Shown here piece by piece: positions 1-56,485 of a stretch of DNA of 56,485 nt. How positions within the stretch are numbered: position 1 is the stretch's first letter; every line of letters starts with the position of its first letter. Under the pieces are notes generated by a model that saw only the letters and a program-made list of their open reading frames with translations, was not told the origin of the DNA and did not search any database. The stretch is from assembly GCA_014905635.1 (NCBI GenBank), contig JABVCE010000036.1, forward strand, positions 248,001-304,485. The letters run 5' to 3'. The DNA is from Scenedesmus sp. PABB004 (taxonomy: Eukaryota). The position numbers were made by a program, and so were the translations under genes.

Positions 1-1657
1 CGCGGCGGCGCCCCCGTCACCCCTCCCCGGGACTCACGCTTGACCTCCCGGCTGGGCTTGTAAACCTCCTCCACCTCCAGCGGCGGCAGTGCCGCCTCGC
101 CGCCCGCCGCGGCGCCCCCTGCCGCCCCGGCGCCGCCCGGCGCGGCGCTCGCGCTCGCGCCGGCGGTCTTATAAGGCCTGTGTTCCTGCAGCAGCGCGTG
201 GCCGCGGTGCACGGCCGTCACGATGGTGTCGCCGCTGTGCTTGTCCTCCTTGGTGCTCAGCAGGCCCGCCCTGGCGTACGCCTGCGCGCGCGGCGGGAGC
301 GCGACTGGAGCGGTGCGCCGGCGGGCGGCCGCGGGCGGCGGCAGCGCCCGGGGCGCCCCGGGGCTCACTGCGAGGAACTTGGAGACTTTCTTGTGGCTGC
401 TGCGCTTGACGTCCAGCAGCGTGCCCGGCGGCCGCGAGGGCGTAATGTGCTGGCTCCACAGCCCCGCGCTCGGCAGCGGCAGGTCGCCGTCCTTCACGCT
501 CTTGGCCAGCGCCTGGCGGCCGCGGAGGCGGCGGCGGCGGCGCGACGCCCGGTGCGTGAGCAGCGCACCTGCCGCGGCGCAGCGGCCACAGGCGGCCGGC
601 CCGCACCTGCAGCAGCGCCAGCTCCAGGAGCTTGTCCATGTTGTCAGGCCACTCGCTGCCGGCCGCTGCCGCCGCCGCCACTGCTGCGCCGTCGCCCCCG
701 CCGGCCGGCTGCTGCGCGGGCTGCTCAGCACCGGCCGCCAGCGACAGCCCCGCCACGCCCGCCGCCGGCGCGCCCGCGCCGCTGTCGCTGTCGCCGCCGT
801 CGCTGTCCTCGGCCGCGGCGGCCGCCGCGGCCGCTTCCGCGCCGCCGGCGGCGACCAGCTCCGGCGGCACGACCAGGCCCGGCAGGAACCCGGGGTTGGG
901 CGTCTCGCCCCGGCCGAGGCCCGCCCACAGCGCGTCGCCGTAGAACTGAACCAGCTCCACCAGCCGCCCCCGCGGCGCCGCGCCCGCCGCCGCCGCCGCG
1001 GCCGCGTCGCTGGCCATCGCGGCGACGCCGACCGCGATGGCGCACGGGTTGCCCGGCACGGCGACGGCGAGCAGGTCGCCGGCCGCAAACGCGGGCAGGC
1101 TCTCCGGCTCCACGCCGGGCAGCATCACGTCCGCGCCTGCGCCGCGCGCCGCGGCGGGGCGAGCGTGGGCGCGGCCGCCTGCGCCGGCGCCCGCTGACGG
1201 CGCCGGCCGCCGCGCCGCTCTGCGCGCACCTTGCAGGATGAAGCGCGACACGGCGTGGTGCCGCAGCAGCACGACCGGCAGCGCGCCCGGCGCCGCCCAG
1301 AGCCCCATCACTGTTGGGCTGAGGTCACCCTTGCCGCTGGCGTCGAGAAGCACGGGGCGGCCGTCCAGCAGGTACAACACGGCGCGGCTCGGCGCGGGCA
1401 GCTTGGCGAGCTCCAGGTCGCCCGCCTTGGCGGGCAGCAGCGCCTCCAGGGCATCGCTGTCCGGGCCCAGGCGCAGCGCCCGCTCCAGCGACCTGCGGCG
1501 CGCGGCGCTGGGCACGCCGGGCGCGCGCGCCGCCGCCGCCGGCGCCGCCGGCGCTGCGACGGCCTGGCCGTCAGCCGTGCACGCACCGCCGGAGCTTCTT
1601 GCGGTCCGCGCCCGAGACCTTGTGCGTCTGGTTGACGGCAAAGGACTTCTTGAACAT
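1..1657 (-). CDS. EIF2D: Eukaryotic translation initiation factor 2D (ligatin-like; PUA domain), multi-exon, 3' part runs off the window start
   Basis: ATG at 1657 gives MFKKSFAVNQTHKVSGADRKKLRR. Later exons give PUA-region motifs (VSRFILQG/GADVMLPGV, AVAVPGNPCAIAVG, QFYGDALW) and a downstream segment (LDVKRSSHKKVSKFL). GT-AG introns are visible. Confidence 0.8.
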
Positions 1658-2224
1658 GTGGCACTGCTGCTGCGCCCCCCGCGTCAGCGGGAGGGCTGCC
1701 ACCGGCGCGCTGCGCCGCCGCTGCCGCCGGCGGCCGCTGCCGCTGCTGCCGCCGATGCTGGGAGGCGCTGCTGATCGCGGTGCGCGGTCGAACGCGCAGT
1801 GCACGTCACGGACTGCGACCGGGGAGCGCTGCTCTGAGCGGTGGTGCGCGGTGGCGGGAGAGTGCAGCGCAGCGCGCGCCGGACCGCCGGGGCTCAAGCG
1901 GCGACGCCGCCATGGGGGCCCGCCAGCGCCCACGATGCCGGACATTGCCCTCGTGACACAGCACAGGTGTGCGGCTGAAACAGGCCAGTCAACCGCCGCC
2001 GCGCGCTGCTGCTCCGCCGGTTGCGCCTCGCCGCGCCGCTCGCACGCGCCCGCTGGCCCGGCCGTGTGGCTCCTGTCAGAACTCCTGACGGACGCCCGCA
2101 TGCCCTGAGCGCGGCGCCGCAAGCGGCGCGGCCGCGCAGCGCCCGGGCGCCGGGCGCCGCGGGGCGCCGCTGCTGTCGGCGCGGCGCGCCCGGGCGGGCT
2201 CGCGCCTGCCGCCGCGGCGCTGCG

Positions 2225-5200
2225 ATGGCGTCCACGGAGGCGCTGCAGTACGCGGAGGCCCTGCGTCGCAGCCTCATGGACTCGCTGTTTGACGGCGAGG
2301 AGCTCGGCAGCGAGGGCGACGGCGACGACGGAGACGCCGACGCGCAGCTCGCCGCTGCGGCGGGCGGCCTCGGCGCCGCGGCCGGCGGCCCGGCCGGCGG
2401 CACGGGCGCGCTGGCGGCGCTGGGCGCGGAGCTCGAAGCGCTGTCGGGGCACGAGGTCGTGCGCCGCGTGCTGGACCAGGGCTGCGTGCCCAAGGAGTAC
2501 AGCGGCGACGTCGAGGCGCGCCTGCGCGCCCTGGAGCTCGAGTCAATCAGCGACTACATCGGGCAGAGCGACAACCTGGTGGCCCTCCACGACCAGGCGC
2601 GCGCCCGGGGCTTGCCTGGCGGCGGCAGCAGCCGGCCGCGGCGCCCGCGGCGCAGCGGCGGCGGCGCGGCCCGCCTGCCCGCCCGCCCACGCGCGGCCGG
2701 CGCCGCCGCTGCGCAGATCAAGCACTGCGACTCGATCCTCGAGCACATGGAGGGGCTGCTCGGCAGGTTCCAGGGCGACCTGGGGCAGGTCAGCGAGGAG
2801 ATCCGGGCGCTGCAGGTGCGGCGGCGCGGCGGGGCGACTGCGCACCCCGCCGCGGTCAGCAGCCGCGCCCGCGCCGCACCGCAGCGCGACGCGCGCCGTC
2901 GCCGCCGGCGCTGAGCCGCCGCCGGCCGCGCGGCGCGCTGGCCGCACCTGCGCACGCGCAGGTGCAGAGCCAGACGATGTCCACCAAGCTGCGCAACCGG
3001 CGCGCCGTGGAGGAGCGGCTTGGGCGCTTCCTTGAGTCTGTGGTGGTGAGCGAGGAGCTCATCGCCAGCGTGATGGACGCAGAGGTGGGCGCGGCGTGTG
3101 CTGGCGTGGGTGTGTTTGGAAAGGGACGCAGCGGCGCCGCGCGAGCGCGGCGCGTGACGGCCGCGCGTGCGGCGCCCTGCAGCCGGCGGGCGGCGCGCGG
3201 CGCCCTGAGCGCGTGCCCCGCCCCCGCCGTGCGGCCCAGGTGGACGAGGAGTACCTGGAGAGCCTGCTGCTGCTGGGGCGGCACATCGACTTCCTCGCGG
3301 CCAACAAGGAGGCCGCCGGCAGCGCGGCGGCGAGGGAGACCAAGGGCCTGCTCGACAAGCTGCGCGGCCGCGCCATCGCCAAGGCGCGGGCGGCGCAGCG
3401 GCGCGGTGCGGCCGCCCTGCTGGCCGCCGCGCTGGTCGCCGCCGACCGCCGGGCGTGCGCGCCCGCGCGCCGCCGCGCCCGCAGGTGCGCGACTTCCTGC
3501 TGGCCAAGCTCTCCTCGCTGCGCAAGGCCAAGACCAACATCTCCTTCATACAGACGCACGCGCTGCTCAAGTACAAGTACTTTGTGCGCTTCCTCGCGCA
3601 GCACGGGCCGGACGTGCACGCAGAGGTGTGGTGCGCCGCGCCCGCGCAGGCGCGCCCCCGCGCGCGCGGCTGCCCGCGCCGGATGCTGACCGCGCGGCGC
3701 GGCCGCGCCGCGCCAGCTGCGGTCCGAGTACGTGGGCGTGATGTCGCGCGTGCTGTCGGGGCACTTCCGGACCTACCTCTCCGCGCTGGACAAGATGGTC
3801 GCGCCCACCGCGGGCCCGGGCGACGTGCTGGGCCTGCCTGAGCCGCCGCCGAGCGGCGTCGCGGGCGGCGTGGGCAACGTGATGGCGCTCTTCGGCAAGC
3901 CCGGCGCCGGGCGGGGGCCCAACTCGGTGCGCGCGCGCGGCCGCGCGGCGCTGCGCGGCCGGCGCGCGCCCGGGGCAGCGACGCCGACGCCGCCGCCGAC
4001 ACCGCCGCCACCGCCGCGCCGCGCCGCGCCGCGCCGCACCGCGCGGTGCAGGAGCGCGTGTTTGAGCTGGGCGACCGCGTGGAGGTGCTGAGCAACGTCG
4101 ACGCGCCCGCGATCATCCCGCACCAGGCAGAGGTGGAGGGCAAGCGCTTCCCCTACGAGGCGAGGCGCCGCCGGCCGCGGCGCAGGCCGCCGGGGACGAG
4201 CAAGCCCCGCGCGCCGCCGGCAGGGCCCCCGCCTCACCGCCGCGCCGCGCCCCGCCCCCGCGCAGGCGATCTTCCGCAGCGTGCACAAGCTGCTCGCCGA
4301 CACGGCGTGCGCCGAGTTTCTGTTCTGCTGTGACTTTTGGGAGGACGAGGCCGCGTTCAAGGAGCTCTTTGCCCCAGTGGTCGCGCTCGTGGAGGGAGAC
4401 CTCGCGGAGCAGCTGCAGGCGCGCCGCGCGGCAAGCGGGGCGCGCGGCCGGCCCACTTGGAGGAGACGGGGCCGCGGCGCGCCGCGGCGCGGGCCCTGCC
4501 GCCGCGGCCGACGCGCGCCCGCGCCGCCGCCGCGCGCGCGCGTGCGCGGCGCGCAGTCGCAGCACGACGTGCTGTCGGTGCTGCTGATGATCCGGCTGGC
4601 CGCCGAGGCGCGGCGGCTCATGGCGGCGCGGCGCGTGCCCTGCCTGGACGACTACCTGGACCGCCTGAGCCTCGCGCTGTGGCCGCGCTTCAAGCAGCTC
4701 TTTGACGCGCAGGCCGCGAGCGTGCGCCCGGGCGTGGAGCGGTCGCTGTTCGGCGGCGGCGTCGAGGTCAACGGCCTCACGCGGCGCTACGCCGCGCTGG
4801 CGGCCTCCTGCCTCGCGCTCATGGCCGACCACGCCAGCGACGACAGTGCGCGCGCGCGGGCGCGGCGCGGCGCGCGGCGGGGCGCAGGGCGCGGGGCGGG
4901 CCGGGCAGCCGCGCGCCGCCGACCGCGCCGGCCAAGCGCCCGCCGCCGCGGCCGCGGCGCGCGGCGCGCCAGGCGTGTTCCGCGCGTCGTCCTTCTACGC
5001 GTCGCTGGAGCGGCTGTGGGCGGGCCTGTTTGACGCGCTGCTGCGAATGAGCAACATGTTCAAGGACAGGCGGTGCGGCGCGGCGGCGAGGCGCGGCAGG
5101 GAGGGGCAACGGGGCGGGCGGGCGGGTGCTGGCGCGGCGCCCTGCCCAGCCTCCGACCGCGCTCGGCCACACGCCGGCGCCCTCCACACGCCCCCGACCG

Positions 5201-6196
5201 CCACCTCGCACCCCCCCCCCCCCCCCACACACACACGCACGCACACACACACACACACGCACACACGCACACACACACAGGCAGGGCATCGTCTTCCTGC
5301 TGCTCAACTACAGCCACATACGGGCCACGCTCAGCGCGGCAGACGCGGCCGCCGCGGCGCGCATGGCCGGCAGCGCCGGCGGCGGCGCCGCGGCGCCCCA
5401 CGCGGGCGCCGCGCGCGGCGGGCTTGGCAGCGCCGGCGCGGCGGCGATCAAGGAGTGCGAGGTGCGGGGGGCGGGGAGGAGGGGAACCCAACGGGGCGGG
5501 GCGCCCCCCCCCCCCCCCGCGGCGTCCCGCCCCGCCCCGCGCCGGCCGCTCACGTCGCCGCGGTGCGTCGCCGCGCAGGACCAGCTGGCCGCGGTCACGG
5601 CGCTGTACGTGGAGGACCAGCTGGGCGGGCAGTTCAAGGAGCTGCTGGACTTCACGCGCAAGGCGGAGCAGGCGGCGAAGCGCGCCGCCGTGCCGGACGG
5701 CCAGCCCATCCCCGGTGCGAGCCCGACGGCGGCGCGCGGGCGCCGCCGGGACCGCGTGCGTGTGCGCGCGCGCGCCCACCCCGCCCGCGCTGCCGCCGCA
5801 GGCTTCGCGCCCGCGCAGGCGGCGCCACTGCTGCGCGACTTTGCTGGCCGCTGGCAGGGCGCGCTGCAGGCGATGCAGCGCGAGGTGGCGGCGCAGATCA
5901 CCGACCCCGGCTGTGCACGGGAGGTGCTGCAGGTGCGCGGCGGCGCGCCCGCGCCCGCGCGCCCGCGCCCGCGCGCGCAGTGCCCCGGCGCGCCAGCGGG
6001 GCCGCCACCCACCGCGCCCGCCGCGATCGCTGGCGCTGCTGCGCAGGCTGCGATGACGGCGCTGCTGCTGCACTACACGCGCGCGCTGGACCTGGTCAAG
6101 CGGCAGGGCCCCGAGGGCCTCGCGCTCGCGCGCGAGGCGGTCAACGTGCCCTCCATCATGTACGAGGTCAAGCGCATCACCAAGGGGCCCGCCTAG
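2225..6196 (+). CDS. VPS52: Vacuolar protein sorting 52 (GARP complex subunit), ~12-13 exons
   Basis: Spliced translation gives LELESISDYIGQSDNLVALHDQ-IKHCDSILEHMEGLLGRFQGDLGQVSEEIRALQ, KVRDFLLAKLSSLRKAKTNI, FPYEAIFRSVHKLL, VPCLDDYLDRLSLALWPRFK and IVFLLLNY, all typical of Vps52. Stop TAG at 6194-6196. Confidence 0.9.
5226..5279. repeat. (CA)n microsatellite preceded by a poly-C run, inside a VPS52 intron
   Basis: Directly visible. Confidence 0.9.
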
Positions 6197-6632
6197 GCGC
6201 GCCGCGCGGCGCCGGCGCCGCGCGGCGCCGGCGCTGCGCCGCTGGGCGGCGGCGCGCGTGGGGGCGGTTTTGGCAGCGAAGCTCGCGTAGTTCAATGGCG
6301 GCGCCGCGATGTGCAGAGCGCGTGCAAGTGCGGGCTGTGCGCCCGGAACGGCCGCCGCCGCCCGCGAGACCGCCTGCGCGCGAGGCCGCACCAACCGACG
6401 CCGACGGAGCGCTGGCAGCAGCGGCCGCCGCCGAGCACCGGCCTGCAGGCAGCGACTGATGCCGGGCGGGCCGCGCCGTCGATGCGGTGCCTGCCGCACC
6501 GAGGCCTGCGCGATCGGGTGGCAGCCGGCGCTCGACGGCCAGCCGGCGCGGCGGCGCGGCGAGTCGAGCGCAGACATCCAGGCGCCGTGCCGCGCGCCTG
6601 CTGCAGCCGCGCCCTCCCTCCTCCCAGCGTGA

Positions 6633-9087
6633 GTGCACAGCTGTCTGCTTGTCGGAGCGCAGCTGCGCGAGCCGGCCCGCCCCCCAACGACCTCGCCGCT
6701 GCTGCTGCCGCCGACGCCGACGCAGCCGCTCCGTGCGCGCGATGGGCGTGGCGGGGACCTGCCGTGCGGGCGCCCTGCAGCAGAAGGAGCGCCAGCGCGA
6801 CTCTCAGCCGGCGCTGTGCGGCACGGCGATGAGCACGGCGCGCCGCTGCAAGTCCGGCGTGCCGTCGTTGCCGGCGCCGCTGCCGCCGCCGCGGGGCCGC
6901 CGGAGAGCGGGGGCGGCGCGCGGCGGCAGCAGCAGCAAGATCAGCAGAAGCAGCAGCAGCAGCAGCAGCAGGAGGGTCAGCAGCAGCAGCAACAGCAGCA
7001 GCCAGGCGGGCAGGCGGCGCCAGCGCAGGGCCAGGCGCGGCTGCGGCAGCAGCTGAGGGCGCTGCTCGCAGAGCAGCGGCGCGGCCAGCCGGCGCTCAGC
7101 TCGGCGGGCCTGCGCGCCGCAGCAGGCGGCAGCACCGACCTGCTGCTGGCGCTGCTCAACAGCCAACTGCCGCTGCTGCTGGGTGACGCGGGCGCGACGT
7201 CGCCCGCGCTGGCGCCGCGGCGGCAGCGCGCGCTGCTGCGTGAGGCGCTGGTGTGCGTCGCGTGGCACGCGAGCACCCACGCGCTGCTGCCCGGCGAGGC
7301 GGGACGGCTGCAGGCGCTGCTGCTGGGGCGGCTGCTGCCCGCGCTGGCGCCGCACCTGCCCGCCACCAACCGCGCGGTGCTGGCGCGCGGCGTGTATGCG
7401 CTCGGCGCGACCTGGGCGGCGGCCTGGCCGCAGCAGCTGGCGCAGGAGCGCGAGCGCGGCGCCGGCGCGGCGGACGAGGGCGCGGCGGCGGCGGAGGAAG
7501 AGGAGGAGGAGGAGCAGCAGCAGGAGGAGGAGGAGGAGGAGCAGGAGGAGGAGGAGGCAGGCGAGGGCGGCAGCGGCAGCGGCAGCGAAGGCGACGCCGC
7601 GGCGGGCGCGAGGGAGGGCGCGCCCCGGCAGGGCGGCGCCGCCGGCCCGCCGCGCAGCAGCGCAGAGTGGGTGGCGGCACTGCTGCCGCTACTGCCGCCG
7701 GCGCGGCTGAGCCTGGGCGGGCTGCTGGCGACGTGGCAGGGCTGCGCGCTGCACGGCGTGTCGCCGCCGCGGCGCTGGCTGGCGGCGGCGAGCATGGCGG
7801 CGTACGGCGCGCTCGAGGCGGGGCGGCTCGAGCCCGCCGACGCCGCGGCCCTGCTGCAGGCGTGCGCCGCGCTGGAGTTCAGCCCGCCGGCGTGGCTCAT
7901 GCACGCGCTGGTCAAGGCCCTGCAGCAGCAGCTGCCGATGCTGCCGCCGGCGGACCTCGCGGGCGTGCTGACGGGCCTGCAGGCGCTGGGCTGGCGGCCG
8001 AGCAACACGTGGCTGCGGCTGTGGTGCGAGAGCTCCTCCCGCCTGCTGCGGGGCATGAGCGCGGCGCAGCTCGCGGGCGTGGCCGACGCGCTCGGCTGGG
8101 CGGGCTACGCTGCGCGGCCCTGGTGGGCGGCGCGGCTGTGGGACGCGAGCGCGCCCCTGCTGCCGTCGGCGAGCCCCGACGAGCTGCTCCTGCTCCTGCA
8201 CGCCTGCCTGGCGCTGCGCCTCGCGCCGCCGCGCGCGTGGCTGCACGAGGCGTTCTGCCACCTGCGCACGGCGCGGTCGCGCCTCGCGCTCAGCCAGCTC
8301 GCAGACGCGGCGCACGCGCTCGCGGGCCTCGCGCCACCCCCGGCGGCGCCGGCGCCGGCGCCGGCGCGCGCGCGCGGGGCCTCGGCGCGCACCACCGTGC
8401 CTGGCTCGCGGCCTGCCTGCGCGCGCGCGCGCCCGGCGACGCCGCGGCGCTGGGGCGGCCGGCGCTGCTGTATTGCCTCTACGGCGCGGCCAAGCTGCGC
8501 GTGTCGCCGGGCGGCGCAAACTGGCTGGACGCCGCGCTCGCGCGCCTCGGCGGCCTGCTCCCCGGCGCGAGCCCCGCCGAGCTGGTGGGCTGCTTCGTGG
8601 TGTTTGCACACTACGCCCGCGCCGCGGAGGCGCGGGCCGACGACGGTGCCGCCGCGCGCAGCAGCGGCGGCGGCGGCGCGGGGGCCCCGCCGCGCGCCGC
8701 CGCGGCGCCGCCGCGGGCGGCTGGCTGCTCGCCTGCCTCGCCGCAGCGGCAGGCTGCGCGGCTGAGTTCAGTGACGAGGGCCTGCTGCAGCTGCTGCTTG
8801 CCGCCGCCGACGTGGGGCTGAGCGGCGGCGAGGAGGCGGGCGCGGCGCCGGGCGGCGCCGCCGGCGGCAAGGCGGCGGCGGCAGCGGCGACGGCGTCAGC
8901 GGCGGCGGCGACCCACCTGGGCGCGCTGGCGGGGACGCTGGAGGTGCGGCTGCCGGGCATGAGCTTGACGGCGCTGTCGCGGCTGGCAAAGGCGCTGGAG
9001 GGCAAGCCGGGCGCGCGGGGGCGTGCGGGGGCCTGGTTTGCGCGGCTGCTGGGCGCGGTCAAGGCCGCCATGGCGGCGCGTGCGTGA
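6633..9087 (+). CDS. OPR-like (octotricopeptide/PPPEW-type) helical repeat protein; start uncertain, two apparent frameshifts
   Basis: Recurrent PxxxWL motifs at ~38-aa spacing (SPPRRWL, SPPAWLM, RPSNTWL, ARPWWA, APPRAWL) in Leu/Ala-rich helices. The plausible reading frame changes near 8350-8380 and 8680-8710. Confidence 0.5.
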
Positions 9088-9335
9088 GACGGGCGGCGGG
9101 GCAACGGGAGCGGCTGCTGCCGCGCGCGCGGGCCGGCGAGCGGGCCCCGGTCAGTCGCGCGCATCACGTGAGCTGCACGCCGCCGTGGCTGCGAGCTGCC
9201 GCAGCAGCCGCCGCAGCCGCGTGCGAGCGCGTCTGCCGGCGGCGCTGGTGTCAGCGCCACGATTGCGTCCGCGCACCCGCTGGGGGGTGGCGGCGCCAGC
9301 ACCGGTGAGCGCGCCCTGCAGCGGCGGTGCGCCAG

Positions 9336-10105
9336 GCGCTGCTGGCCACGTTTGCGCCGCCCGGCGTGGCCGGCGTGGTGGCGCCCGCGGTCGGCGAGCG
9401 CCGGCGCAGCCGGGGCTGGGCGCGCGTGTGGCTGCACGACGCCGCAGCGGCAGCAGCCGCGCTGGAGGCGCTGCAGGGGCAGCTGGTGCGCCGCGCGGCC
9501 AAGGGAGGGGGCCGGGGAGCAGCTGCAGGCGGTCGGTGCCCGCGCGCCGCGCCCGCCGCGCTGCGCCTGCGCTCAGCCGCGCCCGCTGCCCGCCCCAGGT
9601 GCTTGCGCCGGGCGCGCCGCCGGCGCAGCTGTCGTGGTGCGCTGGCCGCGCGGACGCGCTGTTCCCGAGCCTGCCTTTTGCGGTGCGCCGGCGACTGCGG
9701 CTGGACGCGGTGGCGGCGTTCAGCACGACCGACGGCCCCACCGCCGCTGCCATCGCCGCCCTCCTGGCCGCGCTGGCGCTCACCGCGCGGGGGGAGCCGG
9801 AGCAGCCGGAGCAGCAGCTGGAGCAGCAGCCGGAGCAGTCAGAGGAGCAGCAGCAGGAGCGGCGGCACGGCCAGCTGAGCGTCGCAGACCTCACCGCGTG
9901 CGCGGGCGGCAGCACGGCGGGCTTCCTCGGCTGCCCAGCGTTCGGCGCCGTCACGGCGCTGGAGCTGGACCCCGACCGCGCGGAGGACCTGGCCGCCAAC
10001 GTGGGGCTCCTGCTGGCGCACGCCGCGGCGGCGGGCCAGGCGGCGCAGCCTGGCGCCGAGGCGCCGCCGCAGCAGGCGGGCGACGCGCAGGCGGGCAGTG
10101 CGTGA
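9336..10105 (+). CDS. Putative RRM-like segment plus partial SAM-dependent (TGS1/cap guanine-N2-like) methyltransferase; boundaries uncertain
   Basis: RSRGWARVWLHDAAAAAAALEALQGQ is RNP1-like. After an intron ending at 9598 the frame gives LFPSLP..LRLDAVAAFSTTD and VADLTACAGGST..FGAVTALELDPDRAEDLAANV (motif I/II-like). No clear ATG and no DPPW motif seen. Confidence 0.4.
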
Positions 10106-10880
10106 AAAGGGCGGTCGGGCAGCGCAGTGGATCGATCGAGTGGGACGGCTGGGCGGCGTCAGCGGCGCTGGCGTGGGTCTGTGCAACTTGGTCTTTTGCA
10201 CGTGGGCGCTCGCACACCGCGCGCTCGCAACGGCCGCGCACGCACGCAGGCAGGCACGCAGGCAGGCGCGGCCACCCCAAAGCAACAGAAACTCGGCCTC
10301 GCTCACCCGGCGCGCGCGCGCCGTCGGTGCTGCCGCGCACAGATGACCCGCCGCATCCGCTGCCGCCGCCGCCGCTCAGCGCCGCAGGCGGGGCGCGGCG
10401 CCGAGCCAGCATGTCGGCCAGCGAGGTGGGCACGCCGGGAGCCTGACGAGCGCCAGCGCCGCGCCGGGCGCGCTACCCGCGCCCAGGCCCAGCAGGCCCG
10501 GCGCGACGCCCGCCGCCGCCGCCGACTGCCACTGCCACAGCTGCTGCGGCTGCTGCGCCGCCAGCGCCGCGCCGGGCGCGCCGCCCGCGCCCAGGCCCAG
10601 CGAGCAGTGGGTGGAGGAGCAGCGGCTGTACCAGCAGCTGCTCGACGCGGGGGAATGGAATGAGGACTGCGTTGTCGTGCGCGCCTGATGCGGCGGCGCG
10701 GTGTGGCTCCAGGGGTTGTGTTGTGCAACCGCAACTGTTATTCTGTTGCCCACGCCAGCCCTCAGCACGCCCTTCGCGCACGCCCGCTGCACGCCGCACT
10801 CTCCGCTGCCGGGTCCAGCCGCGCGGCAGCCGCCGGGCCGACACGGCTGCCACGCGCCCGCGTGCCGGCACACTCGCGCG

Positions 10881-13800
10881 ATGCTCGCTCGCGCCCCACA
10901 CGCACCCCGCACGCGCGCGCCGCCGGCCATGCACGCGCTGACCCGTGCTCCGGGCGCCCGCGGCCACGCGGCGTGGGGCGGCCGCGGCGCCGCGTGCGCG
11001 CGGCCCGCCGCCGCGCCCGCGCCGCGCCGCCTGCGGCCGCGCTGCGGCGTGGCCGTGCCGCGAGCGCCGGTGAGCGCCGTGGGGGGCTGGGCACGAGCTA
11101 TGGCGGCGCCGCGGGCGCGGTGCGCCCCGCGCGCGCGCCCGCGCCGAGCGCTCGGCGCCGCCCGCGCGTGCAGGGTCGGCCGCCGAGCGAGGCGCCCGTG
11201 GCGCCGGACGGGCCGGCGGCACAGCCGGCGCCCGCGGCCCCGGCAGCCGACCGCGCGGGCGGCGAGGATTTTGAGCCCATCACCGCGATGTGAGGCCCGC
11301 CGGCAGCGGCGCGCGCGCCAGCGCGCGCGCCAGCACGCGCGGCGCCCGTGCTCAGCCCGCGCGCGCCGCCGCGCCGCCGCCCGCAGCTGGGCGGCCAACG
11401 CGGCGCGCTGGGGCGGCCTGGTGGCCGTGGAGGACCCGCACCGGGGGGCCGCCTTTACGCGGAGCTACGCGGAGCTCGCAGAGGACGTGCACGACTGGGC
11501 GGCCGGCCTCGCCGCGGCGGGCGCCGCGCCGGGCGACGTCGTCGCGCTCTTTGCCGAGGGCTCCAGCCGCTGGATCGTGGCCGACCAGGCCGTGCTGCTC
11601 AACGGCGCGACCGACGCGGTGCGCGGGGCGCGAGGGGCGCGCGCGACGGCTCGCGTGCACGAGGGCGCGGCCGCACCCGCCGAGTGCGCGCCGCACTCGT
11701 GCGCAGGTGCGCGGCTCGTCGTCGCCGCTCGACGAGCTGGCGTACATCCTTGACCACAGCGGCGCGGCGGGGCTGGTCGTGCACGATCGTGCGGCGCTGG
11801 CGCGGCTCGCGCCGCTGCTGCTGCGCCCCGGCGCCGCGGCGCGGCTCAAGTTTCTGGCGCTGCTCTGGGACGACGACGGCGGCGGCGGCGACGGCGCGCC
11901 CGGCTACGAGGACGCCGCGGCGCAGCTGGCGGGCGTCGGCCTCGCGCCGCTGACGTTCGGCAGCGTGCTGGCAGCCGGGCGCGGCGCGCGCGCCACGGGC
12001 GCCTGGGCGCCCGCGCGGGGCGTGGCGCGGGACACGCCCGCGACGCTCGTGTACACCAGCGGCACCACGGGCGCGCCCAAGGCCGTCGCGCTGAGCCACG
12101 GCAACCTGCGGTACCAGGCGGACAACCTGGGCTTCTTCCTGCAGGCAGGGCGGAGCGAGGCGCCGCTCGCCCCTGAGCCGCCGCCGCCGTCCGGATCAGC
12201 CGCCCGCGCCCCCGCGCCCGCGCACCCGCGCCCCCGCGCCGCGCGCGCCGCCTGACCGCCGCCCGCCCGCCCGCGCGCGCGCCCAGGTCGCGCCGGGCGA
12301 CGCGACGCTGACGCTGCTGCCGCCGTGGCACATCTACCAGCGCAGCGCGGCGTACTACCTGTTTGCCTGGTGGGCGCACCCGCTGGCGGGAGGGGGCGCC
12401 TGGGGGTGGCTAGGGGGCAGACAGGCCGCGCGCGCCGCCGCGCGCGCGTGCGCCCCACCCACGCTCGCGGCCCGCGCACCCCCGCTGCTGCGCAGCGGCG
12501 CGCGCGAGGTGTTCAGCAGCCTCCGCACCTTCCGGGACGACCTCGCGTCGCACCCGCCCGACCACTTTGTGTGCGTGCCGCTCGTGCTCGACTCCCTGCA
12601 CGCCAAGGTGCGCGCGCGGGGGCCGCGGCGTGTGCCGTGTGCCGCGTGCGCCGCCGTCGCCGCGACGGGCACGGCTGCCGCGCCACGCGCCACGCGGCGC
12701 AGGTCGTGGCGCGGCTGAAGGAGCAGGCGCCCGGCGCCAAGGGCGTGGTCGTCGCAGCGCTGCTGGCCGCGGCGGGCGCCTTTGTCGGCGCGCGGCGCGT
12801 GCTGGCGGGCGTGGAGCTGCGCTACGCGCGCGCCCCGCCCTCGCCCGCCGCGTGGGCGGTCGCGGTGCTCACCACCGCGCTCACGGCGCCGCTGTTTGCG
12901 CTGGCGCAGCACCTCGTGCTCAACAAGGTGCGCCGCGCGCCGCGCCGCCGGCGGGGCATGCCGCGCGCTGCCGGGCGCTGCCGGCCGACCCCCCCCCCCC
13001 CCTGCACCCTGCGCCCTCGCACCACGCTGGCCGCGCCGCCCGCGCCGCGCGCGCAGGTGCGCGCCGCGCTGGGCGTGCGCAAGACGGTCGTCAGCGGCGG
13101 CGGCTCGCTCTCACCGCACCTCGACACGTTTTTTGAGCTCATCGGCCTCACCGTCCTCAACGGCTGGGGCCTCACAGAGACGAGCCCCGTGCTCGCCTGC
13201 CGTCGGTGCGCGCGCGCTGGCGCGGCGGCGCGCGGCCGCCGGCCCCGCGCCGCCCCGGCCCACGCTGCGCCTGCGTCGGCGGCGCAGGTCGTGCAGCAAC
13301 GTGCGCGGCAGCGTGGGCCTGCCCACGCCCGGCACGCGGCTGCTGGTGGTCGACCCGACCAGCCACGCGCCGCTGCCGGACGGCACGCCCGGGCTGCTCC
13401 TGGCGGCGGGGCCGGGCGTGATGGCGGGGGGCTACCGCGGCGACCCGGACGCCACGGCCGCAGCGTTCATCGACGGCTGGCTCAACACGGGCGACCTCGG
13501 CTGGCGCGCGCCGGCAGGCGTGCGCGGCAGCAAGATGGCGGGCACCATCGTGCTCAGCGGTGACGCCCACGCGCGTCGCCGCGCCCGGCACGGCGGCGGC
13601 GGGCGACGTGCGGCTGCGCCTCGCCTGCCCCGGCGCGCCGCCCACCGCCCCTGCCCCTGCCGCCCCCTGCCGCCCCTGCTGCCAGGGCGGGCCAAGGACA
13701 CGATCGTGCTGCTGAGCGGCAAGAACATCGAGCCCCAGCCCCTCGAGGACGCGCTGGCGCAGAGCCCGCTCATCAAGTGCGCGCGACGGGGTCGCGTCGC

Positions 13801-14108
13801 CGCGCGTCGCCCCGCGTCGCCGCGCGTCGCCGCGCGTCGCCGCGCCGCGCGCGGCCGCCCGACCCGCCGCGCGCACGCGGCCGCCCAACCCGCCGCGCGG
13901 TGCAGGCACGTGCTGCTGCTCGGCCAGGACAAGCGTGAGCTGGGGGCGCTGGTCTTCCCGGACGAGGAGGGCCTGGCCGCGGCGGGGCTGAGCGGCGCCG
14001 ACGACCCGGCGCTGGCCGCGCGCCTGGGCGCCGAGGTGGCGCGCCTCAACGGCGCGCGGCCGGACTACCACCCACAGGACCACGTGGCGCACGTGCAGGC
14101 ACGGCGGC

Positions 14109-14154
<46 letters not shown>

Positions 14155-14338
14155 GGCGGCGGCGCGCGCGCGGCCAGCGGCGGCGGCCAACGCCGCGCCG
14201 GGCGCGCAGGTGGTGCGCGCGCCGCTGACGGTCGAGAGCGGCGGGCTGACGCGGACGATGAAGCCGCGCCGCGCCGTGATCGTGACGCAGCTGCACGCCG
14301 CCGACGCGGCCGCGCTGCTTGCGCGCCTGCGCGGCTGA
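10881..14338 (+). CDS. Long-chain acyl-CoA/acyl-ACP synthetase, AAE15/AAE16-like, with probable plastid transit peptide; multi-exon
   Basis: AMP-binding motif TLVYTSGTTGAPKAV, plus LLPPWHIYQR, VSGGGSLSPHLDTFFELIGLTVLNGWGLTETSPV, GWLNTGDLG, GRAKDTIVLLSGKNIEPQPLE and LTRTMKPRR. Start is 10881 or the in-frame ATG at 10929. Confidence 0.85.
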
Positions 14339-14693
14339 GCGGGGACGGCGCAGGCGAGGGAGCGGACCAGCGGGGAGGGGGCGGCGAGGGCTGCCGCGTG
14401 TGTGTGCGACGTCGCCGCGCCTGCGGCGGCTGGGCGCGTGCGCAGCCGTCATCACTCTTCATGTTGCAGTGCTGCGGTGGTTGACCGCATCAGATCGGTT
14501 GCGTGCGCAGCCCGCCGGGGGCCCTCCACCCCGCCGCGGCGTCGACGCGTGTCTGTGAGCGAAGGGGCGTGTAGAGAGAGTGTGTGCGTCGCTCGGGCCT
14601 CGGGTCTGTGCGGCGCTCGCGCGCTGGCCAGCCGCGTCGGTCAGGGCTCGGGAGCGGGGCGCAGCGGCTGTGACGGCGGGGCGCCGCCACGGC

Positions 14694-14710
14694 TGTAAGA
14701 AAAGCTGTAA
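14694..14710 (+). promoter_or_regulatory. Tandem TGTAA chlorophyte polyadenylation signals of the acyl-activating enzyme gene
   Basis: TGTAA at 14694-14698 and 14706-14710, about 360 nt after the stop. Confidence 0.55.
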
Positions 14711-14762
14711 GAAACCTGCAGCGCACGATCGTCCCCGGGTACCGCAGCGTCAGGCAGCGTCC

Positions 14763-14795
<33 letters not shown>

Positions 14796-14881
14796 CGCAC
14801 CCCGCCACCGCCGCCGCCAATCGGGGGCGCGTGACACCGCTGCCCTCCTGCCCACGCCAGTCAGGGCCTCTCGCGCGTTGA

Positions 14882-16092
14882 ATGCGCTGCGCTGCGGCGC
14901 GCCACGCCCGGGCGCCTGCCCGCGGGCAGGCGCCGCGCGCCGATGGGCGCGCCCCCCGCGCCCAGCGGGCGCTGGCAGCGTCGACGGGTCGGCCAGAGGT
15001 GCTGGGCGTCATCTTCGACATGGACGGCGTGCTGGCGAGCAGCGAGCACCTCAGCCGGGAGTGAGCGGCGCCGCGCGGCGCTGCTGGCGCCGCGCGGCGC
15101 TGCTGGCGCCCGCCCGCGCACTGCTGCGCCTGCTGCGCCTGCTGCGCCTGCTGCTGCTGCGCCTGCTGCTGCTGCTGCTGCTGCGCCTGCTGCTGCTGCT
15201 GTTGGCGCTGGTTGTGCCGCCGGCGGCGCGAGCCTGCTGACCCGCTGACCCCGGGCGCCGCGCCTGCGCGCAGAGCGGCGGCGGCGGTGTTCCGGCAGCT
15301 GCACGGCCTGACCGTGGCGCCCGAGGAGTTCATCCCCTTTGGCGGCATGGGCGAGGACCGCTTCCTCGGCGGCGTGGCGGCCAAGCACGGCGTGGCGGGC
15401 TACGACGGCGGCGCCGCCAAGGCGCTGTTCTTTGAGACCTACATCGCCTCCATCACGCGCCCGGGCGCCGACATCGCCTACCCGGGTGGGTGTGCAGAGC
15501 TGGGCGCGCGCGCCATCGCGCCCTGGAGCCCAAGCGCGCCGCCGCGCCGCTCACGCCGCGCGGCGCACGGCGCCGCCCGCCCATGCGGCGCGTAGGGGCG
15601 GTGGAGCTGGTGCGCGCGTGCCGGGCGGCCGGCCTGAAGACGGCGGTGGGCTCCAGCGCGGAGCAGGTCAAGGTGGGTTGCTGCGCTGCGGCGCGCTGCG
15701 CCCGGCGCCACGCAACAGGCGGGAGGCGGCGGCAGCAGCGCGCGGAGCCCCGCGCCGCCCCGGCCGGGCGCGCGCCGCAGGTGGACGCCAACCTCGCAGC
15801 CGCTGGGTTTTCGGCGGCCGACTTTGACGCGGTGGTCGCGGCGGACAAGTTTGAGGCGATCAAGCCCGCGCCGGACATCTTCCTCGCGGCGGCGGCAATC
15901 ATGGGCGTGGCGCCGCAGCACTGCATCGTCGTTGAGGACGCACCCGCGGGCGTGCAGGCGGCCAAGAACGCGGGCATGCGCGTCGTCGGCGTGGCGACGA
16001 CGCTGTCGGAGAGGGAGATGGCGGCGCAGACGCCAAATCTTGTGCGGCCAGCCATCACCGACATCAGCGTGCAAGACCTGGCCAGCTTGTGA
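14882..16092 (+). CDS. HAD-family hydrolase homologous to the stromal HAD domain of SOQ1, stand-alone, 4 exons
   Basis: [65 protein letters not shown] and [14 protein letters not shown] closely follow the SOQ1 N-terminal domain as recalled. Arg/Ala-rich transit-peptide-like start. Confidence 0.85.
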
Positions 16093-16146
16093 GGTCGGCG
16101 TCTTCGCGTGTAAACGTCGCACCGCTTCAAATGGAAGGGCAATTGG

Positions 16147-16229
16147 CGCTCTCTTCCCGTTGGCGCTTTTTTCAGTGGGCTGCCCCTGGGCCTCGGTCCT
16201 TGTCTGGTCACCCATTGTAACCAAAAAAA
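16147..16229 (+). mobile_element. 5'-truncated 3' end of the L1 family found at 41232-48056
   Basis: Matches the L1 3' UTR (TCTTCCCGTTGG...GTCACCCATTGTAAC plus A tail). Flanked by TSD AAGGGCAATTGG at 16135-16146 and 16230-16241. Confidence 0.85.
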
Positions 16230-16295
16230 AAGGGCAATTGGGGGGGGGGGGGGGGGGGCAGCAGTGCGAGCCGCATGGGAGCCCGGTAGACACCG

Positions 16296-16493
16296 CCACG
16301 GGCTGCGCCGCCGAGGTCGGCCGCCGGCGGCCGCGCCGCGCCGCGGGCCGCGCGCCGCCCGCGCGCGCGCCGCTCGCCGGCGCCGCGGCGCGGCGATGCC
16401 GTGCGCCGTTTCCTTTGCCCCGCCGCCCCTGCGGAGCGGAGGTGCGCGGCTCCAACAGGCTGCCCGGCCACGGGCTGCGCCACCGAGGTCGGC
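16296..16493. repeat. ~172-bp satellite, first segment
   Basis: CCACGGGCTGCGCC recurs at 16296 and 16468 (172 bp apart). Same monomer as 54751-56485. Confidence 0.9.
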
Positions 16494-17043
16494 TGTCAGC
16501 ACCGATGGGGGCTGCTGCCCGATGGAGGCTAGGCCTGGGGCCGGCCGGACTGAGCACTGGTGGGCTTGCATGCGCGCGCAGCAGCGGGGTCACCGGGGCA
16601 TGTACTGCAGCGCGGGTGACCGCGCACGGCAGCGACCGTGCTCTCTGCTGTGTGTGGCGGGGCCTAGTCTGAGGCCTTTTGTGCAGCGGCAGGCGCCATT
16701 GCAAGGCGTGCTGGCCGAGTGGGGGTTACACACCGATTCGCAACCAGTGCGACCTTGCTGACGGGGCAGGGTTCGCCCTTGGCTGCGCGCCCGCTGAGTG
16801 AACTTAGGCGCGCCCCGCGAGGGACGAGCGCCCCCCCAGAACCCAGTCGAGCACCAGCCAACGGTAACCACCGCGCCCGACAGTCCCAGCCGCACGCCGC
16901 GAGCGGGCAGAGGTCGACGCGAGCACTGGGCACGCCACAGGGGGAGCCAGCAAGCAAAGGAAGCGATCGCGACCGCGGCGCGCCAGAGCAGAGTGCTGGG
17001 TCGGGCAGCCGACCGCGAGCATCCCGGGTGGGGCAATCCCTGT
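16494..17043 (+). repeat. Terminal repeat A1 (550 bp)
   Basis: Identical by eye to 28237-28786. Confidence 0.92.
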
Positions 17044-17053
17044 TCTGGGGGGG
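17042..17053 (+). other. Putative self-priming primer-binding site (Tf1-type)
   Basis: GTTCTGGGGGGG is the exact reverse complement of CCCCCCCAGAAC at 16831-16842 inside A1. No tRNA-type PBS seen. Confidence 0.7.
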
Positions 17054-17214
17054 GCCGCTGCTCAGGTAAGCGCCGCGCCGCGCGGCGCATTGCGCTCGGG
17101 GGAGAGCAAGGAGGGCGCAGGAGCGCCCAGCCAGGCCGGGCGACAAGCCGTCGAGCCGCACGTGGCGGCCGACGTGGATCGCCCGACCAACACGTGAGGA
17201 GACGCCCAAAGGGC

Positions 17215-17470
17215 GCGGGAGCTAGCTCGAGCCCACAGGGCCGAGCGGAGCGGAGCCAGCTCGAGCCCAGAGGGCCGAGCGGAGCAGGAGCCAGCTCGAG
17301 CCCACAGGGCCGAGCGGAGCGGAGCCAGCTCGAGCCCACAGGGCCGAGCGGAGCAGGAGCCAGCTCGAGCCCACAGGGCCGAGCGGAGCGGAGCCAGCTC
17401 GAGCCCACAGGGCCGAGCGGAGCAGGAGCCAGCTCGCGCCCAGAGGGCCGAGCGGAGCAGGAGCACAGCG
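17215..17470. repeat. Tandem repeat of alternating 34/35-bp units (69-bp dimer) in the Gypsy leader
   Basis: GAGCCAGCTCGAGCCCACAGGGCCGAGCGGAGC(A)G repeated about 7 times. Confidence 0.85.
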
Positions 17471-17734
17471 CCCAGAGGGCGCGCGAACCGGCCAGGCGCC
17501 GTGCCCAAAGGGAACAAGGGAGCCGCGCACCGCGCCCAGCCCACGGAGCCAAGGCCACAGGCCCCGCCTGGGAGAAGCCCAAGGGGCCGCAAAGCCGGAA
17601 CAAGCGGCCCAGAGGGCCAGGAGCCTGCCCACCGTGGCCACCGCTGAGCCCCGCAAGGAGGCCCAGCGCAATCACCCACGGACCCCGCCGCAGAGAGCGG
17701 CAGCGACTGCGGCAGCGACAGCGACGAGGACGAC

Positions 17735-20700
17735 ATGCTGCGCAACTTCAGCAGCTACGGCCAGCTCGGGCGCGGCAGCCCGCCGCGCGGGCCGCGCTTC
17801 AGCGCCCGCAAGCTGGCGGGCAGCCACAACGGTGAGCAGCTCTGGGCGGGGCAGCCGGGCAAGCCGGCGCAGCAGTGGATCAACGAGGCGCGGGCGGCGA
17901 TCGGCGCCGCGCACAGCAAGAGCACGCAGAGCGGGCGCGCCGTGATGTCGCTCGCGGAGTTCGTGGACCAGCTGCTGGTGAAGGTCGAGCCGGAGAGCGA
18001 GCCCGCCCAGGTGCTCCTCAAGATCCGCGCGGCGCTCGCCGACCACGGCCTGGCGGCAGAGAACGGGCGCTACCTCTGGGCGCGCCCCTCTGCCGAGGAG
18101 GTGCGGCTGGCGCTCGGCCCGAGACAGGACCAGGAGCGGCACAACAAGATGCTGCACGAGGCCTACACAGACCGCGTCGGGGACGTCCTCGACAAGGCGC
18201 TGGAGCGGGGCCTCGTGGTCAGCCAGATGGAGATGGACCAGGTGCGAATGGGCGACGTCCCGCCCATCAGGCCGACGGGCGTCCAGGAGCTCAAGGCCAG
18301 CGCGACCGTCATCTACACCACCACGGGCGACCAGCCCGGCAAGCGCTGGACGCCAGTGCTGTACGTGGTGGAGCGGCTGCTGCTGATCATGGAGCTGCGC
18401 TTCTGCATCGCCACGCAGGAGCAGGTGAGCGAGTTCTTCACCATGCAGCAGGGCGACGCCACGCTGCAGGAGTACGCGCAGCGGATCCGGCAGGCCGTCC
18501 GGACGCTGCGCTGCGAGCTGCACATCATGCCCGACAGCGCGGCGCAGGTGTTCATCGCAGGGCTGAGCAGCGGCGCCTGCAGGGCCATGGTGCAGCAGCA
18601 GGTGATCGCGCAGGGCCTGGGCAGCCTGACGCTGGACAACGTGCTGGAGTGCGCGGAGAAGCACCAGGCAGTCACGCAGTCCACGCTGCGCGCCAGCCTC
18701 TTCCGCAAGGCGGGGCACGATTTCCTCGGCTCCATGGACGCCAAGGTGCAGGGCAGCAAGGAGCGCGGCGGCGGCTCGCGCGAGGTGCAGGGCCCAAGGC
18801 AGGTGGGAGATCGGCGCGGCGCAGGGCAGCGCCCGGGCAACTGGGCCGCCAGCGCGCCGCACCACGCCCTGGCGGGCGCTGCCTTCGCGAGCCAGGACGT
18901 GCGCGCTGACATGCCCTACAGCGCGCCCGCAGGCGCCTACGCCGACGGCTACGACACGCGGCAGTCGTACTACGGCTACAGCCAGCCGCGCGGCCACCAC
19001 CACTGGCAGCAGGCGCGGCCGATGCAGCCGGCGGGCGCGGCGCAGCAGCGCGCGCTGCCGCCGCCAGAGCTGCGCCCGCACACGAGCGGTGGCACCAACC
19101 GCGCGCCCGCGCCCTGCCCCTACTGCCGCTTTGGGCCAGGCCACGCAGTCTGCTGGTACGACCAGCCCAACAAGGCGCCTGCCAACTGGGCGCCTGGCAG
19201 GAACGCTGAGCCCGGCGCGGTGCAGCACTACCTCAGGCGCTGCAAGGAGCTGAAGATCCAGCCGGCCTGGTCTGGTGAGAGCGGCGCGCGGGGCTCCACG
19301 CCCGCGCAGCACCAGCGCCAGCAGCAGGCGCGCGGGCCAGTCGCCGCGGCGGCCCTCTGGCCCGAGTATGAGACCCCGCTGCTGCACCAGCCGCAGGGCA
19401 GCGAGCGCTGGGAGAACAGCAGCCTGAGCAACTGGCAGCACATGCCGGCGGGCTCGCTCTGCGAGATCGGTGAGCACTCGCTGAGCGCAGGCGCGGCCAC
19501 GCGCGGCGCGCGCAGGAGCGTGATGCCCTGCAGCTTCCTGCCGGCGGACAACGCGCAGCCGCGCACGGCGCCGCCGCTGAGCAGCGGCATGGAGCCGGCC
19601 CTGAGCAGGCCGTCTGCCGAACCGGTGCCGCCGCAGTTCAAGGTCAAGATCGTGTTTGAGAGCGAGAAGCCGCTGGCAGCCAGCCAGCTGGGCAAGATCC
19701 AGGAGATGATGCAGGGCCAGGAGATGGAGAACAGCCAGCCGCGCGCAGCAGCGACCAACGCGCCCGTGGCGCTGGCGCAGCTGGCTGAGGATGGCAGAAG
19801 CGCGCAGGCGCTGGAGGAGCTGCACGCCGTCGCAGGCAGCAGCACGAGCTTTGAGCAGCAGATGGCAGCGTTCAAGCGCAGCACAGGGCAGCGCCAGACG
19901 ATGATCAAGTTTGATGGCCCGCAGCTTCCCATGGTGCGCACCAGCGGCGGGCGCGTGATGCAGATGCAGAACACCGCCACCGACTCTGGCTGCGTCCCCT
20001 CTATCATCAACCAGCGCCTGGCGCAGGAGATGGGCCTGCACGTGTACCGGCTGCTGCCGGAGCAGCTGCCACCAGTCAGCACGATCGAGGGCCAGCCCAC
20101 GACCAGCATCATCGGCCGCACTGAGCCGGTGGCGGTCATCCTGGGCCACGGCACCGAGGACGAGGTCAGCCTGGAGCTGCCAGACGGCTTCCTGGTCGTG
20201 GACAGCCCAAGCGCGTACGGCATGTACGGCGCTGTGCTGGGGCGGGACATCATCGACAAAGTGAGCGGCTTCGTGCTGCCGTTCAACAGCCAGTTCTACT
20301 ACATCAGCGGGCGCCCGGCCACCAACGGGGCGAAGCTCGCCTGCATGCAGGTGCGGCTCACCGCGCGCAGCGAGCCGGCGGAACGCACGCCCGCCGCATG
20401 CACGGAGCCGATGCCGGCCTGCACGCTGCGCGCAGAGGAGAACGAGGGCGAGGAGCAGGGCCACGCCAAAAGCGAGCCCAGCTGCAGCTGGCTGCAGCGC
20501 GCGCTCAAGGCGCTGAACACCGCGCGGGACGCGCTGCTGGTGCTGCTGGTGCTGCCGGTCCTGATGCTCCTCAGCCAGGCGCCCCTCATCAGCGCGGGCG
20601 CGGTGCTCGCGCTGGGCGTGGTGGGCCAGGGCGCGGAGGAGGCCTACGCCAGCGCCACCAAGCTCCTGAGCCACACCTGGCACCGGCCCCGCCCTGCGCC

Positions 20701-21295
20701 CAGACTGCCGCTGATCTACACGGCAGTGCGCAGCATCCTCCACAAGGTGGGCTGGCTCTGCGCAGCCGCGCTCTGGGTGCCGCGCGTTCTCGCGTGCTGC
20801 CTGAGCAGCGGGCTGCGAGCCCGGCTGAGCGGCACCTGGCGCCACGTGCGCGCAGGGCTGAAGCAGCACGTGCCCTGGGCGCGCGCACCAGACCTCTACG
20901 TGCGCATCGGGCGCTGGCGCTACCGTTCTATGGAGACGGGCGATGTGCGCTGCCTCAGGCCGCCCATCGCGCCTGACGGCACAGAGTGCAATGCGCCGAG
21001 AAAGTTCAAGATGTGGCGTCGCACCTTCACGCGCGGCTTTGTGCGTAAGGCGCTGCCCCTGCAGTGCGCGCTGCTGCTGCTGCTGATCGCCGGCGCTGCG
21101 GCCACGGGGCACGCCGCTGGCCAGCTCAGCACGCACCTGGCGCCGCCAGGCAGCAGCGCACTGCGCATGCCGTGGGCCGACACACGCGCGCCACTGCCGC
21201 CCTCGCACGCAGAGGCGCAGGCGCAGGCATGGGGAGCAGCACAGCAGCTGCAAACCAACAGCTTTCGCGTCGGCGGCAGGCAGCCGCAGGCGTGA
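17735..21295 (+). CDS. gag: Gypsy ORF1: Gag (capsid plus Cys/His motif), aspartic protease and hydrophobic C-terminal extension
   Basis: Gag-like FTMQQGDATLQEYAQRIRQ...QVFIAGL, CPYCRFGPGHAVC, protease ATDSGC (~19980) and later AVLGRD. Confidence 0.8.
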   Translation: MLRNFSSYGQLGRGSPPRGPRFSARKLAGSHNGEQLWAGQPGKPAQQWINEARAAIGAAHSKSTQSGRAVMSLAEFVDQLLVKVEPESEPAQVLLKIRAALADHGLAAENGRYLWARPSAEEVRLALGPRQDQERHNKMLHEAYTDRVGDVLDKALERGLVVSQMEMDQVRMGDVPPIRPTGVQELKASATVIYTTTGDQPGKRWTPVLYVVERLLLIMELRFCIATQEQVSEFFTMQQGDATLQEYAQRIRQAVRTLRCELHIMPDSAAQVFIAGLSSGACRAMVQQQVIAQGLGSLTLDNVLECAEKHQAVTQSTLRASLFRKAGHDFLGSMDAKVQGSKERGGGSREVQGPRQVGDRRGAGQRPGNWAASAPHHALAGAAFASQDVRADMPYSAPAGAYADGYDTRQSYYGYSQPRGHHHWQQARPMQPAGAAQQRALPPPELRPHTSGGTNRAPAPCPYCRFGPGHAVCWYDQPNKAPANWAPGRNAEPGAVQHYLRRCKELKIQPAWSGESGARGSTPAQHQRQQQARGPVAAAALWPEYETPLLHQPQGSERWENSSLSNWQHMPAGSLCEIGEHSLSAGAATRGARRSVMPCSFLPADNAQPRTAPPLSSGMEPALSRPSAEPVPPQFKVKIVFESEKPLAASQLGKIQEMMQGQEMENSQPRAAATNAPVALAQLAEDGRSAQALEELHAVAGSSTSFEQQMAAFKRSTGQRQTMIKFDGPQLPMVRTSGGRVMQMQNTATDSGCVPSIINQRLAQEMGLHVYRLLPEQLPPVSTIEGQPTTSIIGRTEPVAVILGHGTEDEVSLELPDGFLVVDSPSAYGMYGAVLGRDIIDKVSGFVLPFNSQFYYISGRPATNGAKLACMQVRLTARSEPAERTPAACTEPMPACTLRAEENEGEEQGHAKSEPSCSWLQRALKALNTARDALLVLLVLPVLMLLSQAPLISAGAVLALGVVGQGAEEAYASATKLLSHTWHRPRPAPRLPLIYTAVRSILHKVGWLCAAALWVPRVLACCLSSGLRARLSGTWRHVRAGLKQHVPWARAPDLYVRIGRWRYRSMETGDVRCLRPPIAPDGTECNAPRKFKMWRRTFTRGFVRKALPLQCALLLLLIAGAAATGHAAGQLSTHLAPPGSSALRMPWADTRAPLPPSHAEAQAQAWGAAQQLQTNSFRVGGRQPQA

Positions 21296-21476
21296 GAGCC
21301 AGAGGGGCAAGGATCGGGACCCTGCAGCAGCGGCGATTGGCCAGACGCCGCTGGAGGCGTACACTGCGGGAGGGGAGCAGGAGACAGAGGAGCTCTCTGA
21401 CCGCTGGGAACAGGACCCAGAGCACAAATGGATACATGGGAACCACCCAGAGCTCACAGCAGAGCAGAAAGAGCAG

Positions 21477-24400
21477 TTGCAGCAGGTGCTGCTCGAGCAC
21501 AAAGATGTGTTCGCGTATGAGATGAAGGACTTGGTGGGCTACAAGGGCGAGCTGGGCCCTGCGCAGCTGCGCATGAAGACAGAGGAGCCCATCATCTGCC
21601 CGGAGCGCAAGCCCAGCCCCAGGGACCTGGACATTGGAAGGGAGAAAGTGCGGGAGATGCTTGACGCGGGCGTGATCCGCGAGGTCAGCACACATGGCAT
21701 GACACATGCCTGCCCCATCGTCATGGCGGCGAAGCGAGCGCCTGATGGCACCCTCACTGACAAGAGGTTCTGCTACGATGGGCGGGCGATCAACGCCAAC
21801 GCCGTGATTGACAAGTACAAACTGCCTCTGCCAGAGGAGCTGTTCCGGCGAATGGCAGGTGCTACGTGGCGCAGCAAAGTCGACTGCAGGTCCGGGTTTT
21901 TCAACATCCCGCTGGATGAGGCGTCACAGCGCTACGCGTGCTTCTGGTGGGAAGGCAGGCTGTACAGCTTCACGCGCCTGCCCTTTGGGCACGTGAACGC
22001 CACCGCCATCTTCCAGAGAATAATGGAACACGAACTGCGCGCAGCAGGGCTCAAAGACTTTGCTGTGGTCTTTGTGGATGACATATGTATCTACACTAAG
22101 ACATTTGAGGACCACCTGAGGTGCCTGCGCCTGCTGTTTGGCCGTTTCCGGACGGTCGGGCTGCGCGCGCATCCATCCAAAACGGTGCTGTGCAGCGACT
22201 CCATGCCCTTCCTGGGCCACCTGGTCAGTGAGAGTGGCATGCAGCCTGACCAGGCGAAGGTCGCCGCAATGCGCGAGCTGGCGCCGCCAACCTCGGCTGA
22301 TCAAGTGCGCAGCTACCTGGGCGTGCTGGGCTTTTATCGCTGCTATGTGCCTGAGTACTCGGCTATTGCGGCGCCTCTCAACGCACTGCTCAAGAAAGGC
22401 ACGCGCTTCGTGTGGGGACCAGAGCAGGCGGCTGCCTTTGACAGGCTGCGCGATGCGCTCACCTCACCCACTGCGGTGCTGCGCCACCCAGACCCCTCAC
22501 GGCCATACCACCTGTATACGGACTGGAGCCCTCACGGCATCTCTGCCGTGCTCAACCAGAGAGACCAGAACGGGGGGGAGTACATGGTCGCCTGTGCCTC
22601 TCGCTCGCTCAACGAGCACGAGCGGCGGTACGAGGCCTGGAAAGGTGAGGCGCTGGCGGCAGTATGGGGCGTCAAGACGTTCCGCCCATACCTGCAGGGG
22701 CCCCACTTCCACCTGCACACCGACCACCGCCCGCTGCTCTGGCTACTCGCAGCCAAGGAGCCCACAGGGCAGCACGCGCGCTGGGTGCTGTCGCTGCAGG
22801 ACTACGAGTTCACCCTGGTCCACAAGGCCGGCAAAAGCAACGTGGCAGATGTGCCAAGCAGGCACCCACGAGCCACAACGGTGGACGCGGCAGGTGCGCG
22901 CTTGGACCGCACAAGGGAGCCCATGTATCAGCTGCAGCCGGCAGTGCTGCAGGCTGATGGCACGCCGGACACGACGGAGTACACGTGGGAGCTCCTGGAG
23001 CAGCAGCGCGCAGCGGCCAAGCCGCAGAACAGCACCGCGGCAGGGGCGCTGCTGCTGGGCACAGCCCTGGCGCCGCCCAGCCAGCCGCAGCTGCAGGCAC
23101 AGCTTCTGGAGCGCGCGACGGCTGGTGAGACCCGGCTTGACTCTCTCCTGCCCGACGCCGCCGCGTTGCTGGCAGGCAATAACGGCTCCTTCACAGACGC
23201 GGCGGACCAACTGCCGGATGACGCCTCCTACGCGGCCCAGCTGGCAGCAAGGCAACTGGCGCGCTCGGCGCGCGCATGGGTGCAAGCGGCGGTGCCACAC
23301 CTGCCGGCAGCACAGGCTCAAGCCGCCGCGCCCGCGGGAGGTGCGCACGCGGGGCCGCGTGATGCATTTGGGGTGCGCCGGGCCACAGGTCTGGCCACCG
23401 CCAGCGTGGCGGCGAGTTTCTTTCCGGCAGCGACGCAAGGCCTGGTCCTTGTGGACGCGTTTGGGGGGTTGTGTGCGGGCCTGGAGATGGCCCTGCGTGG
23501 AGGGAAACGCATCCACAAGTACCTGTATGTGGACATCAACCCCACCAGCCGGGCGATAGCAGCGCACAGAGTGCAGCAGCTAACAGCGCTGTATCCTGAC
23601 CTGCTGCCCACGTCTGCCCTGCAGGGCATGTTCTCTCTCCCGCAAGACGTGCGCGAGATCACGACATGGCACCTGGTGCAAGAAGGAGCATCGCTGCAAC
23701 GCCAACCCTGGCTCGTGGTGGGCGGATGGCCCTGCCAGGACCTCAGCACAGCTGGGTCGGGTGCGGGCCTGCGCGGGGCGCGATCAGGCCTGCTCACCGA
23801 GATTGTGCGCCTGATCGGCACGCTGCAGCAGCTGCAACCAGACCAGCCGCCCTGCTACCTGCTGGAGAACGTGCCAGTGCAATGGCACAGCGACAACCGC
23901 ATTGCGGAGGAGGACTTCAAAGTGATTTGTGACGCGCTGGGCCAGCCGACAGTGCTGGACGCAGCGCAGTTTGGGAGCCGCGCGCACCGCGTGCGAGCGT
24001 TTTGGACGAACGCATGCTCACCTGCCCAACTGGCCGCTGCTGCGGCGCAGGTGCAGAGGCCGCCGGGCCTCACGGTCTCACAAATACTGGAGCCTGGGCG
24101 GCGGGAGCAGCCGGTCAAGCACCCTGATTTCCCACCACGCTACCCCTGCAATGTGCCAGGGCAGCCCATGGCAGCCTGGCCAACGCTGATGGCGCACCCC
24201 AACAGCTACAGCTTCAGGCCAGGCAAGCCGGGCAGCGTGATCGCAGCAGACGGCACGTGGGACCAGCCCCTGACAGTCGAGCCTGAGCGCGCGCTCGGCT
24301 ATGCGGAGGGCGCAACAGCCGCGCCTGGCGTGTCGGACAGAGATCGCCGCCGTGCCCTGGGCGAGGCGATCGATGCAGCCTGCCTGGCGGGACTCTGGGC

Positions 24401-26393
24401 GATTGCCCAGGCCTGGGCGGAGCATGGCAGCACACAACCAGTGGCAGGACTTGTGCCCGAGATGGGAGCCAGCAAGGCTGCTGGGAGCAAGCCGTACGGC
24501 GTGCTATGTGCGCTGGCGGCAGCAGCGGAGCAGGACGCCCTGCAGGGCAGCAGCAGTGACATCTGGGCCGACGCAACCGCCCTGCACCTGCTGCAGAACG
24601 GAGACTTCCCAGCGGGCACAAACGCGGCTGAGCGCAGCAGAGTGGCCAAGCGCCGCGCGTACTACCGCTGGCAGGGCGGGCAGTTGCTGCGACTCATGCC
24701 CGACAACAGCACGCGTGTGGTGCCCCCTCCGGCTGAACGGCGGGAGCTGCTCAAGAGCTTCCACGACAGGTGCGGGCACTTTGGCGTGCGCCGCACTGCG
24801 GCACTCGCGCACCACACGCACTGGTGGCACGGCCTGCTGGCCGACGCGGCTTCGCTGGTGGGCGGCTGCCCTGAGTGCGGGCAGGTCCGCGCAGCTTTTA
24901 CAGCGCGCCCAGCTGAGCTGCAGCCGCTGCCCATCCGCGGCATGATGTACCGCTGGGGCGTGGACCTGTGCGGGCCTTTCCCGCGCTCAGAGCGGGGGCA
25001 CCGCTACATCCTGGTGTGTGTGGAGCACTTTAGTAAGAACATTGAGGCCATTCCTATTGCGGAGAAAACGCCAGAGTGCACTGCCTATGCTTTCCTGCAC
25101 AACGTGCTCGCGCGTTTTGGCGCGTGTGCCGAGGTCGTGCACGACCGCGGGGGCGAGTGGCAGGGTGCTTTCCAGCAGCTGCTGCTGGACTGCCTCATTG
25201 ACTCGCGCCCCACTTCAGCCAACCATCCCGCTGCCAATGGCGCGGCGGAGAAATCTGTTCATATTGTGAAGGCAGCCCTGGAGAAAACGTGCCTGCAGCG
25301 GCAGGCAGTGCGTGACTGGGACATGCACGTGCCCTGGCTGCTGCTGGGCTACCGCTGCAGCCCGCAGCGCAGCACCGGCCTCACGCCATATGAGCTGCTC
25401 TATGCACGCGCGCCAATTGTGCCGCCTGCAGTGATGGAGCGGCTGAGCCAGCCGCTGGACCTCGACGCACCTGACCTGGCCGCCGCCGACTTGGCCGCAC
25501 GCAGGCAGCTGGTCGAGCGCCTGGCACCTGAGGCCATGGCGAACCTGGAGATCGCGCAGCAGCGAGACACGCTGCGCTACGCGCGACTGCGAAGCGGGGA
25601 GATCCAGCCAAGAACGCCCACGTTCAAACAAGGTGATTTTGTGTATGTCGCGTACACTCACGCGTACAGCGCGCTGCAGCCACGCGCGCGCCCGGTGATT
25701 CTGCGCGTGCTGGAGGTCAGGCCCAGCGGCCGCCTCATGCTGCAGGGCCGCTGCGGACGCAAGATCGACCGCCACATTTCACAGTGTGCGCCCTGCCACT
25801 TGCCAGGGATCGACCCCACACTTGACCCAGCCCTGGCAGAGCAGCCGCAGGAGGCGAGCTGCGAGGCGTGCGGGCACCTGGAGTCACACACAGCGAACCA
25901 GATGCTGCTGTGCGATCACTGTGACGCGGGCTGGCACCAACACTGCCTGGAGCCGAGCCTGGATCAAGTGCCCGAGGGCGACTGGATGTGCCCGAGGTGC
26001 GTCGCTGACGGCGTGACGCAGCAGCAGCTGCAGGCCGCAGTGCGCCAGCGCCAGGCGCGGGAGCAGCGCGACGAGGGGGCGAACCTCTACCCAGACCGCG
26101 CAATGCGCGAGCGTGACGAGGCAGCCAAGCAGCTGCACGGCAGGCTGGTGCGCCAGCACTTTGTGGATCGGCAGACGGGCCAGCGCAGGCTCTTCTGGGG
26201 CCGCGCGCACTTCATGGGCGAGCAGCGTCGGCCGGCGTACTTTGATGTGTGCTGGGAGGATGGGGACGTGTACCGCTATGCCACAGCGGAGCTCACCAAG
26301 ATCCTCACCCCGCAGGACACGCTCCTGCCCGCAGGCGTGCGCTTGCCACGCGACGGCGCCTTTGGCGACACGACCGCAGGACCCAGCCACTGA
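21477..26393 (+). CDS. pol: Gypsy Pol: RT - RNase H - C5 cytosine methyltransferase - integrase - PHD - Tudor-like (frame open from 21087, probably reached by +1 frameshift)
   Basis: RT: RFCYDGRAIN, RLPFG, FVDDI. RNase H: LYTDWS, GEALA, TDHRPL. MTase: AFGG, GWPCQD, LENV, RVRAFW. Integrase: H-H-C-C, WGVDLCGPF, HDRGGEW, NGAAEK. PHD: CEAC..LLCDHCDAGWHQHCL..WMCPRC. Confidence 0.92.
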   Translation: MQQVLLEHKDVFAYEMKDLVGYKGELGPAQLRMKTEEPIICPERKPSPRDLDIGREKVREMLDAGVIREVSTHGMTHACPIVMAAKRAPDGTLTDKRFCYDGRAINANAVIDKYKLPLPEELFRRMAGATWRSKVDCRSGFFNIPLDEASQRYACFWWEGRLYSFTRLPFGHVNATAIFQRIMEHELRAAGLKDFAVVFVDDICIYTKTFEDHLRCLRLLFGRFRTVGLRAHPSKTVLCSDSMPFLGHLVSESGMQPDQAKVAAMRELAPPTSADQVRSYLGVLGFYRCYVPEYSAIAAPLNALLKKGTRFVWGPEQAAAFDRLRDALTSPTAVLRHPDPSRPYHLYTDWSPHGISAVLNQRDQNGGEYMVACASRSLNEHERRYEAWKGEALAAVWGVKTFRPYLQGPHFHLHTDHRPLLWLLAAKEPTGQHARWVLSLQDYEFTLVHKAGKSNVADVPSRHPRATTVDAAGARLDRTREPMYQLQPAVLQADGTPDTTEYTWELLEQQRAAAKPQNSTAAGALLLGTALAPPSQPQLQAQLLERATAGETRLDSLLPDAAALLAGNNGSFTDAADQLPDDASYAAQLAARQLARSARAWVQAAVPHLPAAQAQAAAPAGGAHAGPRDAFGVRRATGLATASVAASFFPAATQGLVLVDAFGGLCAGLEMALRGGKRIHKYLYVDINPTSRAIAAHRVQQLTALYPDLLPTSALQGMFSLPQDVREITTWHLVQEGASLQRQPWLVVGGWPCQDLSTAGSGAGLRGARSGLLTEIVRLIGTLQQLQPDQPPCYLLENVPVQWHSDNRIAEEDFKVICDALGQPTVLDAAQFGSRAHRVRAFWTNACSPAQLAAAAAQVQRPPGLTVSQILEPGRREQPVKHPDFPPRYPCNVPGQPMAAWPTLMAHPNSYSFRPGKPGSVIAADGTWDQPLTVEPERALGYAEGATAAPGVSDRDRRRALGEAIDAACLAGLWAIAQAWAEHGSTQPVAGLVPEMGASKAAGSKPYGVLCALAAAAEQDALQGSSSDIWADATALHLLQNGDFPAGTNAAERSRVAKRRAYYRWQGGQLLRLMPDNSTRVVPPPAERRELLKSFHDRCGHFGVRRTAALAHHTHWWHGLLADAASLVGGCPECGQVRAAFTARPAELQPLPIRGMMYRWGVDLCGPFPRSERGHRYILVCVEHFSKNIEAIPIAEKTPECTAYAFLHNVLARFGACAEVVHDRGGEWQGAFQQLLLDCLIDSRPTSANHPAANGAAEKSVHIVKAALEKTCLQRQAVRDWDMHVPWLLLGYRCSPQRSTGLTPYELLYARAPIVPPAVMERLSQPLDLDAPDLAAADLAARRQLVERLAPEAMANLEIAQQRDTLRYARLRSGEIQPRTPTFKQGDFVYVAYTHAYSALQPRARPVILRVLEVRPSGRLMLQGRCGRKIDRHISQCAPCHLPGIDPTLDPALAEQPQEASCEACGHLESHTANQMLLCDHCDAGWHQHCLEPSLDQVPEGDWMCPRCVADGVTQQQLQAAVRQRQAREQRDEGANLYPDRAMRERDEAAKQLHGRLVRQHFVDRQTGQRRLFWGRAHFMGEQRRPAYFDVCWEDGDVYRYATAELTKILTPQDTLLPAGVRLPRDGAFGDTTAGPSH

Positions 26394-26535
26394 TCAGGCT
26401 GATGCCGCACCGGGAGAGATGGAGGCCTGGCTGGGGGTTGGGGGGTGCTCACGCGTCAGTCCGCTGTGTGCCAAGCCGCCAAACCGGCGAGTGCTGACAC
26501 TGCCCTCCCGTGCCGACACTGCCGCTGCTCAGGCA

Positions 26536-27720
26536 ATGGAGGGTGAAGAGGAGCTGCTGGACTTTGGGGATGAGGAGATGGAGATGCCGGAAGCCGCCCC
26601 GGGGACGAGCAACGATGAGCAGCGGGGCCTGTCGGCACAGCTGCTGGCACGCCTCGGCAGCGGCGGCGATGATGGCTATGTGGCCAGCCCGGAGGCAGCG
26701 GAGGAGCCGAGCGACCGCAACTGCAGCCACAGCCAGAACAGCGGCGGGAGCTCCAAGCACACGGACCGCCCGCCACCTCAAGACGTGGGAGAGGAGCAGC
26801 CGGACCTGCAGACGTGGCGAGGCAACCGGAGCAGGAGCCGCAGCCGCAACCGCCACGGCCGGCGCCCTCACGACCCCGACCAGGGACCTGCAGAGCGCTC
26901 CGCGCGGGGGTGCAGCCCTGCGGCGCAGGGTGAGCGCTCGGGGCGCAACAGCCAGCTTGGCGCCCAGAGCCAGCAGCAGCCGTATGAGGCCAAAGCCTGG
27001 CAGCTGCTGGAGGACTACCGGGCCGGCCGGGTCAGCGGACCACAGGCCGCGCGGGAGCTGCTGGAGCAGCAGACAGGCGGCAGCTACAAGGAGCACGCCT
27101 GCTTCAAGGGCCGGCGCACCTGGTGCGAGCTGCACGGGCCCTGCGCGCATGACACAAAGGAGTGCAGCAACTGCCGTGAGATCACGTCGCGGCAGCATCG
27201 GCTTTTCAGCCAGCTCCTTTGCTTCCCAGCGGGCGTTCGGCGCTGGACGGAGCGCCCGCGGCGCAGCCAGGAGCCCAGTGGCCAGCGCCAGGGCAGACCC
27301 GCGGACCGCCAGGCGCCGCGGCGCTCTGAGCCGCAGCAGCGCGGCAGACGCGCGCAGGGCAGCCAGCCGATGGAATACGCGCAGCGCGAGCAGCAGCGGC
27401 GGCTGCAGCGTGACTTTGTCCAGAGCAGTGACCAGACGCAGCGCAGTGTGCAGAGGCAGCGTCAGGGCGGTGCGCCACCGCCGCAGCAGGTCAGCCAGCA
27501 GGAGCAGAGCAGCCAGGGGCAGAACCAGCTTGTTGCCCTGCCGGCGCAGCCCGCGCAGATGCTGCAGCTGGCGCCGCAGACGCAGGCGGCAGCACCGCAG
27601 ATGTATACGGAGGAGCAGGTGCAGCAGATGCTGCAGCAGCACAACAGTCACTTGAAGACGTTTGAGCAGATGGCCTTTGTCATGGCGAGCCAGATGTCTG
27701 AGCTCAAGAGGCTGCGCTGA
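26536..27720 (+). CDS. Gypsy ORF3, unknown function (acidic N-terminus, Cys/His knuckle-like motif, Gln-rich C-terminus)
   Basis: Open frame inside the element, likely ATG at 26536 (MEGEEELLDFGDEE). Motif WCELHGPCAHDTKECSNC. Confidence 0.6.
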   Translation: MEGEEELLDFGDEEMEMPEAAPGTSNDEQRGLSAQLLARLGSGGDDGYVASPEAAEEPSDRNCSHSQNSGGSSKHTDRPPPQDVGEEQPDLQTWRGNRSRSRSRNRHGRRPHDPDQGPAERSARGCSPAAQGERSGRNSQLGAQSQQQPYEAKAWQLLEDYRAGRVSGPQAARELLEQQTGGSYKEHACFKGRRTWCELHGPCAHDTKECSNCREITSRQHRLFSQLLCFPAGVRRWTERPRRSQEPSGQRQGRPADRQAPRRSEPQQRGRRAQGSQPMEYAQREQQRRLQRDFVQSSDQTQRSVQRQRQGGAPPPQQVSQQEQSSQGQNQLVALPAQPAQMLQLAPQTQAAAPQMYTEEQVQQMLQQHNSHLKTFEQMAFVMASQMSELKRLR

Positions 27721-28027
27721 GCAGCTGCAGTGGGGACAGTTTCGGTCGGGCGCTGCAGCCTGCCCAGCTCTGGCAGTTGGGGCAGTTGGCAACTGCAGCG
27801 AGGGATCAGGCGCGTGGGCGCGCGCATGTGCATGTGCGGGGAGCGGGTGAATCTGCCCCGCGCGGTGTGCGTGTGCCAATGCCTGGTGTGCCTGGTTCCA
27901 GCAGCGTGCGTGCCGCCGCTGCAGGGCCTTTGTCATGTGTGTGTTGTGCTCTTGGCAGCATTGCGAGCGCTGCTGCCAGCACCCGCGTTTTGAGCAATCC
28001 CGCCTCCTCACCTCGTGCGTGATTGCT

Positions 28028-28033
28028 GGGGGG
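28028..28033 (+). other. Short polypurine tract immediately before repeat B1
   Basis: GGGGGG, then T, then TGTGCAGC (start of B1). Confidence 0.5.
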
Positions 28034-28034
28034 T

Positions 28035-28234
28035 TGTGCAGCGGCTGGACTGGCCGCAGCGCTCAGGCCTGGTCACTGCGCGCACGCGCTACAGCCAGCG
28101 GGTGCGGCCTGAACTGGGCAGTTGGGGTCAACTGCCGCGTGTGTGCGCCTCGCAGGTGTGTGTTGCGTGAGGGCAGAGCAGCAGCAGCGGGGGCGCTCAG
28201 CGCTCATCCGACGGGTCGCTCATCTGGTGCGTCA
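28035..28234 (+). repeat. Repeat B1 (200 bp)
   Basis: Identical by eye to 28786-28985; separated from A2 by the dinucleotide GC. Confidence 0.92.
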
Positions 28235-28236
28235 GC

Positions 28237-28786
28237 TGTCAGCACCGATGGGGGCTGCTGCCCGATGGAGGCTAGGCCTGGGGCCGGCCGGACTGAGCAC
28301 TGGTGGGCTTGCATGCGCGCGCAGCAGCGGGGTCACCGGGGCATGTACTGCAGCGCGGGTGACCGCGCACGGCAGCGACCGTGCTCTCTGCTGTGTGTGG
28401 CGGGGCCTAGTCTGAGGCCTTTTGTGCAGCGGCAGGCGCCATTGCAAGGCGTGCTGGCCGAGTGGGGGTTACACACCGATTCGCAACCAGTGCGACCTTG
28501 CTGACGGGGCAGGGTTCGCCCTTGGCTGCGCGCCCGCTGAGTGAACTTAGGCGCGCCCCGCGAGGGACGAGCGCCCCCCCAGAACCCAGTCGAGCACCAG
28601 CCAACGGTAACCACCGCGCCCGACAGTCCCAGCCGCACGCCGCGAGCGGGCAGAGGTCGACGCGAGCACTGGGCACGCCACAGGGGGAGCCAGCAAGCAA
28701 AGGAAGCGATCGCGACCGCGGCGCGCCAGAGCAGAGTGCTGGGTCGGGCAGCCGACCGCGAGCATCCCGGGTGGGGCAATCCCTGT
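28237..28786 (+). repeat. Repeat A2 (550 bp)
   Basis: Identical by eye to 16494-17043. Confidence 0.92.
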
Positions 28787-28985
28787 GTGCAGCGGCTGGA
28801 CTGGCCGCAGCGCTCAGGCCTGGTCACTGCGCGCACGCGCTACAGCCAGCGGGTGCGGCCTGAACTGGGCAGTTGGGGTCAACTGCCGCGTGTGTGCGCC
28901 TCGCAGGTGTGTGTTGCGTGAGGGCAGAGCAGCAGCAGCGGGGGCGCTCAGCGCTCATCCGACGGGTCGCTCATCTGGTGCGTCA
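28786..28985 (+). repeat. Terminal repeat B2 (200 bp)
   Basis: Identical to B1; ends in CA next to the TSD. Confidence 0.92.
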
Positions 28986-29134
28986 CGGCCGCCGGCGGCC
29001 GCGCCGCGCCGCGGGCCGCGCGCCGCCCGCGCGCGCGCCGCTCGCCGGCGCCGCGGCGCGGCGATGCCGTGCGCCGTTTCCCCTGCCCCGCCGCCCCTGC
29101 GGAGCGGAGGTGCGCGGCTCCAACAGGCTGCCCG
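28986..29134. repeat. 172-bp satellite, continuing the monomer interrupted by the Gypsy element
   Basis: Resumes in register with 16493. Confidence 0.9.
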
Positions 29135-31086
29135 CACGCGCAGCATGGTGCGGCACCGCGGCGCGCTGTCGACAGCCTTTGAGCCGGGCCTTGGGTGGGA
29201 GCAGGGCGACACGCTGGCGACTACGATGTTCGACGTCTTCATCAACGCCGTGCTCCAGGAGGTGTGGACCGCCTGCCCGGGCGTGCCGCTGCCCGCCGCG
29301 CCCGCGCCCGCGCCCGCCGCGCCGCCCGCGCCGCCCGCCGGCGCGGCGCCACCCGCGCCCGAGCCAGGCGCCGCCGACGACAAGCTGGTCGCGCTCCTCT
29401 TTGCGGACGACTGCGCCAGCCTTGCGGCCGGCCCGGCGGAGATGCAGCAGCTCCTTGGCGCCACGCGCGCCGCGCTCGCCCGCTGGCGGCTCAAGGCCAG
29501 TGTCAGCTCGGCGGACGCGTCCAAAACAGCGGTGATGGTGGTGCCGGGGGGCCGCACCCGGCGTGCCGTCGCTGCGGCGGCTGCTGCCGCGGCGGCCTAC
29601 CAGTGGTCGTGGGGCGCGGAGCAGGTGCCGCGCGTCACTGGGTACAGGTACCTGGGCGCGTGGCTGACGGCCGACCGCAGCGCCCGCAGCTGGGACGCCC
29701 ACCTGCAGCGCCGCAAGGCTGCTGCGGACAAGGCGTTCTGGGCTCCGTCGGCGGTGCTGCGCGAGCGGCGCCTGCCGCTGCGCCTGCGCCTGCTCACGCT
29801 CACGGGCGTGGTGCAGCCTGTGTTGACGCACGCGGCCCAGGTCTGGGCCCGCCCCACGGTCGAGCGCCGCGCGGAGCTCGACTCGTGGCAGGCGGGGCTG
29901 GTGGCGCGCGCGACCGGGTGCCCGCCCAACGTGTCGCACGCGTGCCTGCAGCAGGAGCTGGGCATCACCCCGCTGCATGTCGTCTGCGACACCCTCATGC
30001 TGCGCTACTGGCACCGCCTGCGCGCCCTGCCAGCCGACCGCCTGCTGCGCCGTGTTGCCGACGCCTGGCCCGCCACGCCGTGGTGGAAGGGCGTGGGCGG
30101 CCTCCTGCGGGACTACGGCGTCGATGTTGTGGCTACTGCTGGCATGAGCCGCAACGAGTTTGCTGCTCACCTTTGCGACCTTGCTGGCGACCACATCGAT
30201 GGCGCATGGGAGGCCGCCGCCGGCCGCGGCTCGGTGGCGCGGCGCTACCGGGAGGCCTTTGGCAGCGGCGTCTTCTCTACTCGCTCCTTCACGCGCCGCG
30301 CCGGCGTGCCGTGCGCCCGGGACTACCTGGGCTGGCTTTGCAGCCCCGGCGGCCCGCGGCGCGGCCGGCCGGCGGAGCTGCTCATGCGCCTGCGCATGGA
30401 GTGCCTCCCGCTGCGCGCTGCCCACAGCCACGCGCGCCGGGGGGAGTCGATCGCGCAGCAGGCGGAGCGGGAGCGCTGCCCCTGCTGCGCGGCGCGCGCG
30501 CCCGAATCGGCCGCGCACTTTCTCTTTGAGTGCGGCGCGCCCGGCCGCCCTGCACGCCTCGTTGCGCTGCTTGCGGACCTCCGTGCCAGCGGCGGGGGCG
30601 CGCATGCTGGCGCGCTGGCTGCGCACCTGCGTGCGGCTGGTGTTGAGATGGCGGCTAGCGGCAGCCAGGAGCTGGAGGCTGGAGCTGGCGGCGGCGGCAG
30701 CGGCAGCGTCAGCGACCCCGGCGTCGTGGCTAGCGCGGCGGCCCCTCGGGCTGCTGACGCAGGCGCGGCGGTCAGCATCAGCGATAGCGGCGTCACGGCT
30801 GATACGGCGGCCCCTCGGGCTGATGATGTCAGCGCGGCGGTCAGCGTCAGCAACGTCTCTGCTGGTGCGGCGGCCCCTCGGGCTGCCGTTACCGGCGCGG
30901 CGAGTCGGTGTGCAGCACTGGAGCAGGCTCGGCGTTATCTGCTTGGTGACCTGCTGCAGGATCAGCTTGCTGTTCACTCTGTGGCAGATTATGTGATGGA
31001 CATCTGGAAGATGCGGGACACCGTCCTTAAGGGGCGCGGGACCAATGGGCGCGAGCCTGCGGTGTAACTATCTTTGTCTTTGTCTT
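29135..31086 (+). mobile_element. 5'-truncated non-LTR retrotransposon (RTE/RTEX-like): partial RT plus C-terminal Zn motif, ORF stop at 31067
   Basis: GWEQGDTLATTMF, LLFADD, YRYLGAWL, LQQELG, RCPCC...ESAAHFLFEC. 3' tail (TCTTTG)3. Probable TSD TGCCCG at 29129-29134 and 31087-31092. Confidence 0.82.
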
Positions 31087-31353
31087 TGCCCGACCACGGG
31101 CTGCGCCGCCGAGGTCGGCCGCCGGCGGCCGCGCCGCGCCGCGGGCCACCCGCGCGCGCGCCGCTCGCCGGCGCCGCGGCGCGGCGATGCCGTGCGCCGT
31201 TTCCCCTGCCCCGCCGCCCCTGCGGAGCGGAGGTGCGCGGCTCCAACAGGCTGCCCGGCCACGGGCTGCGCCACCGAGGTCGGCCGCCGGCGGCCGCGCC
31301 GCGCCGCGGGCCGCGCGCCGCCCGCGCGCGCGCCGCTCGCCGGCGCCGCGGCG
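31087..31353. repeat. 172-bp satellite, about 1.5 monomers
   Basis: Same monomer, in register with 29134. Confidence 0.9.
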
Positions 31354-31694
31354 TGTTGCGCTGCTGCTCGCTGCTCAGTGGCGAGGCCGTTGGTGTGTGG
31401 CGTGACTCCGTTACAAGCGCCAAGCAGTGGGGCGCCTATTTGTAGGGCGCGCGCGCGCTGGCTGTAGCGCCACGGGCTACAGCAGCTACAGCGCGCTACA
31501 GCGCTACAGCGCGCTACAGCGCGCCACGGCGCGCTCCAACAGCACACGGGTTGTTGAGCTGTTCGCGAGACAGCGCGCGCGCAGCAGTGCGCGCGGGCTG
31601 ATGCCAGGTGTAGCAAGCTACAGCCGGCTGTAGCAGGCTGCAGCCAGGTGCAAGGGAGCAGGGCAAAAATCAGCTAGAGTGCTGAACTACAACA
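31354..31694 (-). mobile_element. Orphan 3' LTR of a Copia-type element (341 bp) with (GCTACA) repeats in U3
   Basis: TGTTG...CAACA termini. Minus-strand PPT CGTGGGAG at 31695-31702, the same motif as the intact Copia. Minus-strand TGTAA at 31411-31415. No partner LTR in the window. Confidence 0.65.
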
Positions 31695-32879
31695 CTCCCA
31701 CGTGCACTGCTCCCTCCCATCGGAATGCTCTAATCTTTCAGCACGCGCCCATGTAGCCCCCAACCGCCCCCGCAGGCCGCCGGGCTTGCGGGCGCTCCCT
31801 GCCCACGCTGGGCGCTGCGCGCGGCCCGCAGGGGATAGCCGCCAACTCGCTTGTCGCTCCTTGGGGGCGCGCGGCTGCGCGCGCGGGCTGCATCGACGGA
31901 TCTGGATGGTGCCGGTACCCTATGATGCAGCGCGCCACCCGCGCCCAGCGGCGCCCCCTGGCCGACCTGCGGGCTCCCTGGATTGTGGACACGGCGATCG
32001 GGAACCACCTCCTTAGTACTCGCGCCCGGGAGGCTTCTCTGGCAACCCGCGCCCTCGCCATCGATCCCTGGACGGTTGGCGCCCCTGCGGACTGACCTGG
32101 GCGAGCTGGCGCCCCAGCCTTGCACCGGAGGAGCGGCTCTCGCCGGCGCGTAGCCTGGTGCGCGCCGGCGGGGGGCTGCGCATCACAGGCGGCGGTGGGG
32201 CGGCAGCAGCGCGGCCGGCGGCGCCGGGCGGAGAGGGCGTCCCCGGCGTGCGTAGAGGTGCACGCCGAGCCGTGGCGCGCTGCTGCTGCGTGACCTTCAT
32301 TTGGTGCTGAGCTGGGCGCGGCTGGCTCGGGGCGCGGCGCGCGCGTGGGTGTGGGCGGCGGTGGGGGAGCGTGGGCGGGCTTGCGGCAGGCTTTTTGGTG
32401 GTGGGCGGTGCGTGCGGCTGGCCTTTTGGCCGAGCCGCCCGCGGGTCCTGGAGGGGGCTGGAGTTGGTGGGCGTTGGCCGGCGCGGGGCGGCGGTCGCCG
32501 CGGGCCACGGCCCCGCGCGCGACGCCCAGCCGGCGCACGCCGGCCCCGCAGTGTTGAGTCCACAGAGTCTCCACTAGCCGCCCTGCACGGCCTACACGCG
32601 TCTACCGGTCATCCTTCCCCAAGCTCCTAGCATTCGGTGCACCACGTCGCAGGGGGCGCGACTCTGCGAATGGCGGCCGGCGAGGCGCGGCGCGGCGCGG
32701 CGTGTGCTGCGTGTGCGCCTGGGCAGGCTTGCCGCGGTTGGTGTGTGGTGCCCCTGCTGGTGGCGGCCTGCCCCACGTCGTTTGCGTGAGATGAGGCGGG
32801 GTTTGCGCTGGTTTTCCCCCGCTGCCCCTGTGGCCCGGTAGGGCCTGCGGCGTGGTTGCACGGGTCAAGAGGACCAGCT

Positions 32880-32940
32880 ACCGTCCTTAAGGGGCGCGGG
32901 CCCGATGTGCGCGAGCATACGGGGTAAATGACCTTGACCT
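32880..32940 (+). mobile_element. ~60-bp 3' end of a LINE related to the RTE-like element
   Basis: ACCGTCCTTAAGGGGCGCGGG is identical to 31020-31040, followed by similar sequence to a TAA and a TGACCT-repeat tail. Confidence 0.6.
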
Positions 32941-33040
32941 GCTCCGTTGCGGCTGTTGGTGCCATGCATGCGCAAGAATGCAGCTCCCAACGCGTAGCAC
33001 TAACGTTGGTGAGGGGTGCATGTTGTTGTGTAATTTATCA

Positions 33041-35186
33041 ACTCCCACGGCTCGCGCGCAGCCGCTCAGATGCCACACATGCGGCGGCTGCGCAGCAGCT
33101 CAGCCCAGCCCCATGCCCGCCCAGCACACCTGCAGCTTGGCCGCGGGCAGCGCCTCGGTGAGCACGTCGGCGGTCATCTCGCCGGTGGGCAGGTAGCTAA
33201 AGCTGACCTCGCCACGCGTGACGCGCTCGCGCGCAAAGTGGTAGGCGACGTCGATCTGCTTCGAGCGCGAGGAGCTCATCGGGTTGAGCAGGAGCTTGAT
33301 CGCGGACTGGTTGTCGGCGTGGATGTGCACCGTGTTGATGTGCAGCCCCAGCTCGCGCAGCAGGTTGCGCAGCCAGAGCGCCTCCTTGACCGCGGCTGCA
33401 GCCGCCAGATACTCGGCCTCGGTGGTGGAGGCCGCGACGGTGGGCTGGCGCTTGCTTAACCAGGAGATGGCCCCGCCGGCCAGCGTGAAGAGGTACCCGC
33501 CGGTCGAGCGGCGCGTGTCGATGCACGCCGCGTAGTCTGAGTCGGTGAAGCCGACCAGGTGCTGATCGGGGCCGGCGTAGGTGATGCCGACATCTGCGGT
33601 GCCGGAGAGGTAGCGCAGCGTGCTGCGCGCCGCCTCCCAGTGCGCGGTGGTGGGCTTGGCCATGAAGCGGGAGAGCAAGCCCACGGTGTAGGCGATGTCC
33701 GGCCGCTTGGAGATGGCCAGGTACATGATGCTGCCAATCAGGGCAGAGTAGTTGAACTTGGCGGTGTCGAGCGCGTCGCCGTCGGCGGCGCTCAGGCGCG
33801 CCGCCGGGCTGAGCGGCAGCACGCGGGGCTTCGCGTCGCTCAGCTCAAACTTCTCCAGGATGGCGCTGATCAGCCGCGCCTGGCTGATCTTGAGGGTGCG
33901 GCGCGCGCGGTCGCGCTCGATCAGGATGCCCAGGAAGCAGGTCACGGGGCCGAGGCAGCGGCCCTCGAACGCTGCGAGCAGGCGCGCGTTGAAGCGCTGC
34001 ACCAGGTCGGTGCGCGGCGTGGCGATCAGCAGGTCGTCCACGTACACCAGCATGATGAGGAAAGAGCTGTCGTGCTGGATGAAGTAGACCGCAGGGTCGG
34101 CTGCCGACTGGGTGAAGCCCATCGCCAGCAGTTCTGCGTGCAGGCGCTGATTCCAGGCGCGCGGCGCCTGCTTCAGGCCATAGAGTGAGCGCCGCAGTTT
34201 GCAGGCAAAGCCGGGCGGCCCCTGCTCAAAGCCAGGGGGCTGCTGCATCCACAGCTCTTCTTCAACGTCGCCGTTGAGGAAGGCCGTCTTGATGTCCACG
34301 TGGTACAGTTCCCAGTCGTTGGCAGCGGCGAGCGCGCAGAGCGCGCGAAAGGAGCTGTATTTGATGACGGGCGCAAAGACCTCGTGGTAGTCGATGCCCG
34401 CGCGCTGATGGAAGCCCTTGACCACCAGTCGCGCCTTGAAGCGCTCCACGCTGCCGTCGGTGTTGTACTTGATCTTGTACACCCACCGGCAGGGGATGAG
34501 CTTGGTCCCGCGCGGCGGGAGCCGCAGGTCCCACGTGCCGTGGCCGAGCAACGAGCTGTGCTCCTCCGCCATAGCTGCTGTCCATTCTGATGCCTGAGGC
34601 GATGCCATTGCCCCGGCGTAGGTGGTTGGCTCGATGATGGTGCCGCCAAGCTCTTGAGCGCTGACCAGCAGCGCGCGCTGCTCAACGATGTCAAAATTTG
34701 CTGCCGAGCCGGGCTCTGGGTAGCCCGGCACCTCGGGAGGCGGCGTGGCGTCTGCGCGCGCCTCGGGTGCAGCCGCCCGCGCGCGTGAGCGCAGGTTGTA
34801 GCGGGGTGGCGGCTCATTGGTTTGCAGCGCCTCCTCCAGCTGCGCGGGGTGGCGGCGCTCTTGCTGAGGTGAGGGCTGAAAGTTGAACGCGAAGCTGGGG
34901 CTCTCTTGTGGCAGGCCACTCCTGCTGCTGCTCGCGGCACCGCCAAGGCTGTCAGGCGGCGAGCTGTAAGCACTGCTGCTTACGCCGCCGCCGGGGCTGC
35001 CAACTGGCGTGCCGCCAGCGCTGCCACAATCGCTGCGGTGGCTTGGTTAACCGCCGCGGCGATCACTGCGGGGTCGGTCTGGCCGCCACCGCTGGCTGTT
35101 GTGACTGACCTAACAGCCGCGTCAACTGCGGCTTTCACCACGGGGTCGATCGGGCTGCCACCGCCGGATGAGCTGGCGGTGGACAT
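33041..35186 (-). mobile_element. Internally deleted Ty1/Copia remnant (short gag-like N-terminus joined to RT-RNase H)
   Basis: PPT CGTGGGAG at 33042-33049; RT/RH ORF present; no protease or integrase. Confidence 0.75.
33100..34731 (-). pseudogene. Copia reverse transcriptase - RNase H fragment
   Basis: RFKARLVVKGF, HVDIKTAFLNG, SLYGLKQAPRAW, VYVDDLL, GFTDSDYA, STTEAEY, RSKQIDVAYHF. Confidence 0.88.
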
Positions 35187-35188
35187 GT

Positions 35189-35537
35189 TGTCACGATGAC
35201 CTCAGCACGTGCCTAGGCGCTTCGGTAGTCCGTAGGCGCCTGTGGGCAACCCGAGAGGGGTGCAGCGTGTGAGTTTGAGGGGCCAGCTCAAGCTCGTCTG
35301 GTGCTGCTGCGCTGCCGCACTTCTGCTGTGCGGATGCTGCGCTGGCTCAGGCAGCTGTTGGTCGCTGCGAGCTCAGGCCACAGGTAAGCTCGTGGTGCTG
35401 CCTGGCGCGAGCGCTGGGCGCTGCGTGCGCGCGCAGGGCCGGGAGTGGCCGTGCGACGCAGCTGGCCTGTACGCCAACCCGCGCTGCTGCAGCAGTGGGG
35501 TACGTGCGCGAGCAACTCAGCTGAGCGCTCGGTGCCA
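35189..35537. mobile_element. Possible solo LTR-like segment (349 bp)
   Basis: TGTCACGATG...CTCGGTGCCA termini loosely resemble the Gypsy ends. It joins a truncated Copia to a truncated L1, with no TSD. Confidence 0.3.
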
Positions 35538-37659
35538 GCGGCGGCTGCTGCTGCGCGCGGCAGAGCGGGTGCGGGCACGCCAGCTCCGCCAGCTCCGGCG
35601 CCGCGCGCTGGTAAGAGAAGACCCTGTCGCCGCTGACGCGCACCCCGCCGTGCAGCAGGCTCCAGCCAAAGTGTCGCAGGGCGCGCGGTATGCGCGCCTG
35701 CTGCGCGCGCGCGTAGCAAGCGGCCCAGGCGGGCGGCTCCGCGCGCTCGCCGGCGCGCGCCGGCGCAGTCGCACCAGTGAGCGGGTCGACGAGGTCGTTG
35801 GCCGCCGGCTCCTGAACCAGGGTCCTGCGCTGCTCCAGCTGCTGCTCCCGCCGCTGCTCCTGCTCCTCGCGCCGCGCCGCGGCGGCAGCGGCCGCCGCCG
35901 GCCCGACGCGCTCCATGACGTGGCGCCGCGGGGGCGAGACTTTCTGCCACGCCGGCAGCCCAGGCTCCGGGTCTGGCGTCTCGGCTCGCTGCCGCTCCGC
36001 CCAGCTGCGCTTCTGGCCCGCCTCCCGCCGCGCGATGGCGCTGGCCGGGCAGGCCTGGCCGTGGCCGGCGCGCCAGAGGCCCGGCACGCAGCCAACGCCG
36101 GGCGTCCAGCCCCCTGCCGGCGTGACCTCGCGCGCGCAGCGCAGCTGCAGCAGCCGCAGGGTCGCGCCGCGCACCGTAAACTGCATGACCGGCGTTGGCC
36201 TCTGGCTGTTTTTTTTTTTTTTTTTTTTTTGTTACAACGGGCCTCTGGCTGTGCCGTTGGGTAATGTGTGGGCCCCCTCTCGGGGGGCGCCGGGGCGCGG
36301 TTTTTCACGAGGGGTTGCTGCGCTCTTCCCGTTGGAGTTTTTTTCAATGGGCTGCCCCTAGGCCTCGGTCCTTGTCTGGTCACCCGTTGTAAAAAAAAAA
36401 AACAAAAGAGGGGTTGCTGCGCTCTTCCCGTTTGGAGCTTTTTTCAATGGGCTGCCCCTTGGCCTCGGTCCTTGTCTGGTCACCCCTTGTAACAAAAAAA
36501 AAAACAAAAACTGCATGACCGTGGCCGCGTGCCCGAGCCCCCACACGGAGGGGTCGACGCGGACGTCAGGCCAGAAGACCACGAGGAACCAGCGCCGGGG
36601 CGCGGTTTTTTCACGAGGGGTTGCTGCGCTCTTCCCGTTGGAGCTTTTTTCAATGGGCTGCCCCTGGGCCTCGGTCCTTGTCTGGTCACCCGTTGTAAAA
36701 AAAAAAAAAAACCAAAAAAAACTCCGGCTGCTCCGCCGGCGCCGCTGCCCCGGGCGCTCCGGCCGCCGCGCGCTGCGCGCCCGCCGCTGGCCGCGGCGCC
36801 TGCGCCGCGTCCACCACGCAGCAGTCCTCCCACCCCCCCGCCGCGACTGTCTCGGGCGGGGGCTCGGCGGTGCGGAGCCTGCTGTCAGGCCCCACCTCTT
36901 TTTTTTTTTTTTTTTTGTTACAACGGGTGACCAGACAAGGACCGAGGCCCAGGGGCAGCCCATTGAAAAAAACTCCAACGGGAAGAGCGCAGCAACCCCT
37001 CGTGAAAAACCGCGCCCCGGCGCCCCCCGAGAAGGGGCACACACATCACCCAACGGCACAGCCAGAGGCCAACGCCCAACGGGCGCCCAAGGAGACCAGG
37101 TGACGCCCCGCAATCAAAGGGGCAGCAGCAGATCAGGCCGCACACCCCCCTTCCGGTGCGGCGAGCCGCACCGGGCATCGGTGCAGCGAGGTGCACCGGC
37201 TCCAAGCCTCCGCGCAGAGATCACGCGCAAACGCCATCCACGCTGGCGGCGGCAGGGGCCGGCCTCAGCGGCATCAGCCCCCGCGCCGCGCGACGACACA
37301 CGCACACACCAGGGGGCAGCAGTTGGCTTTGCTGCAAAAACCCCTGAGAAAGCCGCGCACCGATGAGAAAGCCGCCCCACCGGGCAGGCAGCACGCCAAG
37401 CCGCCGCGCACGGAGCGCGTGCAGCCGCCAAACACGCCGGCGGCGCCAGGGGCCGGCCCCATCGGCTGCAGCCCCCTCGCCGCGCGACGACCGGGCAGCC
37501 TGTTGGAGCCGCGCACCTTTTTTTATTTTTTTTTTGTTACAATGGGTGACCAGACAAGGACCGAGGCCCAGGGGCAGCCCATTGAAAAAAACTCCAACGG
37601 GAAGAGCGGCCCCACCTCGAAGAAGCTCGCCGCTGCCGCGCCCAGCGCCCACCGCCGTA
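35538..37659 (-). mobile_element. Fragment of L1 ORF2 (equivalent to ~42357-43319) interrupted by several nested L1 3' ends
   Basis: Near-identical to the ORF2 C-terminal region. Insertions at 36191-36509 (+, two tails, TSD AAACTGCATGACC), 36592-36721 (+, small target deletion) and 36899-37608 (-, two tails, TSD GCCCCACCTC). Confidence 0.85.
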
Positions 37660-38233
37660 GAGGTGCGCGGCTCCAACAGGCTGCCCGGCCACGGGCTGCG
37701 CCGCCGAGGTCGGCCGCCGGCGGCCGCGCCGCGCCGCGGGCCGCGCGCCGCCCGCGCGCGCGCCGCTCGCCGGCGCCGCGGCGCGGCGATGCCGTGCGCC
37801 GTTTCCCCTGCCCCGCCGCCCCTGCGGAGCGGAGGTGCGCGGCTCCAACAGGCTGCCCGGCCACGGGCTGCGCCGCCGAGGTCGGCCGCCGGCGGCCGCG
37901 CCGCGCCGCGGGCCGCCGCCGCGCCGCCGCGCGCGCGCCGCTCGCCGGCGCCGCGGCGCGGCGATGCCGTGCGCCGTTTCCCCTTTTTTTTTTTTTTTTT
38001 TTGTTACAACGGGTGACCAGACAAGGACCGAGGCCCAGGGGCAGCCCATTGAAGTTTCCCCTGCCCCGCCGCCCCTGCGGAGCGGAGGTGCGCGGCTCCA
38101 ACAGGCTGCCCGGCCACGGGCTGCGCCGCCGAGGTCGGCCGCCGGCGGCCGCGCCGCGCCGCGGGCCGCGCGCCGCCCGCGCGCGCGCCGCTCGCCGGCG
38201 CCGCGGCGCGGCGATGCCGTGCGCCGTTTCCCC
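37660..38233. repeat. 172-bp satellite (~3 monomers) with a 70-bp L1 3' end inserted at 37984-38053
   Basis: CCACGGG at 37689 and 37861 (172 bp apart). Insertion flanked by TSD GTTTCCCC(T). Confidence 0.88.
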
Positions 38234-39115
38234 TTTTTTTTTTTTTTTTTTTGTTACAATGGGTGACCAGACAAGGACCGAGGCCCAGGGGCAGCCCACT
38301 GAAAAAAGCTCCAACGGGAAGAGCGCAGCAACCCCTCGTGAAAAACCGCGCCCCGGCGCCCCCGAGAGGGGGCCCACACATCACCCAACGGCACAGCCAG
38401 AGGCCAACGCCCAACGGGCGCCCAAGGAGACCAGGTGATGCCCCGCAATCAAAGGGGCAGCAGCAGATCAGGCCGCACACCCCCCTTCCGGTGCGGCGAG
38501 CCGCACCGGGCATCGGTGCAGCGAGGTGCACCGGCCCCAAGCCTCCGCGCAGAGATCACGCGCAAACGCCATCCACGCTGGCGGCGGCAGGGGCCGGCCT
38601 CAGCGGCATCAGCCCCCGCGCCGCGCGACGACACACGCACACACCAGGGGGCAACAGTTGGCTTTGCTGCAAAACCCCCTGAGAAAGCCGCGCACCGATG
38701 AGAAAGCCGCCCCATCGGGCAGGCAGTACGCCAAGCCGCCGCGCACGGAGCGCGCGCAGCCGCCAAACACGCCGGCGGCGCCAGGGGCCGGCCCCATCGG
38801 CAGCAGCCCCCTCGCCGCGCGACGACCAACACGCAGACACCTTCCTTGGGCGCCCGTTGGGCGTTGGCCTCTGGCTGTGCCGTTGGGTGATGTGTGTGCC
38901 CCCTCTCGGGGGGCGCCGGGGTGCGGTTTTTCACGAGGGGTTGCTGCGCTCTTCCCGTTGGAGTTTTTTTTTCAATGGGCTGCCCCTGGGCCTCGGTCCT
39001 TGTCTGGTCACCCGTTGTAACAAAAAAAAAAAAAAAAAAAAAAACACGCAGCCAGCCGGGGTCGCAGCAAGCCCGGCCGCGGACCCCCCCGGCCCCTGCA
39101 GCTAGCCGCCGCGCT

Positions 39116-39146
<31 letters not shown>

Positions 39147-40334
39147 GGGGTCCTGCGCCGCCGGCGGGGCCAGCGCCGGCGCCGCCGGCAGCGCCGGCAC
39201 GCCCGCTGCGGTGAGCCGGAACTCCATTGTGAAGCGGCCCCCGTGCTGGCCCGTGCGCGCGATGACCCCTCGGTGGCACCTGCCCCGCCGCCCCTGCTGA
39301 GCGGAGGTGCGCGGCTCCAACAGGCTGCCCGGCCACGGGCTGCGCCGCCGAGGTCGGCCGCCGGCGGCCGCGCCGCGCCGCGGGCCGCGCGCCGCCCGCG
39401 CGCGCGCCGCTCGCCGGCGCCGCGGCGCGGCGATGCCGTGCGCCGTTTCCCCTTTTTTTTTTTTTTTTTTGTTACAATGGGTGACCAGACAAGGACCGAG
39501 GCCCAGGGGCAGCCCACTGAAAAAAGCTCCAACGGGAAGAGCGCAGCAACCCCTCGTGAAAAACCGCGCCCCGGCGCCCCCCGAGAGGGGGCCCACACAT
39601 CACCCAACGGCACAGCCAGAGGCCAACGCCCAACGGGCGCCCAAGGAGACCAGGTGATGCCCCGCAATCAAAGGGGCAGCAGCAGATCAGGCCGCACACC
39701 CCCCTTCCGGTGCGGCGAGCCGCACCGGGCATCGGTGCAGCGAGGTGCACCGGCCCCAAGCCTCCGCGCAGAGATCACGCGCAAACGCCATCCACGCTGG
39801 CGGCGGCAGGGGCCGGCCTCAGCGGCATCAGCCCCCGCGCCGCGCGACGACACACGCACACACCAGGGGGCAACAGTTGGCTTTGCTGCAAAACCCCTGA
39901 GAAAGCCGCGCACCGATGAGAAAGCCGCCCCATCGGGCAGGCAGTACGCCAAGCCGCCGCGCACGGAGCGCGCGCAGCCGCCAAACACGCCGGCGGCGCC
40001 AGGGGCCGGCCCCATCGGCAGCAGCCCCCTCGCCGCGCGACGACCAACACGCAGACACCTTCCTTGGGCGCCCGTTGGGCGTTGGCCTCTGGCTGTGCCG
40101 TTGGGTGATGTGTGTGCCCCTCTCGGGGGGCGCCGGGGTGCGGTTTTTCACGAGGGGTTGCTGCGCTCTTCCCGTTGGAGTTTTTTTTTCAATGGGCTGC
40201 CCCTGGGCCTCGGTCCTTGTCTGGTCACCCGTTGTAACAAAAAAAAAAAAAAAAAAAAAAAAACACGCAGCCAGCCGGGGTCGCAGCAAGCCCGGCCGCG
40301 GACCCCCCCGGCCCCTGCAGCTAGCCGCCGCGCT

Positions 40335-40365
<31 letters not shown>

Positions 40366-41231
40366 GGGGTCCTGCGCCGCCGGCGGGGCCAGCGCCGGCG
40401 CCGCCGGCAGCGCCGGCACGCCCGCTGCGGTGAGCCGGAACTCCATTGTGAAGCGGCCCCCGTGCTGGCCCGTGCGCGCGATGACCCTCGGTGGCACCTG
40501 CCCCGCCGCCCCTGCTGAGCGGAGGTGCGCGGCTCCAACAGGCTGCCCGGCCACGGGCTGCGCCGCCGAGGTCGGCCGCCGGCGGCCGCGCCGCGCCGCG
40601 GGCCGCGCCGCCGCCCGCCGCGCGCCGCTCGCCGGCGCCGCGGCGCGGCGATGCCGTGCGCCGTTTCCCCTTTTTTTTTTTTTTTTTGTTACAATGGGTG
40701 ACCAGACAAGGACCGAGGCCAGGGGCAGCCCACTGAAAAAAGCTCCAACGGGAAGAGCGCAGCAACCCCTCGTGAAAAACCGCGCCCCGGCGCCCCCCGA
40801 GAGGGGGCACACACATCACCCAACGGCACAGCCAGAGGCCAACGCCCAACGGGCGCCCAAGGAGACCAGGTGATGCCCCGCAATCAAAGGGGCAGCAGCA
40901 GATCAGGCCGCACACCCCCCTTCCGGTGCGGCGAGCCGCACCGGGCATCGGTGCAGCGAGGTGCACCGGCCCCAAGCCTCCGCGCAGAGATCACGCGCAA
41001 ACGCCATCCACGCTGGCGGCGGCAGGGGCCGGCCTCAGCGGCATCAGCCCCCGCGCCGCGCGACGACACACGCACACACCAGGGGGCAACAGTTGGCTTT
41101 GCTGCAAAACCCCCTGAGAAAGCCGCGCACCGATGAGAAAGCCGCCCCATCGGGCAGGCAGTACGCCAAGCCGCCGCGCACGGAGCGCGCGCAGCCGCCA
41201 AACACGCCGGCGGCGCCAGGGGCCGGCCCCA
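38234..41231. repeat. ~1.22-kb higher-order repeat (truncated L1 on minus + nested inverted L1 3' end + one satellite monomer); the third unit is completed at 48057-48528
   Basis: Poly-T starts at 38234, 39453 and 40671 (spacings 1219 and 1218), with identical internal junctions. Confidence 0.88.
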
Positions 41232-41760
41232 TTTTTTTTTTATTTTTTTTTGTTACAATGGGTGACCAGACAAAGACCGAGGCCCATGGGCAGCCCATTG
41301 AAAAAAGCTCCAACGGGAAGAGCGCAGCAACCCCTCGTGAAAAACCGCGCCCCGGCGCCCCCCGAGAGGGGGCACACACATCACCCAACGGCACAGCCAG
41401 AGGCCAACGCCCAACGGGCGCCCAAGGAGACCAGGTGATGCCCTGCAATCAAAGGGGCAGCAGCAGATCAGGCCGCACACCCCCCTTCCGGTGCGGCGAC
41501 CCGCACCGGGCATCGGTGCAGCGAGGTGCACCGGCTCCAAGCCTCCGCGCAGAGATCACGCGCAAACGCCATCCACGCTGGCGGCGGCAGGGGCCGGCCT
41601 CAGCGGCATCAGCCCCCGCGCCGCGCGACGACCGACACGCAGACACCAGCCCCGCGGCACGGGCGGACACCGCCCAACCTTGCACGCTGCAGAAGAGGCG
41701 CGACACGCAGCCATCCGGGGTCGCAGCAAGCCCGGCCGCGGACCCCCCCGGCCCTTGCAG

Positions 41761-41774
41761 CTAGCCGCCGCGCT

Positions 41775-41805
<31 letters not shown>

Positions 41806-44800
41806 GGGGTCCTGCGCCGCCGGCGGGGCCAGCGCCGGCGCCGCCGGCAGCGCCGGCACGCCCGCTGCGGTGAGCCGGAACTCCATTGTGAAGCGGCCCC
41901 CGTGCTGGCCCGTGCGCGCGATGACCCCTCGGTGGCACCACCGGCGTTCGAAATCTGCCTGAGCGAGCTCCTTGCCGGAGCCCGACAGCCAGGAGCGCGG
42001 CACGCCCGCCAGCGCGCGCATGTCCATCGCTGCCTTGCGCCAGTCCAGCACGACTGCGTCGCGCACCGAGTACACAAAGATGCGAATCGCCGCCACAGGC
42101 GCGTGCCCGGGCTGGCCGCCGCCATGCCGCGCGCGCGCGGCGAGCAGGGCGCGCAGCAGCAGCAGGCGGAGGTGCGTCCAGAGCTGCTGCAGCTCCCGCG
42201 CGACGCCCGACCTGTCAAAGTCGTCCGCCAGCATCACCCTGGGCGGGGGCGGCGCGCGCGGGAAGCCCGGCTGCAGCCGCGCCCAGAGGTGAGCAAACCA
42301 CTGCAGCACCGCCGCCGCCACGGGGCAGCCGCCGAGGACGTGGCCGAGCGTCTCCAGCGGCGGCTGCTGCTGCGCGCGGCAGAGCGGGTGCGGGCACGCC
42401 AGCTCCGCCAGCTCCGGCGCCGCGCGCTGGTAAGAGAAGACCCTGTCGCCGCTGACGCGCACCCCGCCGTGCAGCAGGCTCCAGCCAAAGTGTCGCAGGG
42501 CGCGCGGCATGCGCGCCTGCTGCGCGCGCGCGTAGCAAGCGGCCCAGGCGGGCGGCTCCGCGCGCTCGCCGGCGCGCGCCGGCGCAGTCGCACCAGTGAG
42601 CGGGTCGACGAGGTCGTTGGCCGCCGGCTCCTGAACCAGGGTCCTGCGCTGCTCCAGCTGCTGCTCCCGCCGCTGCTCATGCTCCTCGCGCCGCGCCGCG
42701 GCGGCAGCGGCCGCCGCCGGCCCGACGCGCTCCATGACGTGGCGCCGCGGGGGCGAGACTTTCTGCCACGCCGGCAGCCCAGGCTCCGGGTCTGGCGTCT
42801 CGGCTCGCTGCCGCTCCGCCCAGCTGCGCTTCTGGCCCGCCTCCCGCCGCGCGATGGCGCTGGCCGGGCAGGCCTGGCCGTATCCGGCGCGCCAGAGGCC
42901 CGGCACGCAGCCAACGCCGGGCGTCCAGCCCCCTGCCGGCGTGACCTCGCGCGCGCAGCGCAGCTGCAGCAGCCGCAGGGTTGCGCCGCGCACCGTAAAC
43001 TGCATGACCGTGGCCGCGTGCCCGAGCCCCCACACGGAGGGGTCGACGCGGACGTCAGGCCAGAAGCCCACGAGGAACCAGCGCCGCGCCCTGCTGTGCA
43101 TCTCCGGCTGCTCCGCCGGCGCCGCTGCCCCGGGCGCTCCGGCCGCCGCGCGCTGCGCGCCCGCCGCTGGCCGCGGTGCCTGCGCCGCGTCCACCACGCA
43201 GCAGTCCTCCCACCCCCCCGCCGCGACCGTCTCGGGCGGGGGCTCGGCGGTGCGGAGCCTGCTGTCAGGCCCCACCTCGAAGAAGCTCGCCGCTGCCGCG
43301 CCCAGCGCCCACCGCCGTACCCACCGCACAGCGGGCGGCGGCGGCGGCGGCTGCGGCGGCTGCTCCACCGGCAGCGCCGCCAGCGGCTGCTGGGGCTGCT
43401 GCACCACGCCGCCGCCCGGCGACGGCGGCGCCGCGCTGGGCCGCAGCGCCTGCCAACCCGGCGCGCTCGGCCCGCTGCGCGCGAGCGCCTGCTGCCACTC
43501 ACCCGGCATGACGACGCCGTCGGCGGCCGGCCGCCACGGCAGGCGCGGCGCCGCCTGCCCGAGGCTGTCGCTGCGCAGCTCCGCGGGCAGGTCCTCGAGC
43601 GACGCGATGCGCGCGCCGCCCAGGGCCGCGCCGACGCTGCAGTTGCCCACCAGGGCCTCCACCCTGATCTGCTCCACGGTCATGCTGCCGTGGGGGATCA
43701 CCCGGTGCACGCCGAGAGCCGCAAACGCGCAGGCGATCGCGCCCCACCGCCACGGCAGCTGCGCCCGCAGCTCCAGCGCGGTGCCCTGCACGAGGGCGGC
43801 GGTGCCCCGGCCAGGCAGCGCGCGCGCGAAGCGCGCCGCCGCGGGTGGCTTCCAGGCCGCCCCCACCGGGTGCAACAGCCTGGCGGCCGTCTTGGCCAGC
43901 ATTGCCGTGGTGAAGGCCGCGACGTCGACCTGCGCCTCGCCGCCCATGCTCGCGGGCAGGCACGCGATGGCCGCCCGCGGAACCTGCCTGATAATGCGGT
44001 TGTCGCTCTCGCGGATGCACCAGTTGCCGACGATGTAGGCGGTGACGCGCCGCTGGATGAGGCGCAGGAGGTCGGCCGGCACCGGCACAAACTGCGCGTG
44101 CCAGCCCACGCAGGCCGCGAGCACCTGGCGCGCAACGTGCCGGCGGCCCGGGCGCGTGAGCGCGTACCGCGACCAGTGCGCGATGCGGCAGGTGATGGTG
44201 CGCAGCCGCTCGCGGTAAAGCTGCGCCGCGTGCCGCTCAACGCCGGTGGCAGAGAGCAGCACGCCCAGGTGCCTGACCGGCGCCTGCTCTGTGTCCGGGA
44301 AGCACACGCCCGTGCTGCACTCGACCAGCTGCCCGCTGCCATCCGGCTGCATCTGCAGCGCCGGGTGGTCGCCCAGCAGCATGCCCTTGCACTTGGCCAG
44401 GTTGAGCTGCGCGCCGCTGGCCAGGCAGAACGGCGCGACGGCGCCGTCCAGCAGCCGCTTGGCGCTCTCCACTGACGCTGCGTGCAGGGTGGTGTCGTCT
44501 GCGTGCTGGTGGCAGCAGGGCGCCGGCCCTGCGCCGCCGGGCAGCTGCAGGCTGGCAAAACCGGGCTGCCGCTGCACGCGCCGGCACATGGCCGCCAGCG
44601 GCTGCGCCGCCAGCACATACAGCAGCGGGCTGAGCGGGCTGCCCTGCGCGCAGCCCGACGCCACGCTGAACTCGCGGCTGACATGGCCGCCGTTGAAGGC
44701 GACGCGCGCCCGCGTGCCTGCGAGCAGCAGGCGGACCCAGCGCGTGGTTGCGTCGGGCAGGCCCATGCGCGCGAGGCACCTGAACAGCCAGCCGCGGTCG

Positions 44801-46773
44801 AGGCGGTCGTAGGCCTTGGCAAAGTCGAGGAACAGCAGGCAGCCCGGCGCGCGCGTCTCGCGCGCGTGGTCGATCGCCTCCAGGTGCATGAGCACGTTGT
44901 CGGCGATGTCCCGGCCCGGCACAAACGCCGTCTGCGTGCCGTCGACGATGGAGCCGAGCGCGGGCGCGATCCGCTGCACGATGGCCTTGGCTGCGATCTT
45001 GGTGTCTGCGTTGAGCAGCGTGATGGGGCGGTAGCTGCTGACCGCCTCGCGCGGCTGGCCGCCCTTGTGGATCAGCGTGATGAGCCCGAGCCGCTGCGTC
45101 GCCGCGAGCTGCGGCGCGCCGGCTGCCCGGTTGAGGTAGTGATAGTTGAAAGCTTGGACGAGCGGCTCGCCCAGCACCTCCCACAGGGCCGCGTAGGCCT
45201 CGCAGGTGAGGCCGTCGCTGCCCGGCGCCGCGCCGCGCGGCAGGCCGGCCAGCGCCGCCGTCGCCTCGGCGAGCGTGAGCAGCCCCTCGGGGTCCTGCCC
45301 GCGGCAGGCCCGCTGCTCGGCTGCCGAGAGCTGCCGGTCCAGCGCGTCCAGCATGCAGTCCTGCTGCTGCTGGTCGGTCGGCCGGACGCCGAACATGCCG
45401 CCCGGCACGTCCGCGTCGAAGAAGTCGGCGATGATGCGGCCGCCCTCCTGGACGCCTGCCCTGGAGGTAAGCGGCACGGCGGGCTGGCCCGGGCGGGCGA
45501 GCGCGTGAATTGGCTGCGCGCCGCCCGGCGCGCGGCCCAGGCGGTGGAACCAGCGGCTGGGCCCCTCGCCGCACTCTTCCCATACCGCCTCCAGAGCGTC
45601 CGCCTGCTGCCGCCGCTGCGCCGCCTCCGCCGCGGCGAGCGCCCGCTCCGCGGCGAGGGCGTTAGCGGCGGCCTCGGGGCAGCCGTACTGCTGGCTGCCT
45701 GCCGCCCAGCGCGCTGCGCGCAGCGCGTGCCGCAGCTGGTGGAGCTCCTGCTGCTCCTGCTGCCGCATCTCCGCACGCAGCTCCGCCGCGATGCGCCGCA
45801 CACTCTGTTTGAGCTGCTCAAACAGCTCGCCCGGGTCCAGCCCTGCGTCCCGCAGCTGCTGCGCGGCAGCTGCTACACGGTCGCGGAGCTCGGCCCGGCG
45901 GCTGGCGCAGGCGAGCAGGTCGTTGGGGAACGTCCAGCGTCGCCGCCCAGCCAGCGGCTGTCCCGGCCGCTGCAGGCTGACGCTGACCGGCCTGTGGTCA
46001 CTGTGGCACAGCGGGTGGTGCGCCGCACCGACCAGCCAGTGGTCGGCGAGCTCCTGCGCCACAAACCACGCGTCGATGCGGCCACCGTGCACCGCCCCGT
46101 CGCGCCGCTGGTAGTGCGTGGGCTGCGCGCGGAGCTGCGGCGCCACGCGCAGCAGCGCGTCGACGACGCCCGCCGCCGCGTTGGCGCGGGCGAGGTCCGC
46201 GCCGCCGTGGCACCGGCCAGACCGCGCCGCCGCCTGCCCCGGCAGGGGCTGGATGTCAGCCGGCGAGACGACGCAGTTGAAGTCGCCGCCCGCCAGCAGC
46301 AGCGCGCCCGCCGGCCCTGCCAGGAGGGCCTCCTGGTACGGCCCCGCGAAGAACGCAGGGCGCTCTGCCCGCTCGGACGGCGCGTAAACGCCCAGCACCG
46401 AGAGGCGGTCGCCATGCTGCGTGCGCCAGCCCACGCGCAGCAGCCTACCTACAGTGTCACAGTACTCGATACTCGGCGCCTCCCCAGCGGGCACGACGCC
46501 ATCGCGGATCAGGATGCCCACGCCCCGCGACGCTGAGCTGCCGTGGCTCCACCATGCTGAACCCTGCCATGGCCGGCCGGGGCCGGCCCCGCCCTGGACC
46601 CACCTGCGGGCCTGGCCGTCGCCCTGCGCGTGCGTCTCTGTGAGGACGACCACGTGGTAGCGGGAGGCCAGGAGCCAGGCGAAGAACGCCTGTCGGCTGG
46701 GCTTGTGGTTGAGGCCGTTCACGTTGACGGCCACCACCTTGAGCCCCCCCCAGGCCGCGCTCGCGCGCGACAT
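41761..46773 (-). CDS. L1 ORF2: AP endonuclease - reverse transcriptase - C-terminal Cys/His motif
   Basis: APE: VAVNVNGL, LTETH, GVYAP, GGDFNC, GRIDAW, SDHRPV. RT: PGSDGL, YRPITLLNAD, FLDFAKAYDR, GCAQGSPLSPLLY, HADD, RHLG. C-terminal: CPHPLC..ETLGHVLGGC. Confidence 0.92.
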
Positions 46774-46775
46774 GG

Positions 46776-48056
46776 CTACTGCGGCTGCCCGCGGCGCCGC
46801 CGCGGGCTCGCGGGCGACCCGCCCGCCTGCCAGCCGGGGGCGAAGCCGCGGTTCGCCTCGCTCCAGGTGCCCAGCCCCGGCCGCTGTGAGCGCCTCGGGC
46901 CGCCCGCGGCGGCCTCCGCGGCGACCGCGTTGCCCCGCTGCCCCGGCGCGCTGCGCGCGCGCGCTGCGGCCGCGCTCGCCGCCGCCGCCGGCGCGCGCGC
47001 GCCGCCGCACCAGTCCGGGCTGCGCGAGCGCGCCGCCACCGGCGCGCCGGCGCTCGCGCGCCGGCGCGACGCGCTGCGCGAGCGCTCCGCGGCGGCGCGC
47101 GCCGCCGCCGCCAGCCCGCTCGCACCGCCGCGCCGCCGCGCCGCGCCGCCGGAGCTCTCCGCGGCGTCGCCTGCCGCCGCCGCTGACGCGCCAGCGCCGC
47201 CCTGCTGCCGCGGCACGCTGCGCGGGCGTGCCTCGGGGGCGCGCGCCGCCGCCGGCGGCGGCGCGGCGTCGGCTGCCGTCCGCCACCAGCGGGCCGGGCG
47301 CGCTGCCGCGGGGCTGGCCTCGGCCCCCGCCGCCGCCGCTGCCGCCTCCGCCGCCGCCGGCTGCGCCGCCGCAGCCGGCCCGGCCTCGGCGCGCGCCGCC
47401 GCGGCGGCACCGGGCCCAGGCCCGCCCTCGTCGTCCGTGCCGTACCCTGCGTCTGGCGGCAGGCCGAAGCGGCGGCGCAGCCACGCGCGCCGCGCGGGCC
47501 AGGCGCACGCACCGCCGACGGGGTCCGGCAGGCTCTGTCGCATGGCCGCCCAGTACTCCTCGCGCAGCCGCTTGCAGTCGCTGCCGCCCAGGTCGCCGCC
47601 GCCCCATTCCTCGCAGGCGCTCCTGGCCGCAGCGATCAGGTCGTCCGCGTCCGGCCCGTCACACCAGGCCCGGAACGCGGTGCTGCGTGCCGTGCTGCCC
47701 CCTGTGGTGCGCTGCTCGCCGCGCGCCGCGCCGCGCCGCGCGCCGCGCGCCGCGCCGCGCCCCGCGCTGGCGCGCGCCGCGTTGGCCCGCGCCGCGCCGC
47801 TGCGCCCCTCGCCGTCGGGCGGCGGGCTGCCGGCGGGCTGCTCCCCACCGCCGCCGTCTGCGTCCACCTGCATCGGGTCGCACCCGCCGGGCAGCGTCCC
47901 GGCGTCGGGCAGCTGTGTCGCCGGCCGCCGCAGCCGCGGGCTCCGACGCGGCCGCTCGCCCAGCTCCATCGCCGCCGGCCCGCTCCTTGCCGCCGCGTCG
48001 CCGGCACCGTCGCCGGGCAGGTCCTGCGGCTGCCGCTGCTGCTGCCGCTGCTGACC
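46776..48056 (-). pseudogene. C-terminal part of L1 ORF1 (5'-truncated)
   Basis: Open frame ending with TAG 2 nt before the ORF2 ATG; low complexity. Confidence 0.6.
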
Positions 48057-48363
48057 CAGCCCCCTCGCCGCGCGACGACCAACACGCAGACACCTTCCTT
48101 GGGCGCCCGTTGGGCGTTGGCCTCTGGCTGTGCCGTTGGGTGATGTGTGTGCCCCCTCTCGGGGGGCGCCGGGGTGCGGTTTTTCACGAGGGGTTGCTGC
48201 GCTCTTCCCGTTGGAGTTTTTTTTTCAATGGGCTGCCCCTGGGCCTCGGTCCTTGTCTGGTCACCCGTTGTAACAAAAAAAAAAAAAAAAAACACGCAGC
48301 CAGCCGGGGTCGCAGCAAGCCCGGCCGCGGACCCCCCCGGCCCCTGCAGCTAGCCGCCGCGCT

Positions 48364-48394
<31 letters not shown>

Positions 48395-48528
48395 GGGGTC
48401 CTGCGCCGCCGGCGGGGCCAGCGCCGGCGCCGCCGGCAGCGCCGGCACGCCCGCTGCGGTGAGCCGGAACTCCATTGTGAAGCGGCCCCCGTGCTGGCCC
48501 GTGCGCGCGATGACCCCTCGGTGGCACC

Positions 48529-48979
48529 TGCCCCGCCGCCCCTGCTGAGCGGAGGTGCGCGGCTCCAACAGGCTGCCCGGCCACGGGCTGCGCCGCCGAG
48601 GTCGGCCGCCGGCGGCCGCGCCGCGCCGCGGGCCGCGCGCCGCCCGCGCGCGCGCCGCTCGCCGGCGCCGCGGCGCGGCGATGCCGTGCGCCGTTTCCCC
48701 TGCCCCGCCGCCCCTGCGGAGCGGAGGTGCGCGGCTCCAACAGGCTGCCCGGCCACGGGCTGCGCCGCCGAGGTCGGCCGCCGGCGGCCGCGCCGCGCCG
48801 CGGGCCGCGCGCCGCCGCGCGCGCGCCGCTCGCCGGCGCCGCGGCGCGGCGATGCCGTGCGCCGTTTCCCCTGCCCCGCCGCCCCTGCGGAGCGGAGGTG
48901 CGCGGCTCCAACAGGCTGCCCGGCCACGGGCTGCGCCGCCGAGGTCGGCCGCCGGCGGCCGCGCCGCGCCGCGGGCCGC
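48529..48979. repeat. 172-bp satellite (~2.6 monomers)
   Basis: Same monomer. Confidence 0.9.
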
Positions 48980-49333
48980 ACTTGGTCGGAGTAGGCGCGG
49001 TTGTTGCCGGCTAGAAGAGCGAGTCGACAACGGCGGACAGCGGCGGTTGGCCAACGAGAGAGCACGGAGACACGAGTGAAGGAGCAAAGGTTACATGTGC
49101 GTGGTGAAGAGACTCCTTAGGCAAACGGGGCGGGCGCACGGAGCTATATAGCCGAAACGGTATCGGTAATCGCAGCTTCTCGGCGGCTGCCGGTAGCTGC
49201 GCCGTAAGCAGCTTCCACCGCGGTTAGCACCTTCCACAAGAGCCCAACTAAGGCCCAAAGTTCCGAGTAGCTTCCTTTAGGCTCCATGCACGCAATGGGG
49301 TGAGTGTGCGGCCGAAAACACGCACTCTCATCA
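48980..49333 (-). repeat. Copia 3' LTR
   Basis: Identical to 54397-54750; contains TATATA and minus-strand TGTAA. Confidence 0.92.
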
Positions 49334-49353
49334 CTCCCACGCGGACGCAACAC

Positions 49354-52300
49354 TCACACCATGCCCATGCCGGTGCGGCACGCCACAAACTTGGACAGCG
49401 CCAGCGGCTTGGTGAGCGCGTCGGCGATGTTGTCGTCCGTGGGCACGTAGTGGAACGTGACCTCGCCGCGGGCCACGCGCTCGCGCGCAAAGTGGTGCGC
49501 GACGTCAATGTGCTTCGAGCGCTGCGAGGACACGGGGTTGCGCAGCAGCTTGATCGCACCCTGGTTGTCGGAGAGGATGTCGATGGCGCCGATGTTGACC
49601 TTGAGGTCGCTCATGAGCTTGCGCAGCCAGAGGGCCTCCTTGACCGCAGCGGAGGCGGCCATGTACTCGGCCTCGGTGGTGGAGGCTGCGACGGTCTGCT
49701 GCTTCTTGCTGGACCAGGTGATTGCGCCGCCGTTGAGGGTGAAGACGTAGCCGGTGGTCGAGCGGCGCGTGTCGAGGTCGGCCGCGTAGTCCGAGTCACA
49801 CATGCCGTTGAGGTCCAGGCTGCCCTTGATGCCGCCGTAGATGATGCCAATGTTGGTGGTGCCGGCCAGGTAGCGGAGCACGCCCTTGGCCACGCCCCAG
49901 TGCACGGTCGTGGGGCAGGACATGAAGCGTGTCAACGCGCTCACCGCAAAGGCGATGTCGGGGCGCACCGTGATGGAGAGGTAGAGGAGCGCTCCCACGA
50001 GCGACGTGTAGGGGTAGGCCGCGGTGTCGAGCGGGTCGCCGTTGTCCTTGGTGAGCTTGGTGCCGAGGCTCACGGGGATGTCGCGGGGCGCGCAGTCGGC
50101 GAGCCCGTACTTGAAGACGAGCTCGGTCACCATCTTCTCGTTGGTGATCTTGATGGTCTTGTTGATGCGGTCGCGCGTGATGTGCATGCCGAGGTACTGG
50201 CTCACCTCGCCGAGGTCGCGGGTCTTGAAGGCGGCAAAGAGCTCCGCCTTGACCGACTCGGCGAGCGCGCAGTTGCGCGCAATGATGAGGATGTCGTCGA
50301 CGTAGATGAGGATGTACGCGCCGGAGGTGCCGACGTAGAGCGATGCGTCGGCCTTGGACGGCGCGAAGCCCATCTTGGTGAGCTCCTCGTGCAGGCGCGA
50401 GTGCCACGCGCGCGGGGCCTGCTTGAGGCCGTAGAGCGCCTTGATCAGGCGGCACGCGCGGCCGGAGCCGTCGTCGTAGCCCTCGGGCTGGCTGATCCAC
50501 ACCTCCTCCTCGAGGTTGCCTTGGAGGAAGGCGTTCTTAATGTCGATTTGGATGATCTCGTAGTCGTGCGCAGCGGCGAGCGCGAGCACCGCGCGCAGCG
50601 TGGCGTACTTGCCGACGGGGGCGAAGACCTCGTCGTAGTCGATGCCCTCGATCTGGTGGAAGCCCTTGGCGACGATGCGGCCCTTGTAGCGCTCGATGTT
50701 GCCGGCGAGGTCGGTCTTGGTCGTGAGGACCCACTTGGTCGGGATGATCTTGACGCCGGCGGGCGGCACGTCGAGCTCCCACGTGTTGTTGGCCACGTGG
50801 GCGGCGATCTCCTCGTTCATGGCGTCGTCCCACTTGGACGCGTCGAGCCGGCCGAGCGCCTCGGTGCGCGTGGCCGGGTCGGGCAAGACCTGCCCCGCGT
50901 AGTGCGCGGCGGCGGCGGCGTTCCACCACTCACCGGGCTTGCGCGACACGCGCCCCGAGCGCGTGATGGTGCCGCCGGTGGTGGAGTCGGTGCCGCCGGC
51001 GGTCGGCGCCGGCATGTTGTCGTTGCTCTCGGGCGCCGGGCTCGGCGCGGGCGGCGGCGAGCCGCCCGGGCTCGAGGGCGGGGAGCCGCCGGGGCTCGCG
51101 GGCGGGGAGCCGCCCGGGGTGCCCGGCGGGGAGCCGCTCGGCGGCGCACCGTCGTGCGCGCCGGAGTCGGGCTCGTCCTCAAAGGCGTCGTCCGCCGGGA
51201 ACTTCTCGGCGGCGTAGCGGGTGATGTCGGGGTCGATGAGCGTCGGGGACTTGTAGTTGGCGAAGCTCTTGGAGAGCACCTTGCTCTCGTCGAAGACGAC
51301 GTTGCGGCTCAACTTGATGTTGCCGTCGGGCATGAGGATGCGGTAGCCCTTGCCAAAGGCCGGGTAGCCCACCATGATGCCCTTCTCGGCGTGCGGCTCG
51401 AGCTTGGTCCTCTTCTCCTTGGGCACGTGGGCGTAGGCCGTGGCGCCAAAGACGCGGAGCGTTGACACGTCGGGCTTGCGGCCGAAGAAGGCCTCGAACG
51501 GCGTCTTGGGCTTGCCGCTCACGGGAGAGAGGTTGCGGAGGTGGTTGGCCGTCATGATCGCCTCACCCCACGCCGCGGGCGGGAGCTCGGCGGCGTAGAT
51601 CATGGGGAGCACCTTGTTGAGGAGCGTGCGGTTGAGCCGCTCGGCGGTGCCGTTTTGCTCGGGCGTGTAGGGCATGGTCTTTTGGTGCGCGATGCCCTTG
51701 TCCTTGAAGAAGCCAGAGAGGTCGGCGTTGACGTACTCGGAGCCGTTGTCGGTGCGGACGGCCTTGACGTGGGCGTCGGTTTGCTTCTCCATGTAGGTGA
51801 GCACCTCCTTGACGGCCGGCGTGACGTCGGCCTTGCTCTTGAGCGTGCGCACGATGGAGTAGCCCGTCGCGTGGTCGATGAAGGTCGCGGCGTACTTGGC
51901 GCCGCCGTAAGAGAGCTCGGTCATGGGGCCGCACACGTCCATGCTCACGAGCGCGAGCGGCGTGTCGTACACCGTCGCGGACTCACCGAAGGGGAGGCGC
52001 GTCGTCTTGCCCATCACGCACGGCTCGCACATGGGGAGCGCCTTGAAGTCGGTGGTCGTGAGGTCCATGCCGGTCACCATGCCGTGCTTGGCGGCGCGCT
52101 CGAGGTTGGCGTAGCCGAGGTGGCCAAGGCGCGCGTGCCACACCTCGGGCGCCTCTTTGGCAATGAGCGCCGGGCTCGGGGAGCCGCGGAGCGTGTTGCT
52201 CACGATGCACGGGATGCCGTTGGGCGCGTCGATGGCGGTGACGATCGTCTCGCCGCCCATGCGCACGGCGCACTTGTTGCCCTCCATGATGAACGTGGCG

Positions 52301-53484
52301 CCGGCGAGCTTGGCCATCTTGATGGAGACGAGCTTGGCCGCAAAGCCGGGGATGTAGAGCACGCGGCGGAGCACGATGCGCCGCGAGATGACGTTGGACT
52401 CGTGCAAGATGGCGTCGCCCTCGAGCTCGGCGGCGACCACCTCGCCGGTGCCCACGATGACCTTGGTCGAGCACGGCTTGGGGTTGTTGAGGTCGCCGGC
52501 GTCGTTGGTGATGTGGCGCTCGGCCCCCGAGTCGATGAACCACGTGCACGCGTAGTCCGGGTTGTCGTAGTCGGGAGCGAGCGTGGTGGCGGTCCACGCC
52601 ACCTCGCGCCGCTCGGTGTCGGGCGTGCCCTTGCGCGCCTCGACCGCGGCCCGCTCGCGGCACTCACCGATGAAGTGGCCGGGCTTCTTGCAATAGTAGC
52701 ACACGTCTTTGGCGTCCTTGGACGCGCCGAAGCAAGGCCGGTTGCCGCCGGGCGAGCCGCCGCCGTTGAACGGGCGCGGCGAGTTGACGAAGCGCGACGC
52801 GCCGAGCATGGGCGCGCGCGGGTTGAAGGGCTTGTTGAAGCGCGGGTTGAACGTCTTGTTGAGCGGCTTGAACTTGGGCCGCGGCGCGGTCGCAAAGTAG
52901 GCCTTCTCGGTGTTGGCCGGGGTTTGCGCCTCCACGGTCAAGAGCTCGGAGATGACCTCCTCGAGCGTGGGGAAGGGCTTCTTGCTCATGATGATCTTCT
53001 TGGTGACCTCGTACGCGCTCGGGAGCTTGTCGAGCATGGCGAGCGAGATGTCCATGTCGTCCACCGTGGCGCCGGCGGAGATGAGGTTGTCCTTGAGCGC
53101 GTACGCGCGGCCGGCAAAGGCCGTGATGGTCTCGGTGTTGCCCTTGGCGAGCGTGCTCAACTCGCGCTTGAAGCGCACGATGCTTGCCGTGTTTTGGGTG
53201 TGGTACATGTTGGCGAGCTTGTCCCACGCTTCCTTGGCGGTGGTGCACGTTTGGATGAGTGGCAAGATCTTGTTGTCGACGGAGAGGACGATGGCGGCAA
53301 GGGCCTTGTCGTCGCGCGCGGCGTCGCGCGCGGGCGCGGCGTCGGCGTCGTTGCCGGGCGGCGGCGCGTCGATGAGCGCGCCATAGAAGCCCTTGAGCTT
53401 GAGGTAGAAGGTAATCTTGGTGCTCCACGTGACGTAGTTGGAGCCGGTGAATCGCTCAACGCCAAACTTTTCAAAGTCCATCAT
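49354..53484 (-). CDS. Copia Gag-Pol polyprotein (gag, CCHC knuckle, protease, integrase, RT, RNase H), 1376 aa
   Basis: CYYCKKPGHFIGEC; WFIDSGA; WHARLGH..CEPC; SMDVCGP, RTDNGSEY, QNGTAER; YGLKQAPRAW, YVDD; CDSDYA, TEAEY. Confidence 0.95.
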   Translation of the reverse strand: MMDFEKFGVERFTGSNYVTWSTKITFYLKLKGFYGALIDAPPPGNDADAAPARDAARDDKALAAIVLSVDNKILPLIQTCTTAKEAWDKLANMYHTQNTASIVRFKRELSTLAKGNTETITAFAGRAYALKDNLISAGATVDDMDISLAMLDKLPSAYEVTKKIIMSKKPFPTLEEVISELLTVEAQTPANTEKAYFATAPRPKFKPLNKTFNPRFNKPFNPRAPMLGASRFVNSPRPFNGGGSPGGNRPCFGASKDAKDVCYYCKKPGHFIGECRERAAVEARKGTPDTERREVAWTATTLAPDYDNPDYACTWFIDSGAERHITNDAGDLNNPKPCSTKVIVGTGEVVAAELEGDAILHESNVISRRIVLRRVLYIPGFAAKLVSIKMAKLAGATFIMEGNKCAVRMGGETIVTAIDAPNGIPCIVSNTLRGSPSPALIAKEAPEVWHARLGHLGYANLERAAKHGMVTGMDLTTTDFKALPMCEPCVMGKTTRLPFGESATVYDTPLALVSMDVCGPMTELSYGGAKYAATFIDHATGYSIVRTLKSKADVTPAVKEVLTYMEKQTDAHVKAVRTDNGSEYVNADLSGFFKDKGIAHQKTMPYTPEQNGTAERLNRTLLNKVLPMIYAAELPPAAWGEAIMTANHLRNLSPVSGKPKTPFEAFFGRKPDVSTLRVFGATAYAHVPKEKRTKLEPHAEKGIMVGYPAFGKGYRILMPDGNIKLSRNVVFDESKVLSKSFANYKSPTLIDPDITRYAAEKFPADDAFEDEPDSGAHDGAPPSGSPPGTPGGSPPASPGGSPPSSPGGSPPPAPSPAPESNDNMPAPTAGGTDSTTGGTITRSGRVSRKPGEWWNAAAAAHYAGQVLPDPATRTEALGRLDASKWDDAMNEEIAAHVANNTWELDVPPAGVKIIPTKWVLTTKTDLAGNIERYKGRIVAKGFHQIEGIDYDEVFAPVGKYATLRAVLALAAAHDYEIIQIDIKNAFLQGNLEEEVWISQPEGYDDGSGRACRLIKALYGLKQAPRAWHSRLHEELTKMGFAPSKADASLYVGTSGAYILIYVDDILIIARNCALAESVKAELFAAFKTRDLGEVSQYLGMHITRDRINKTIKITNEKMVTELVFKYGLADCAPRDIPVSLGTKLTKDNGDPLDTAAYPYTSLVGALLYLSITVRPDIAFAVSALTRFMSCPTTVHWGVAKGVLRYLAGTTNIGIIYGGIKGSLDLNGMCDSDYAADLDTRRSTTGYVFTLNGGAITWSSKKQQTVAASTTEAEYMAASAAVKEALWLRKLMSDLKVNIGAIDILSDNQGAIKLLRNPVSSQRSKHIDVAHHFARERVARGEVTFHYVPTDDNIADALTKPLALSKFVACRTGMGMV

Positions 53485-54384
53485 GACGGTAGCCGCGTTG
53501 GCGGGCCGATGGAGTTATTGGCGGATGTCTCCCACGTCACGCCGCGCCGTAGACGCGCGCACGTACGAGGTGTACGGACGCCCCGCCTAGATGTCCGATG
53601 CACGCGGCCGAGACGTACGCACACCTACGTACGGCGCGGGCGCGGGCGGACGGCGAAGGGGGCAAGGCCCCTTTGAAGTTAGCTCAGGTTTGGAGACACG
53701 AGGCGCGCGCTAGCGTAGCGTGCGAGCGTAGCCGAGGCGCACGCGCGGGCGCAAGAGCGGCCGGGCGCGAGCGCGGCGCGCGTTACGAGTTGGTCGAGGG
53801 CGCCGAGGGTCGTAGGGGCGCGAGGGTCGAGGGCGCCGAGAGTCGTAGGGGCGCGAGGGTCGAGGGATGTCCTCCAACGTCACGCCGCCGTGTAGACACG
53901 CACGCCCAAGGTGCACGGACGCCCGCCTTGATGACCGATGCGCACGGCCGGGTCGTACGTACACCTGTGAGCGGCGCGGGCGGGCGGACGGGCGAAGGGC
54001 CGAGGCCCTTGAGCGCGAGAAGAGGCAAAGTCGGCGCGAGAAGGGCCGACGTCGAGCGCGCGGCGCCGAGTAGATCGAGCGCGGCGCGGGAAGCGCGACG
54101 GAGCGCGACGGAGCGCAAACGAGCACGCGCGAGCAAGCGCGGCGCGATTTACTGCGTTTGACGAGGGCGACTCAAGTAAAAGAAGTCGCGGACAAGGGGC
54201 GATGGCCTCTGCCAAGCGCCAAGTAGACAATAGGGCTCTCGAATAGGACGGTGGAGGTCGCAGGATCGAATCTGGGGCCTTCTTTTTGGGCCGCTTGACG
54301 GAGGCCTCCGGAGCTCCGCGGAGTTGTCGAGTTGCCGGAGCGATGCGCGCGAAGCCTCCGCGATGCCTTTAGAGCACCGGGGAT

Positions 54385-54396
54385 GGGCTCATAACC
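54385..54396 (-). other. Primer-binding site complementary to the anticodon-arm region of initiator tRNA-Met (half-tRNA priming)
   Basis: Minus strand reads GGTTATGAGCCC directly after the 5' LTR. Confidence 0.8.
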
Positions 54397-54750
54397 ACTT
54401 GGTCGGAGTAGGCGCGGTTGTTGCCGGCTAGAAGAGCGAGTCGACAACGGCGGACAGCGGCGGTTGGCCAACGAGAGAGCACGGAGACACGAGTGAAGGA
54501 GCAAAGGTTACATGTGCGTGGTGAAGAGACTCCTTAGGCAAACGGGGCGGGCGCACGGAGCTATATAGCCGAAACGGTATCGGTAATCGCAGCTTCTCGG
54601 CGGCTGCCGGTAGCTGCGCCGTAAGCAGCTTCCACCGCGGTTAGCACCTTCCACAAGAGCCCAACTAAGGCCCAAAGTTCCGAGTAGCTTCCTTTAGGCT
54701 CCATGCACGCAATGGGGTGAGTGTGCGGCCGAAAACACGCACTCTCATCA
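54397..54750 (-). repeat. Copia 5' LTR
   Basis: Identical to 48980-49333. Confidence 0.92.
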
Positions 54751-56485
54751 CCGCCGCGCGCCGCCGCGGCGCGGCGCCGCTCGCCGCGCCGCGGCGCGGC
54801 GATGCCGTGCGCCGTTTCCCCTGCCCGCCGCCCCTGCGGAGCGGAGGTGCGCGGCTCCAACAGGCTGCCCGGCCACGGGCTGCGCCGCCGAGGTCGGCCG
54901 CCGGCGGCCGCGCCGCGCCGCGGGCCGCGCGCCGCCCGCGCGCGCGCGCTCGCCGGCGCCGCGGCGCGGCGATGCCGTGCGCCGTTTCCCCTGCCCCGCC
55001 GCCCCTGCGGAGCGGAGGTGCGCGGCTCCAACAGGCTGCCCGGCCACGGGCTGCGCCGCCGAGGTCGGCCGCCGGCGGCCGCGCCGCGCCGCGGGCCGCG
55101 CGCCGCCGCGGCGCGCCGCTCGCCGGCGCCGCGGCGGGCGATGCCGTGCGCCGTTTCCCCTGCCCCGCCGCCCCTGCGGAGCGGAGGTGCGCGGCTCCAA
55201 CAGGCTGCCCGGCCACGGGCTGCGCCGCCGAGGTCGGCCGCCGGCGGCCGCGCGCGCCGCGGGCCGCGCGCCGCCCGCGCGCGCGCGCCGCTCGCCGGCG
55301 CCGCGGCGCGGCGATGCCGTGCGCCGTTTCCCCTGCCCCGCCGCCCCTGCGGAGCGGAGGTGCGCGGCTCCAACGGCTGCCCGGCCACGGGCTGCGCCGC
55401 CGAGGTCGGCCGCGGCGGCCGCGCCGCGCCGCGGGCCGCGCGCCGCCGCGCGCGCGCGCCGCTCGCCGGCGCCGCGGCGCGGCGATGCCGTGCGCCGTTT
55501 CCCCTGCCCCGCCGCCCCTGCGGAGCGGAGGTGCGCGGCTCCAACAGGCTGCCCGGCCACGGGCTGCGCCGCCGAGGTCGGCCGCCGGCGGCCGCGCCGC
55601 GCCGCGGGCCGCGCGCCGCGCCGCCCGCGCGCGGCGCGCTCGCTCGCCGCGCCGGGCGCGGCGATGCCGTGCGCCGTTTCCCCTGCCCCGCCGCCCCTGC
55701 GGAGCGCAGGTGGCGGCGCTCCAACACTGCCCGGCCACGGGCTGCGCCGCCGAGGTCGGCCGCCGGCGGCAGCGCCGCGCCGCGGGCCGCGCGCCGCCCG
55801 CGCGCGCGCCGCTCGCCGGGCGCGGCGCGCGGCGATGCCGTGCGCCGTTTCCCCTGCCCCGCCGCCCCTGCGGAGCGGAGGTGCGCGGCTCCAACAGGCT
55901 GCCCGGCCACGGGCTGCGCCGCCGAGGTCGGCCGCCGGCGGCCGCGCCGCGCCGCGGGCGCGCGCGCCGCGCCGCGCGGCGCCGCTCGCCGGCGCCGCGG
56001 CGCGGCGCTGCCGTGCGCCGTTTCCCCTGCCCCGCCGCCCCTGCGGAGCGGAGGTGCGCGGCTCCAACAGGCTGCCCGGCCACGGTCTGCGCCGCCGAGG
56101 TCGGCCGCCGCGGCCGCGCCGCGCCGCGGGCCGCGCGCCCCCGCGCGCGCGCGCTCGCCGGCGCCGCGGCGCGGCGATGCCGTGCGCCGTTTCCCCTGCC
56201 CCGCCGCCCCTGCGGAGCGGAGGTGCGCGGCTCCAACAGGCTGCCCGGCCACGGGCTGCGCCGCCGAGGTCGGCCGCCGGCGGCCGCGCCGCGCCGCGGG
56301 CCGCGCGCCGCCCGCGCGCGCGCCGCTCGCGGCGCCGGCGGCGCGGCGATGCCGTGCGCCGTTTCCCCTGCCCCGCCGCCCTGCGGAGCGGAGGTGCGCG
56401 GCTCCAAACAGGCTGCCCGGCCACGGGCTGCGCCGCCGAGGTCGGCCGCCCGGCGGCCGGCCGCGCCCGCGGGCCGCGCGCCGCC
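54751..56485. repeat. Tandem array of ~172-bp GC-rich satellite (~10 monomers, running off the window)
   Basis: CCACGG anchor at 54873, 55044, 55213, 55385, 55557, 55735, 55907, 56080, 56249 and 56421. Confidence 0.95.

Follow-up and report, generated by a model that had tools for sequence, protein, structure and literature searches.

The repeat-filled end of contig C31 of Scenedesmus sp. PABB004 is most likely a green-algal centromere built on a very GC-rich satellite of 172 bases; described green-algal centromeres consist of jumping genes alone or are cryptic. In the window (the whole stretch of 56,485 nucleotides that was analysed, ending where C31 ends), the zone from 16.3 to 56.5 kb very probably represents one flank, on C31, of a small regional centromere in which satellite and retroelements are mixed, with putative CENH3 occupancy. 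Taken alone, the satellite part of this reading, in which the chlorophyte would have a genuine satellite centromere and CENH3 would occupy a monomer of 88-90% GC, appears probable.

Boundary and layout of the repeat zone

The features of the zone and of its left boundary are listed below (window coordinates, strand, description; satA is the 172-bp satellite).

15436..16092, +, last host gene, 3' exons (HAD-like hydrolase; Pfam HAD_2 E 4e-12, Hydrolase E 2e-11), left cluster boundary
16148..16231, +, L1 3' stub of 84 bp between host gene and satellite, A-tail, flanked by ~12-bp direct repeats, 90-96% identical to other L1 3' ends
16295..16493, +, first satA, 1.15 monomers
16494..28985, +, Gypsy-like retroelement encoding a DNMT3-like domain and a PHD finger; termini TG...CA, target site duplicated over 4 bp
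17648..21295, +, its gag-like ORF (1215 aa between stops), so named for its position; Pfam gave no match
21087..26393, +, its pol ORF, open over 1768 aa and encoding RT, RNase H, a C5-methyltransferase, an integrase (H2C2 and rve) and PHD
26017..27720, +, its third ORF, no Pfam match
28986..29134, +, satA, resuming at monomer position 24
29136..31086, +, non-LTR element lacking its 5' part, its 3' tail made of short tandem repeats (RTE/RTE-X-like; RVT_1 E 5e-4)
31087..31353, +, satA, 1.5 monomers
31354..35250, -, truncated second Copia family with further insertions; LTR piece from 31354, RT/RNase H frame 33100-35046, RVT_2 E 2e-67
35535..37659, both orientations, nest of L1 fragments and 3' ends
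37660..38234, +, satA pieces 37660-37984 and 38054-38234, separated by an L1 3' stub
38060..41232, tandem of a 1,219-bp composite (one satA monomer and L1 pieces), ~2.6 copies, 99.3% over 1961 bp
39279-39453 and 40497-40671, +, satA within the composite tandem
41232..48056, -, long L1 inserted in an L1 fragment; endonuclease and RT frame intact, 41761-47658 open
48057..48979, +, remaining part of the composite, followed by satA at 48527-48979 (2.6 monomers)
48980..54750, -, intact Copia; LTRs ~48980-49333 and 54397-54750 (99.2% alike), 1386-aa frame 49354-53514
54753..56485, +, terminal satA array of 10.1 copies, truncated where C31 stops

The switch from host genes to satellite, noted in an earlier sequence-only reading of this DNA, was confirmed: the last gene, which has Vps52 and AMP-binding exons to its left, ends at 16092, and satA begins at 16295. 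The edge is sharp and the zone beyond it is gene-free and composed of repeats only. Of 25 open frames of the zone that were compared with Pfam, five gave matches, all of them to retroelement proteins. An Rfam search of the window gave no match, thus no RNA gene or structured RNA is indicated. The satA monomer was also considered as a structured RNA and rejected, since it folds no better than shuffled sequences (z -0.40).

Nine satA pieces are present in the zone, all on the + strand and 93-100% identical to the monomer of the terminal array. A 15-nt monomer seed matches the window 20 times on the + strand and 0 times on the - strand. The pieces add up to 3,657 bp (~21 monomers), which is 9.1% of 16295-56485, and retroelements make up the remainder. 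Scattered indels in the terminal monomers are typical of read error. The satellite sites previously listed as lying on one strand are indeed all on +, but the list lacked 38054-38234. Moreover, satA at 38.1, 39.3, 40.5 and 48.5 kb does not represent independent events, as these pieces are largely copies of the one satellite and L1 composite (38060-40015 is 99.3% identical to 39279-41232, and 48057-48701 is a further part of the unit).

Each element had also been said to interrupt a monomer. This is true of the Gypsy-like element (with its 4-bp duplication), and of the RTE-like element and the intact Copia, after which the satellite resumes in register. The long L1, however, has gone into an L1 fragment; within monomers, the L1 insertions are 3' stubs only. 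A fixed L1 target within the monomer was rejected: the four window junctions at monomer position 122 are copies of one composite, and junctions on other contigs fall at other positions. The zone had been described as a centromere edge. Since fully bounded clusters of this kind span only 9-36 kb in the assembly (lower bounds, as arrays may be collapsed), the 40-kb zone is probably more than an edge and makes up a large part of the candidate centromeric cluster.

Two satellite families and their chromosomal loci

The satA monomer has 88% GC and contains 42 CpG. Its variants differ from contig to contig, i.e., it is homogenised within each chromosome. An exact search of the genome with a 17-nt satA core gave 957 matches, and the reversed core, used as control, gave 0. 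No satA was found on C1, and this absence pointed us to satB, a second 172-bp family. Both families have 88-90% GC with about half of their bases in CpG, and the length of 172 bp is kept in both and in all variants. satA and satB are ~67% identical and aligned on the same strand in 12 of 12 pairs. In a comparison for possible homology of the two families against 100 composition-matched shuffles, these pairs gave z of 1.1-4.0, four of the 12 scoring above all shuffles; an earlier comparison with 30 shuffles had given z of about 4 before stricter scoring was applied. The C7 array contains both orientations.

Both telomere-to-telomere contigs, C1 and C2, hold exactly one internal array each. The C1 array (1,986,619-2,012,272) is satB and includes all 94 satB matches of that contig; the C2 array (1,439,240-1,448,127) consists of 52 satA monomers and includes all 49 core matches. 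On C1-C8, where the satA core matches are complete, all 96 fall at one locus per contig. The earlier reading had raised the question whether the monomer marks one locus per chromosome, and on these contigs it does.

Five clusters are internal (C1, C2, C3, C10, and C13), and 23 are located at non-telomeric ends of contigs longer than 80 kb (21 with clear satellite, C6 with Copia and L1 only, C26 with a 27-bp piece). The tally comes to ~16-17 loci (about 16.5) for at least 18 chromosomes, a count affected by some small telomere-bearing contigs being possible duplicates. Two clusters were never seen on one contig above 80 kb among the ends read and the internal clusters. No cluster was found at the ends read of C4, C12, C14, C16, C46, and C76, or within 10-15 kb of the free ends of C46, C76, and C12 and the start of C35. 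As 129 of the 160 contig ends were read (36 of them in telomeric repeat), and the satA core matches that were placed, 100 of the 957, are complete for C1-C8, some chromosome may have a second locus. By a rough tally, the clusters sum to roughly 0.6-0.7 Mb of the 40-Mb genome. Their make-up varies: the C2 cluster is pure satellite, those of C31 and C3 consist mostly of retroelements.

Retroelements of the clusters

The long L1 has an A-tail and encodes Exo_endo_phos and RVT_1 domains in one frame. L1 sequences, of which C2 gave no match, form one nested cluster per chromosome, mostly of 3' ends. With all 21 candidates scored, each of the 23 L1 RT matches fell either in a cluster or on a small repeat contig. 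The same is true of all 65 matches to the L1 3' end (40 of 106 candidates scored) and of the intact Copia LTR (42 of 42 matches; 40 of 45 candidates scored). Copia copies have differing ~5-bp target duplications in satA, satB and L1. The second Copia family, with 52% amino acid identity to the intact Copia, is present in the C1 cluster too. The truncated non-LTR element, which we take to be RTE/RTE-X-like from the type of its 3' tail, belongs to a family dispersed in the genome, including positions beside telomeres. It serves as an internal control, and its dispersal indicates that the cluster confinement of L1 and Copia is family-specific.

The element at 16494..28985 had been labelled Gypsy. 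Its domains are of the Gypsy type, but the DNMT3-like methyltransferase, the PHD finger and the split repeats had been missed. The repeats are arranged as B (16494-17043), internal part, A (28035-28234), B (28237-28785), A (28786-28985). All 26 PDB matches to the methyltransferase part of pol are DNMT3A/B/C, and the FGG, PC and ENV motifs occur in the translation. A DIRS or Ngaro identity was rejected, since rve and H2C2 are present, no tyrosine recombinase family was found in the three frames, and the element has TG...CA ends and a 4-bp duplication. A second copy (G000:C21:30206-43019) has the same split-repeat layout at a different site, with its own 4-bp duplication. Both copies lie in clusters at independent sites (n=2, one being our starting point), while older relics of the terminal repeats lie outside clusters. 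The element provides the only DNMT3-like match found in the genome.

A DNMT3-like domain in Gypsy-type pol with a DDE integrase, combined with DIRS-like split repeats, is known from KnitGypsy-Dnmt3 of Klebsormidium nitens (PMC5890265). The element described here differs in its chlorophyte host, in the location of both copies within candidate centromeres and in a C-terminal PHD finger (the word PHD is absent from the main text of PMC5890265). The Klebsormidium methyltransferase domain had no activity in yeast, a result its authors call inconclusive (PMC5890265). The architecture is widespread in green algae: we found 101 matches, the named ones from Monoraphidium, Scenedesmus and Cymbomonas, and none of the 101 labelled as Klebsormidium. 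In the literature covered (mostly non-subscription papers, without supplements), no chlorophyte Gypsy-DNMT3 or split-repeat Gypsy was found beyond KnitGypsy-Dnmt3 and the Cymbomonas EpiLTRs. A Gypsy-DNMT3 element in print from Klebsormidium is now placed in chlorophytes and inside candidate centromeres.

The centromere reading and its alternatives

The region could be a centromere in which CENH3 occupies L1 and Copia, the satellite being flanking or passenger DNA. The satellite makes up just 9% of the zone, L1 and Copia are cluster-restricted, and the satellites of Chlamydomonas are found merely at the flanks of some ZeppL clusters (PMC9940879), so that a satellite next to centromeric L1 need not carry CENH3. 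However, the sole cluster seen on telomere-to-telomere C2 consists of 8.9 kb of satA and an RTE stub; the 30 kb read there contain neither L1 nor Copia, and C2 gave no match for L1 RT, L1 3' end or Copia LTR. In addition, satellite fills most of the cluster interior in C1, C10, and C13. We therefore consider this arrangement unlikely. The C2 locus, with its 52 monomers, also revises the earlier proposal of a hybrid satellite and L1 centromere: the centromere part is supported, but the common element is the satellite, in two families, rather than satellite plus L1.

It is quite improbable that the clusters are non-centromeric heterochromatic blocks, knob-like sinks where repeats accumulate in the absence of genes, with the real centromeres cryptic and located elsewhere. 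Cryptic centromeres were indeed scored in four of four green algae (10.64898/2026.09.17.752431), and there are AT-rich centromere candidates in Auxenochlorella. Such a sink hardly accounts for the single locus that each of the two complete chromosomes has, for the lack of any contig with two loci, for two different satellites playing the same single role on different chromosomes, or for the family-specific confinement seen against the dispersed RTE-like family.

A subtelomeric array similar to the Chlamydomonas Sultan arrays had been named as the alternative. Although the C31 array is at a contig end, and those of C2 and C10 are 143 kb and ~109 kb from one, satA and satB are absent from the outer 3-5 kb of all 36 telomere-bearing ends. 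Five arrays are internal, the C31 telomere is at the start of the contig, 264 kb away from satA at the other end, and the one long tandem seen beside a telomere, with a 281-bp unit on C27, is unrelated to satA and satB in being another repeat. The subtelomeric reading is thus highly improbable and is rejected at the level of the assembly. Collapsed or mis-joined repeats are scarcely credible as an explanation: terminal monomers do have read-error-type indels and the contig breaks here, but the insertions have clean target duplications, satA pieces are found in assembled contigs of public freshwater sequencing data (four runs, each of a different study), and one such contig has a 5,411-base Copia copy with 29 differences.

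Arabidopsis reportedly has CEN178 satellite centromeres with ATHILA and Tal1 elements. Mixed satellite/transposon centromeres of land plants in the DToL atlas (10.64898/2026.09.17.752431) resemble the clusters described here: monomers of 100-200 bp follow each other head to tail and have variants specific to single chromosomes, LTR elements have inserted recently, two families occupy different chromosomes, and there are tandem units that are satellite/transposon mosaics. In contrast to them, the assembled arrays here comprise tens of monomers in clusters of 9-36 kb rather than megabases, the monomer is GC-rich and CpG-dense to the extent given above, and the host is a chlorophyte, all four algae of that atlas being scored as cryptic.

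Zepp and ZeppL-1_cRei L1 clusters of Coccomyxa and Chlamydomonas (PMC8226300; PMC9940879; 10.1101/2025.03.28.645958) share with ours one L1 cluster per chromosome, arms without L1, nested self-insertion and piled 3' ends. The likeness is one of structure; no Zepp-labelled sequence occurs among 120 listed of the 262 matches to our L1. Unlike those clusters, ours have the satellite as common element, and one complete chromosome lacks L1 at its locus. One-per-chromosome L1/Copia-type clusters of tens of kb are CENH3-validated centromeres in Chlorella sorokiniana (PMC11005252) and Chlamydomonas (10.1101/2025.03.28.645958). Our bounded clusters are similar in size to those of Coccomyxa, Chromochloris, and Chlorella (23-52 kb; PMC11005252). 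The Copia centromeres of Chromochloris zofingiensis and the Copia/L1/RTE-X centromeres of Chlorella also share the mix of Copia, L1 and RTE-type elements, but the two Chlorella centromere sets lack tandem satellites (PMC11005252). The intact Copia is 47-49% identical to a Copia family of Chromochloris. Judged by its 10 gene ids, that family occupies a single neighbourhood per chromosome on six chromosomes. A quick tree of 41 of 120 listed Copia matches did not resolve its placement and did not join the two as sisters.

Under the satellite-centromere reading, the scaffold would be a head-to-tail array of the CpG-dense 172-bp satellite, homogenised per chromosome and cut by young retroelements: L1 nesting in itself and in the satellite, Copia at many sites, and the two Gypsy-DNMT3 copies. 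CENH3 nucleosomes may be positioned on the satellite, about one per monomer, with the CpG-dense array forming methylated heterochromatin around the CENH3 domain. As L1 and Copia enter both satellites, which are only ~67% alike, and each other, it is presumably centromeric chromatin, not sequence, that directs them. We further speculate, with considerable doubt, that the centromere conserves a length of 172 bp and not a sequence, and that a centromere-seeking Gypsy-DNMT3-PHD element supplies de novo CpG methylation to the satellite. If so, a retroelement enzyme would help write centromeric chromatin.

Green-algal centromeres have been summarised as "transposon-enriched regions" (PMC12636532, 2025), and our literature search (mostly non-subscription papers, without supplements) found no report of a satellite centromere in chlorophytes. 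If the present reading is true, chlorophytes would also have evolved the satellite state, shown here by a sphaeroplealean alga with a nucleosome-sized satellite at one locus per chromosome. Small clusters that range from pure satellite to mostly retroelement, with two families of equal length, would make three questions testable in one 40-Mb genome: which of satellite and transposon CENH3 prefers, whether there is a constraint on the length of the monomer, and by what means L1, Copia and Gypsy elements locate centromeres.

Boundary and make-up of the satellite zone

The window forms the terminal 56 kb (248001-304485) of the 304,485-bp contig C31 (assembly of 39.97 Mb in 80 contigs). In it, the sequence-only reading had placed a switch from host genes to a satellite some 200 bp further on. 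Genes for Vps52, an AMP-binding enzyme and a HAD hydrolase were indeed identified left of 16092, in a flank of 79% GC, and the 172-bp satellite, satA, starts at 16295.

Features of the window
to 16092: host genes for Vps52, AMP-binding enzyme and HAD hydrolase, the last ending at 16092
between the HAD hydrolase gene and satA: L1 3' stub, 84 bp
from 16295 (+): first satA monomer
16494-28985 (+): Gypsy-like element
29136-31086 (+): RTE-like element
31354-35250: second Copia family, truncated
41232-48056 (-): long L1
48980-54750 (-): intact Copia

The satA monomer (172 bp, 88% GC, 42 CpG) is present in nine pieces, all on the + strand, which add up to 3,657 bp and cover 9.1% of the zone. They comprise every reappearance reported earlier and one more piece at 38054-38234; a duplicated 1,219-bp satellite and L1 unit accounts for four of the reappearances. 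Arrays may have been collapsed in the assembly. Interruption of a monomer had been noted for all four insertions. Behind the Gypsy-like, RTE-like and intact Copia elements the monomer resumes in register; the site into which the long L1 inserted is a fragment of L1. The truncated Copia carries inserts at 31770-32940, among them, near 32880-32940, the 3' end of a diverged RTE-like element, and shortly before them lies an 18-bp tandem (31476-31535).

Distribution of the clusters over the chromosomes

Exact matches to the satA core numbered 957 genome-wide vs 0 for a control. Whether the monomer has one locus per chromosome was the check suggested earlier, and mapping points that way: on C1-C8, for which the match listing is complete, all 96 matches fall within one locus per contig, and both telomere-to-telomere contigs have a single array. 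On C2 (1.59 Mb) this comprises 52 satA monomers (1,439,240-1,448,127), flanked by no more than an RTE stub. On C1 (4.85 Mb) satA is absent; its cluster at 1.99-2.02 Mb was located via the Copia and L1 of the window, and the space between their copies is filled by another 172-bp satellite, satB (90% GC).

satB occupies C1:1986619-2012272 and C10:108573-130900, in variants 86% alike. Of 148 motif matches, 94 are on C1 and 48 were placed on C10, and a 2-kb stretch of C10 would fit the other 6. The L1 of the window also invades satB on both contigs, its Copia on C1. satA variants are specific to the contig (90-99% vs the window monomer). satA and satB are about 67% alike (z 1.1-4.0) and may well be homologous. 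At C9:827078-829347 and 837112-839473, satA units are lengthened to 207-208 bp and form tandem mosaics with RTE 3' ends; these are satellite variants arising from insertions. One cluster (C7:3710-12634) has satA in both orientations, the other arrays surveyed in a single one.

Internal satellite/retroelement clusters
C1: about 36 kb
C2: about 9 kb
C3: about 35 kb
C10: about 22 kb
C13: about 32 kb

A further 23 clusters, those on C6 and C26 on thin evidence, lie at non-telomeric ends of contigs >80 kb. The five internal clusters plus half of these 23 give about 16.5 loci. No contig >80 kb had two clusters at the ends and internal loci surveyed; several large contigs had none at their ends in the parts surveyed. 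Telomeric repeats were found at 36 of 129 contig ends surveyed (of 160; 3-10 kb each), corresponding to about 18 chromosomes provided none is a duplicate. For S. obliquus, 2n = 34 is given (10.1101/2022.11.30.518549).

A subtelomeric array, the alternative raised earlier together with a check for adjoining telomeric repeats, finds no support: within these 3-10 kb, satA, satB or any other 172-bp tandem was found at 0 of the 36 telomeric ends, and the telomere of C31 is at its start, 264 kb from the first satA monomer. C15, C21, C24, C67 and C77 likewise have a telomere at one end and a cluster at the other. A true subtelomeric satellite without satA match, a 281-bp tandem of 16.7 copies, adjoins the telomere of C27, and RTE-like fragments lie 0.2-0.9 kb from the telomeric repeat at six ends (C15, C25, C29, C32, C49, C67). 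C78-C80 (27-37% GC) are probably organelle DNA.

Retroelements of the clusters

All 23 matches of the L1 RT region (21/21 candidates scored), all of at least 65 of the L1 3' end (best 40 of 106 candidates) and all of at least 42 of the Copia LTR (best 40 of 45) lie in clusters or small repeat contigs. The RTE-like family is dispersed on arms and subtelomeres, so confinement is peculiar to certain families. Target duplications differ among Copia copies, with sites in satA, satB and L1 DNA, which suggests guidance by chromatin, not sequence. In the window Copia (outer ends at 48980 and 54750) the two LTRs match at 99.2%, indicating recent invasion; LTRs of this family start with TG and, in copies examined, end in GA or GT, not CA. 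L1 and Copia proteins have near-identical Scenedesmus-labelled database entries; among the matches listed, the next named Copia relatives are from Tetradesmus and Chromochloris, which identifies the host as a sphaeroplealean green alga. In Chromochloris, the gene ids of a Copia family that shares 47-49% identity with the one in the window fall into a single neighbourhood per chromosome, on six chromosomes; this family may be that alga's centromeric Copia.

The 1768-aa pol frame of the Gypsy-like element encodes RT, RNase H, a C5-methyltransferase, a DDE integrase and a PHD finger; compared with solved structures, the methyltransferase part matched DNMT3A/B/C in 26 of 26 cases. Its split terminal repeats (parts A and B) follow the order B-internal-A-B-A with outer ends TG...CA, and a 4-bp duplication flanks the insertion. 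At the A/B junction (28225-28245), CA and TG are separated by two bases, as if two ends of the element had been joined there, and the leader holds a 35/34-bp tandem of 7.3 copies (17218-17469). A second full copy (C21:30206-43019; internal part 99.9% alike) sits in an L1 stub of the C21 cluster with a separate 4-bp duplication; the genome protein search gave these two only (4/4 candidates scored). Older terminal-repeat pieces outside clusters, including a solo B+A at C13:2209774-2210512 (2.21 Mb; 78%), argue against strict centromere targeting of this lineage.

Relatives with the same domains gave 101 database matches. The layout agrees with that of KnitGypsy-Dnmt3 of Klebsormidium, as far as described in the part of PMC5890265 consulted; the accessible part of 10.64898/2026.05.21.726589 lists Gypsy-DNMT3 for streptophytes and EpiLTRs for Cymbomonas. 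No report of a chlorophyte Gypsy-DNMT3 was found in the literature searched, mostly open papers without supplements.

Clusters as candidate centromeres

Over the contigs and contig ends covered, the pattern is one satellite-based, gene-free cluster per chromosome, off the telomeres and repeatedly invaded by cluster-restricted retroelements. We consider it likely that a centromere is seated on the satellite. CENH3 nucleosomes would then occupy the monomers, unequal exchange would homogenise these within a chromosome and also amplify mosaic units, among them that of 1,219 bp, and L1 and Copia would aim at centromeric chromatin. A centromere seated on the retroelements, with the satellite as passenger, is improbable; it has a parallel in Chlamydomonas, where satellites flank some ZeppL clusters and do not form their main part (PMC9940879, in part). 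Still less probable is a block with no centromere role.

In the portions of the sources available, Chlorella has CENH3-validated transposon centromeres without tandem satellites (PMC11005252), ZeppL clusters are described (PMC8226300; PMC9940879), CENH3 is reported with ZeppL (10.1101/2025.03.28.645958) and green algal centromeres to date are transposon-enriched (PMC12636532). An atlas (10.64898/2026.09.17.752431, in part) classes 4/4 algae as cryptic, finds AT-richness not general among satellites and includes genomes with two satellite families. In the literature searched, main texts of mostly open papers, no chlorophyte was found to be described with a satellite centromere.

The anatomy of the genome gives good support to a small centromere in which satellite and retroelements are mixed, and it would be new for a lineage described so far with transposon or cryptic centromeres only.

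Follow-up and report, generated by a model that had tools for sequence, protein, structure and literature searches.

In a Ty3/Gypsy retrotransposon of Scenedesmus sp. PABB004, the ends used by the integrase appear to lie inside the long terminal repeat (LTR) that is made by reverse transcription. The element has the order A-internal-B-GC-A-B, and we put the probability at roughly 0.6 that this form (A-internal-B-nn-A-B in its relatives) arises by use of an internal CA-nn-TG site together with joining of the outer cDNA ends. The window, meaning the whole stretch of DNA that was analysed, is 56,485 nucleotides long, and all positions refer to it. An earlier note on this DNA had proposed that replication ends and integration ends are separate, which is supported by the positions of the primer-binding site (PBS) and polypurine tract (PPT) and by the joint between A and B. 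New here are the covarying, putatively self-priming PBS and the G-run before B, which point to an LTR of the form B-nn-A, and the indels that are specific to the joint.

Structure and ends of the element

The element is 12,492 bp long (16494-28985) and is apparently a young, intact member of a green-lineage Ty3/Gypsy clade that combines RT-RNaseH-IN-PHD with a C5 DNA methyltransferase (DNMT). In place of the classic two complete, identical LTRs around an internal region, there is only A on the left and B-GC-A-B on the right (Table 1), with the identical repeat copies that had been described before. Repeat comparison matches 16494-17043 to 28237-28786 over 550 nt at 100% identity. Because the T at 28786 (equal to that at 17043) can be counted either as the end of A or as the start of B, A is 549 or 550 nt long. 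The junction of B1 and A2 reads CATCTGGTGCGTCA-GC-TGTCAGCACCGATG; its palindrome arms match at 8 of 14 positions when ungapped, and better with one gap.

Table 1. Features of the Scenedesmus element (window positions; ORFs are given from stop to stop)
Feature	Position	Strand	Remarks
Left TSD CGGC	16490..16493	+	uninterrupted target found 18 times in window
Repeat A1	16494..17042	+	starts TGTCAGC; 100% identical to A2; probably holds part of the promoter, the transcription start and R-U5
CCCCCCCAGAAC within A1	16831..16842	+	predicted genomic RNA 5' end and self-primer; 12-nt complement of PBS; covarying equivalents in relatives
Putative PBS TTCTGGGGGGG	17043..17053	+	directly after A1; self-priming type
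Leader tandem repeats	17187..17480	+	unit ~69 nt; from repeat comparison
ORF1	17648..21292	+	gag (weak Retrotrans_gag); Cys-rich motif ~19115; aspartic protease DSG at 19982
pol ORF	21087..26390	+	overlaps ORF1 by 205 nt, in the +1 frame
RT	21777-22220	+	Pfam, pol ORF
RNase H	22413-22805	+	Pfam, pol ORF
C5 DNA methyltransferase	from 23712	+	Pfam DNA_methylase; PCQ and ENV motifs
Integrase zinc finger	24723-24890	+	Pfam, pol ORF
Integrase DDE core	24948-25226	+	Pfam, pol ORF
PHD	25860-26000	+	Pfam, pol ORF
ORF3	26017..27717	+	567 aa; acidic, Q-rich
Putative PPT core GGGGGG(T)	28028..28034	+	G6 at 28028-28033, directly before B1
Repeat B1	28035..28234	+	200 nt; 100% identical to B2; ends GCGTCA
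Putative internal attachment palindrome	28221..28250	+	B end CA, spacer GC (28235-28236), A start TG; spacer 2 nt in 22/22 relatives
Repeat A2	28237..28785	+	100% identical to A1
A2/B2 joint	28785..28787	+	predicted U5 end ...CCCTG abutting predicted plus-strand start TGTGCAGC...; compare A1/PBS and PPT/B1
Repeat B2	28786..28985	+	200 nt; 100% identical to B1; gives right integration end ...GCGTCA
Right TSD CGGC	28986..28989	+	flank comparison and uninterrupted targets

The ends (TGTCAGC at the start, GCGTCA at the finish) have the TG...CA form and, with a short target site duplication (TSD), agree with Ty3/Gypsy elements, where TSDs are 4-6 bp. The element sits in a 172-bp satellite, the left flank terminating in ...GAGGTCGGC and the right flank opening with CGGCCGCC. 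The window contains 18 uninterrupted copies of the 27-nt target CCGAGGTCGGCCGCCGGCGGCCGCGCC, 16 of them exact and two with a single mismatch, so the insertion is delimited to the base and the clean 4-bp CGGC duplication noted earlier is a true one. When 12 complete copies were scored (the window copy and 11 relatives; L052, truncated at both ends, was excluded), seven had a perfect 4-bp TSD (window, L042, L047, L051, L058, L048, L068), three matched at 3 of 4 bases (L022, L034, L061), and no TSD was seen at L039 and L043.

The enzymes are those of an LTR retrotransposon. Pfam matches in pol follow the Ty3/Gypsy order (RVT_1, RT_RNaseH, Integrase_H2C2, rve) with the protease DSG upstream, although the rve score of 31.6 is slightly below the curated cut-off of 32.6. 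The best matches among solved structures are Ty3 Gag-Pol and PFV integrase, the integrase part matching Ty3 and PFV chains. The DDE integrase that had been recognised has an intact triad (D1293, D1353 and E1388, the last two with 35-residue spacing) and HHCC zinc finger, invariant in 27 aligned relatives, as are the PCQ and ENV residues of the methyltransferase. ORF3 gave no Pfam or PDB match. A tyrosine recombinase had not been visible before, and Pfam searches for Phage_integrase (PF00589), which a very divergent recombinase could escape, found none in the pol ORF, in 85 element ORFs (minimum length 70 aa) or in 68 ORFs from the relatives L051 and L042. The named protein relatives of the element are from chlorophytes, including one Chlamydomonas reinhardtii protein at 38% identity.

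Replication signals

PBS and PPT are both present, and they border A and B, not whole LTRs. The putative PBS appears to be a self-priming site like that of Tf1, with the RNA 5' end probably lying within A. Its complementarity to a site inside A is 12 nt in the window, a length equalled in 4/2000 control windows. The corresponding match is 15 nt in L022 and L039 (0/2000 controls), 17 nt in L051, where the sequence is unrelated (0/2000), 10 nt in L042 (8/2000), 11 nt in L034 and 13 nt in L058. Thus the bases after A and the site within A covary across three lineages with differing sequences. The window copy, L003 and 22/22 relatives with B-A-B all have the G-run adjoining B1. With a PBS after A and a PPT before B, the reverse-transcribed LTR would be B-nn-A, as the earlier note had reasoned.

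The joint between A and B

At the A2/B2 joint, the end of A (as found before the PBS) meets the start of B (as found after the PPT), i.e., two predicted cDNA ends are abutted. In one family with 19 independent B-A-B insertions, the joint is exact in nine; three have lost 2 nt at an AT microhomology, two have lost 1 nt, two have gained 1 nt, one has a substitution and two have larger deletions. Indels specific to this joint were counted in 9/19 insertions, versus 0/19 at the CA-nn-TG palindrome (the B1-nn-A2 junction) and likewise 0/19 at the boundary between PPT and B1. The variant joints are scattered across a star-like tree and therefore arose independently, which supports the view that the A2/B2 joint behaves as a de novo joining of cDNA ends.

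Distribution and polarity among relatives

The layout is supported as a family trait, not a one-off rearrangement, in agreement with what had been expected. In metagenome contigs, 41 independent relative insertions, most of them in two families and probably from few organisms, have right ends of the type B-nn-A-B (22) or a single B (19). The 22 come from unrelated assemblies and their repeat copies have diverged; L003, of a further lineage, has PPT-B-CA-GC-TG-A-B. Later deletion could account for every single-B copy, and some could reflect collapse of the B-A-B loop in short-read assembly. Among relatives with long flanks, the six closest (L001, L002, L005, L010, L081, L086) showed no resolvable repeats.

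The earlier note had predicted the forms A-int-BAB, ABA-int-B and A-int-B, and never BA-int-BA. The first and third were seen and the last was not, but neither B nor A-B was found upstream of the left A in any of 12 informative relative copies. On the right, B-A-B stands in 8/12 complete copies, and likewise in the window. The predicted cut is polar, falling always in the PBS-proximal LTR copy.

Comparison with known elements

DIRS-order elements and TOC1 encode a tyrosine recombinase and are not known to make a TSD on insertion. The PAT-like and Ngaro elements of this order, together with TOC1, share with the Scenedesmus element split direct repeats of the order A1-internal-B1-A2-B2, with the same polarity, and often a methyltransferase, although theirs is Dam-like whereas that of the Scenedesmus element is a C5 DNMT. 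The Scenedesmus element differs in its DDE integrase, TG..CA ends, 4-bp TSD and LTR-type PBS and PPT; of the DIRS features it has the split repeats, but neither a tyrosine recombinase recognisable by Pfam nor insertion free of a TSD.

The LTRs of Tf1 are of the ordinary kind, and its integrase acts on the cDNA ends and has a chromodomain. As in Tf1/sushi elements, the putative PBS of the Scenedesmus element directly follows the predicted U5 and would pair with the start of the element's own RNA if transcription begins where predicted, but its integrase has a PHD finger as C-terminal module, not a chromodomain. In Tf1 the pairing with the PBS covers 11 bases, and the RNase H cut falls between bases 11 and 12 (PMC7175516).

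A further likeness is to retroviral 2-LTR circles, in that the integrase would cut both strands of a CA-spacer-TG palindrome to give 3'-processed ends suitable for integration. HIV-1 integrase reportedly cleaves the palindromic LTR-LTR junction of such circles. The same has been described for PFV integrase (PMC1180852). For retroviruses, ligation itself creates the palindrome at the joint, and integration by this route is accessory, whereas in the Scenedesmus element it is templated inside the LTR, the joint is elsewhere (A/B) and the route is apparently obligatory. In bacterial insertion sequences of the IS3, IS911 and IS30 types, abutted inverted ends with a 2-3 bp spacer form a circle junction, and it is on this junction that their DDE enzyme, a relative of retroviral integrase, acts in copy-out, paste-in transposition. 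These are DNA transposons without reverse transcription, and the spacer comes from donor flanks.

Chlamydomonas REM1 and Gypsy-7a_cRei are also chlorophyte Ty3/Gypsy elements with a PHD finger in pol. Gypsy-7a_cRei is drawn with LTR 'subparts', its left LTR lacking the final 8 bp that the right LTR has, but it is described with two LTRs, and no DNMT is listed for it in the consulted part of PMC9940879. The closest layout in print is that of KnitGypsy-Dnmt3 from Klebsormidium nitens (de Mendoza et al. 2018), where the consulted text notes the repeats in the legend of Fig. 4c and describes a polyprotein of the Gypsy pol type that includes a C5 DNA methyltransferase (PMC5890265). The Scenedesmus element has the same combination of such a pol with A-coding-B-A-B repeats, the KnitGypsy-Dnmt3 type being assigned here by its published description. 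That host is a streptophyte, whereas the named protein relatives here are chlorophyte. The consulted text of that paper gives no TSD, PBS/PPT or junction analysis and no mechanism (PMC5890265). The literature search found no published mechanism for a split-repeat Gypsy layout; the earlier suggestion of an undescribed pathway must be qualified, since the repeat layout was already in print.

Proposed cycle and alternative explanations

The transcript ends, all DNA intermediates and the integrase cleavage in the following cycle are predicted from the DNA. Transcription would begin within A1, near 16831, and the first 11-12 bases of the RNA would fold onto the PBS after A1 and prime the minus strand, as in Tf1. 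The plus strand would be primed by the G-run before B1. With priming at these two sites, the linear cDNA would be [B-nn-A]-internal-[B-nn-A], whose predicted right outer end does not end in CA. The integrase would ignore the outer ends and act on the 5' LTR, the PBS-proximal copy, cutting its CA-nn-TG palindrome 3' of CA on both strands. The outer ends (the end of A and the start of B) would be joined, whether by end joining ahead of the cut (a 2-LTR circle), by repair following strand transfer, or by the last-finishing plus strand making an end-to-end template jump, and A-internal-B-nn-A-B would be inserted, flanked by a 4-bp TSD. A further round of replication would require a downstream A as R, which no other form retains; A-internal-B copies would be replicative dead ends, and may be explained by use of one half-site per LTR, by a 1-LTR circle or by subsequent recombination between B1 and B2.

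The earlier note had taken A2/B2 for a circle junction, and the indels in 9/19 insertions bear out a joint of cDNA ends. A symmetric 2-LTR circle, made by ligation of linear cDNA and cut by the integrase at random at either of the identical CA-nn-TG sites, would account for the A/B joint, its NHEJ-like heterogeneity, the TSD and the ends, and cleavage of circle junctions is known for a retroviral integrase (PMC1180852). Such a circle should yield ABA-int-B as often as A-int-BAB, and the strict polarity (no A-B-A on the left in 12 informative relatives, B-A-B on the right in eight complete copies and the window) argues against random cutting and leaves this explanation unlikely; the cycle proposed above, too, needs an additional assumption to account for the polarity. 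Polarity and layout do equal those of PAT, Ngaro and TOC1, which would fit a templated replication of the DIRS/PAT kind with a different enzyme. In that case a near full-length RNA from A1 to B2 would be copied, the A2/B2 joint would be inherited, the internal B1-nn-A2 would serve solely as a template for restoring the ends, and the integrase would trim and insert the product. However, the putative self-priming PBS behind A1 and the PPT ahead of B1 imply a cDNA of the ordinary LTR type, and joints that differ among close relatives of a star phylogeny, with indels confined to the joint, are not expected of an inherited, templated joint; we consider this quite improbable.

A tyrosine recombinase or other enzyme acting in trans, for example from a resident PAT-like DIRS element, might integrate the element while its own DDE integrase is vestigial. 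Split direct repeats are elsewhere tied to tyrosine recombinases. PAT-like DIRS elements do occur in chlorophyte genomes, according to the consulted part of PMC8226300. Against this, 4-bp TSDs and TG..CA ends are a DDE signature, DIRS-type elements are not known to make TSDs, the catalytic and zinc residues of the integrase are invariant across 27 relatives, and Pfam reveals no recombinase in the element or two relatives, which makes help in trans very improbable. Hardly any weight is left for an ordinary LTR element rearranged once or for an assembly artefact. Collapse or polishing could also produce 100% identity of all repeat copies, but the same layout recurs in 22 independent relative insertions, where collapse is impossible since the repeat copies have diverged, and it has been published for K. 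nitens (legend in PMC5890265). Both the TSD and the target site fit exactly, and the window also contains a Copia element whose 356-bp LTRs (48979-49334 and 54396-54751) are identical and of the ordinary kind, so that the assembly is not generally scrambling LTRs.

Implications

More tentatively, and at a little short of even chances, a green-lineage Ty3/Gypsy clade may have uncoupled its replication ends from its integration ends, with a templated CA-nn-TG attachment site and outer ends that have to be joined in each cycle. If this is true, joined or circular cDNA would be an obligatory integration precursor, kindred in spirit to the old circle-junction model of retroviral integration. A retroviral-type integrase would then work on a junction of abutted ends, much like the circle junction used by IS3-type transposases. 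The reading would further account for the origin of 'DIRS-like' split repeats, a layout otherwise tied to elements with a different integration enzyme, in the absence of a tyrosine recombinase.

Structure and target site of the element

The Gypsy-type element is arranged as A1-internal-B1-GC-A2-B2. Exact repeat extension shows that both copies of A and both copies of B are 100% identical over their whole length, with GC between B1 and A2 and a single T that is at once the last base of A2 and the first of B2. No further copy of any part of the element was found within the window. The element begins with TGTCAGC and ends with GCGTCA, and both flanks consist of a 172-bp satellite that recurs across the window. 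The empty target, 27 nt long (CCGAGGTCGGCCGCCGGCGGCCGCGCC), is found 18 times in the window (16 exact, two with one mismatch), so that the insertion is bounded to the base and the duplication of CGGC is visible directly. The complete Copia element 20 kb downstream, with its ordinary identical LTRs, served as an assembly control, and as far as the assembly can show the Gypsy element is real. The satellite is GC-rich and forms a tandem array at the right window edge. With both Gypsy and Copia inserted into it, the region looks like a satellite-based nest of transposable elements.

Features of the window (strand and remarks where available)
Feature	Position	Strand	Remarks
Host genes with introns	1-14335		eIF2D winged helix (-), Vps52 (+), AMP-binding enzyme (+); 78-81% GC
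172-bp satellite	16295-16493, 28986-29134, 31058-31486, 37660-38341, 48380-48979, 54843-56476
Gypsy-type element	16494-28985
A1	16494-17043		550 nt
Leader repeat	17187-17480		between PBS and gag; ~4 copies of a 69-nt tandem repeat
ORF1	17648-21292		weak gag match and DSG protease motif
pol ORF	21087-26390		RVT_1, RT_RNaseH, DNA_methylase (C5), Integrase_H2C2, rve, PHD
Gag-protease/pol overlap	21087-21292		205 nt, pol in +1 frame
C5 methyltransferase	23712-24005		between RNase H and integrase
ORF3	26017-27717	+	no Pfam or PDB match
B1	28035-28234		200 nt
A2	28237-28786		550 nt
B2	28786-28985		200 nt
Second Copia-type RT (RVT_2)	33103-35046	-	probably a fragment; DNA ~70-75% similar to Copia 49357-53514
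Four to five tandem units	36889-41700		~1.2-1.3 kb each, 94-100% alike, contain satellite units
LINE-type non-LTR retrotransposon	41764-47658	-	1965-aa open frame, Exo_endo_phos and RVT_1
Complete Copia element	48979-54751	-	gag, integrase, RVT_2; ordinary LTRs, 356 bp, 100% identical

Coding capacity

The pol of the window element contains the integrase triad (D1293, D1353, E1388) with its HHCC motif, as well as the methyltransferase motifs PCQ and ENV, and all of these are invariant across an alignment of 27 relatives. The integrase part matches solved chains of Ty3 Gag-Pol (E 6e-17) and of the PFV integrase (E 3e-13). With E values up to 0.5 allowed, no tyrosine-recombinase family was detected in any of the 85 ORFs (70 aa or longer, both strands), and none was detected in pol. 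A six-frame scan of two relatives, L051 and L042 (68 ORFs), found RT, RNase H, DNA methyltransferase, integrase and PHD, and no recombinase.

There is no ATG close to where the conserved part of pol begins, which together with the frame overlap implies that pol would be expressed through a frameshift or another recoding event. ORF3, downstream of pol, is acidic in its N-terminal part and has a patch rich in Cys and His, and its Q-rich tail probably contains a coiled coil; the AT-rich relatives lack this ORF, and their B1 sits ~70 nt after pol. The C5 methyltransferase is located upstream of RT in L051 (5627-6094) and L042 (9800-10360), which represent two related families, and downstream of RNase H in the window. 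Within the clade, this module has either changed place or been captured repeatedly.

Relatives and their layout

Scoring of 8000 candidates gave at least 162 pol relatives with an E value of 0.001 or lower. Of the 120 matches listed, nearly all contain RT, RNase H, integrase and PHD families, some being truncated, and about half also contain the methyltransferase family. The named relatives among the matches listed are from Haematococcus, Monoraphidium, Chromochloris and Chlamydomonas. A scan of metagenome contigs with an alignment query gave 80 loci (L001-L080), where a single-protein query had given no relative. Scanning prokaryote genome bins added six eukaryote-like contigs, in which no terminal repeats could be resolved; the remaining matches were bacterial DNA methylases.

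In 68 of the 86 loci with pol, the sequence continues for at least 900 nt downstream of it. When the loci were compared with themselves and their A and B units mapped, eight relatives (L022, L034, L039, L042, L047, L051, L058 and L061) showed the complete arrangement, A-internal-B-nn-A-B (nn being a 2-nt spacer), and many partial copies have B-nn-A-B directly 3' of pol. After merging of loci with a common right flank there were 41 independent right ends in two families, 22 with B-A-B and 19 with a single B. The loci in which neither A nor B could be mapped are from other lineages of higher GC content, and their short-read contigs have no resolvable repeats. The layout is nonetheless visible in one of these lineages, L003, which has eight Gs followed by a B starting TGTAAGATT, then GTCA-GC-TGACG, A, and the start of B again at the contig end. 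CA-GC-TG palindromes are also found 3' of pol in L010 and L011. The ungapped palindrome scan used here (10/14 matches) missed the window's own site (8/14) and served as no more than a lead to these three loci. A conventional LTR pair around pol was found at no locus; weak pol-spanning repeat pairs in L004 and L053 look low-complexity and not LTR-like. The permuted arrangement described in the earlier note is correct, and the split-repeat layout is a trait of the lineage to which the window element belongs.

The termini carry the marks of an integrase. All complete relatives start with TGTCATG (or a one-base variant) and end with ACGACA. Four-base target site duplications (TSDs) are perfect in L042 (ATGT), L047 (ATAA), L051 (AAGG), L058 (TTTA), L048 (TACA) and L068 (GTAT), agree at three of four bases in L022, L034 and L061, and are absent from L039 and L043. 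Leaving out L052, which is truncated at both ends, 7 of 12 complete copies have a perfect TSD, the window included.

Ends of reverse transcription

B1 is directly preceded by a G-run, the polypurine tract (PPT), in every one of the 22 B-A-B relatives as well as in L003 and the window. At the other side, the bases directly after A1, the primer-binding site (PBS), are complementary to a site within A, over a length that varies by copy. In the window this is 12 nt (GTTCTGGGGGGG, 17042-17053, against CCCCCCCAGAAC, 16831-16842), with 4 of 2000 controls as good. None of 2000 controls was as good in L022 and L039 (15 nt, A position ~165), L051 (17 nt of unrelated sequence, A position 164), L034 (11 nt) or L058 (13 nt), and 8 of 2000 were in L042 (10 nt). 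The decayed copies L047, L061, L043, L048 and L068 have an exact complement of 6-8 nt only, not above their own controls. Pairing between PBS and A is kept by different sequences in three lineages. This pairing would place the RNA start inside A and the start of the minus strand at the last base of A, so that the reverse-transcribed LTR would be B-nn-A, as had been proposed from the window alone.

Two other readings of these ends were considered. An LTR of the form A+B that is interrupted by the internal part is contradicted by the PPT and the self-priming PBS flanking B and A in all lineages. Against a tRNA-type PBS, the window has no tRNA gene, and in the relatives the PBS begins with bases other than TGG.

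TGTAA is the usual polyadenylation signal of chlorophytes. In L003, B starts with TGTAA, which therefore falls precisely on the boundaries PPT|B (9030-9040) and A|B (9855-9865), a placement which hints that B2 may supply the terminator of the genomic RNA.

A shared spacer and a probably newly made joint

The two boundaries within B-A-B behave differently. At the one between B1 and A2, all 22 relatives, the window and L003 have a 2-nt spacer, without any indel. The spacer bases are AC, GC, AT or GT, and AA once, and they are far more variable than their neighbours (11 of 19 B1-nn-A2 spacers in L017-L080 differ from AC). The four main variants differ from GC by transitions at CTG/CAG sites only, which leaves CA plus a purine on either strand, and the variation agrees with deamination at such sites where they were methylated in copies that had been silenced. 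A spacer made anew in each cycle from donor flanks does not agree with the copies: four of the five perfect-TSD copies compared have no match to their own TSD, and sister copies have the same spacer variants. The window is the exception, the two flank bases that precede A1 being GC as well.

The A2|B2 joint abuts the end of A, as found before the PBS, to the start of B, as found after the PPT. In the larger family, with 19 independent B-A-B copies, it is exact in nine, lacks 2 nt at an AT microhomology in three (L019, L036, L047), lacks 1 nt in two (L018, L026), has 1 nt extra in two (L057 and L071, the extra T of L071 being identical to the first PBS base) and carries a substitution in one (L039). 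Larger losses are seen in two, L021/L022 (8 nt lost, G gained) and L063 (~217 nt lost). Three joints of the second family agree within one base, and the joint is exact in the window and L003. Since the copies with variant joints sit at the tips of different branches in a star-like tree, and neighbouring boundaries in the same copies have no indel, the joint appears to be made anew at each insertion from the cDNA ends and not to be inherited through RNA. The separation of replication ends from integration ends that the earlier note suggested is supported by independent lines of sequence evidence.

Insertion forms and polarity

Single-B and B-A-B copies are interleaved in the trees of both families, so the form is not heritable, and two complete A-int-B copies have kept perfect TSDs. 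It is worth noting that short-read assemblers can drop a repeat loop, and some single-B copies may therefore be artefacts; later recombination between B1 and B2 would yield the same form. A very young-looking single-B copy, L043 (terminal branch 0.006), has at 14480-14500 the end of B, AC and then unrelated sequence, without a TSD, and may be a B-A-B copy truncated directly after the spacer.

The earlier note had B-A-internal-B-A cDNA close into a 2-LTR circle, which integrase would then cut at an internal CA^GCTG palindrome. If a symmetric circle were cut at one or the other palindrome, the two orientations should be equally frequent. The left end could be judged in 12 relatives (L022, L034, L042, L043, L047, L048, L050, L051, L052, L058, L061, L068), and none of them has B or a second A beside the left A, whereas the tandem is at the right end in eight complete copies and the window. 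Such a distribution, 8 or 9 against 0, has a probability of ~0.004 to 0.002 under the symmetric circle, and this polarity leaves a circle followed by a random cut unsupported. The cut would instead always fall in the PBS-adjacent LTR copy. If the 5' LTR is double-stranded well ahead of the 3' LTR, the intasome would first assemble on the 5' palindrome, and the free outer ends would be joined later. Alternatively, a jump from the end of A to the start of B may be possible only for the plus strand that finishes last. Both explanations fit. The cycle as a whole is deduced from sequence.

Relation to known systems and implications

The PFV integrase provides a biochemical precedent for cutting at a palindrome of abutted ends (PMC1180852). 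Such cutting has reportedly been seen with HIV-1 too. The proposed cycle resembles the circle junctions of IS3/IS911 and the early circle-junction model of retroviral integration. Textbook classification and reviews pair split repeats with tyrosine recombinases and direct LTRs with DDE integrases (for example the introduction of PMC8557442). For KnitGypsy-Dnmt3 of Klebsormidium nitens, de Mendoza et al. (2018; PMC5890265) mention in the legend of their Fig. 4c a DIRS-type repeat structure with Gypsy domains; the passages on this element give no analysis of TSD, priming or junctions and no mechanism. A figure legend on Gypsy-7a_cRei mentions LTR 'subparts' (PMC9940879). The layout itself has thus been published, in a single line, but a full-text literature search turned up no account of how split repeats come about in an element that has a DDE integrase.

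The lineage breaks the link between split repeats and tyrosine recombinases, and it shows the marks of an integrase, TG..CA ends and a 4-bp TSD. If the inferred cycle is true, it would be a natural case of a retroviral-type integrase that is obliged to cut an internal palindrome instead of processing cDNA ends, and the joining of cDNA ends, usually seen as a dead end, would be a required step. About half of the insertions would be sterile from birth as A-int-B, and annotation pipelines that rely on paired LTRs will get such elements wrong. Whether the LTR-LTR junction is competent as an integration substrate, a matter of long debate, would then be testable in algae with active related elements.

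Follow-up and report, generated by a model that had tools for sequence, protein, structure and literature searches.

The window, i.e., the whole 56,485-nt stretch of contig JABVCE010000036.1 of Scenedesmus sp. PABB004 that was analysed, contains at 16494-28985 a structurally complete, young Ty3/gypsy-type retrotransposon with a built-in methylase. The features of the locus are given below in window positions.

16490..16493, no strand: target-site duplication, left copy CGGC, 4 bp
16494..17043, + strand: terminal repeat A1, 550 bp, starts with TG, 550/550 identical to A2
17054..17070, + strand: leader, 13-nt GCCGCTGCTCAGG followed by GTAAG (5' splice-site-like CAG/GTAAG)
17218..17469, + strand: tandem repeat in the leader, 7.3 copies of a 35-bp unit (TRF, 95% matches)
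17735..21295, + strand: ORF1, gag-like; frame 17648-21295, first ATG at 17735
21087..26393, + strand: Pol frame, stop-to-stop, 1768 codons; +1 relative to ORF1, with a 209-nt overlap
21777..22805, + strand: reverse transcriptase and RNase H (RVT_1 E 4.7e-23, RT_RNaseH E 4.9e-33, RT_RNaseH_2 E 2.6e-30)
23409..24425, + strand: DNMT3-like C5 cytosine methyltransferase domain, Pol residues ~775-1113
24723..25226, + strand: integrase, H2C2 zinc-binding domain and DDE core (Integrase_H2C2 E 9.9e-12, rve E 2.1e-07)
25860..26000, + strand: PHD finger (Pfam PHD E 3.2e-09)
26130..26306, + strand: small beta-barrel, Tudor/SH3-like, conserved to the Pol end in relatives; model pLDDT >90
26536..27720, + strand: ORF3, 394 codons, Q/R/S-rich, with a Cys/His cluster
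28025..28034, + strand: G-run GCTGGGGGGT immediately upstream of B1, a putative polypurine tract judged from its sequence
28035..28234, + strand: repeat B1, 200 bp, ends with CA, 200/200 identical to B2
28237..28786, + strand: repeat A2; the dinucleotide GC (28235-28236) lies between it and B1
28786..28985, + strand: terminal repeat B2, ends with CA; the T at 28786 is assignable to A2 or B2
28986..28989, no strand: target-site duplication, right copy CGGC

When 16494-28985 is excised together with one CGGC, the satellite sequence gaggtCGGCcgccggcgg is restored, which is present intact at 16313-16330. The termini, TG (16494) and CA (28984-28985), and the 4-bp duplication fit the canonical picture of a Ty3/gypsy LTR element, but the two equal LTRs of that picture are missing: the 5' end consists of A alone and the 3' end of B-A-B. 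The repeats are laid out in a split A-internal-B-A-B arrangement with 750 of 750 repeat bases identical, and the insertion is therefore young. Despite the split repeats, the insertion is integrase-like in its TG...CA ends and its duplication. A standard two-LTR element (with an LTR of A+B or B+A and a later deletion) was also considered and rejected, as it does not account for an intact target-site duplication around an element that begins with A and finishes with B. No tRNA-complementary primer-binding site was recognisable after A1, a tRNA scan of the window returned no tRNA gene, and blastn and tblastn revealed no further copies or fragments of the element within the window. The window contains two exact occurrences of the 13-mer GCCGCTGCTCAGG (17054-17066 and 26521-26533), the expected number being 0.07; they may mark a splice from the leader (17065/17066) to ORF3 (26532/26533). 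The preliminary description had placed the insertion in satellite DNA; the element does sit in a ~171-bp satellite, which at this site is only a short patch (16267-16523 and 28935-29191), and long arrays of this satellite are found elsewhere in the window (54753-56485 and 48527-48979). No clear deamination footprint was seen in the CpG observed/expected ratio, which is 0.78-0.96 in the element, slightly below the 1.06-1.28 of the flanks; the copy is young. This copy is pristine and probably active.

ORF1 carries a Cys/His knuckle-like CX2CX5HX2C motif and a D-S-G aspartic-protease-like motif, the latter seen alone, with no Pfam protease match in this frame even at a permissive threshold. Its Pfam match to Retrotrans_gag is weak (E 0.012), and the segment at 19850-20302 aligns with the relative P0029 (28% identity, E 8e-15). 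Homology of the Pol frame to its relatives begins near 21327, and tblastn with these relatives covers 21327-26390 in a single frame. Pfam places RVT_1 at Pol residues 231-378, RT_RNaseH at 469-573, DNA_methylase at 876-973, Integrase_H2C2 at 1213-1268, rve at 1288-1380 (31.6 bits, slightly below the cut-off of 32.6) and PHD at 1592-1638, and the whole Pol order is RT - RNase H - DNMT - integrase - PHD - small barrel. The PR-RT-RH-INT order and the grouping of the RT are those of gypsy elements, with arthropod and plant-lineage gypsy Pols appearing as outgroups in the RT-region search. The element does not have the chromovirus arrangement, since Pfam finds a PHD behind the integrase and no chromodomain, and Pol, ORF1, ORF3 and other frames of the 3' region gave no Pfam match to a tyrosine recombinase (Phage_integrase). 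ORF3 is possibly not a gene: it has no Pfam match, permissive threshold included, and among the fetched proteins its sole homologue is the gene model of the locus itself. This public model (P0104, 3225 aa) joins three frames via two predicted introns; one of 112 nt might link gag to pol, as might a +1 frameshift. The genome is very GC-rich, with long chance open frames on both strands.

The central claim of the preliminary description was that a C5 cytosine DNA methyltransferase is fused in frame between RNase H and integrase, and this reading is borne out. The interval 23442-24400 (+) encodes 319 stop-free residues with all the quoted methylase motifs in the order given, and it lies inside the uninterrupted 1768-codon Pol frame. 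The HMM search that had been proposed as a check gave a match of the 319-residue piece to DNA_methylase (PF00145) at 46.8 bits (E 3.6e-12, cut-off 22), and the full Pol frame matched the same family at 43.2 bits (E 4.5e-11, cut-off 22). From the Pfam order and these scores, it follows that RNase H, methylase and integrase share one frame in this order, far above chance. The Pfam match spans motifs IV-VIII alone; motifs I-III and IX-X are backed by the alignment with DNMT3A, by conservation in the family and by a confident whole-domain fold. In Pol residues, FGG of motif I is at 792-794, PCQ at 882-884 (Cys883 being the predicted catalytic residue), ENV at 927-929 and RVR at 968-970. Pfam, motif and structure evidence agree that this retrotransposon Pol includes a C5 cytosine DNA methyltransferase domain, complete in its catalytic motifs.

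Another question is to which group of methyltransferases the domain belongs. The AlphaFold model (pLDDT 94.9, pTM 0.93) retrieved DNMT3A/B/C in all of the Foldseek matches listed (best E 5.8e-17, TM 0.79-0.84 on the target), and the VIA-align Z scores were 27.8 for DNMT3B and 27.0 for DNMT3A, followed by M.MpeI (24.3), M.HhaI (21.9), the Dnmt2 type (~20-21; EhMeth 20.9, Pmt1 20.4), DNMT1 (18.8) and DNMT5 (17.8). Against PDB sequences, phmmer found DNMT3A at E 7.8e-08 and bacterial enzymes at E 0.055 or worse. The search with the family profile returned DNMT3A (1.1e-19), DNMT3C (1.3e-16), DNMT3B (3.6e-16), tobacco DRM (6.2e-12) and M.HhaI (1.1e-07), and DNMT1 and Dnmt2 were absent among the 53 sequences at E<=0.01. 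The motif order is not rearranged, unlike that of DRM, and is colinear with DNMT3A over model residues 7-347. In sequence and predicted fold, the domain therefore appears closer to DNMT3 than to DNMT1, DNMT2, DNMT5, DRM or bacterial enzymes, in a best-hit ranking that covers solved structures only. The catalytic domains of animal DNMT3A and DNMT3B, the closest solved structures and sequences, have motifs I-X colinear with the window domain but share only 22-27% identity with it, and the window domain exceeds them by ~70 residues, most of which fall between motifs VIII and IX. At one position of motif X, Asn is found in 146 of 227 relatives and Ala in the window copy. Searches of the ESM Atlas gave generic phage-type DNA_methylase clusters only, and a complex of two copies of the domain predicted without an alignment (score 0.00, mark 0.32) is evidence neither way. 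We know of no DNMT3L-like partner for the window domain.

Behind the integrase, the nearest solved structures to the PHD finger are those of CHD4, PHF12, ATXR5, KDM5A/B PHD1, BAZ2A/B and BHC80. Its neighbours are mostly structures solved with unmodified H3 tails (BAZ2A, ORC1b, UHRF1, ATXR5 and BHC80), and by analogy with these we infer that the finger may be specific for unmodified H3. The barrel has no Pfam match, even at a permissive threshold, and its structural matches are weak (Spindlin-4, Z 5.2; SETDB1 tudor, 4.4; RDM15 tudor, 4.2). DNMT3A also combines its methylase with two readers, an ADD domain (PHD-like, reading H3K4me0) and a PWWP domain (a Royal-family barrel), which the PHD and small barrel of the window Pol parallel; in DNMT3A/DNMT3B, the readers stand in front of the methylase, whereas in the window Pol they follow the integrase.

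The relatives of the domain are numerous: 4214 representatives were found at E<=1e-3, 701 at E<=1e-10 and 290 at E<=1e-30, the last figure being a count of clusters at 50% identity. Every one of the 100 matches to the DNMT region is a long Pol-like protein (32-64% identity); Pfam domains of RT, RNase H or integrase occur in 98 and a PHD in 85. Given the 98 of 100, this architecture is a trait of the family. The named chlorophyte members are Monoraphidium, Scenedesmus, Haematococcus and Cymbomonas. The preliminary description had taken the host lineage to be chlorophyte, which the chlorophyte identity of the closest named relatives supports indirectly. In two relatives from the streptophyte Closterium (P0339 and P0343, 34% identity), the DNMT lies directly upstream of the RT and not between RNase H and integrase. 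A scan of metagenome contigs with the family profile revealed 79 loci, of which L001 and L002 stood out as likely members. L001 has the whole domain (43% identity) in a 2027-codon Pol frame, with no direct repeats around it inside the contig, and L002 is a fragment with 44% identity over residues 179-339; the remaining 77 loci show ~24-51% identity over part of the domain.

Motif conservation was counted in 227 of the 283 fetched relatives with a domain match, i.e., in those spanning the domain, and the 56 partial ones were dropped. The Cys of motif IV, the E-N of motif VI and the RxR of motif VIII are all kept in 222 of the 227. Such retention across lineages, down to ~35% identity, would be difficult to account for unless catalysis is under selection. 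The residue before the predicted catalytic Cys is Glu in 108 and Pro in 100 of the 222, and this replacement of a near-universal Pro in about half of the family marks an atypical group of enzymes. In Gonium P0262, Pleodorina P0270 and P0258 (one clade) and in P0264, the catalytic motifs are destroyed: motifs I, IV and VI are lost, and the domain is kept at the same position. In the RT tree (FastTree, 160 rows), a clade of 147 with support 100 contains 130 intact-DNMT rows and the window, and the relatives with dead motifs are derived clades inside this DNMT-bearing clade. Three rows classed as degenerate in this tree (P0099, P0281 and P0284) rest on partial DNMT matches, and the P0099 and P0281 proteins end within the domain. 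The DNMT and RT trees concur on the deepest split.

The principle of a Gypsy-borne DNMT3 is already known, having been published in 2018 (de Mendoza et al. 2018, Nat Commun 9:1341, PMC5890265), and the precedents cited in the preliminary description, Klebsormidium and dinoflagellates, are correct. KnitGypsy-Dnmt3 of Klebsormidium nitens, as presented in the available text of that paper, is a Gypsy Pol with a Dnmt3, DIRS-like repeats and a Ka/Ks <0.2. It shares with the window element an unrearranged Dnmt3-related domain inside a Gypsy-type Pol frame and, despite the Gypsy domain set, A-coding-B-A-B repeats as in DIRS; its key catalytic residues are conserved, as in the window family, and purifying selection was reported for it (PMC5890265). 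The likeness is drawn from the published description. The host of KnitGypsy-Dnmt3 is a streptophyte, whereas that of the window element is apparently a chlorophyte. The main text of the 2018 paper contains neither 'chromodomain' nor 'protease', those of its supplements that are searchable as text do not contain 'PHD', and its survey took in just five chlorophytes (PMC5890265). SymbioDIRS-Dnmt3 of Symbiodinium likewise has a Dnmt3-type domain in Pol and A-coding-B-A-B repeats, but uses a tyrosine recombinase, and SymbioLINE-Dnmt an endonuclease, according to the same text (PMC5890265), whereas the window element has a DDE integrase. In Chlamydomonas, Gypsy-7a_cRei and further Gypsy elements with a PHD carry it in Gag-Pol; they also show unusual LTR subparts, contain two ORFs and are suspected of inserting in a targeted manner (Craig et al. 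2022, PMC9940879); in the available part of that paper, no methyltransferase is reported for Gypsy-7a_cRei, and its PHD is drawn ahead of the integrase, unlike that of the window element. EpiLTRs/DAM-LTRs, as described in the accessible part of a preprint, are LTR elements of green algae and Euglena that, like the window element, carry DNA methyltransferases and chromatin readers; unlike it, they have an adenine methylase of prokaryote-like type, and in EpiLTRs the 3' end of pol encodes a DNMT4-like cytosine methylase, accompanied by a chromodomain (bioRxiv 10.64898/2026.05.21.726589). As far as their accessible text goes, papers of 2025-26, this preprint among them, still give Gypsy-DNMT3 for streptophytes only. 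No description of a chlorophyte Gypsy-DNMT3 family was found in a literature search whose scope lay outside subscription journals, theses and Repbase. We hold it close to certain that the window element belongs to a large green-algal family of the KnitGypsy-Dnmt3 kind with an intact DNMT3-type domain in Pol; the family of 290 clusters, with its named chlorophyte members, its motif retention in 222 of 227 domains and its dead volvocine copies, is apparently undescribed.

These observations raise the question of what the domain does for the element and whether it belongs to the element at all. The long chance frames yielded by a GC-rich genome and the joined frames of the public gene model might suggest that a host DNMT3 gene was broken by a retrotransposon, or that the fusion is an artefact of assembly or annotation. 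This is almost certainly not the case: a single stop-free frame runs from the RT to the PHD tail, and over 21327-26390 it aligns in the same order with relatives that come from other organisms, the DNMT-region matches are without exception long Pol-like proteins, nearly all with RT, RNase H or integrase domains, and the two trees agree at their deepest split. A true Pol domain could still act on another substrate, namely RNA (the genomic RNA or, as with Dnmt2, the primer tRNA) or single-stranded or hybrid replication intermediates instead of double-stranded DNA. Dnmt2-type enzymes share the fold at high Z, the domain adjoins RT/RNase H, and RNA methylation was raised as a possibility for the LINE-borne DNMT in the available text of de Mendoza et al. 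2018 (PMC5890265). We nevertheless regard such a substrate as very unlikely, as DNMT3A/B stand clearly above Dnmt2 both in the profile search, which returned no Dnmt2 at E<=0.01, and in structure (Z 27-28 versus ~20), and two DNMT3-type domains of SymbioDIRS-Dnmt3 are described in that text as methylating CG in DNA de novo in yeast (PMC5890265).

A more serious competitor is that the element retains the domain chiefly for a non-catalytic purpose, such as to bind DNA or to act as a scaffold or tether in the pre-integration complex, with its chemistry playing little or no role in transposition. The volvocine and other relatives that hold the domain in place without motifs I, IV and VI make a non-catalytic role possible, and their position as derived clades within the DNMT-bearing RT clade is in line with it, as is the finding that the Klebsormidium Gypsy-Dnmt3 domain produced no methylation in yeast, a result that the authors call inconclusive in the available text (PMC5890265). 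On the other side, the Cys, EN and RxR are retained in nearly all full-length domains over a wide range of divergence, and the window copy has every catalytic motif, which makes this reading unlikely. The explanation that we favour overall, and consider reasonably probable, is that of a DNMT3-type Pol module of a young Gypsy element that serves self- or target-site methylation, together with chromatin tethering.

For de novo methylation of cDNA and/or insertion-site DNA by the Pol-borne domain as the actual mode of action, we see an even chance. Under this model, the methylase domain would be made with Pol and would accompany the reverse transcriptase and integrase. It would use S-adenosylmethionine and methylate cytosines de novo, probably in CpG, with the new cDNA and/or the DNA at the insertion site as its substrate. 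The PHD and barrel behind the integrase would probably hold the complex on nucleosomes whose H3 tails are unmodified, in silent repeat-rich chromatin such as the satellite where the element landed. The element might benefit through DNA methylated in a 'self'-like manner, through settling in heterochromatin or through tempering of its own activity.

Chlorophytes are not known to have DNMT3. A far broader reading, which we consider distinctly unlikely as a whole, is that an old and very large green-algal lineage of integrase retrotransposons carries a reader-writer kit (a DNMT3-type methylase, an H3K4me0-type PHD and a Tudor-like barrel) with which it steers into silent satellite-rich chromatin and methylates itself or its landing sites, that it represents the main or only DNMT3-type activity of chlorophytes, that the capture predated or crossed the chlorophyte-streptophyte split, and that the split ends reflect a replication route distinct from those of LTR and DIRS elements. 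If this were true, the 'independent acquisition in the Klebsormidium lineage' would become one branch of an older or split-crossing capture, and the internal CA-GC-TG junction of the split-repeat ends would mark the distinct replication route.

Cytosine methylation is normally a weapon of the host against transposons. A transposon with its own de novo methylase inverts this picture of host defence. Such elements have so far been known from two lineages; to these are now added at least hundreds of diverged green-algal relatives, including the culturable Monoraphidium, Scenedesmus and Haematococcus. In such tractable algae, the activity of the enzyme, the target of methylation and the guiding or protecting of insertion become testable, and the natural 'dead-enzyme' variants of volvocine algae are built-in negative controls. 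Moreover, transposon-borne DNMT3 copies may be mistaken for host genes, which bears on algal methylomes and on DNMT gene counts.

The forward-strand sequence at 23442-24400 encodes 319 uninterrupted residues and is enclosed in a Pol frame of 1768 codons (21087-26393, stop to stop). An open frame by itself is no proof here, because the G+C content of the window (66-81%) gives chance long frames on both strands. The Pfam matches along the frame are listed below.

Pfam domains of the Pol frame (Pol residues)
231-378, forward strand, RVT_1
469-573, forward strand, RT_RNaseH
876-973, forward strand, DNA_methylase (E 4.5e-11, 43 bits against a cut-off of 22)
1213-1268, forward strand, Integrase_H2C2
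1288-1380, forward strand, rve
1592-1638, forward strand, PHD

The alignments of relatives from other organisms are colinear across 21327-26390 and stay within this single frame. The preliminary description had placed a C5 cytosine DNA methyltransferase (DNMT) in frame between RNase H and integrase, and both the domain order and the colinear relatives confirm this position; the motifs that it named are all present in the translation in the order listed, and the DNA_methylase HMM match that it proposed as a check was obtained above the cut-off. Thus, the identification of the domain was correct and the finding is real.

To which class of methylases does the domain belong? In a sequence search of solved proteins, the nearest were DNMT3A (E 7.8e-08), DNMT3C and DNMT3B, with bacterial enzymes at E 0.055 or worse. 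A family profile built from 43 members gave DNMT3A at 1.1e-19, DNMT3C at 1.3e-16, DNMT3B at 3.6e-16, tobacco DRM at 6.2e-12 and M.HhaI at 1.1e-07, and DNMT1 was absent from the 53 distinct sequences with E ≤ 0.01 in this search. An AlphaFold2 model of the domain, built with the alignment behind this profile (mean pLDDT 94.9, pTM 0.93), was compared with solved structures in two ways. Among the Foldseek matches listed, only DNMT3A/B/C chains were found (best E 5.8e-17; target-normalised TM 0.79-0.84). A ranking independent of Foldseek, in which the model was aligned against all representatives, was led by DNMT3B (Z 27.8, 279 aligned residues, rmsd 2.7) and DNMT3A (27.0), followed by M.MpeI (24.3), M.HhaI (21.9), Dnmt2 enzymes (~20-21), DNMT1 (18.8), ZMET2 (17.9) and DNMT5 (17.8). 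Because DNMT3 leads both the sequence and the structure rankings and the motif order lacks the rearrangement of DRM, the domain can be regarded as DNMT3-like, as judged by match ranking among solved proteins.

The domain belongs to a large family. A DNMT-region search confined to proteins of 972-3094 residues gave 100 matches with 32-64% identity; Pfam recognises RT, RNase H or integrase in 98 of them and a PHD in 85, and the named ones come from Monoraphidium neglectum, Scenedesmus sp. NREL 46B-D3 and Cymbomonas tetramitiformis. When 1.84 billion representatives were searched exhaustively, 4214 proteins matched with E ≤ 1e-3, of which 701 had E ≤ 1e-10 and 290 had E ≤ 1e-30, and a short-protein search added the streptophytes Closterium sp. 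NIES-65 and NIES-54. Among 283 fetched relatives with a DNMT match, 227 span the domain (the 56 partial ones were left out of the motif census), and in 222 of these 227 the catalytic Cys, motif VI E-N and motif VIII RxR are all retained. At the position preceding the catalytic Cys in the motif IV column (relatives P0004-P0346), 108 of the 222 have Glu and 100 have Pro; Glu-Cys is an unusual departure from the classical, near-universal Pro-Cys. The window's copy has Pro-Cys and all other motifs except at the motif X position, where it carries Ala and 146 of the 227 relatives carry Asn.

In the RT-RNase H search, a Haematococcus lacustris relative has an intact DNMT, while a Chara braunii relative gave no DNMT match with the family profile. 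The Gonium pectorale (P0262) and Pleodorina starrii (P0270) proteins keep a recognisable DNMT with motifs I, IV and VI destroyed, and the same was seen in the relatives P0258 and P0264; all four are thus natural "dead-enzyme" versions.

In an RT-RNase H tree (FastTree, 160 rows covering at least 420 of 521 query positions, midpoint-rooted for drawing only), the window falls within a clade of 147 rows with support of 100. An intact DNMT lies between RNase H and integrase in 130 of these; the clade also holds two small dead-domain clades, truncated proteins, and the proteins P0266 and P0269, adjoining Haematococcus, in which the DNMT is lost. The remaining 13 rows comprise gypsy elements that lack a DNMT (arthropod and unnamed) and the relatives P0102, P0298 and P0103, which bear a related DNMT upstream of RT. 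In the DNMT tree, P0102, P0298 and P0101 are separated from the rest by the deepest branch; both trees thus put P0102 and P0298 beyond their deepest branch, which holds for P0103 in the RT tree alone and for P0101 in the DNMT tree alone. In the Closterium proteins P0339 and P0343, the sole named members with this architecture, the DNMT runs straight into the RT start. There are thus at least two domain orders. In the second architecture (P0102, P0298, P0101, P0103, P0339 and P0343), the DNMT follows the protease. The streptophyte examples seen have the DNMT-upstream order, unlike the window's element.

The structure of the element carrying the domain is as follows.

Repeats and additional frames of the element
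16494-17043, repeat A1, 550 bp, identical to A2 (550/550)
17735-21295, forward strand, ORF1, with a weak Pfam gag match, a Cys/His knuckle-like motif and a D-S-G protease-like motif
26536-27720, forward strand, third frame (ORF3), 394 codons, after Pol
28035-28234, repeat B1, 200 bp, identical to B2 (200/200)
28237-28786, repeat A2, 550 bp, from direct-repeat analysis
28786-28985, repeat B2, 200 bp, from direct-repeat analysis

The layout is A1, internal region, B1, GC, A2, B2. The element is a precise, integrase-type insertion, because its ends are TG...CA, CGGC flanks it on both sides (a 4-bp duplication), and removal of the element with one CGGC restores the neighbouring monomer sequence of a ~171-bp satellite. 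The insertion is recent, since the repeats are identical at 750 of 750 bases. No second copy or fragment was found elsewhere in the window, and Pfam revealed no tyrosine recombinase in the element. A two-LTR element with an LTR of B+A would, if circularly permuted, show this split-repeat layout, which is here combined with TG...CA ends, a 4-bp duplication and a DDE integrase. Two extra bases (CA-GC-TG) lie at the internal B/A junction, which resembles a stored circle junction.

Pol is in the +1 frame relative to ORF1, with an overlap of 209 nt, and part of ORF1 is conserved with one relative. ORF3 is rich in Q/R/S, with a Cys/His cluster and a helix-like C-terminal end; it has no Pfam domain, and none of the fetched relatives has a homologue. 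In the public gene model of the locus (P0104, 3225 aa), which is 100% identical over the domain, ORF1, Pol and ORF3 are linked via two predicted introns, one of them between Pol and ORF3. The window has just two copies of the 13-mer GCCGCTGCTCAGG (expected number 0.07): at 17054-17066, directly after repeat A1, at a splice-donor-like CAG/GTAAG, and at 26521-26533, at an acceptor-like CAG/G 3 nt upstream of the ORF3 ATG. The pair may mark a leader-to-ORF3 subgenomic splice or be a priming-related duplicate. The 5' leader also contains 7.3 tandem copies of a 35-bp unit (17218-17469).

Retroelements crowd the whole window; besides the DNMT element it contains the following.

Other retroelements in the window
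33100-35046, reverse strand, Copia RT fragment
41761-47658, reverse strand, LINE-type frame of 1965 codons with endonuclease and RT
~48979-54695, frame on the reverse strand, intact-looking Copia element with a 1386-codon gag-int-RT frame and 100% identical 300-bp ends

The Copia element lies between two blocks (48527-48979 and 54753-56485) of the GC-rich ~171-bp satellite, the same one that received the DNMT element. Several retroelement families seem to use this satellite, which is possibly centromeric, as a landing pad. In region 35535-43278, pairs of 100% identical segments (300 bp at 35535 and 42354; 177 bp at 36722 and 43102) bracket four to five copies of a ~1.2-kb unit (36949-41700); this could be another element or a segmental duplication.

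Conservation of the final ~200 Pol residues reaches the relatives' stop codons, and the model of this tail (pLDDT 85.6) contains a PHD finger, a long helix and a small beta-barrel. By sequence and structure, the PHD is closest to those of CHD4, PHF12, ATXR5, KDM5A/B PHD1, BAZ2A/B, DPF2/3, BHC80 and UHRF1, and several of the nearest entries are structures with unmodified H3 tails. It lacks the Trp two before His, which is the arrangement of H3K4me3-binding PHDs. The barrel, without a Pfam match, weakly resembles Tudor-type readers (Spindlin-4, Z 5.2; SETDB1, 4.4; BAHCC1 and RDM15, 4.2).

Elements of this kind are known. De Mendoza et al. 2018 (PMC5890265) describe three groups, SymbioLINE-Dnmt, SymbioDIRS-Dnmt3 and KnitGypsy-Dnmt3. 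The last is a Gypsy element of Klebsormidium whose Pol includes a Dnmt3-related domain without introns; its repeats are arranged "the same as that of a DIRS retrotransposon", its key residues are conserved and Ka/Ks is <0.2. Methylation by KnitGypsy-Dnmt3 was not detected in yeast, which the authors judged inconclusive. Two SymbioDIRS domains showed de novo CG methylation. Like KnitGypsy-Dnmt3 as described there, our element combines a Gypsy Pol with a Dnmt3-related domain; it therefore adds a member to a known kind, and the principle is not new. The species table of that study has only five chlorophytes (Chlamydomonas, Volvox, Chlorella, Ostreococcus and Micromonas). In a 2025 eukaryotic DNMT survey (PMC12344493), TE-borne DNMT3 is cited for streptophytes and dinoflagellates only, and a 2026 preprint (10.64898/2026.05.21.726589) lists Gypsy-DNMT3 for streptophytes and describes, in elements of Cymbomonas and Euglena, another module that is DNMT4-like. 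The Chlamydomonas v6 paper (PMC9940879) gives Gypsy-7a_cRei with a PHD and without a reported methylase, and TOC1 as a non-autonomous DIRS element. Full-text searches of the literature outside subscription journals, theses and Repbase gave no description of a chlorophyte Gypsy-DNMT3 family.

The DNMT3-like domain is an intact part of Pol, with catalytic residues constant across a deep family. It would be produced together with RT and integrase and could methylate cytosines, probably CpG, on new cDNA or at the integration site, and the PHD and barrel on the integrase might anchor the complex on nucleosomes whose H3 tails are unmodified. The insertion in a satellite amid a retroelement-packed region fits this proposal. 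Gains to such an element proposed in PMC5890265 are masking of the cDNA as self, protection from editing, local chromatin shaping and self-restraint. The value of the present element lies in its pristine copy, the family's size and chlorophyte range, the natural dead-enzyme variants and the candidate reader domains.
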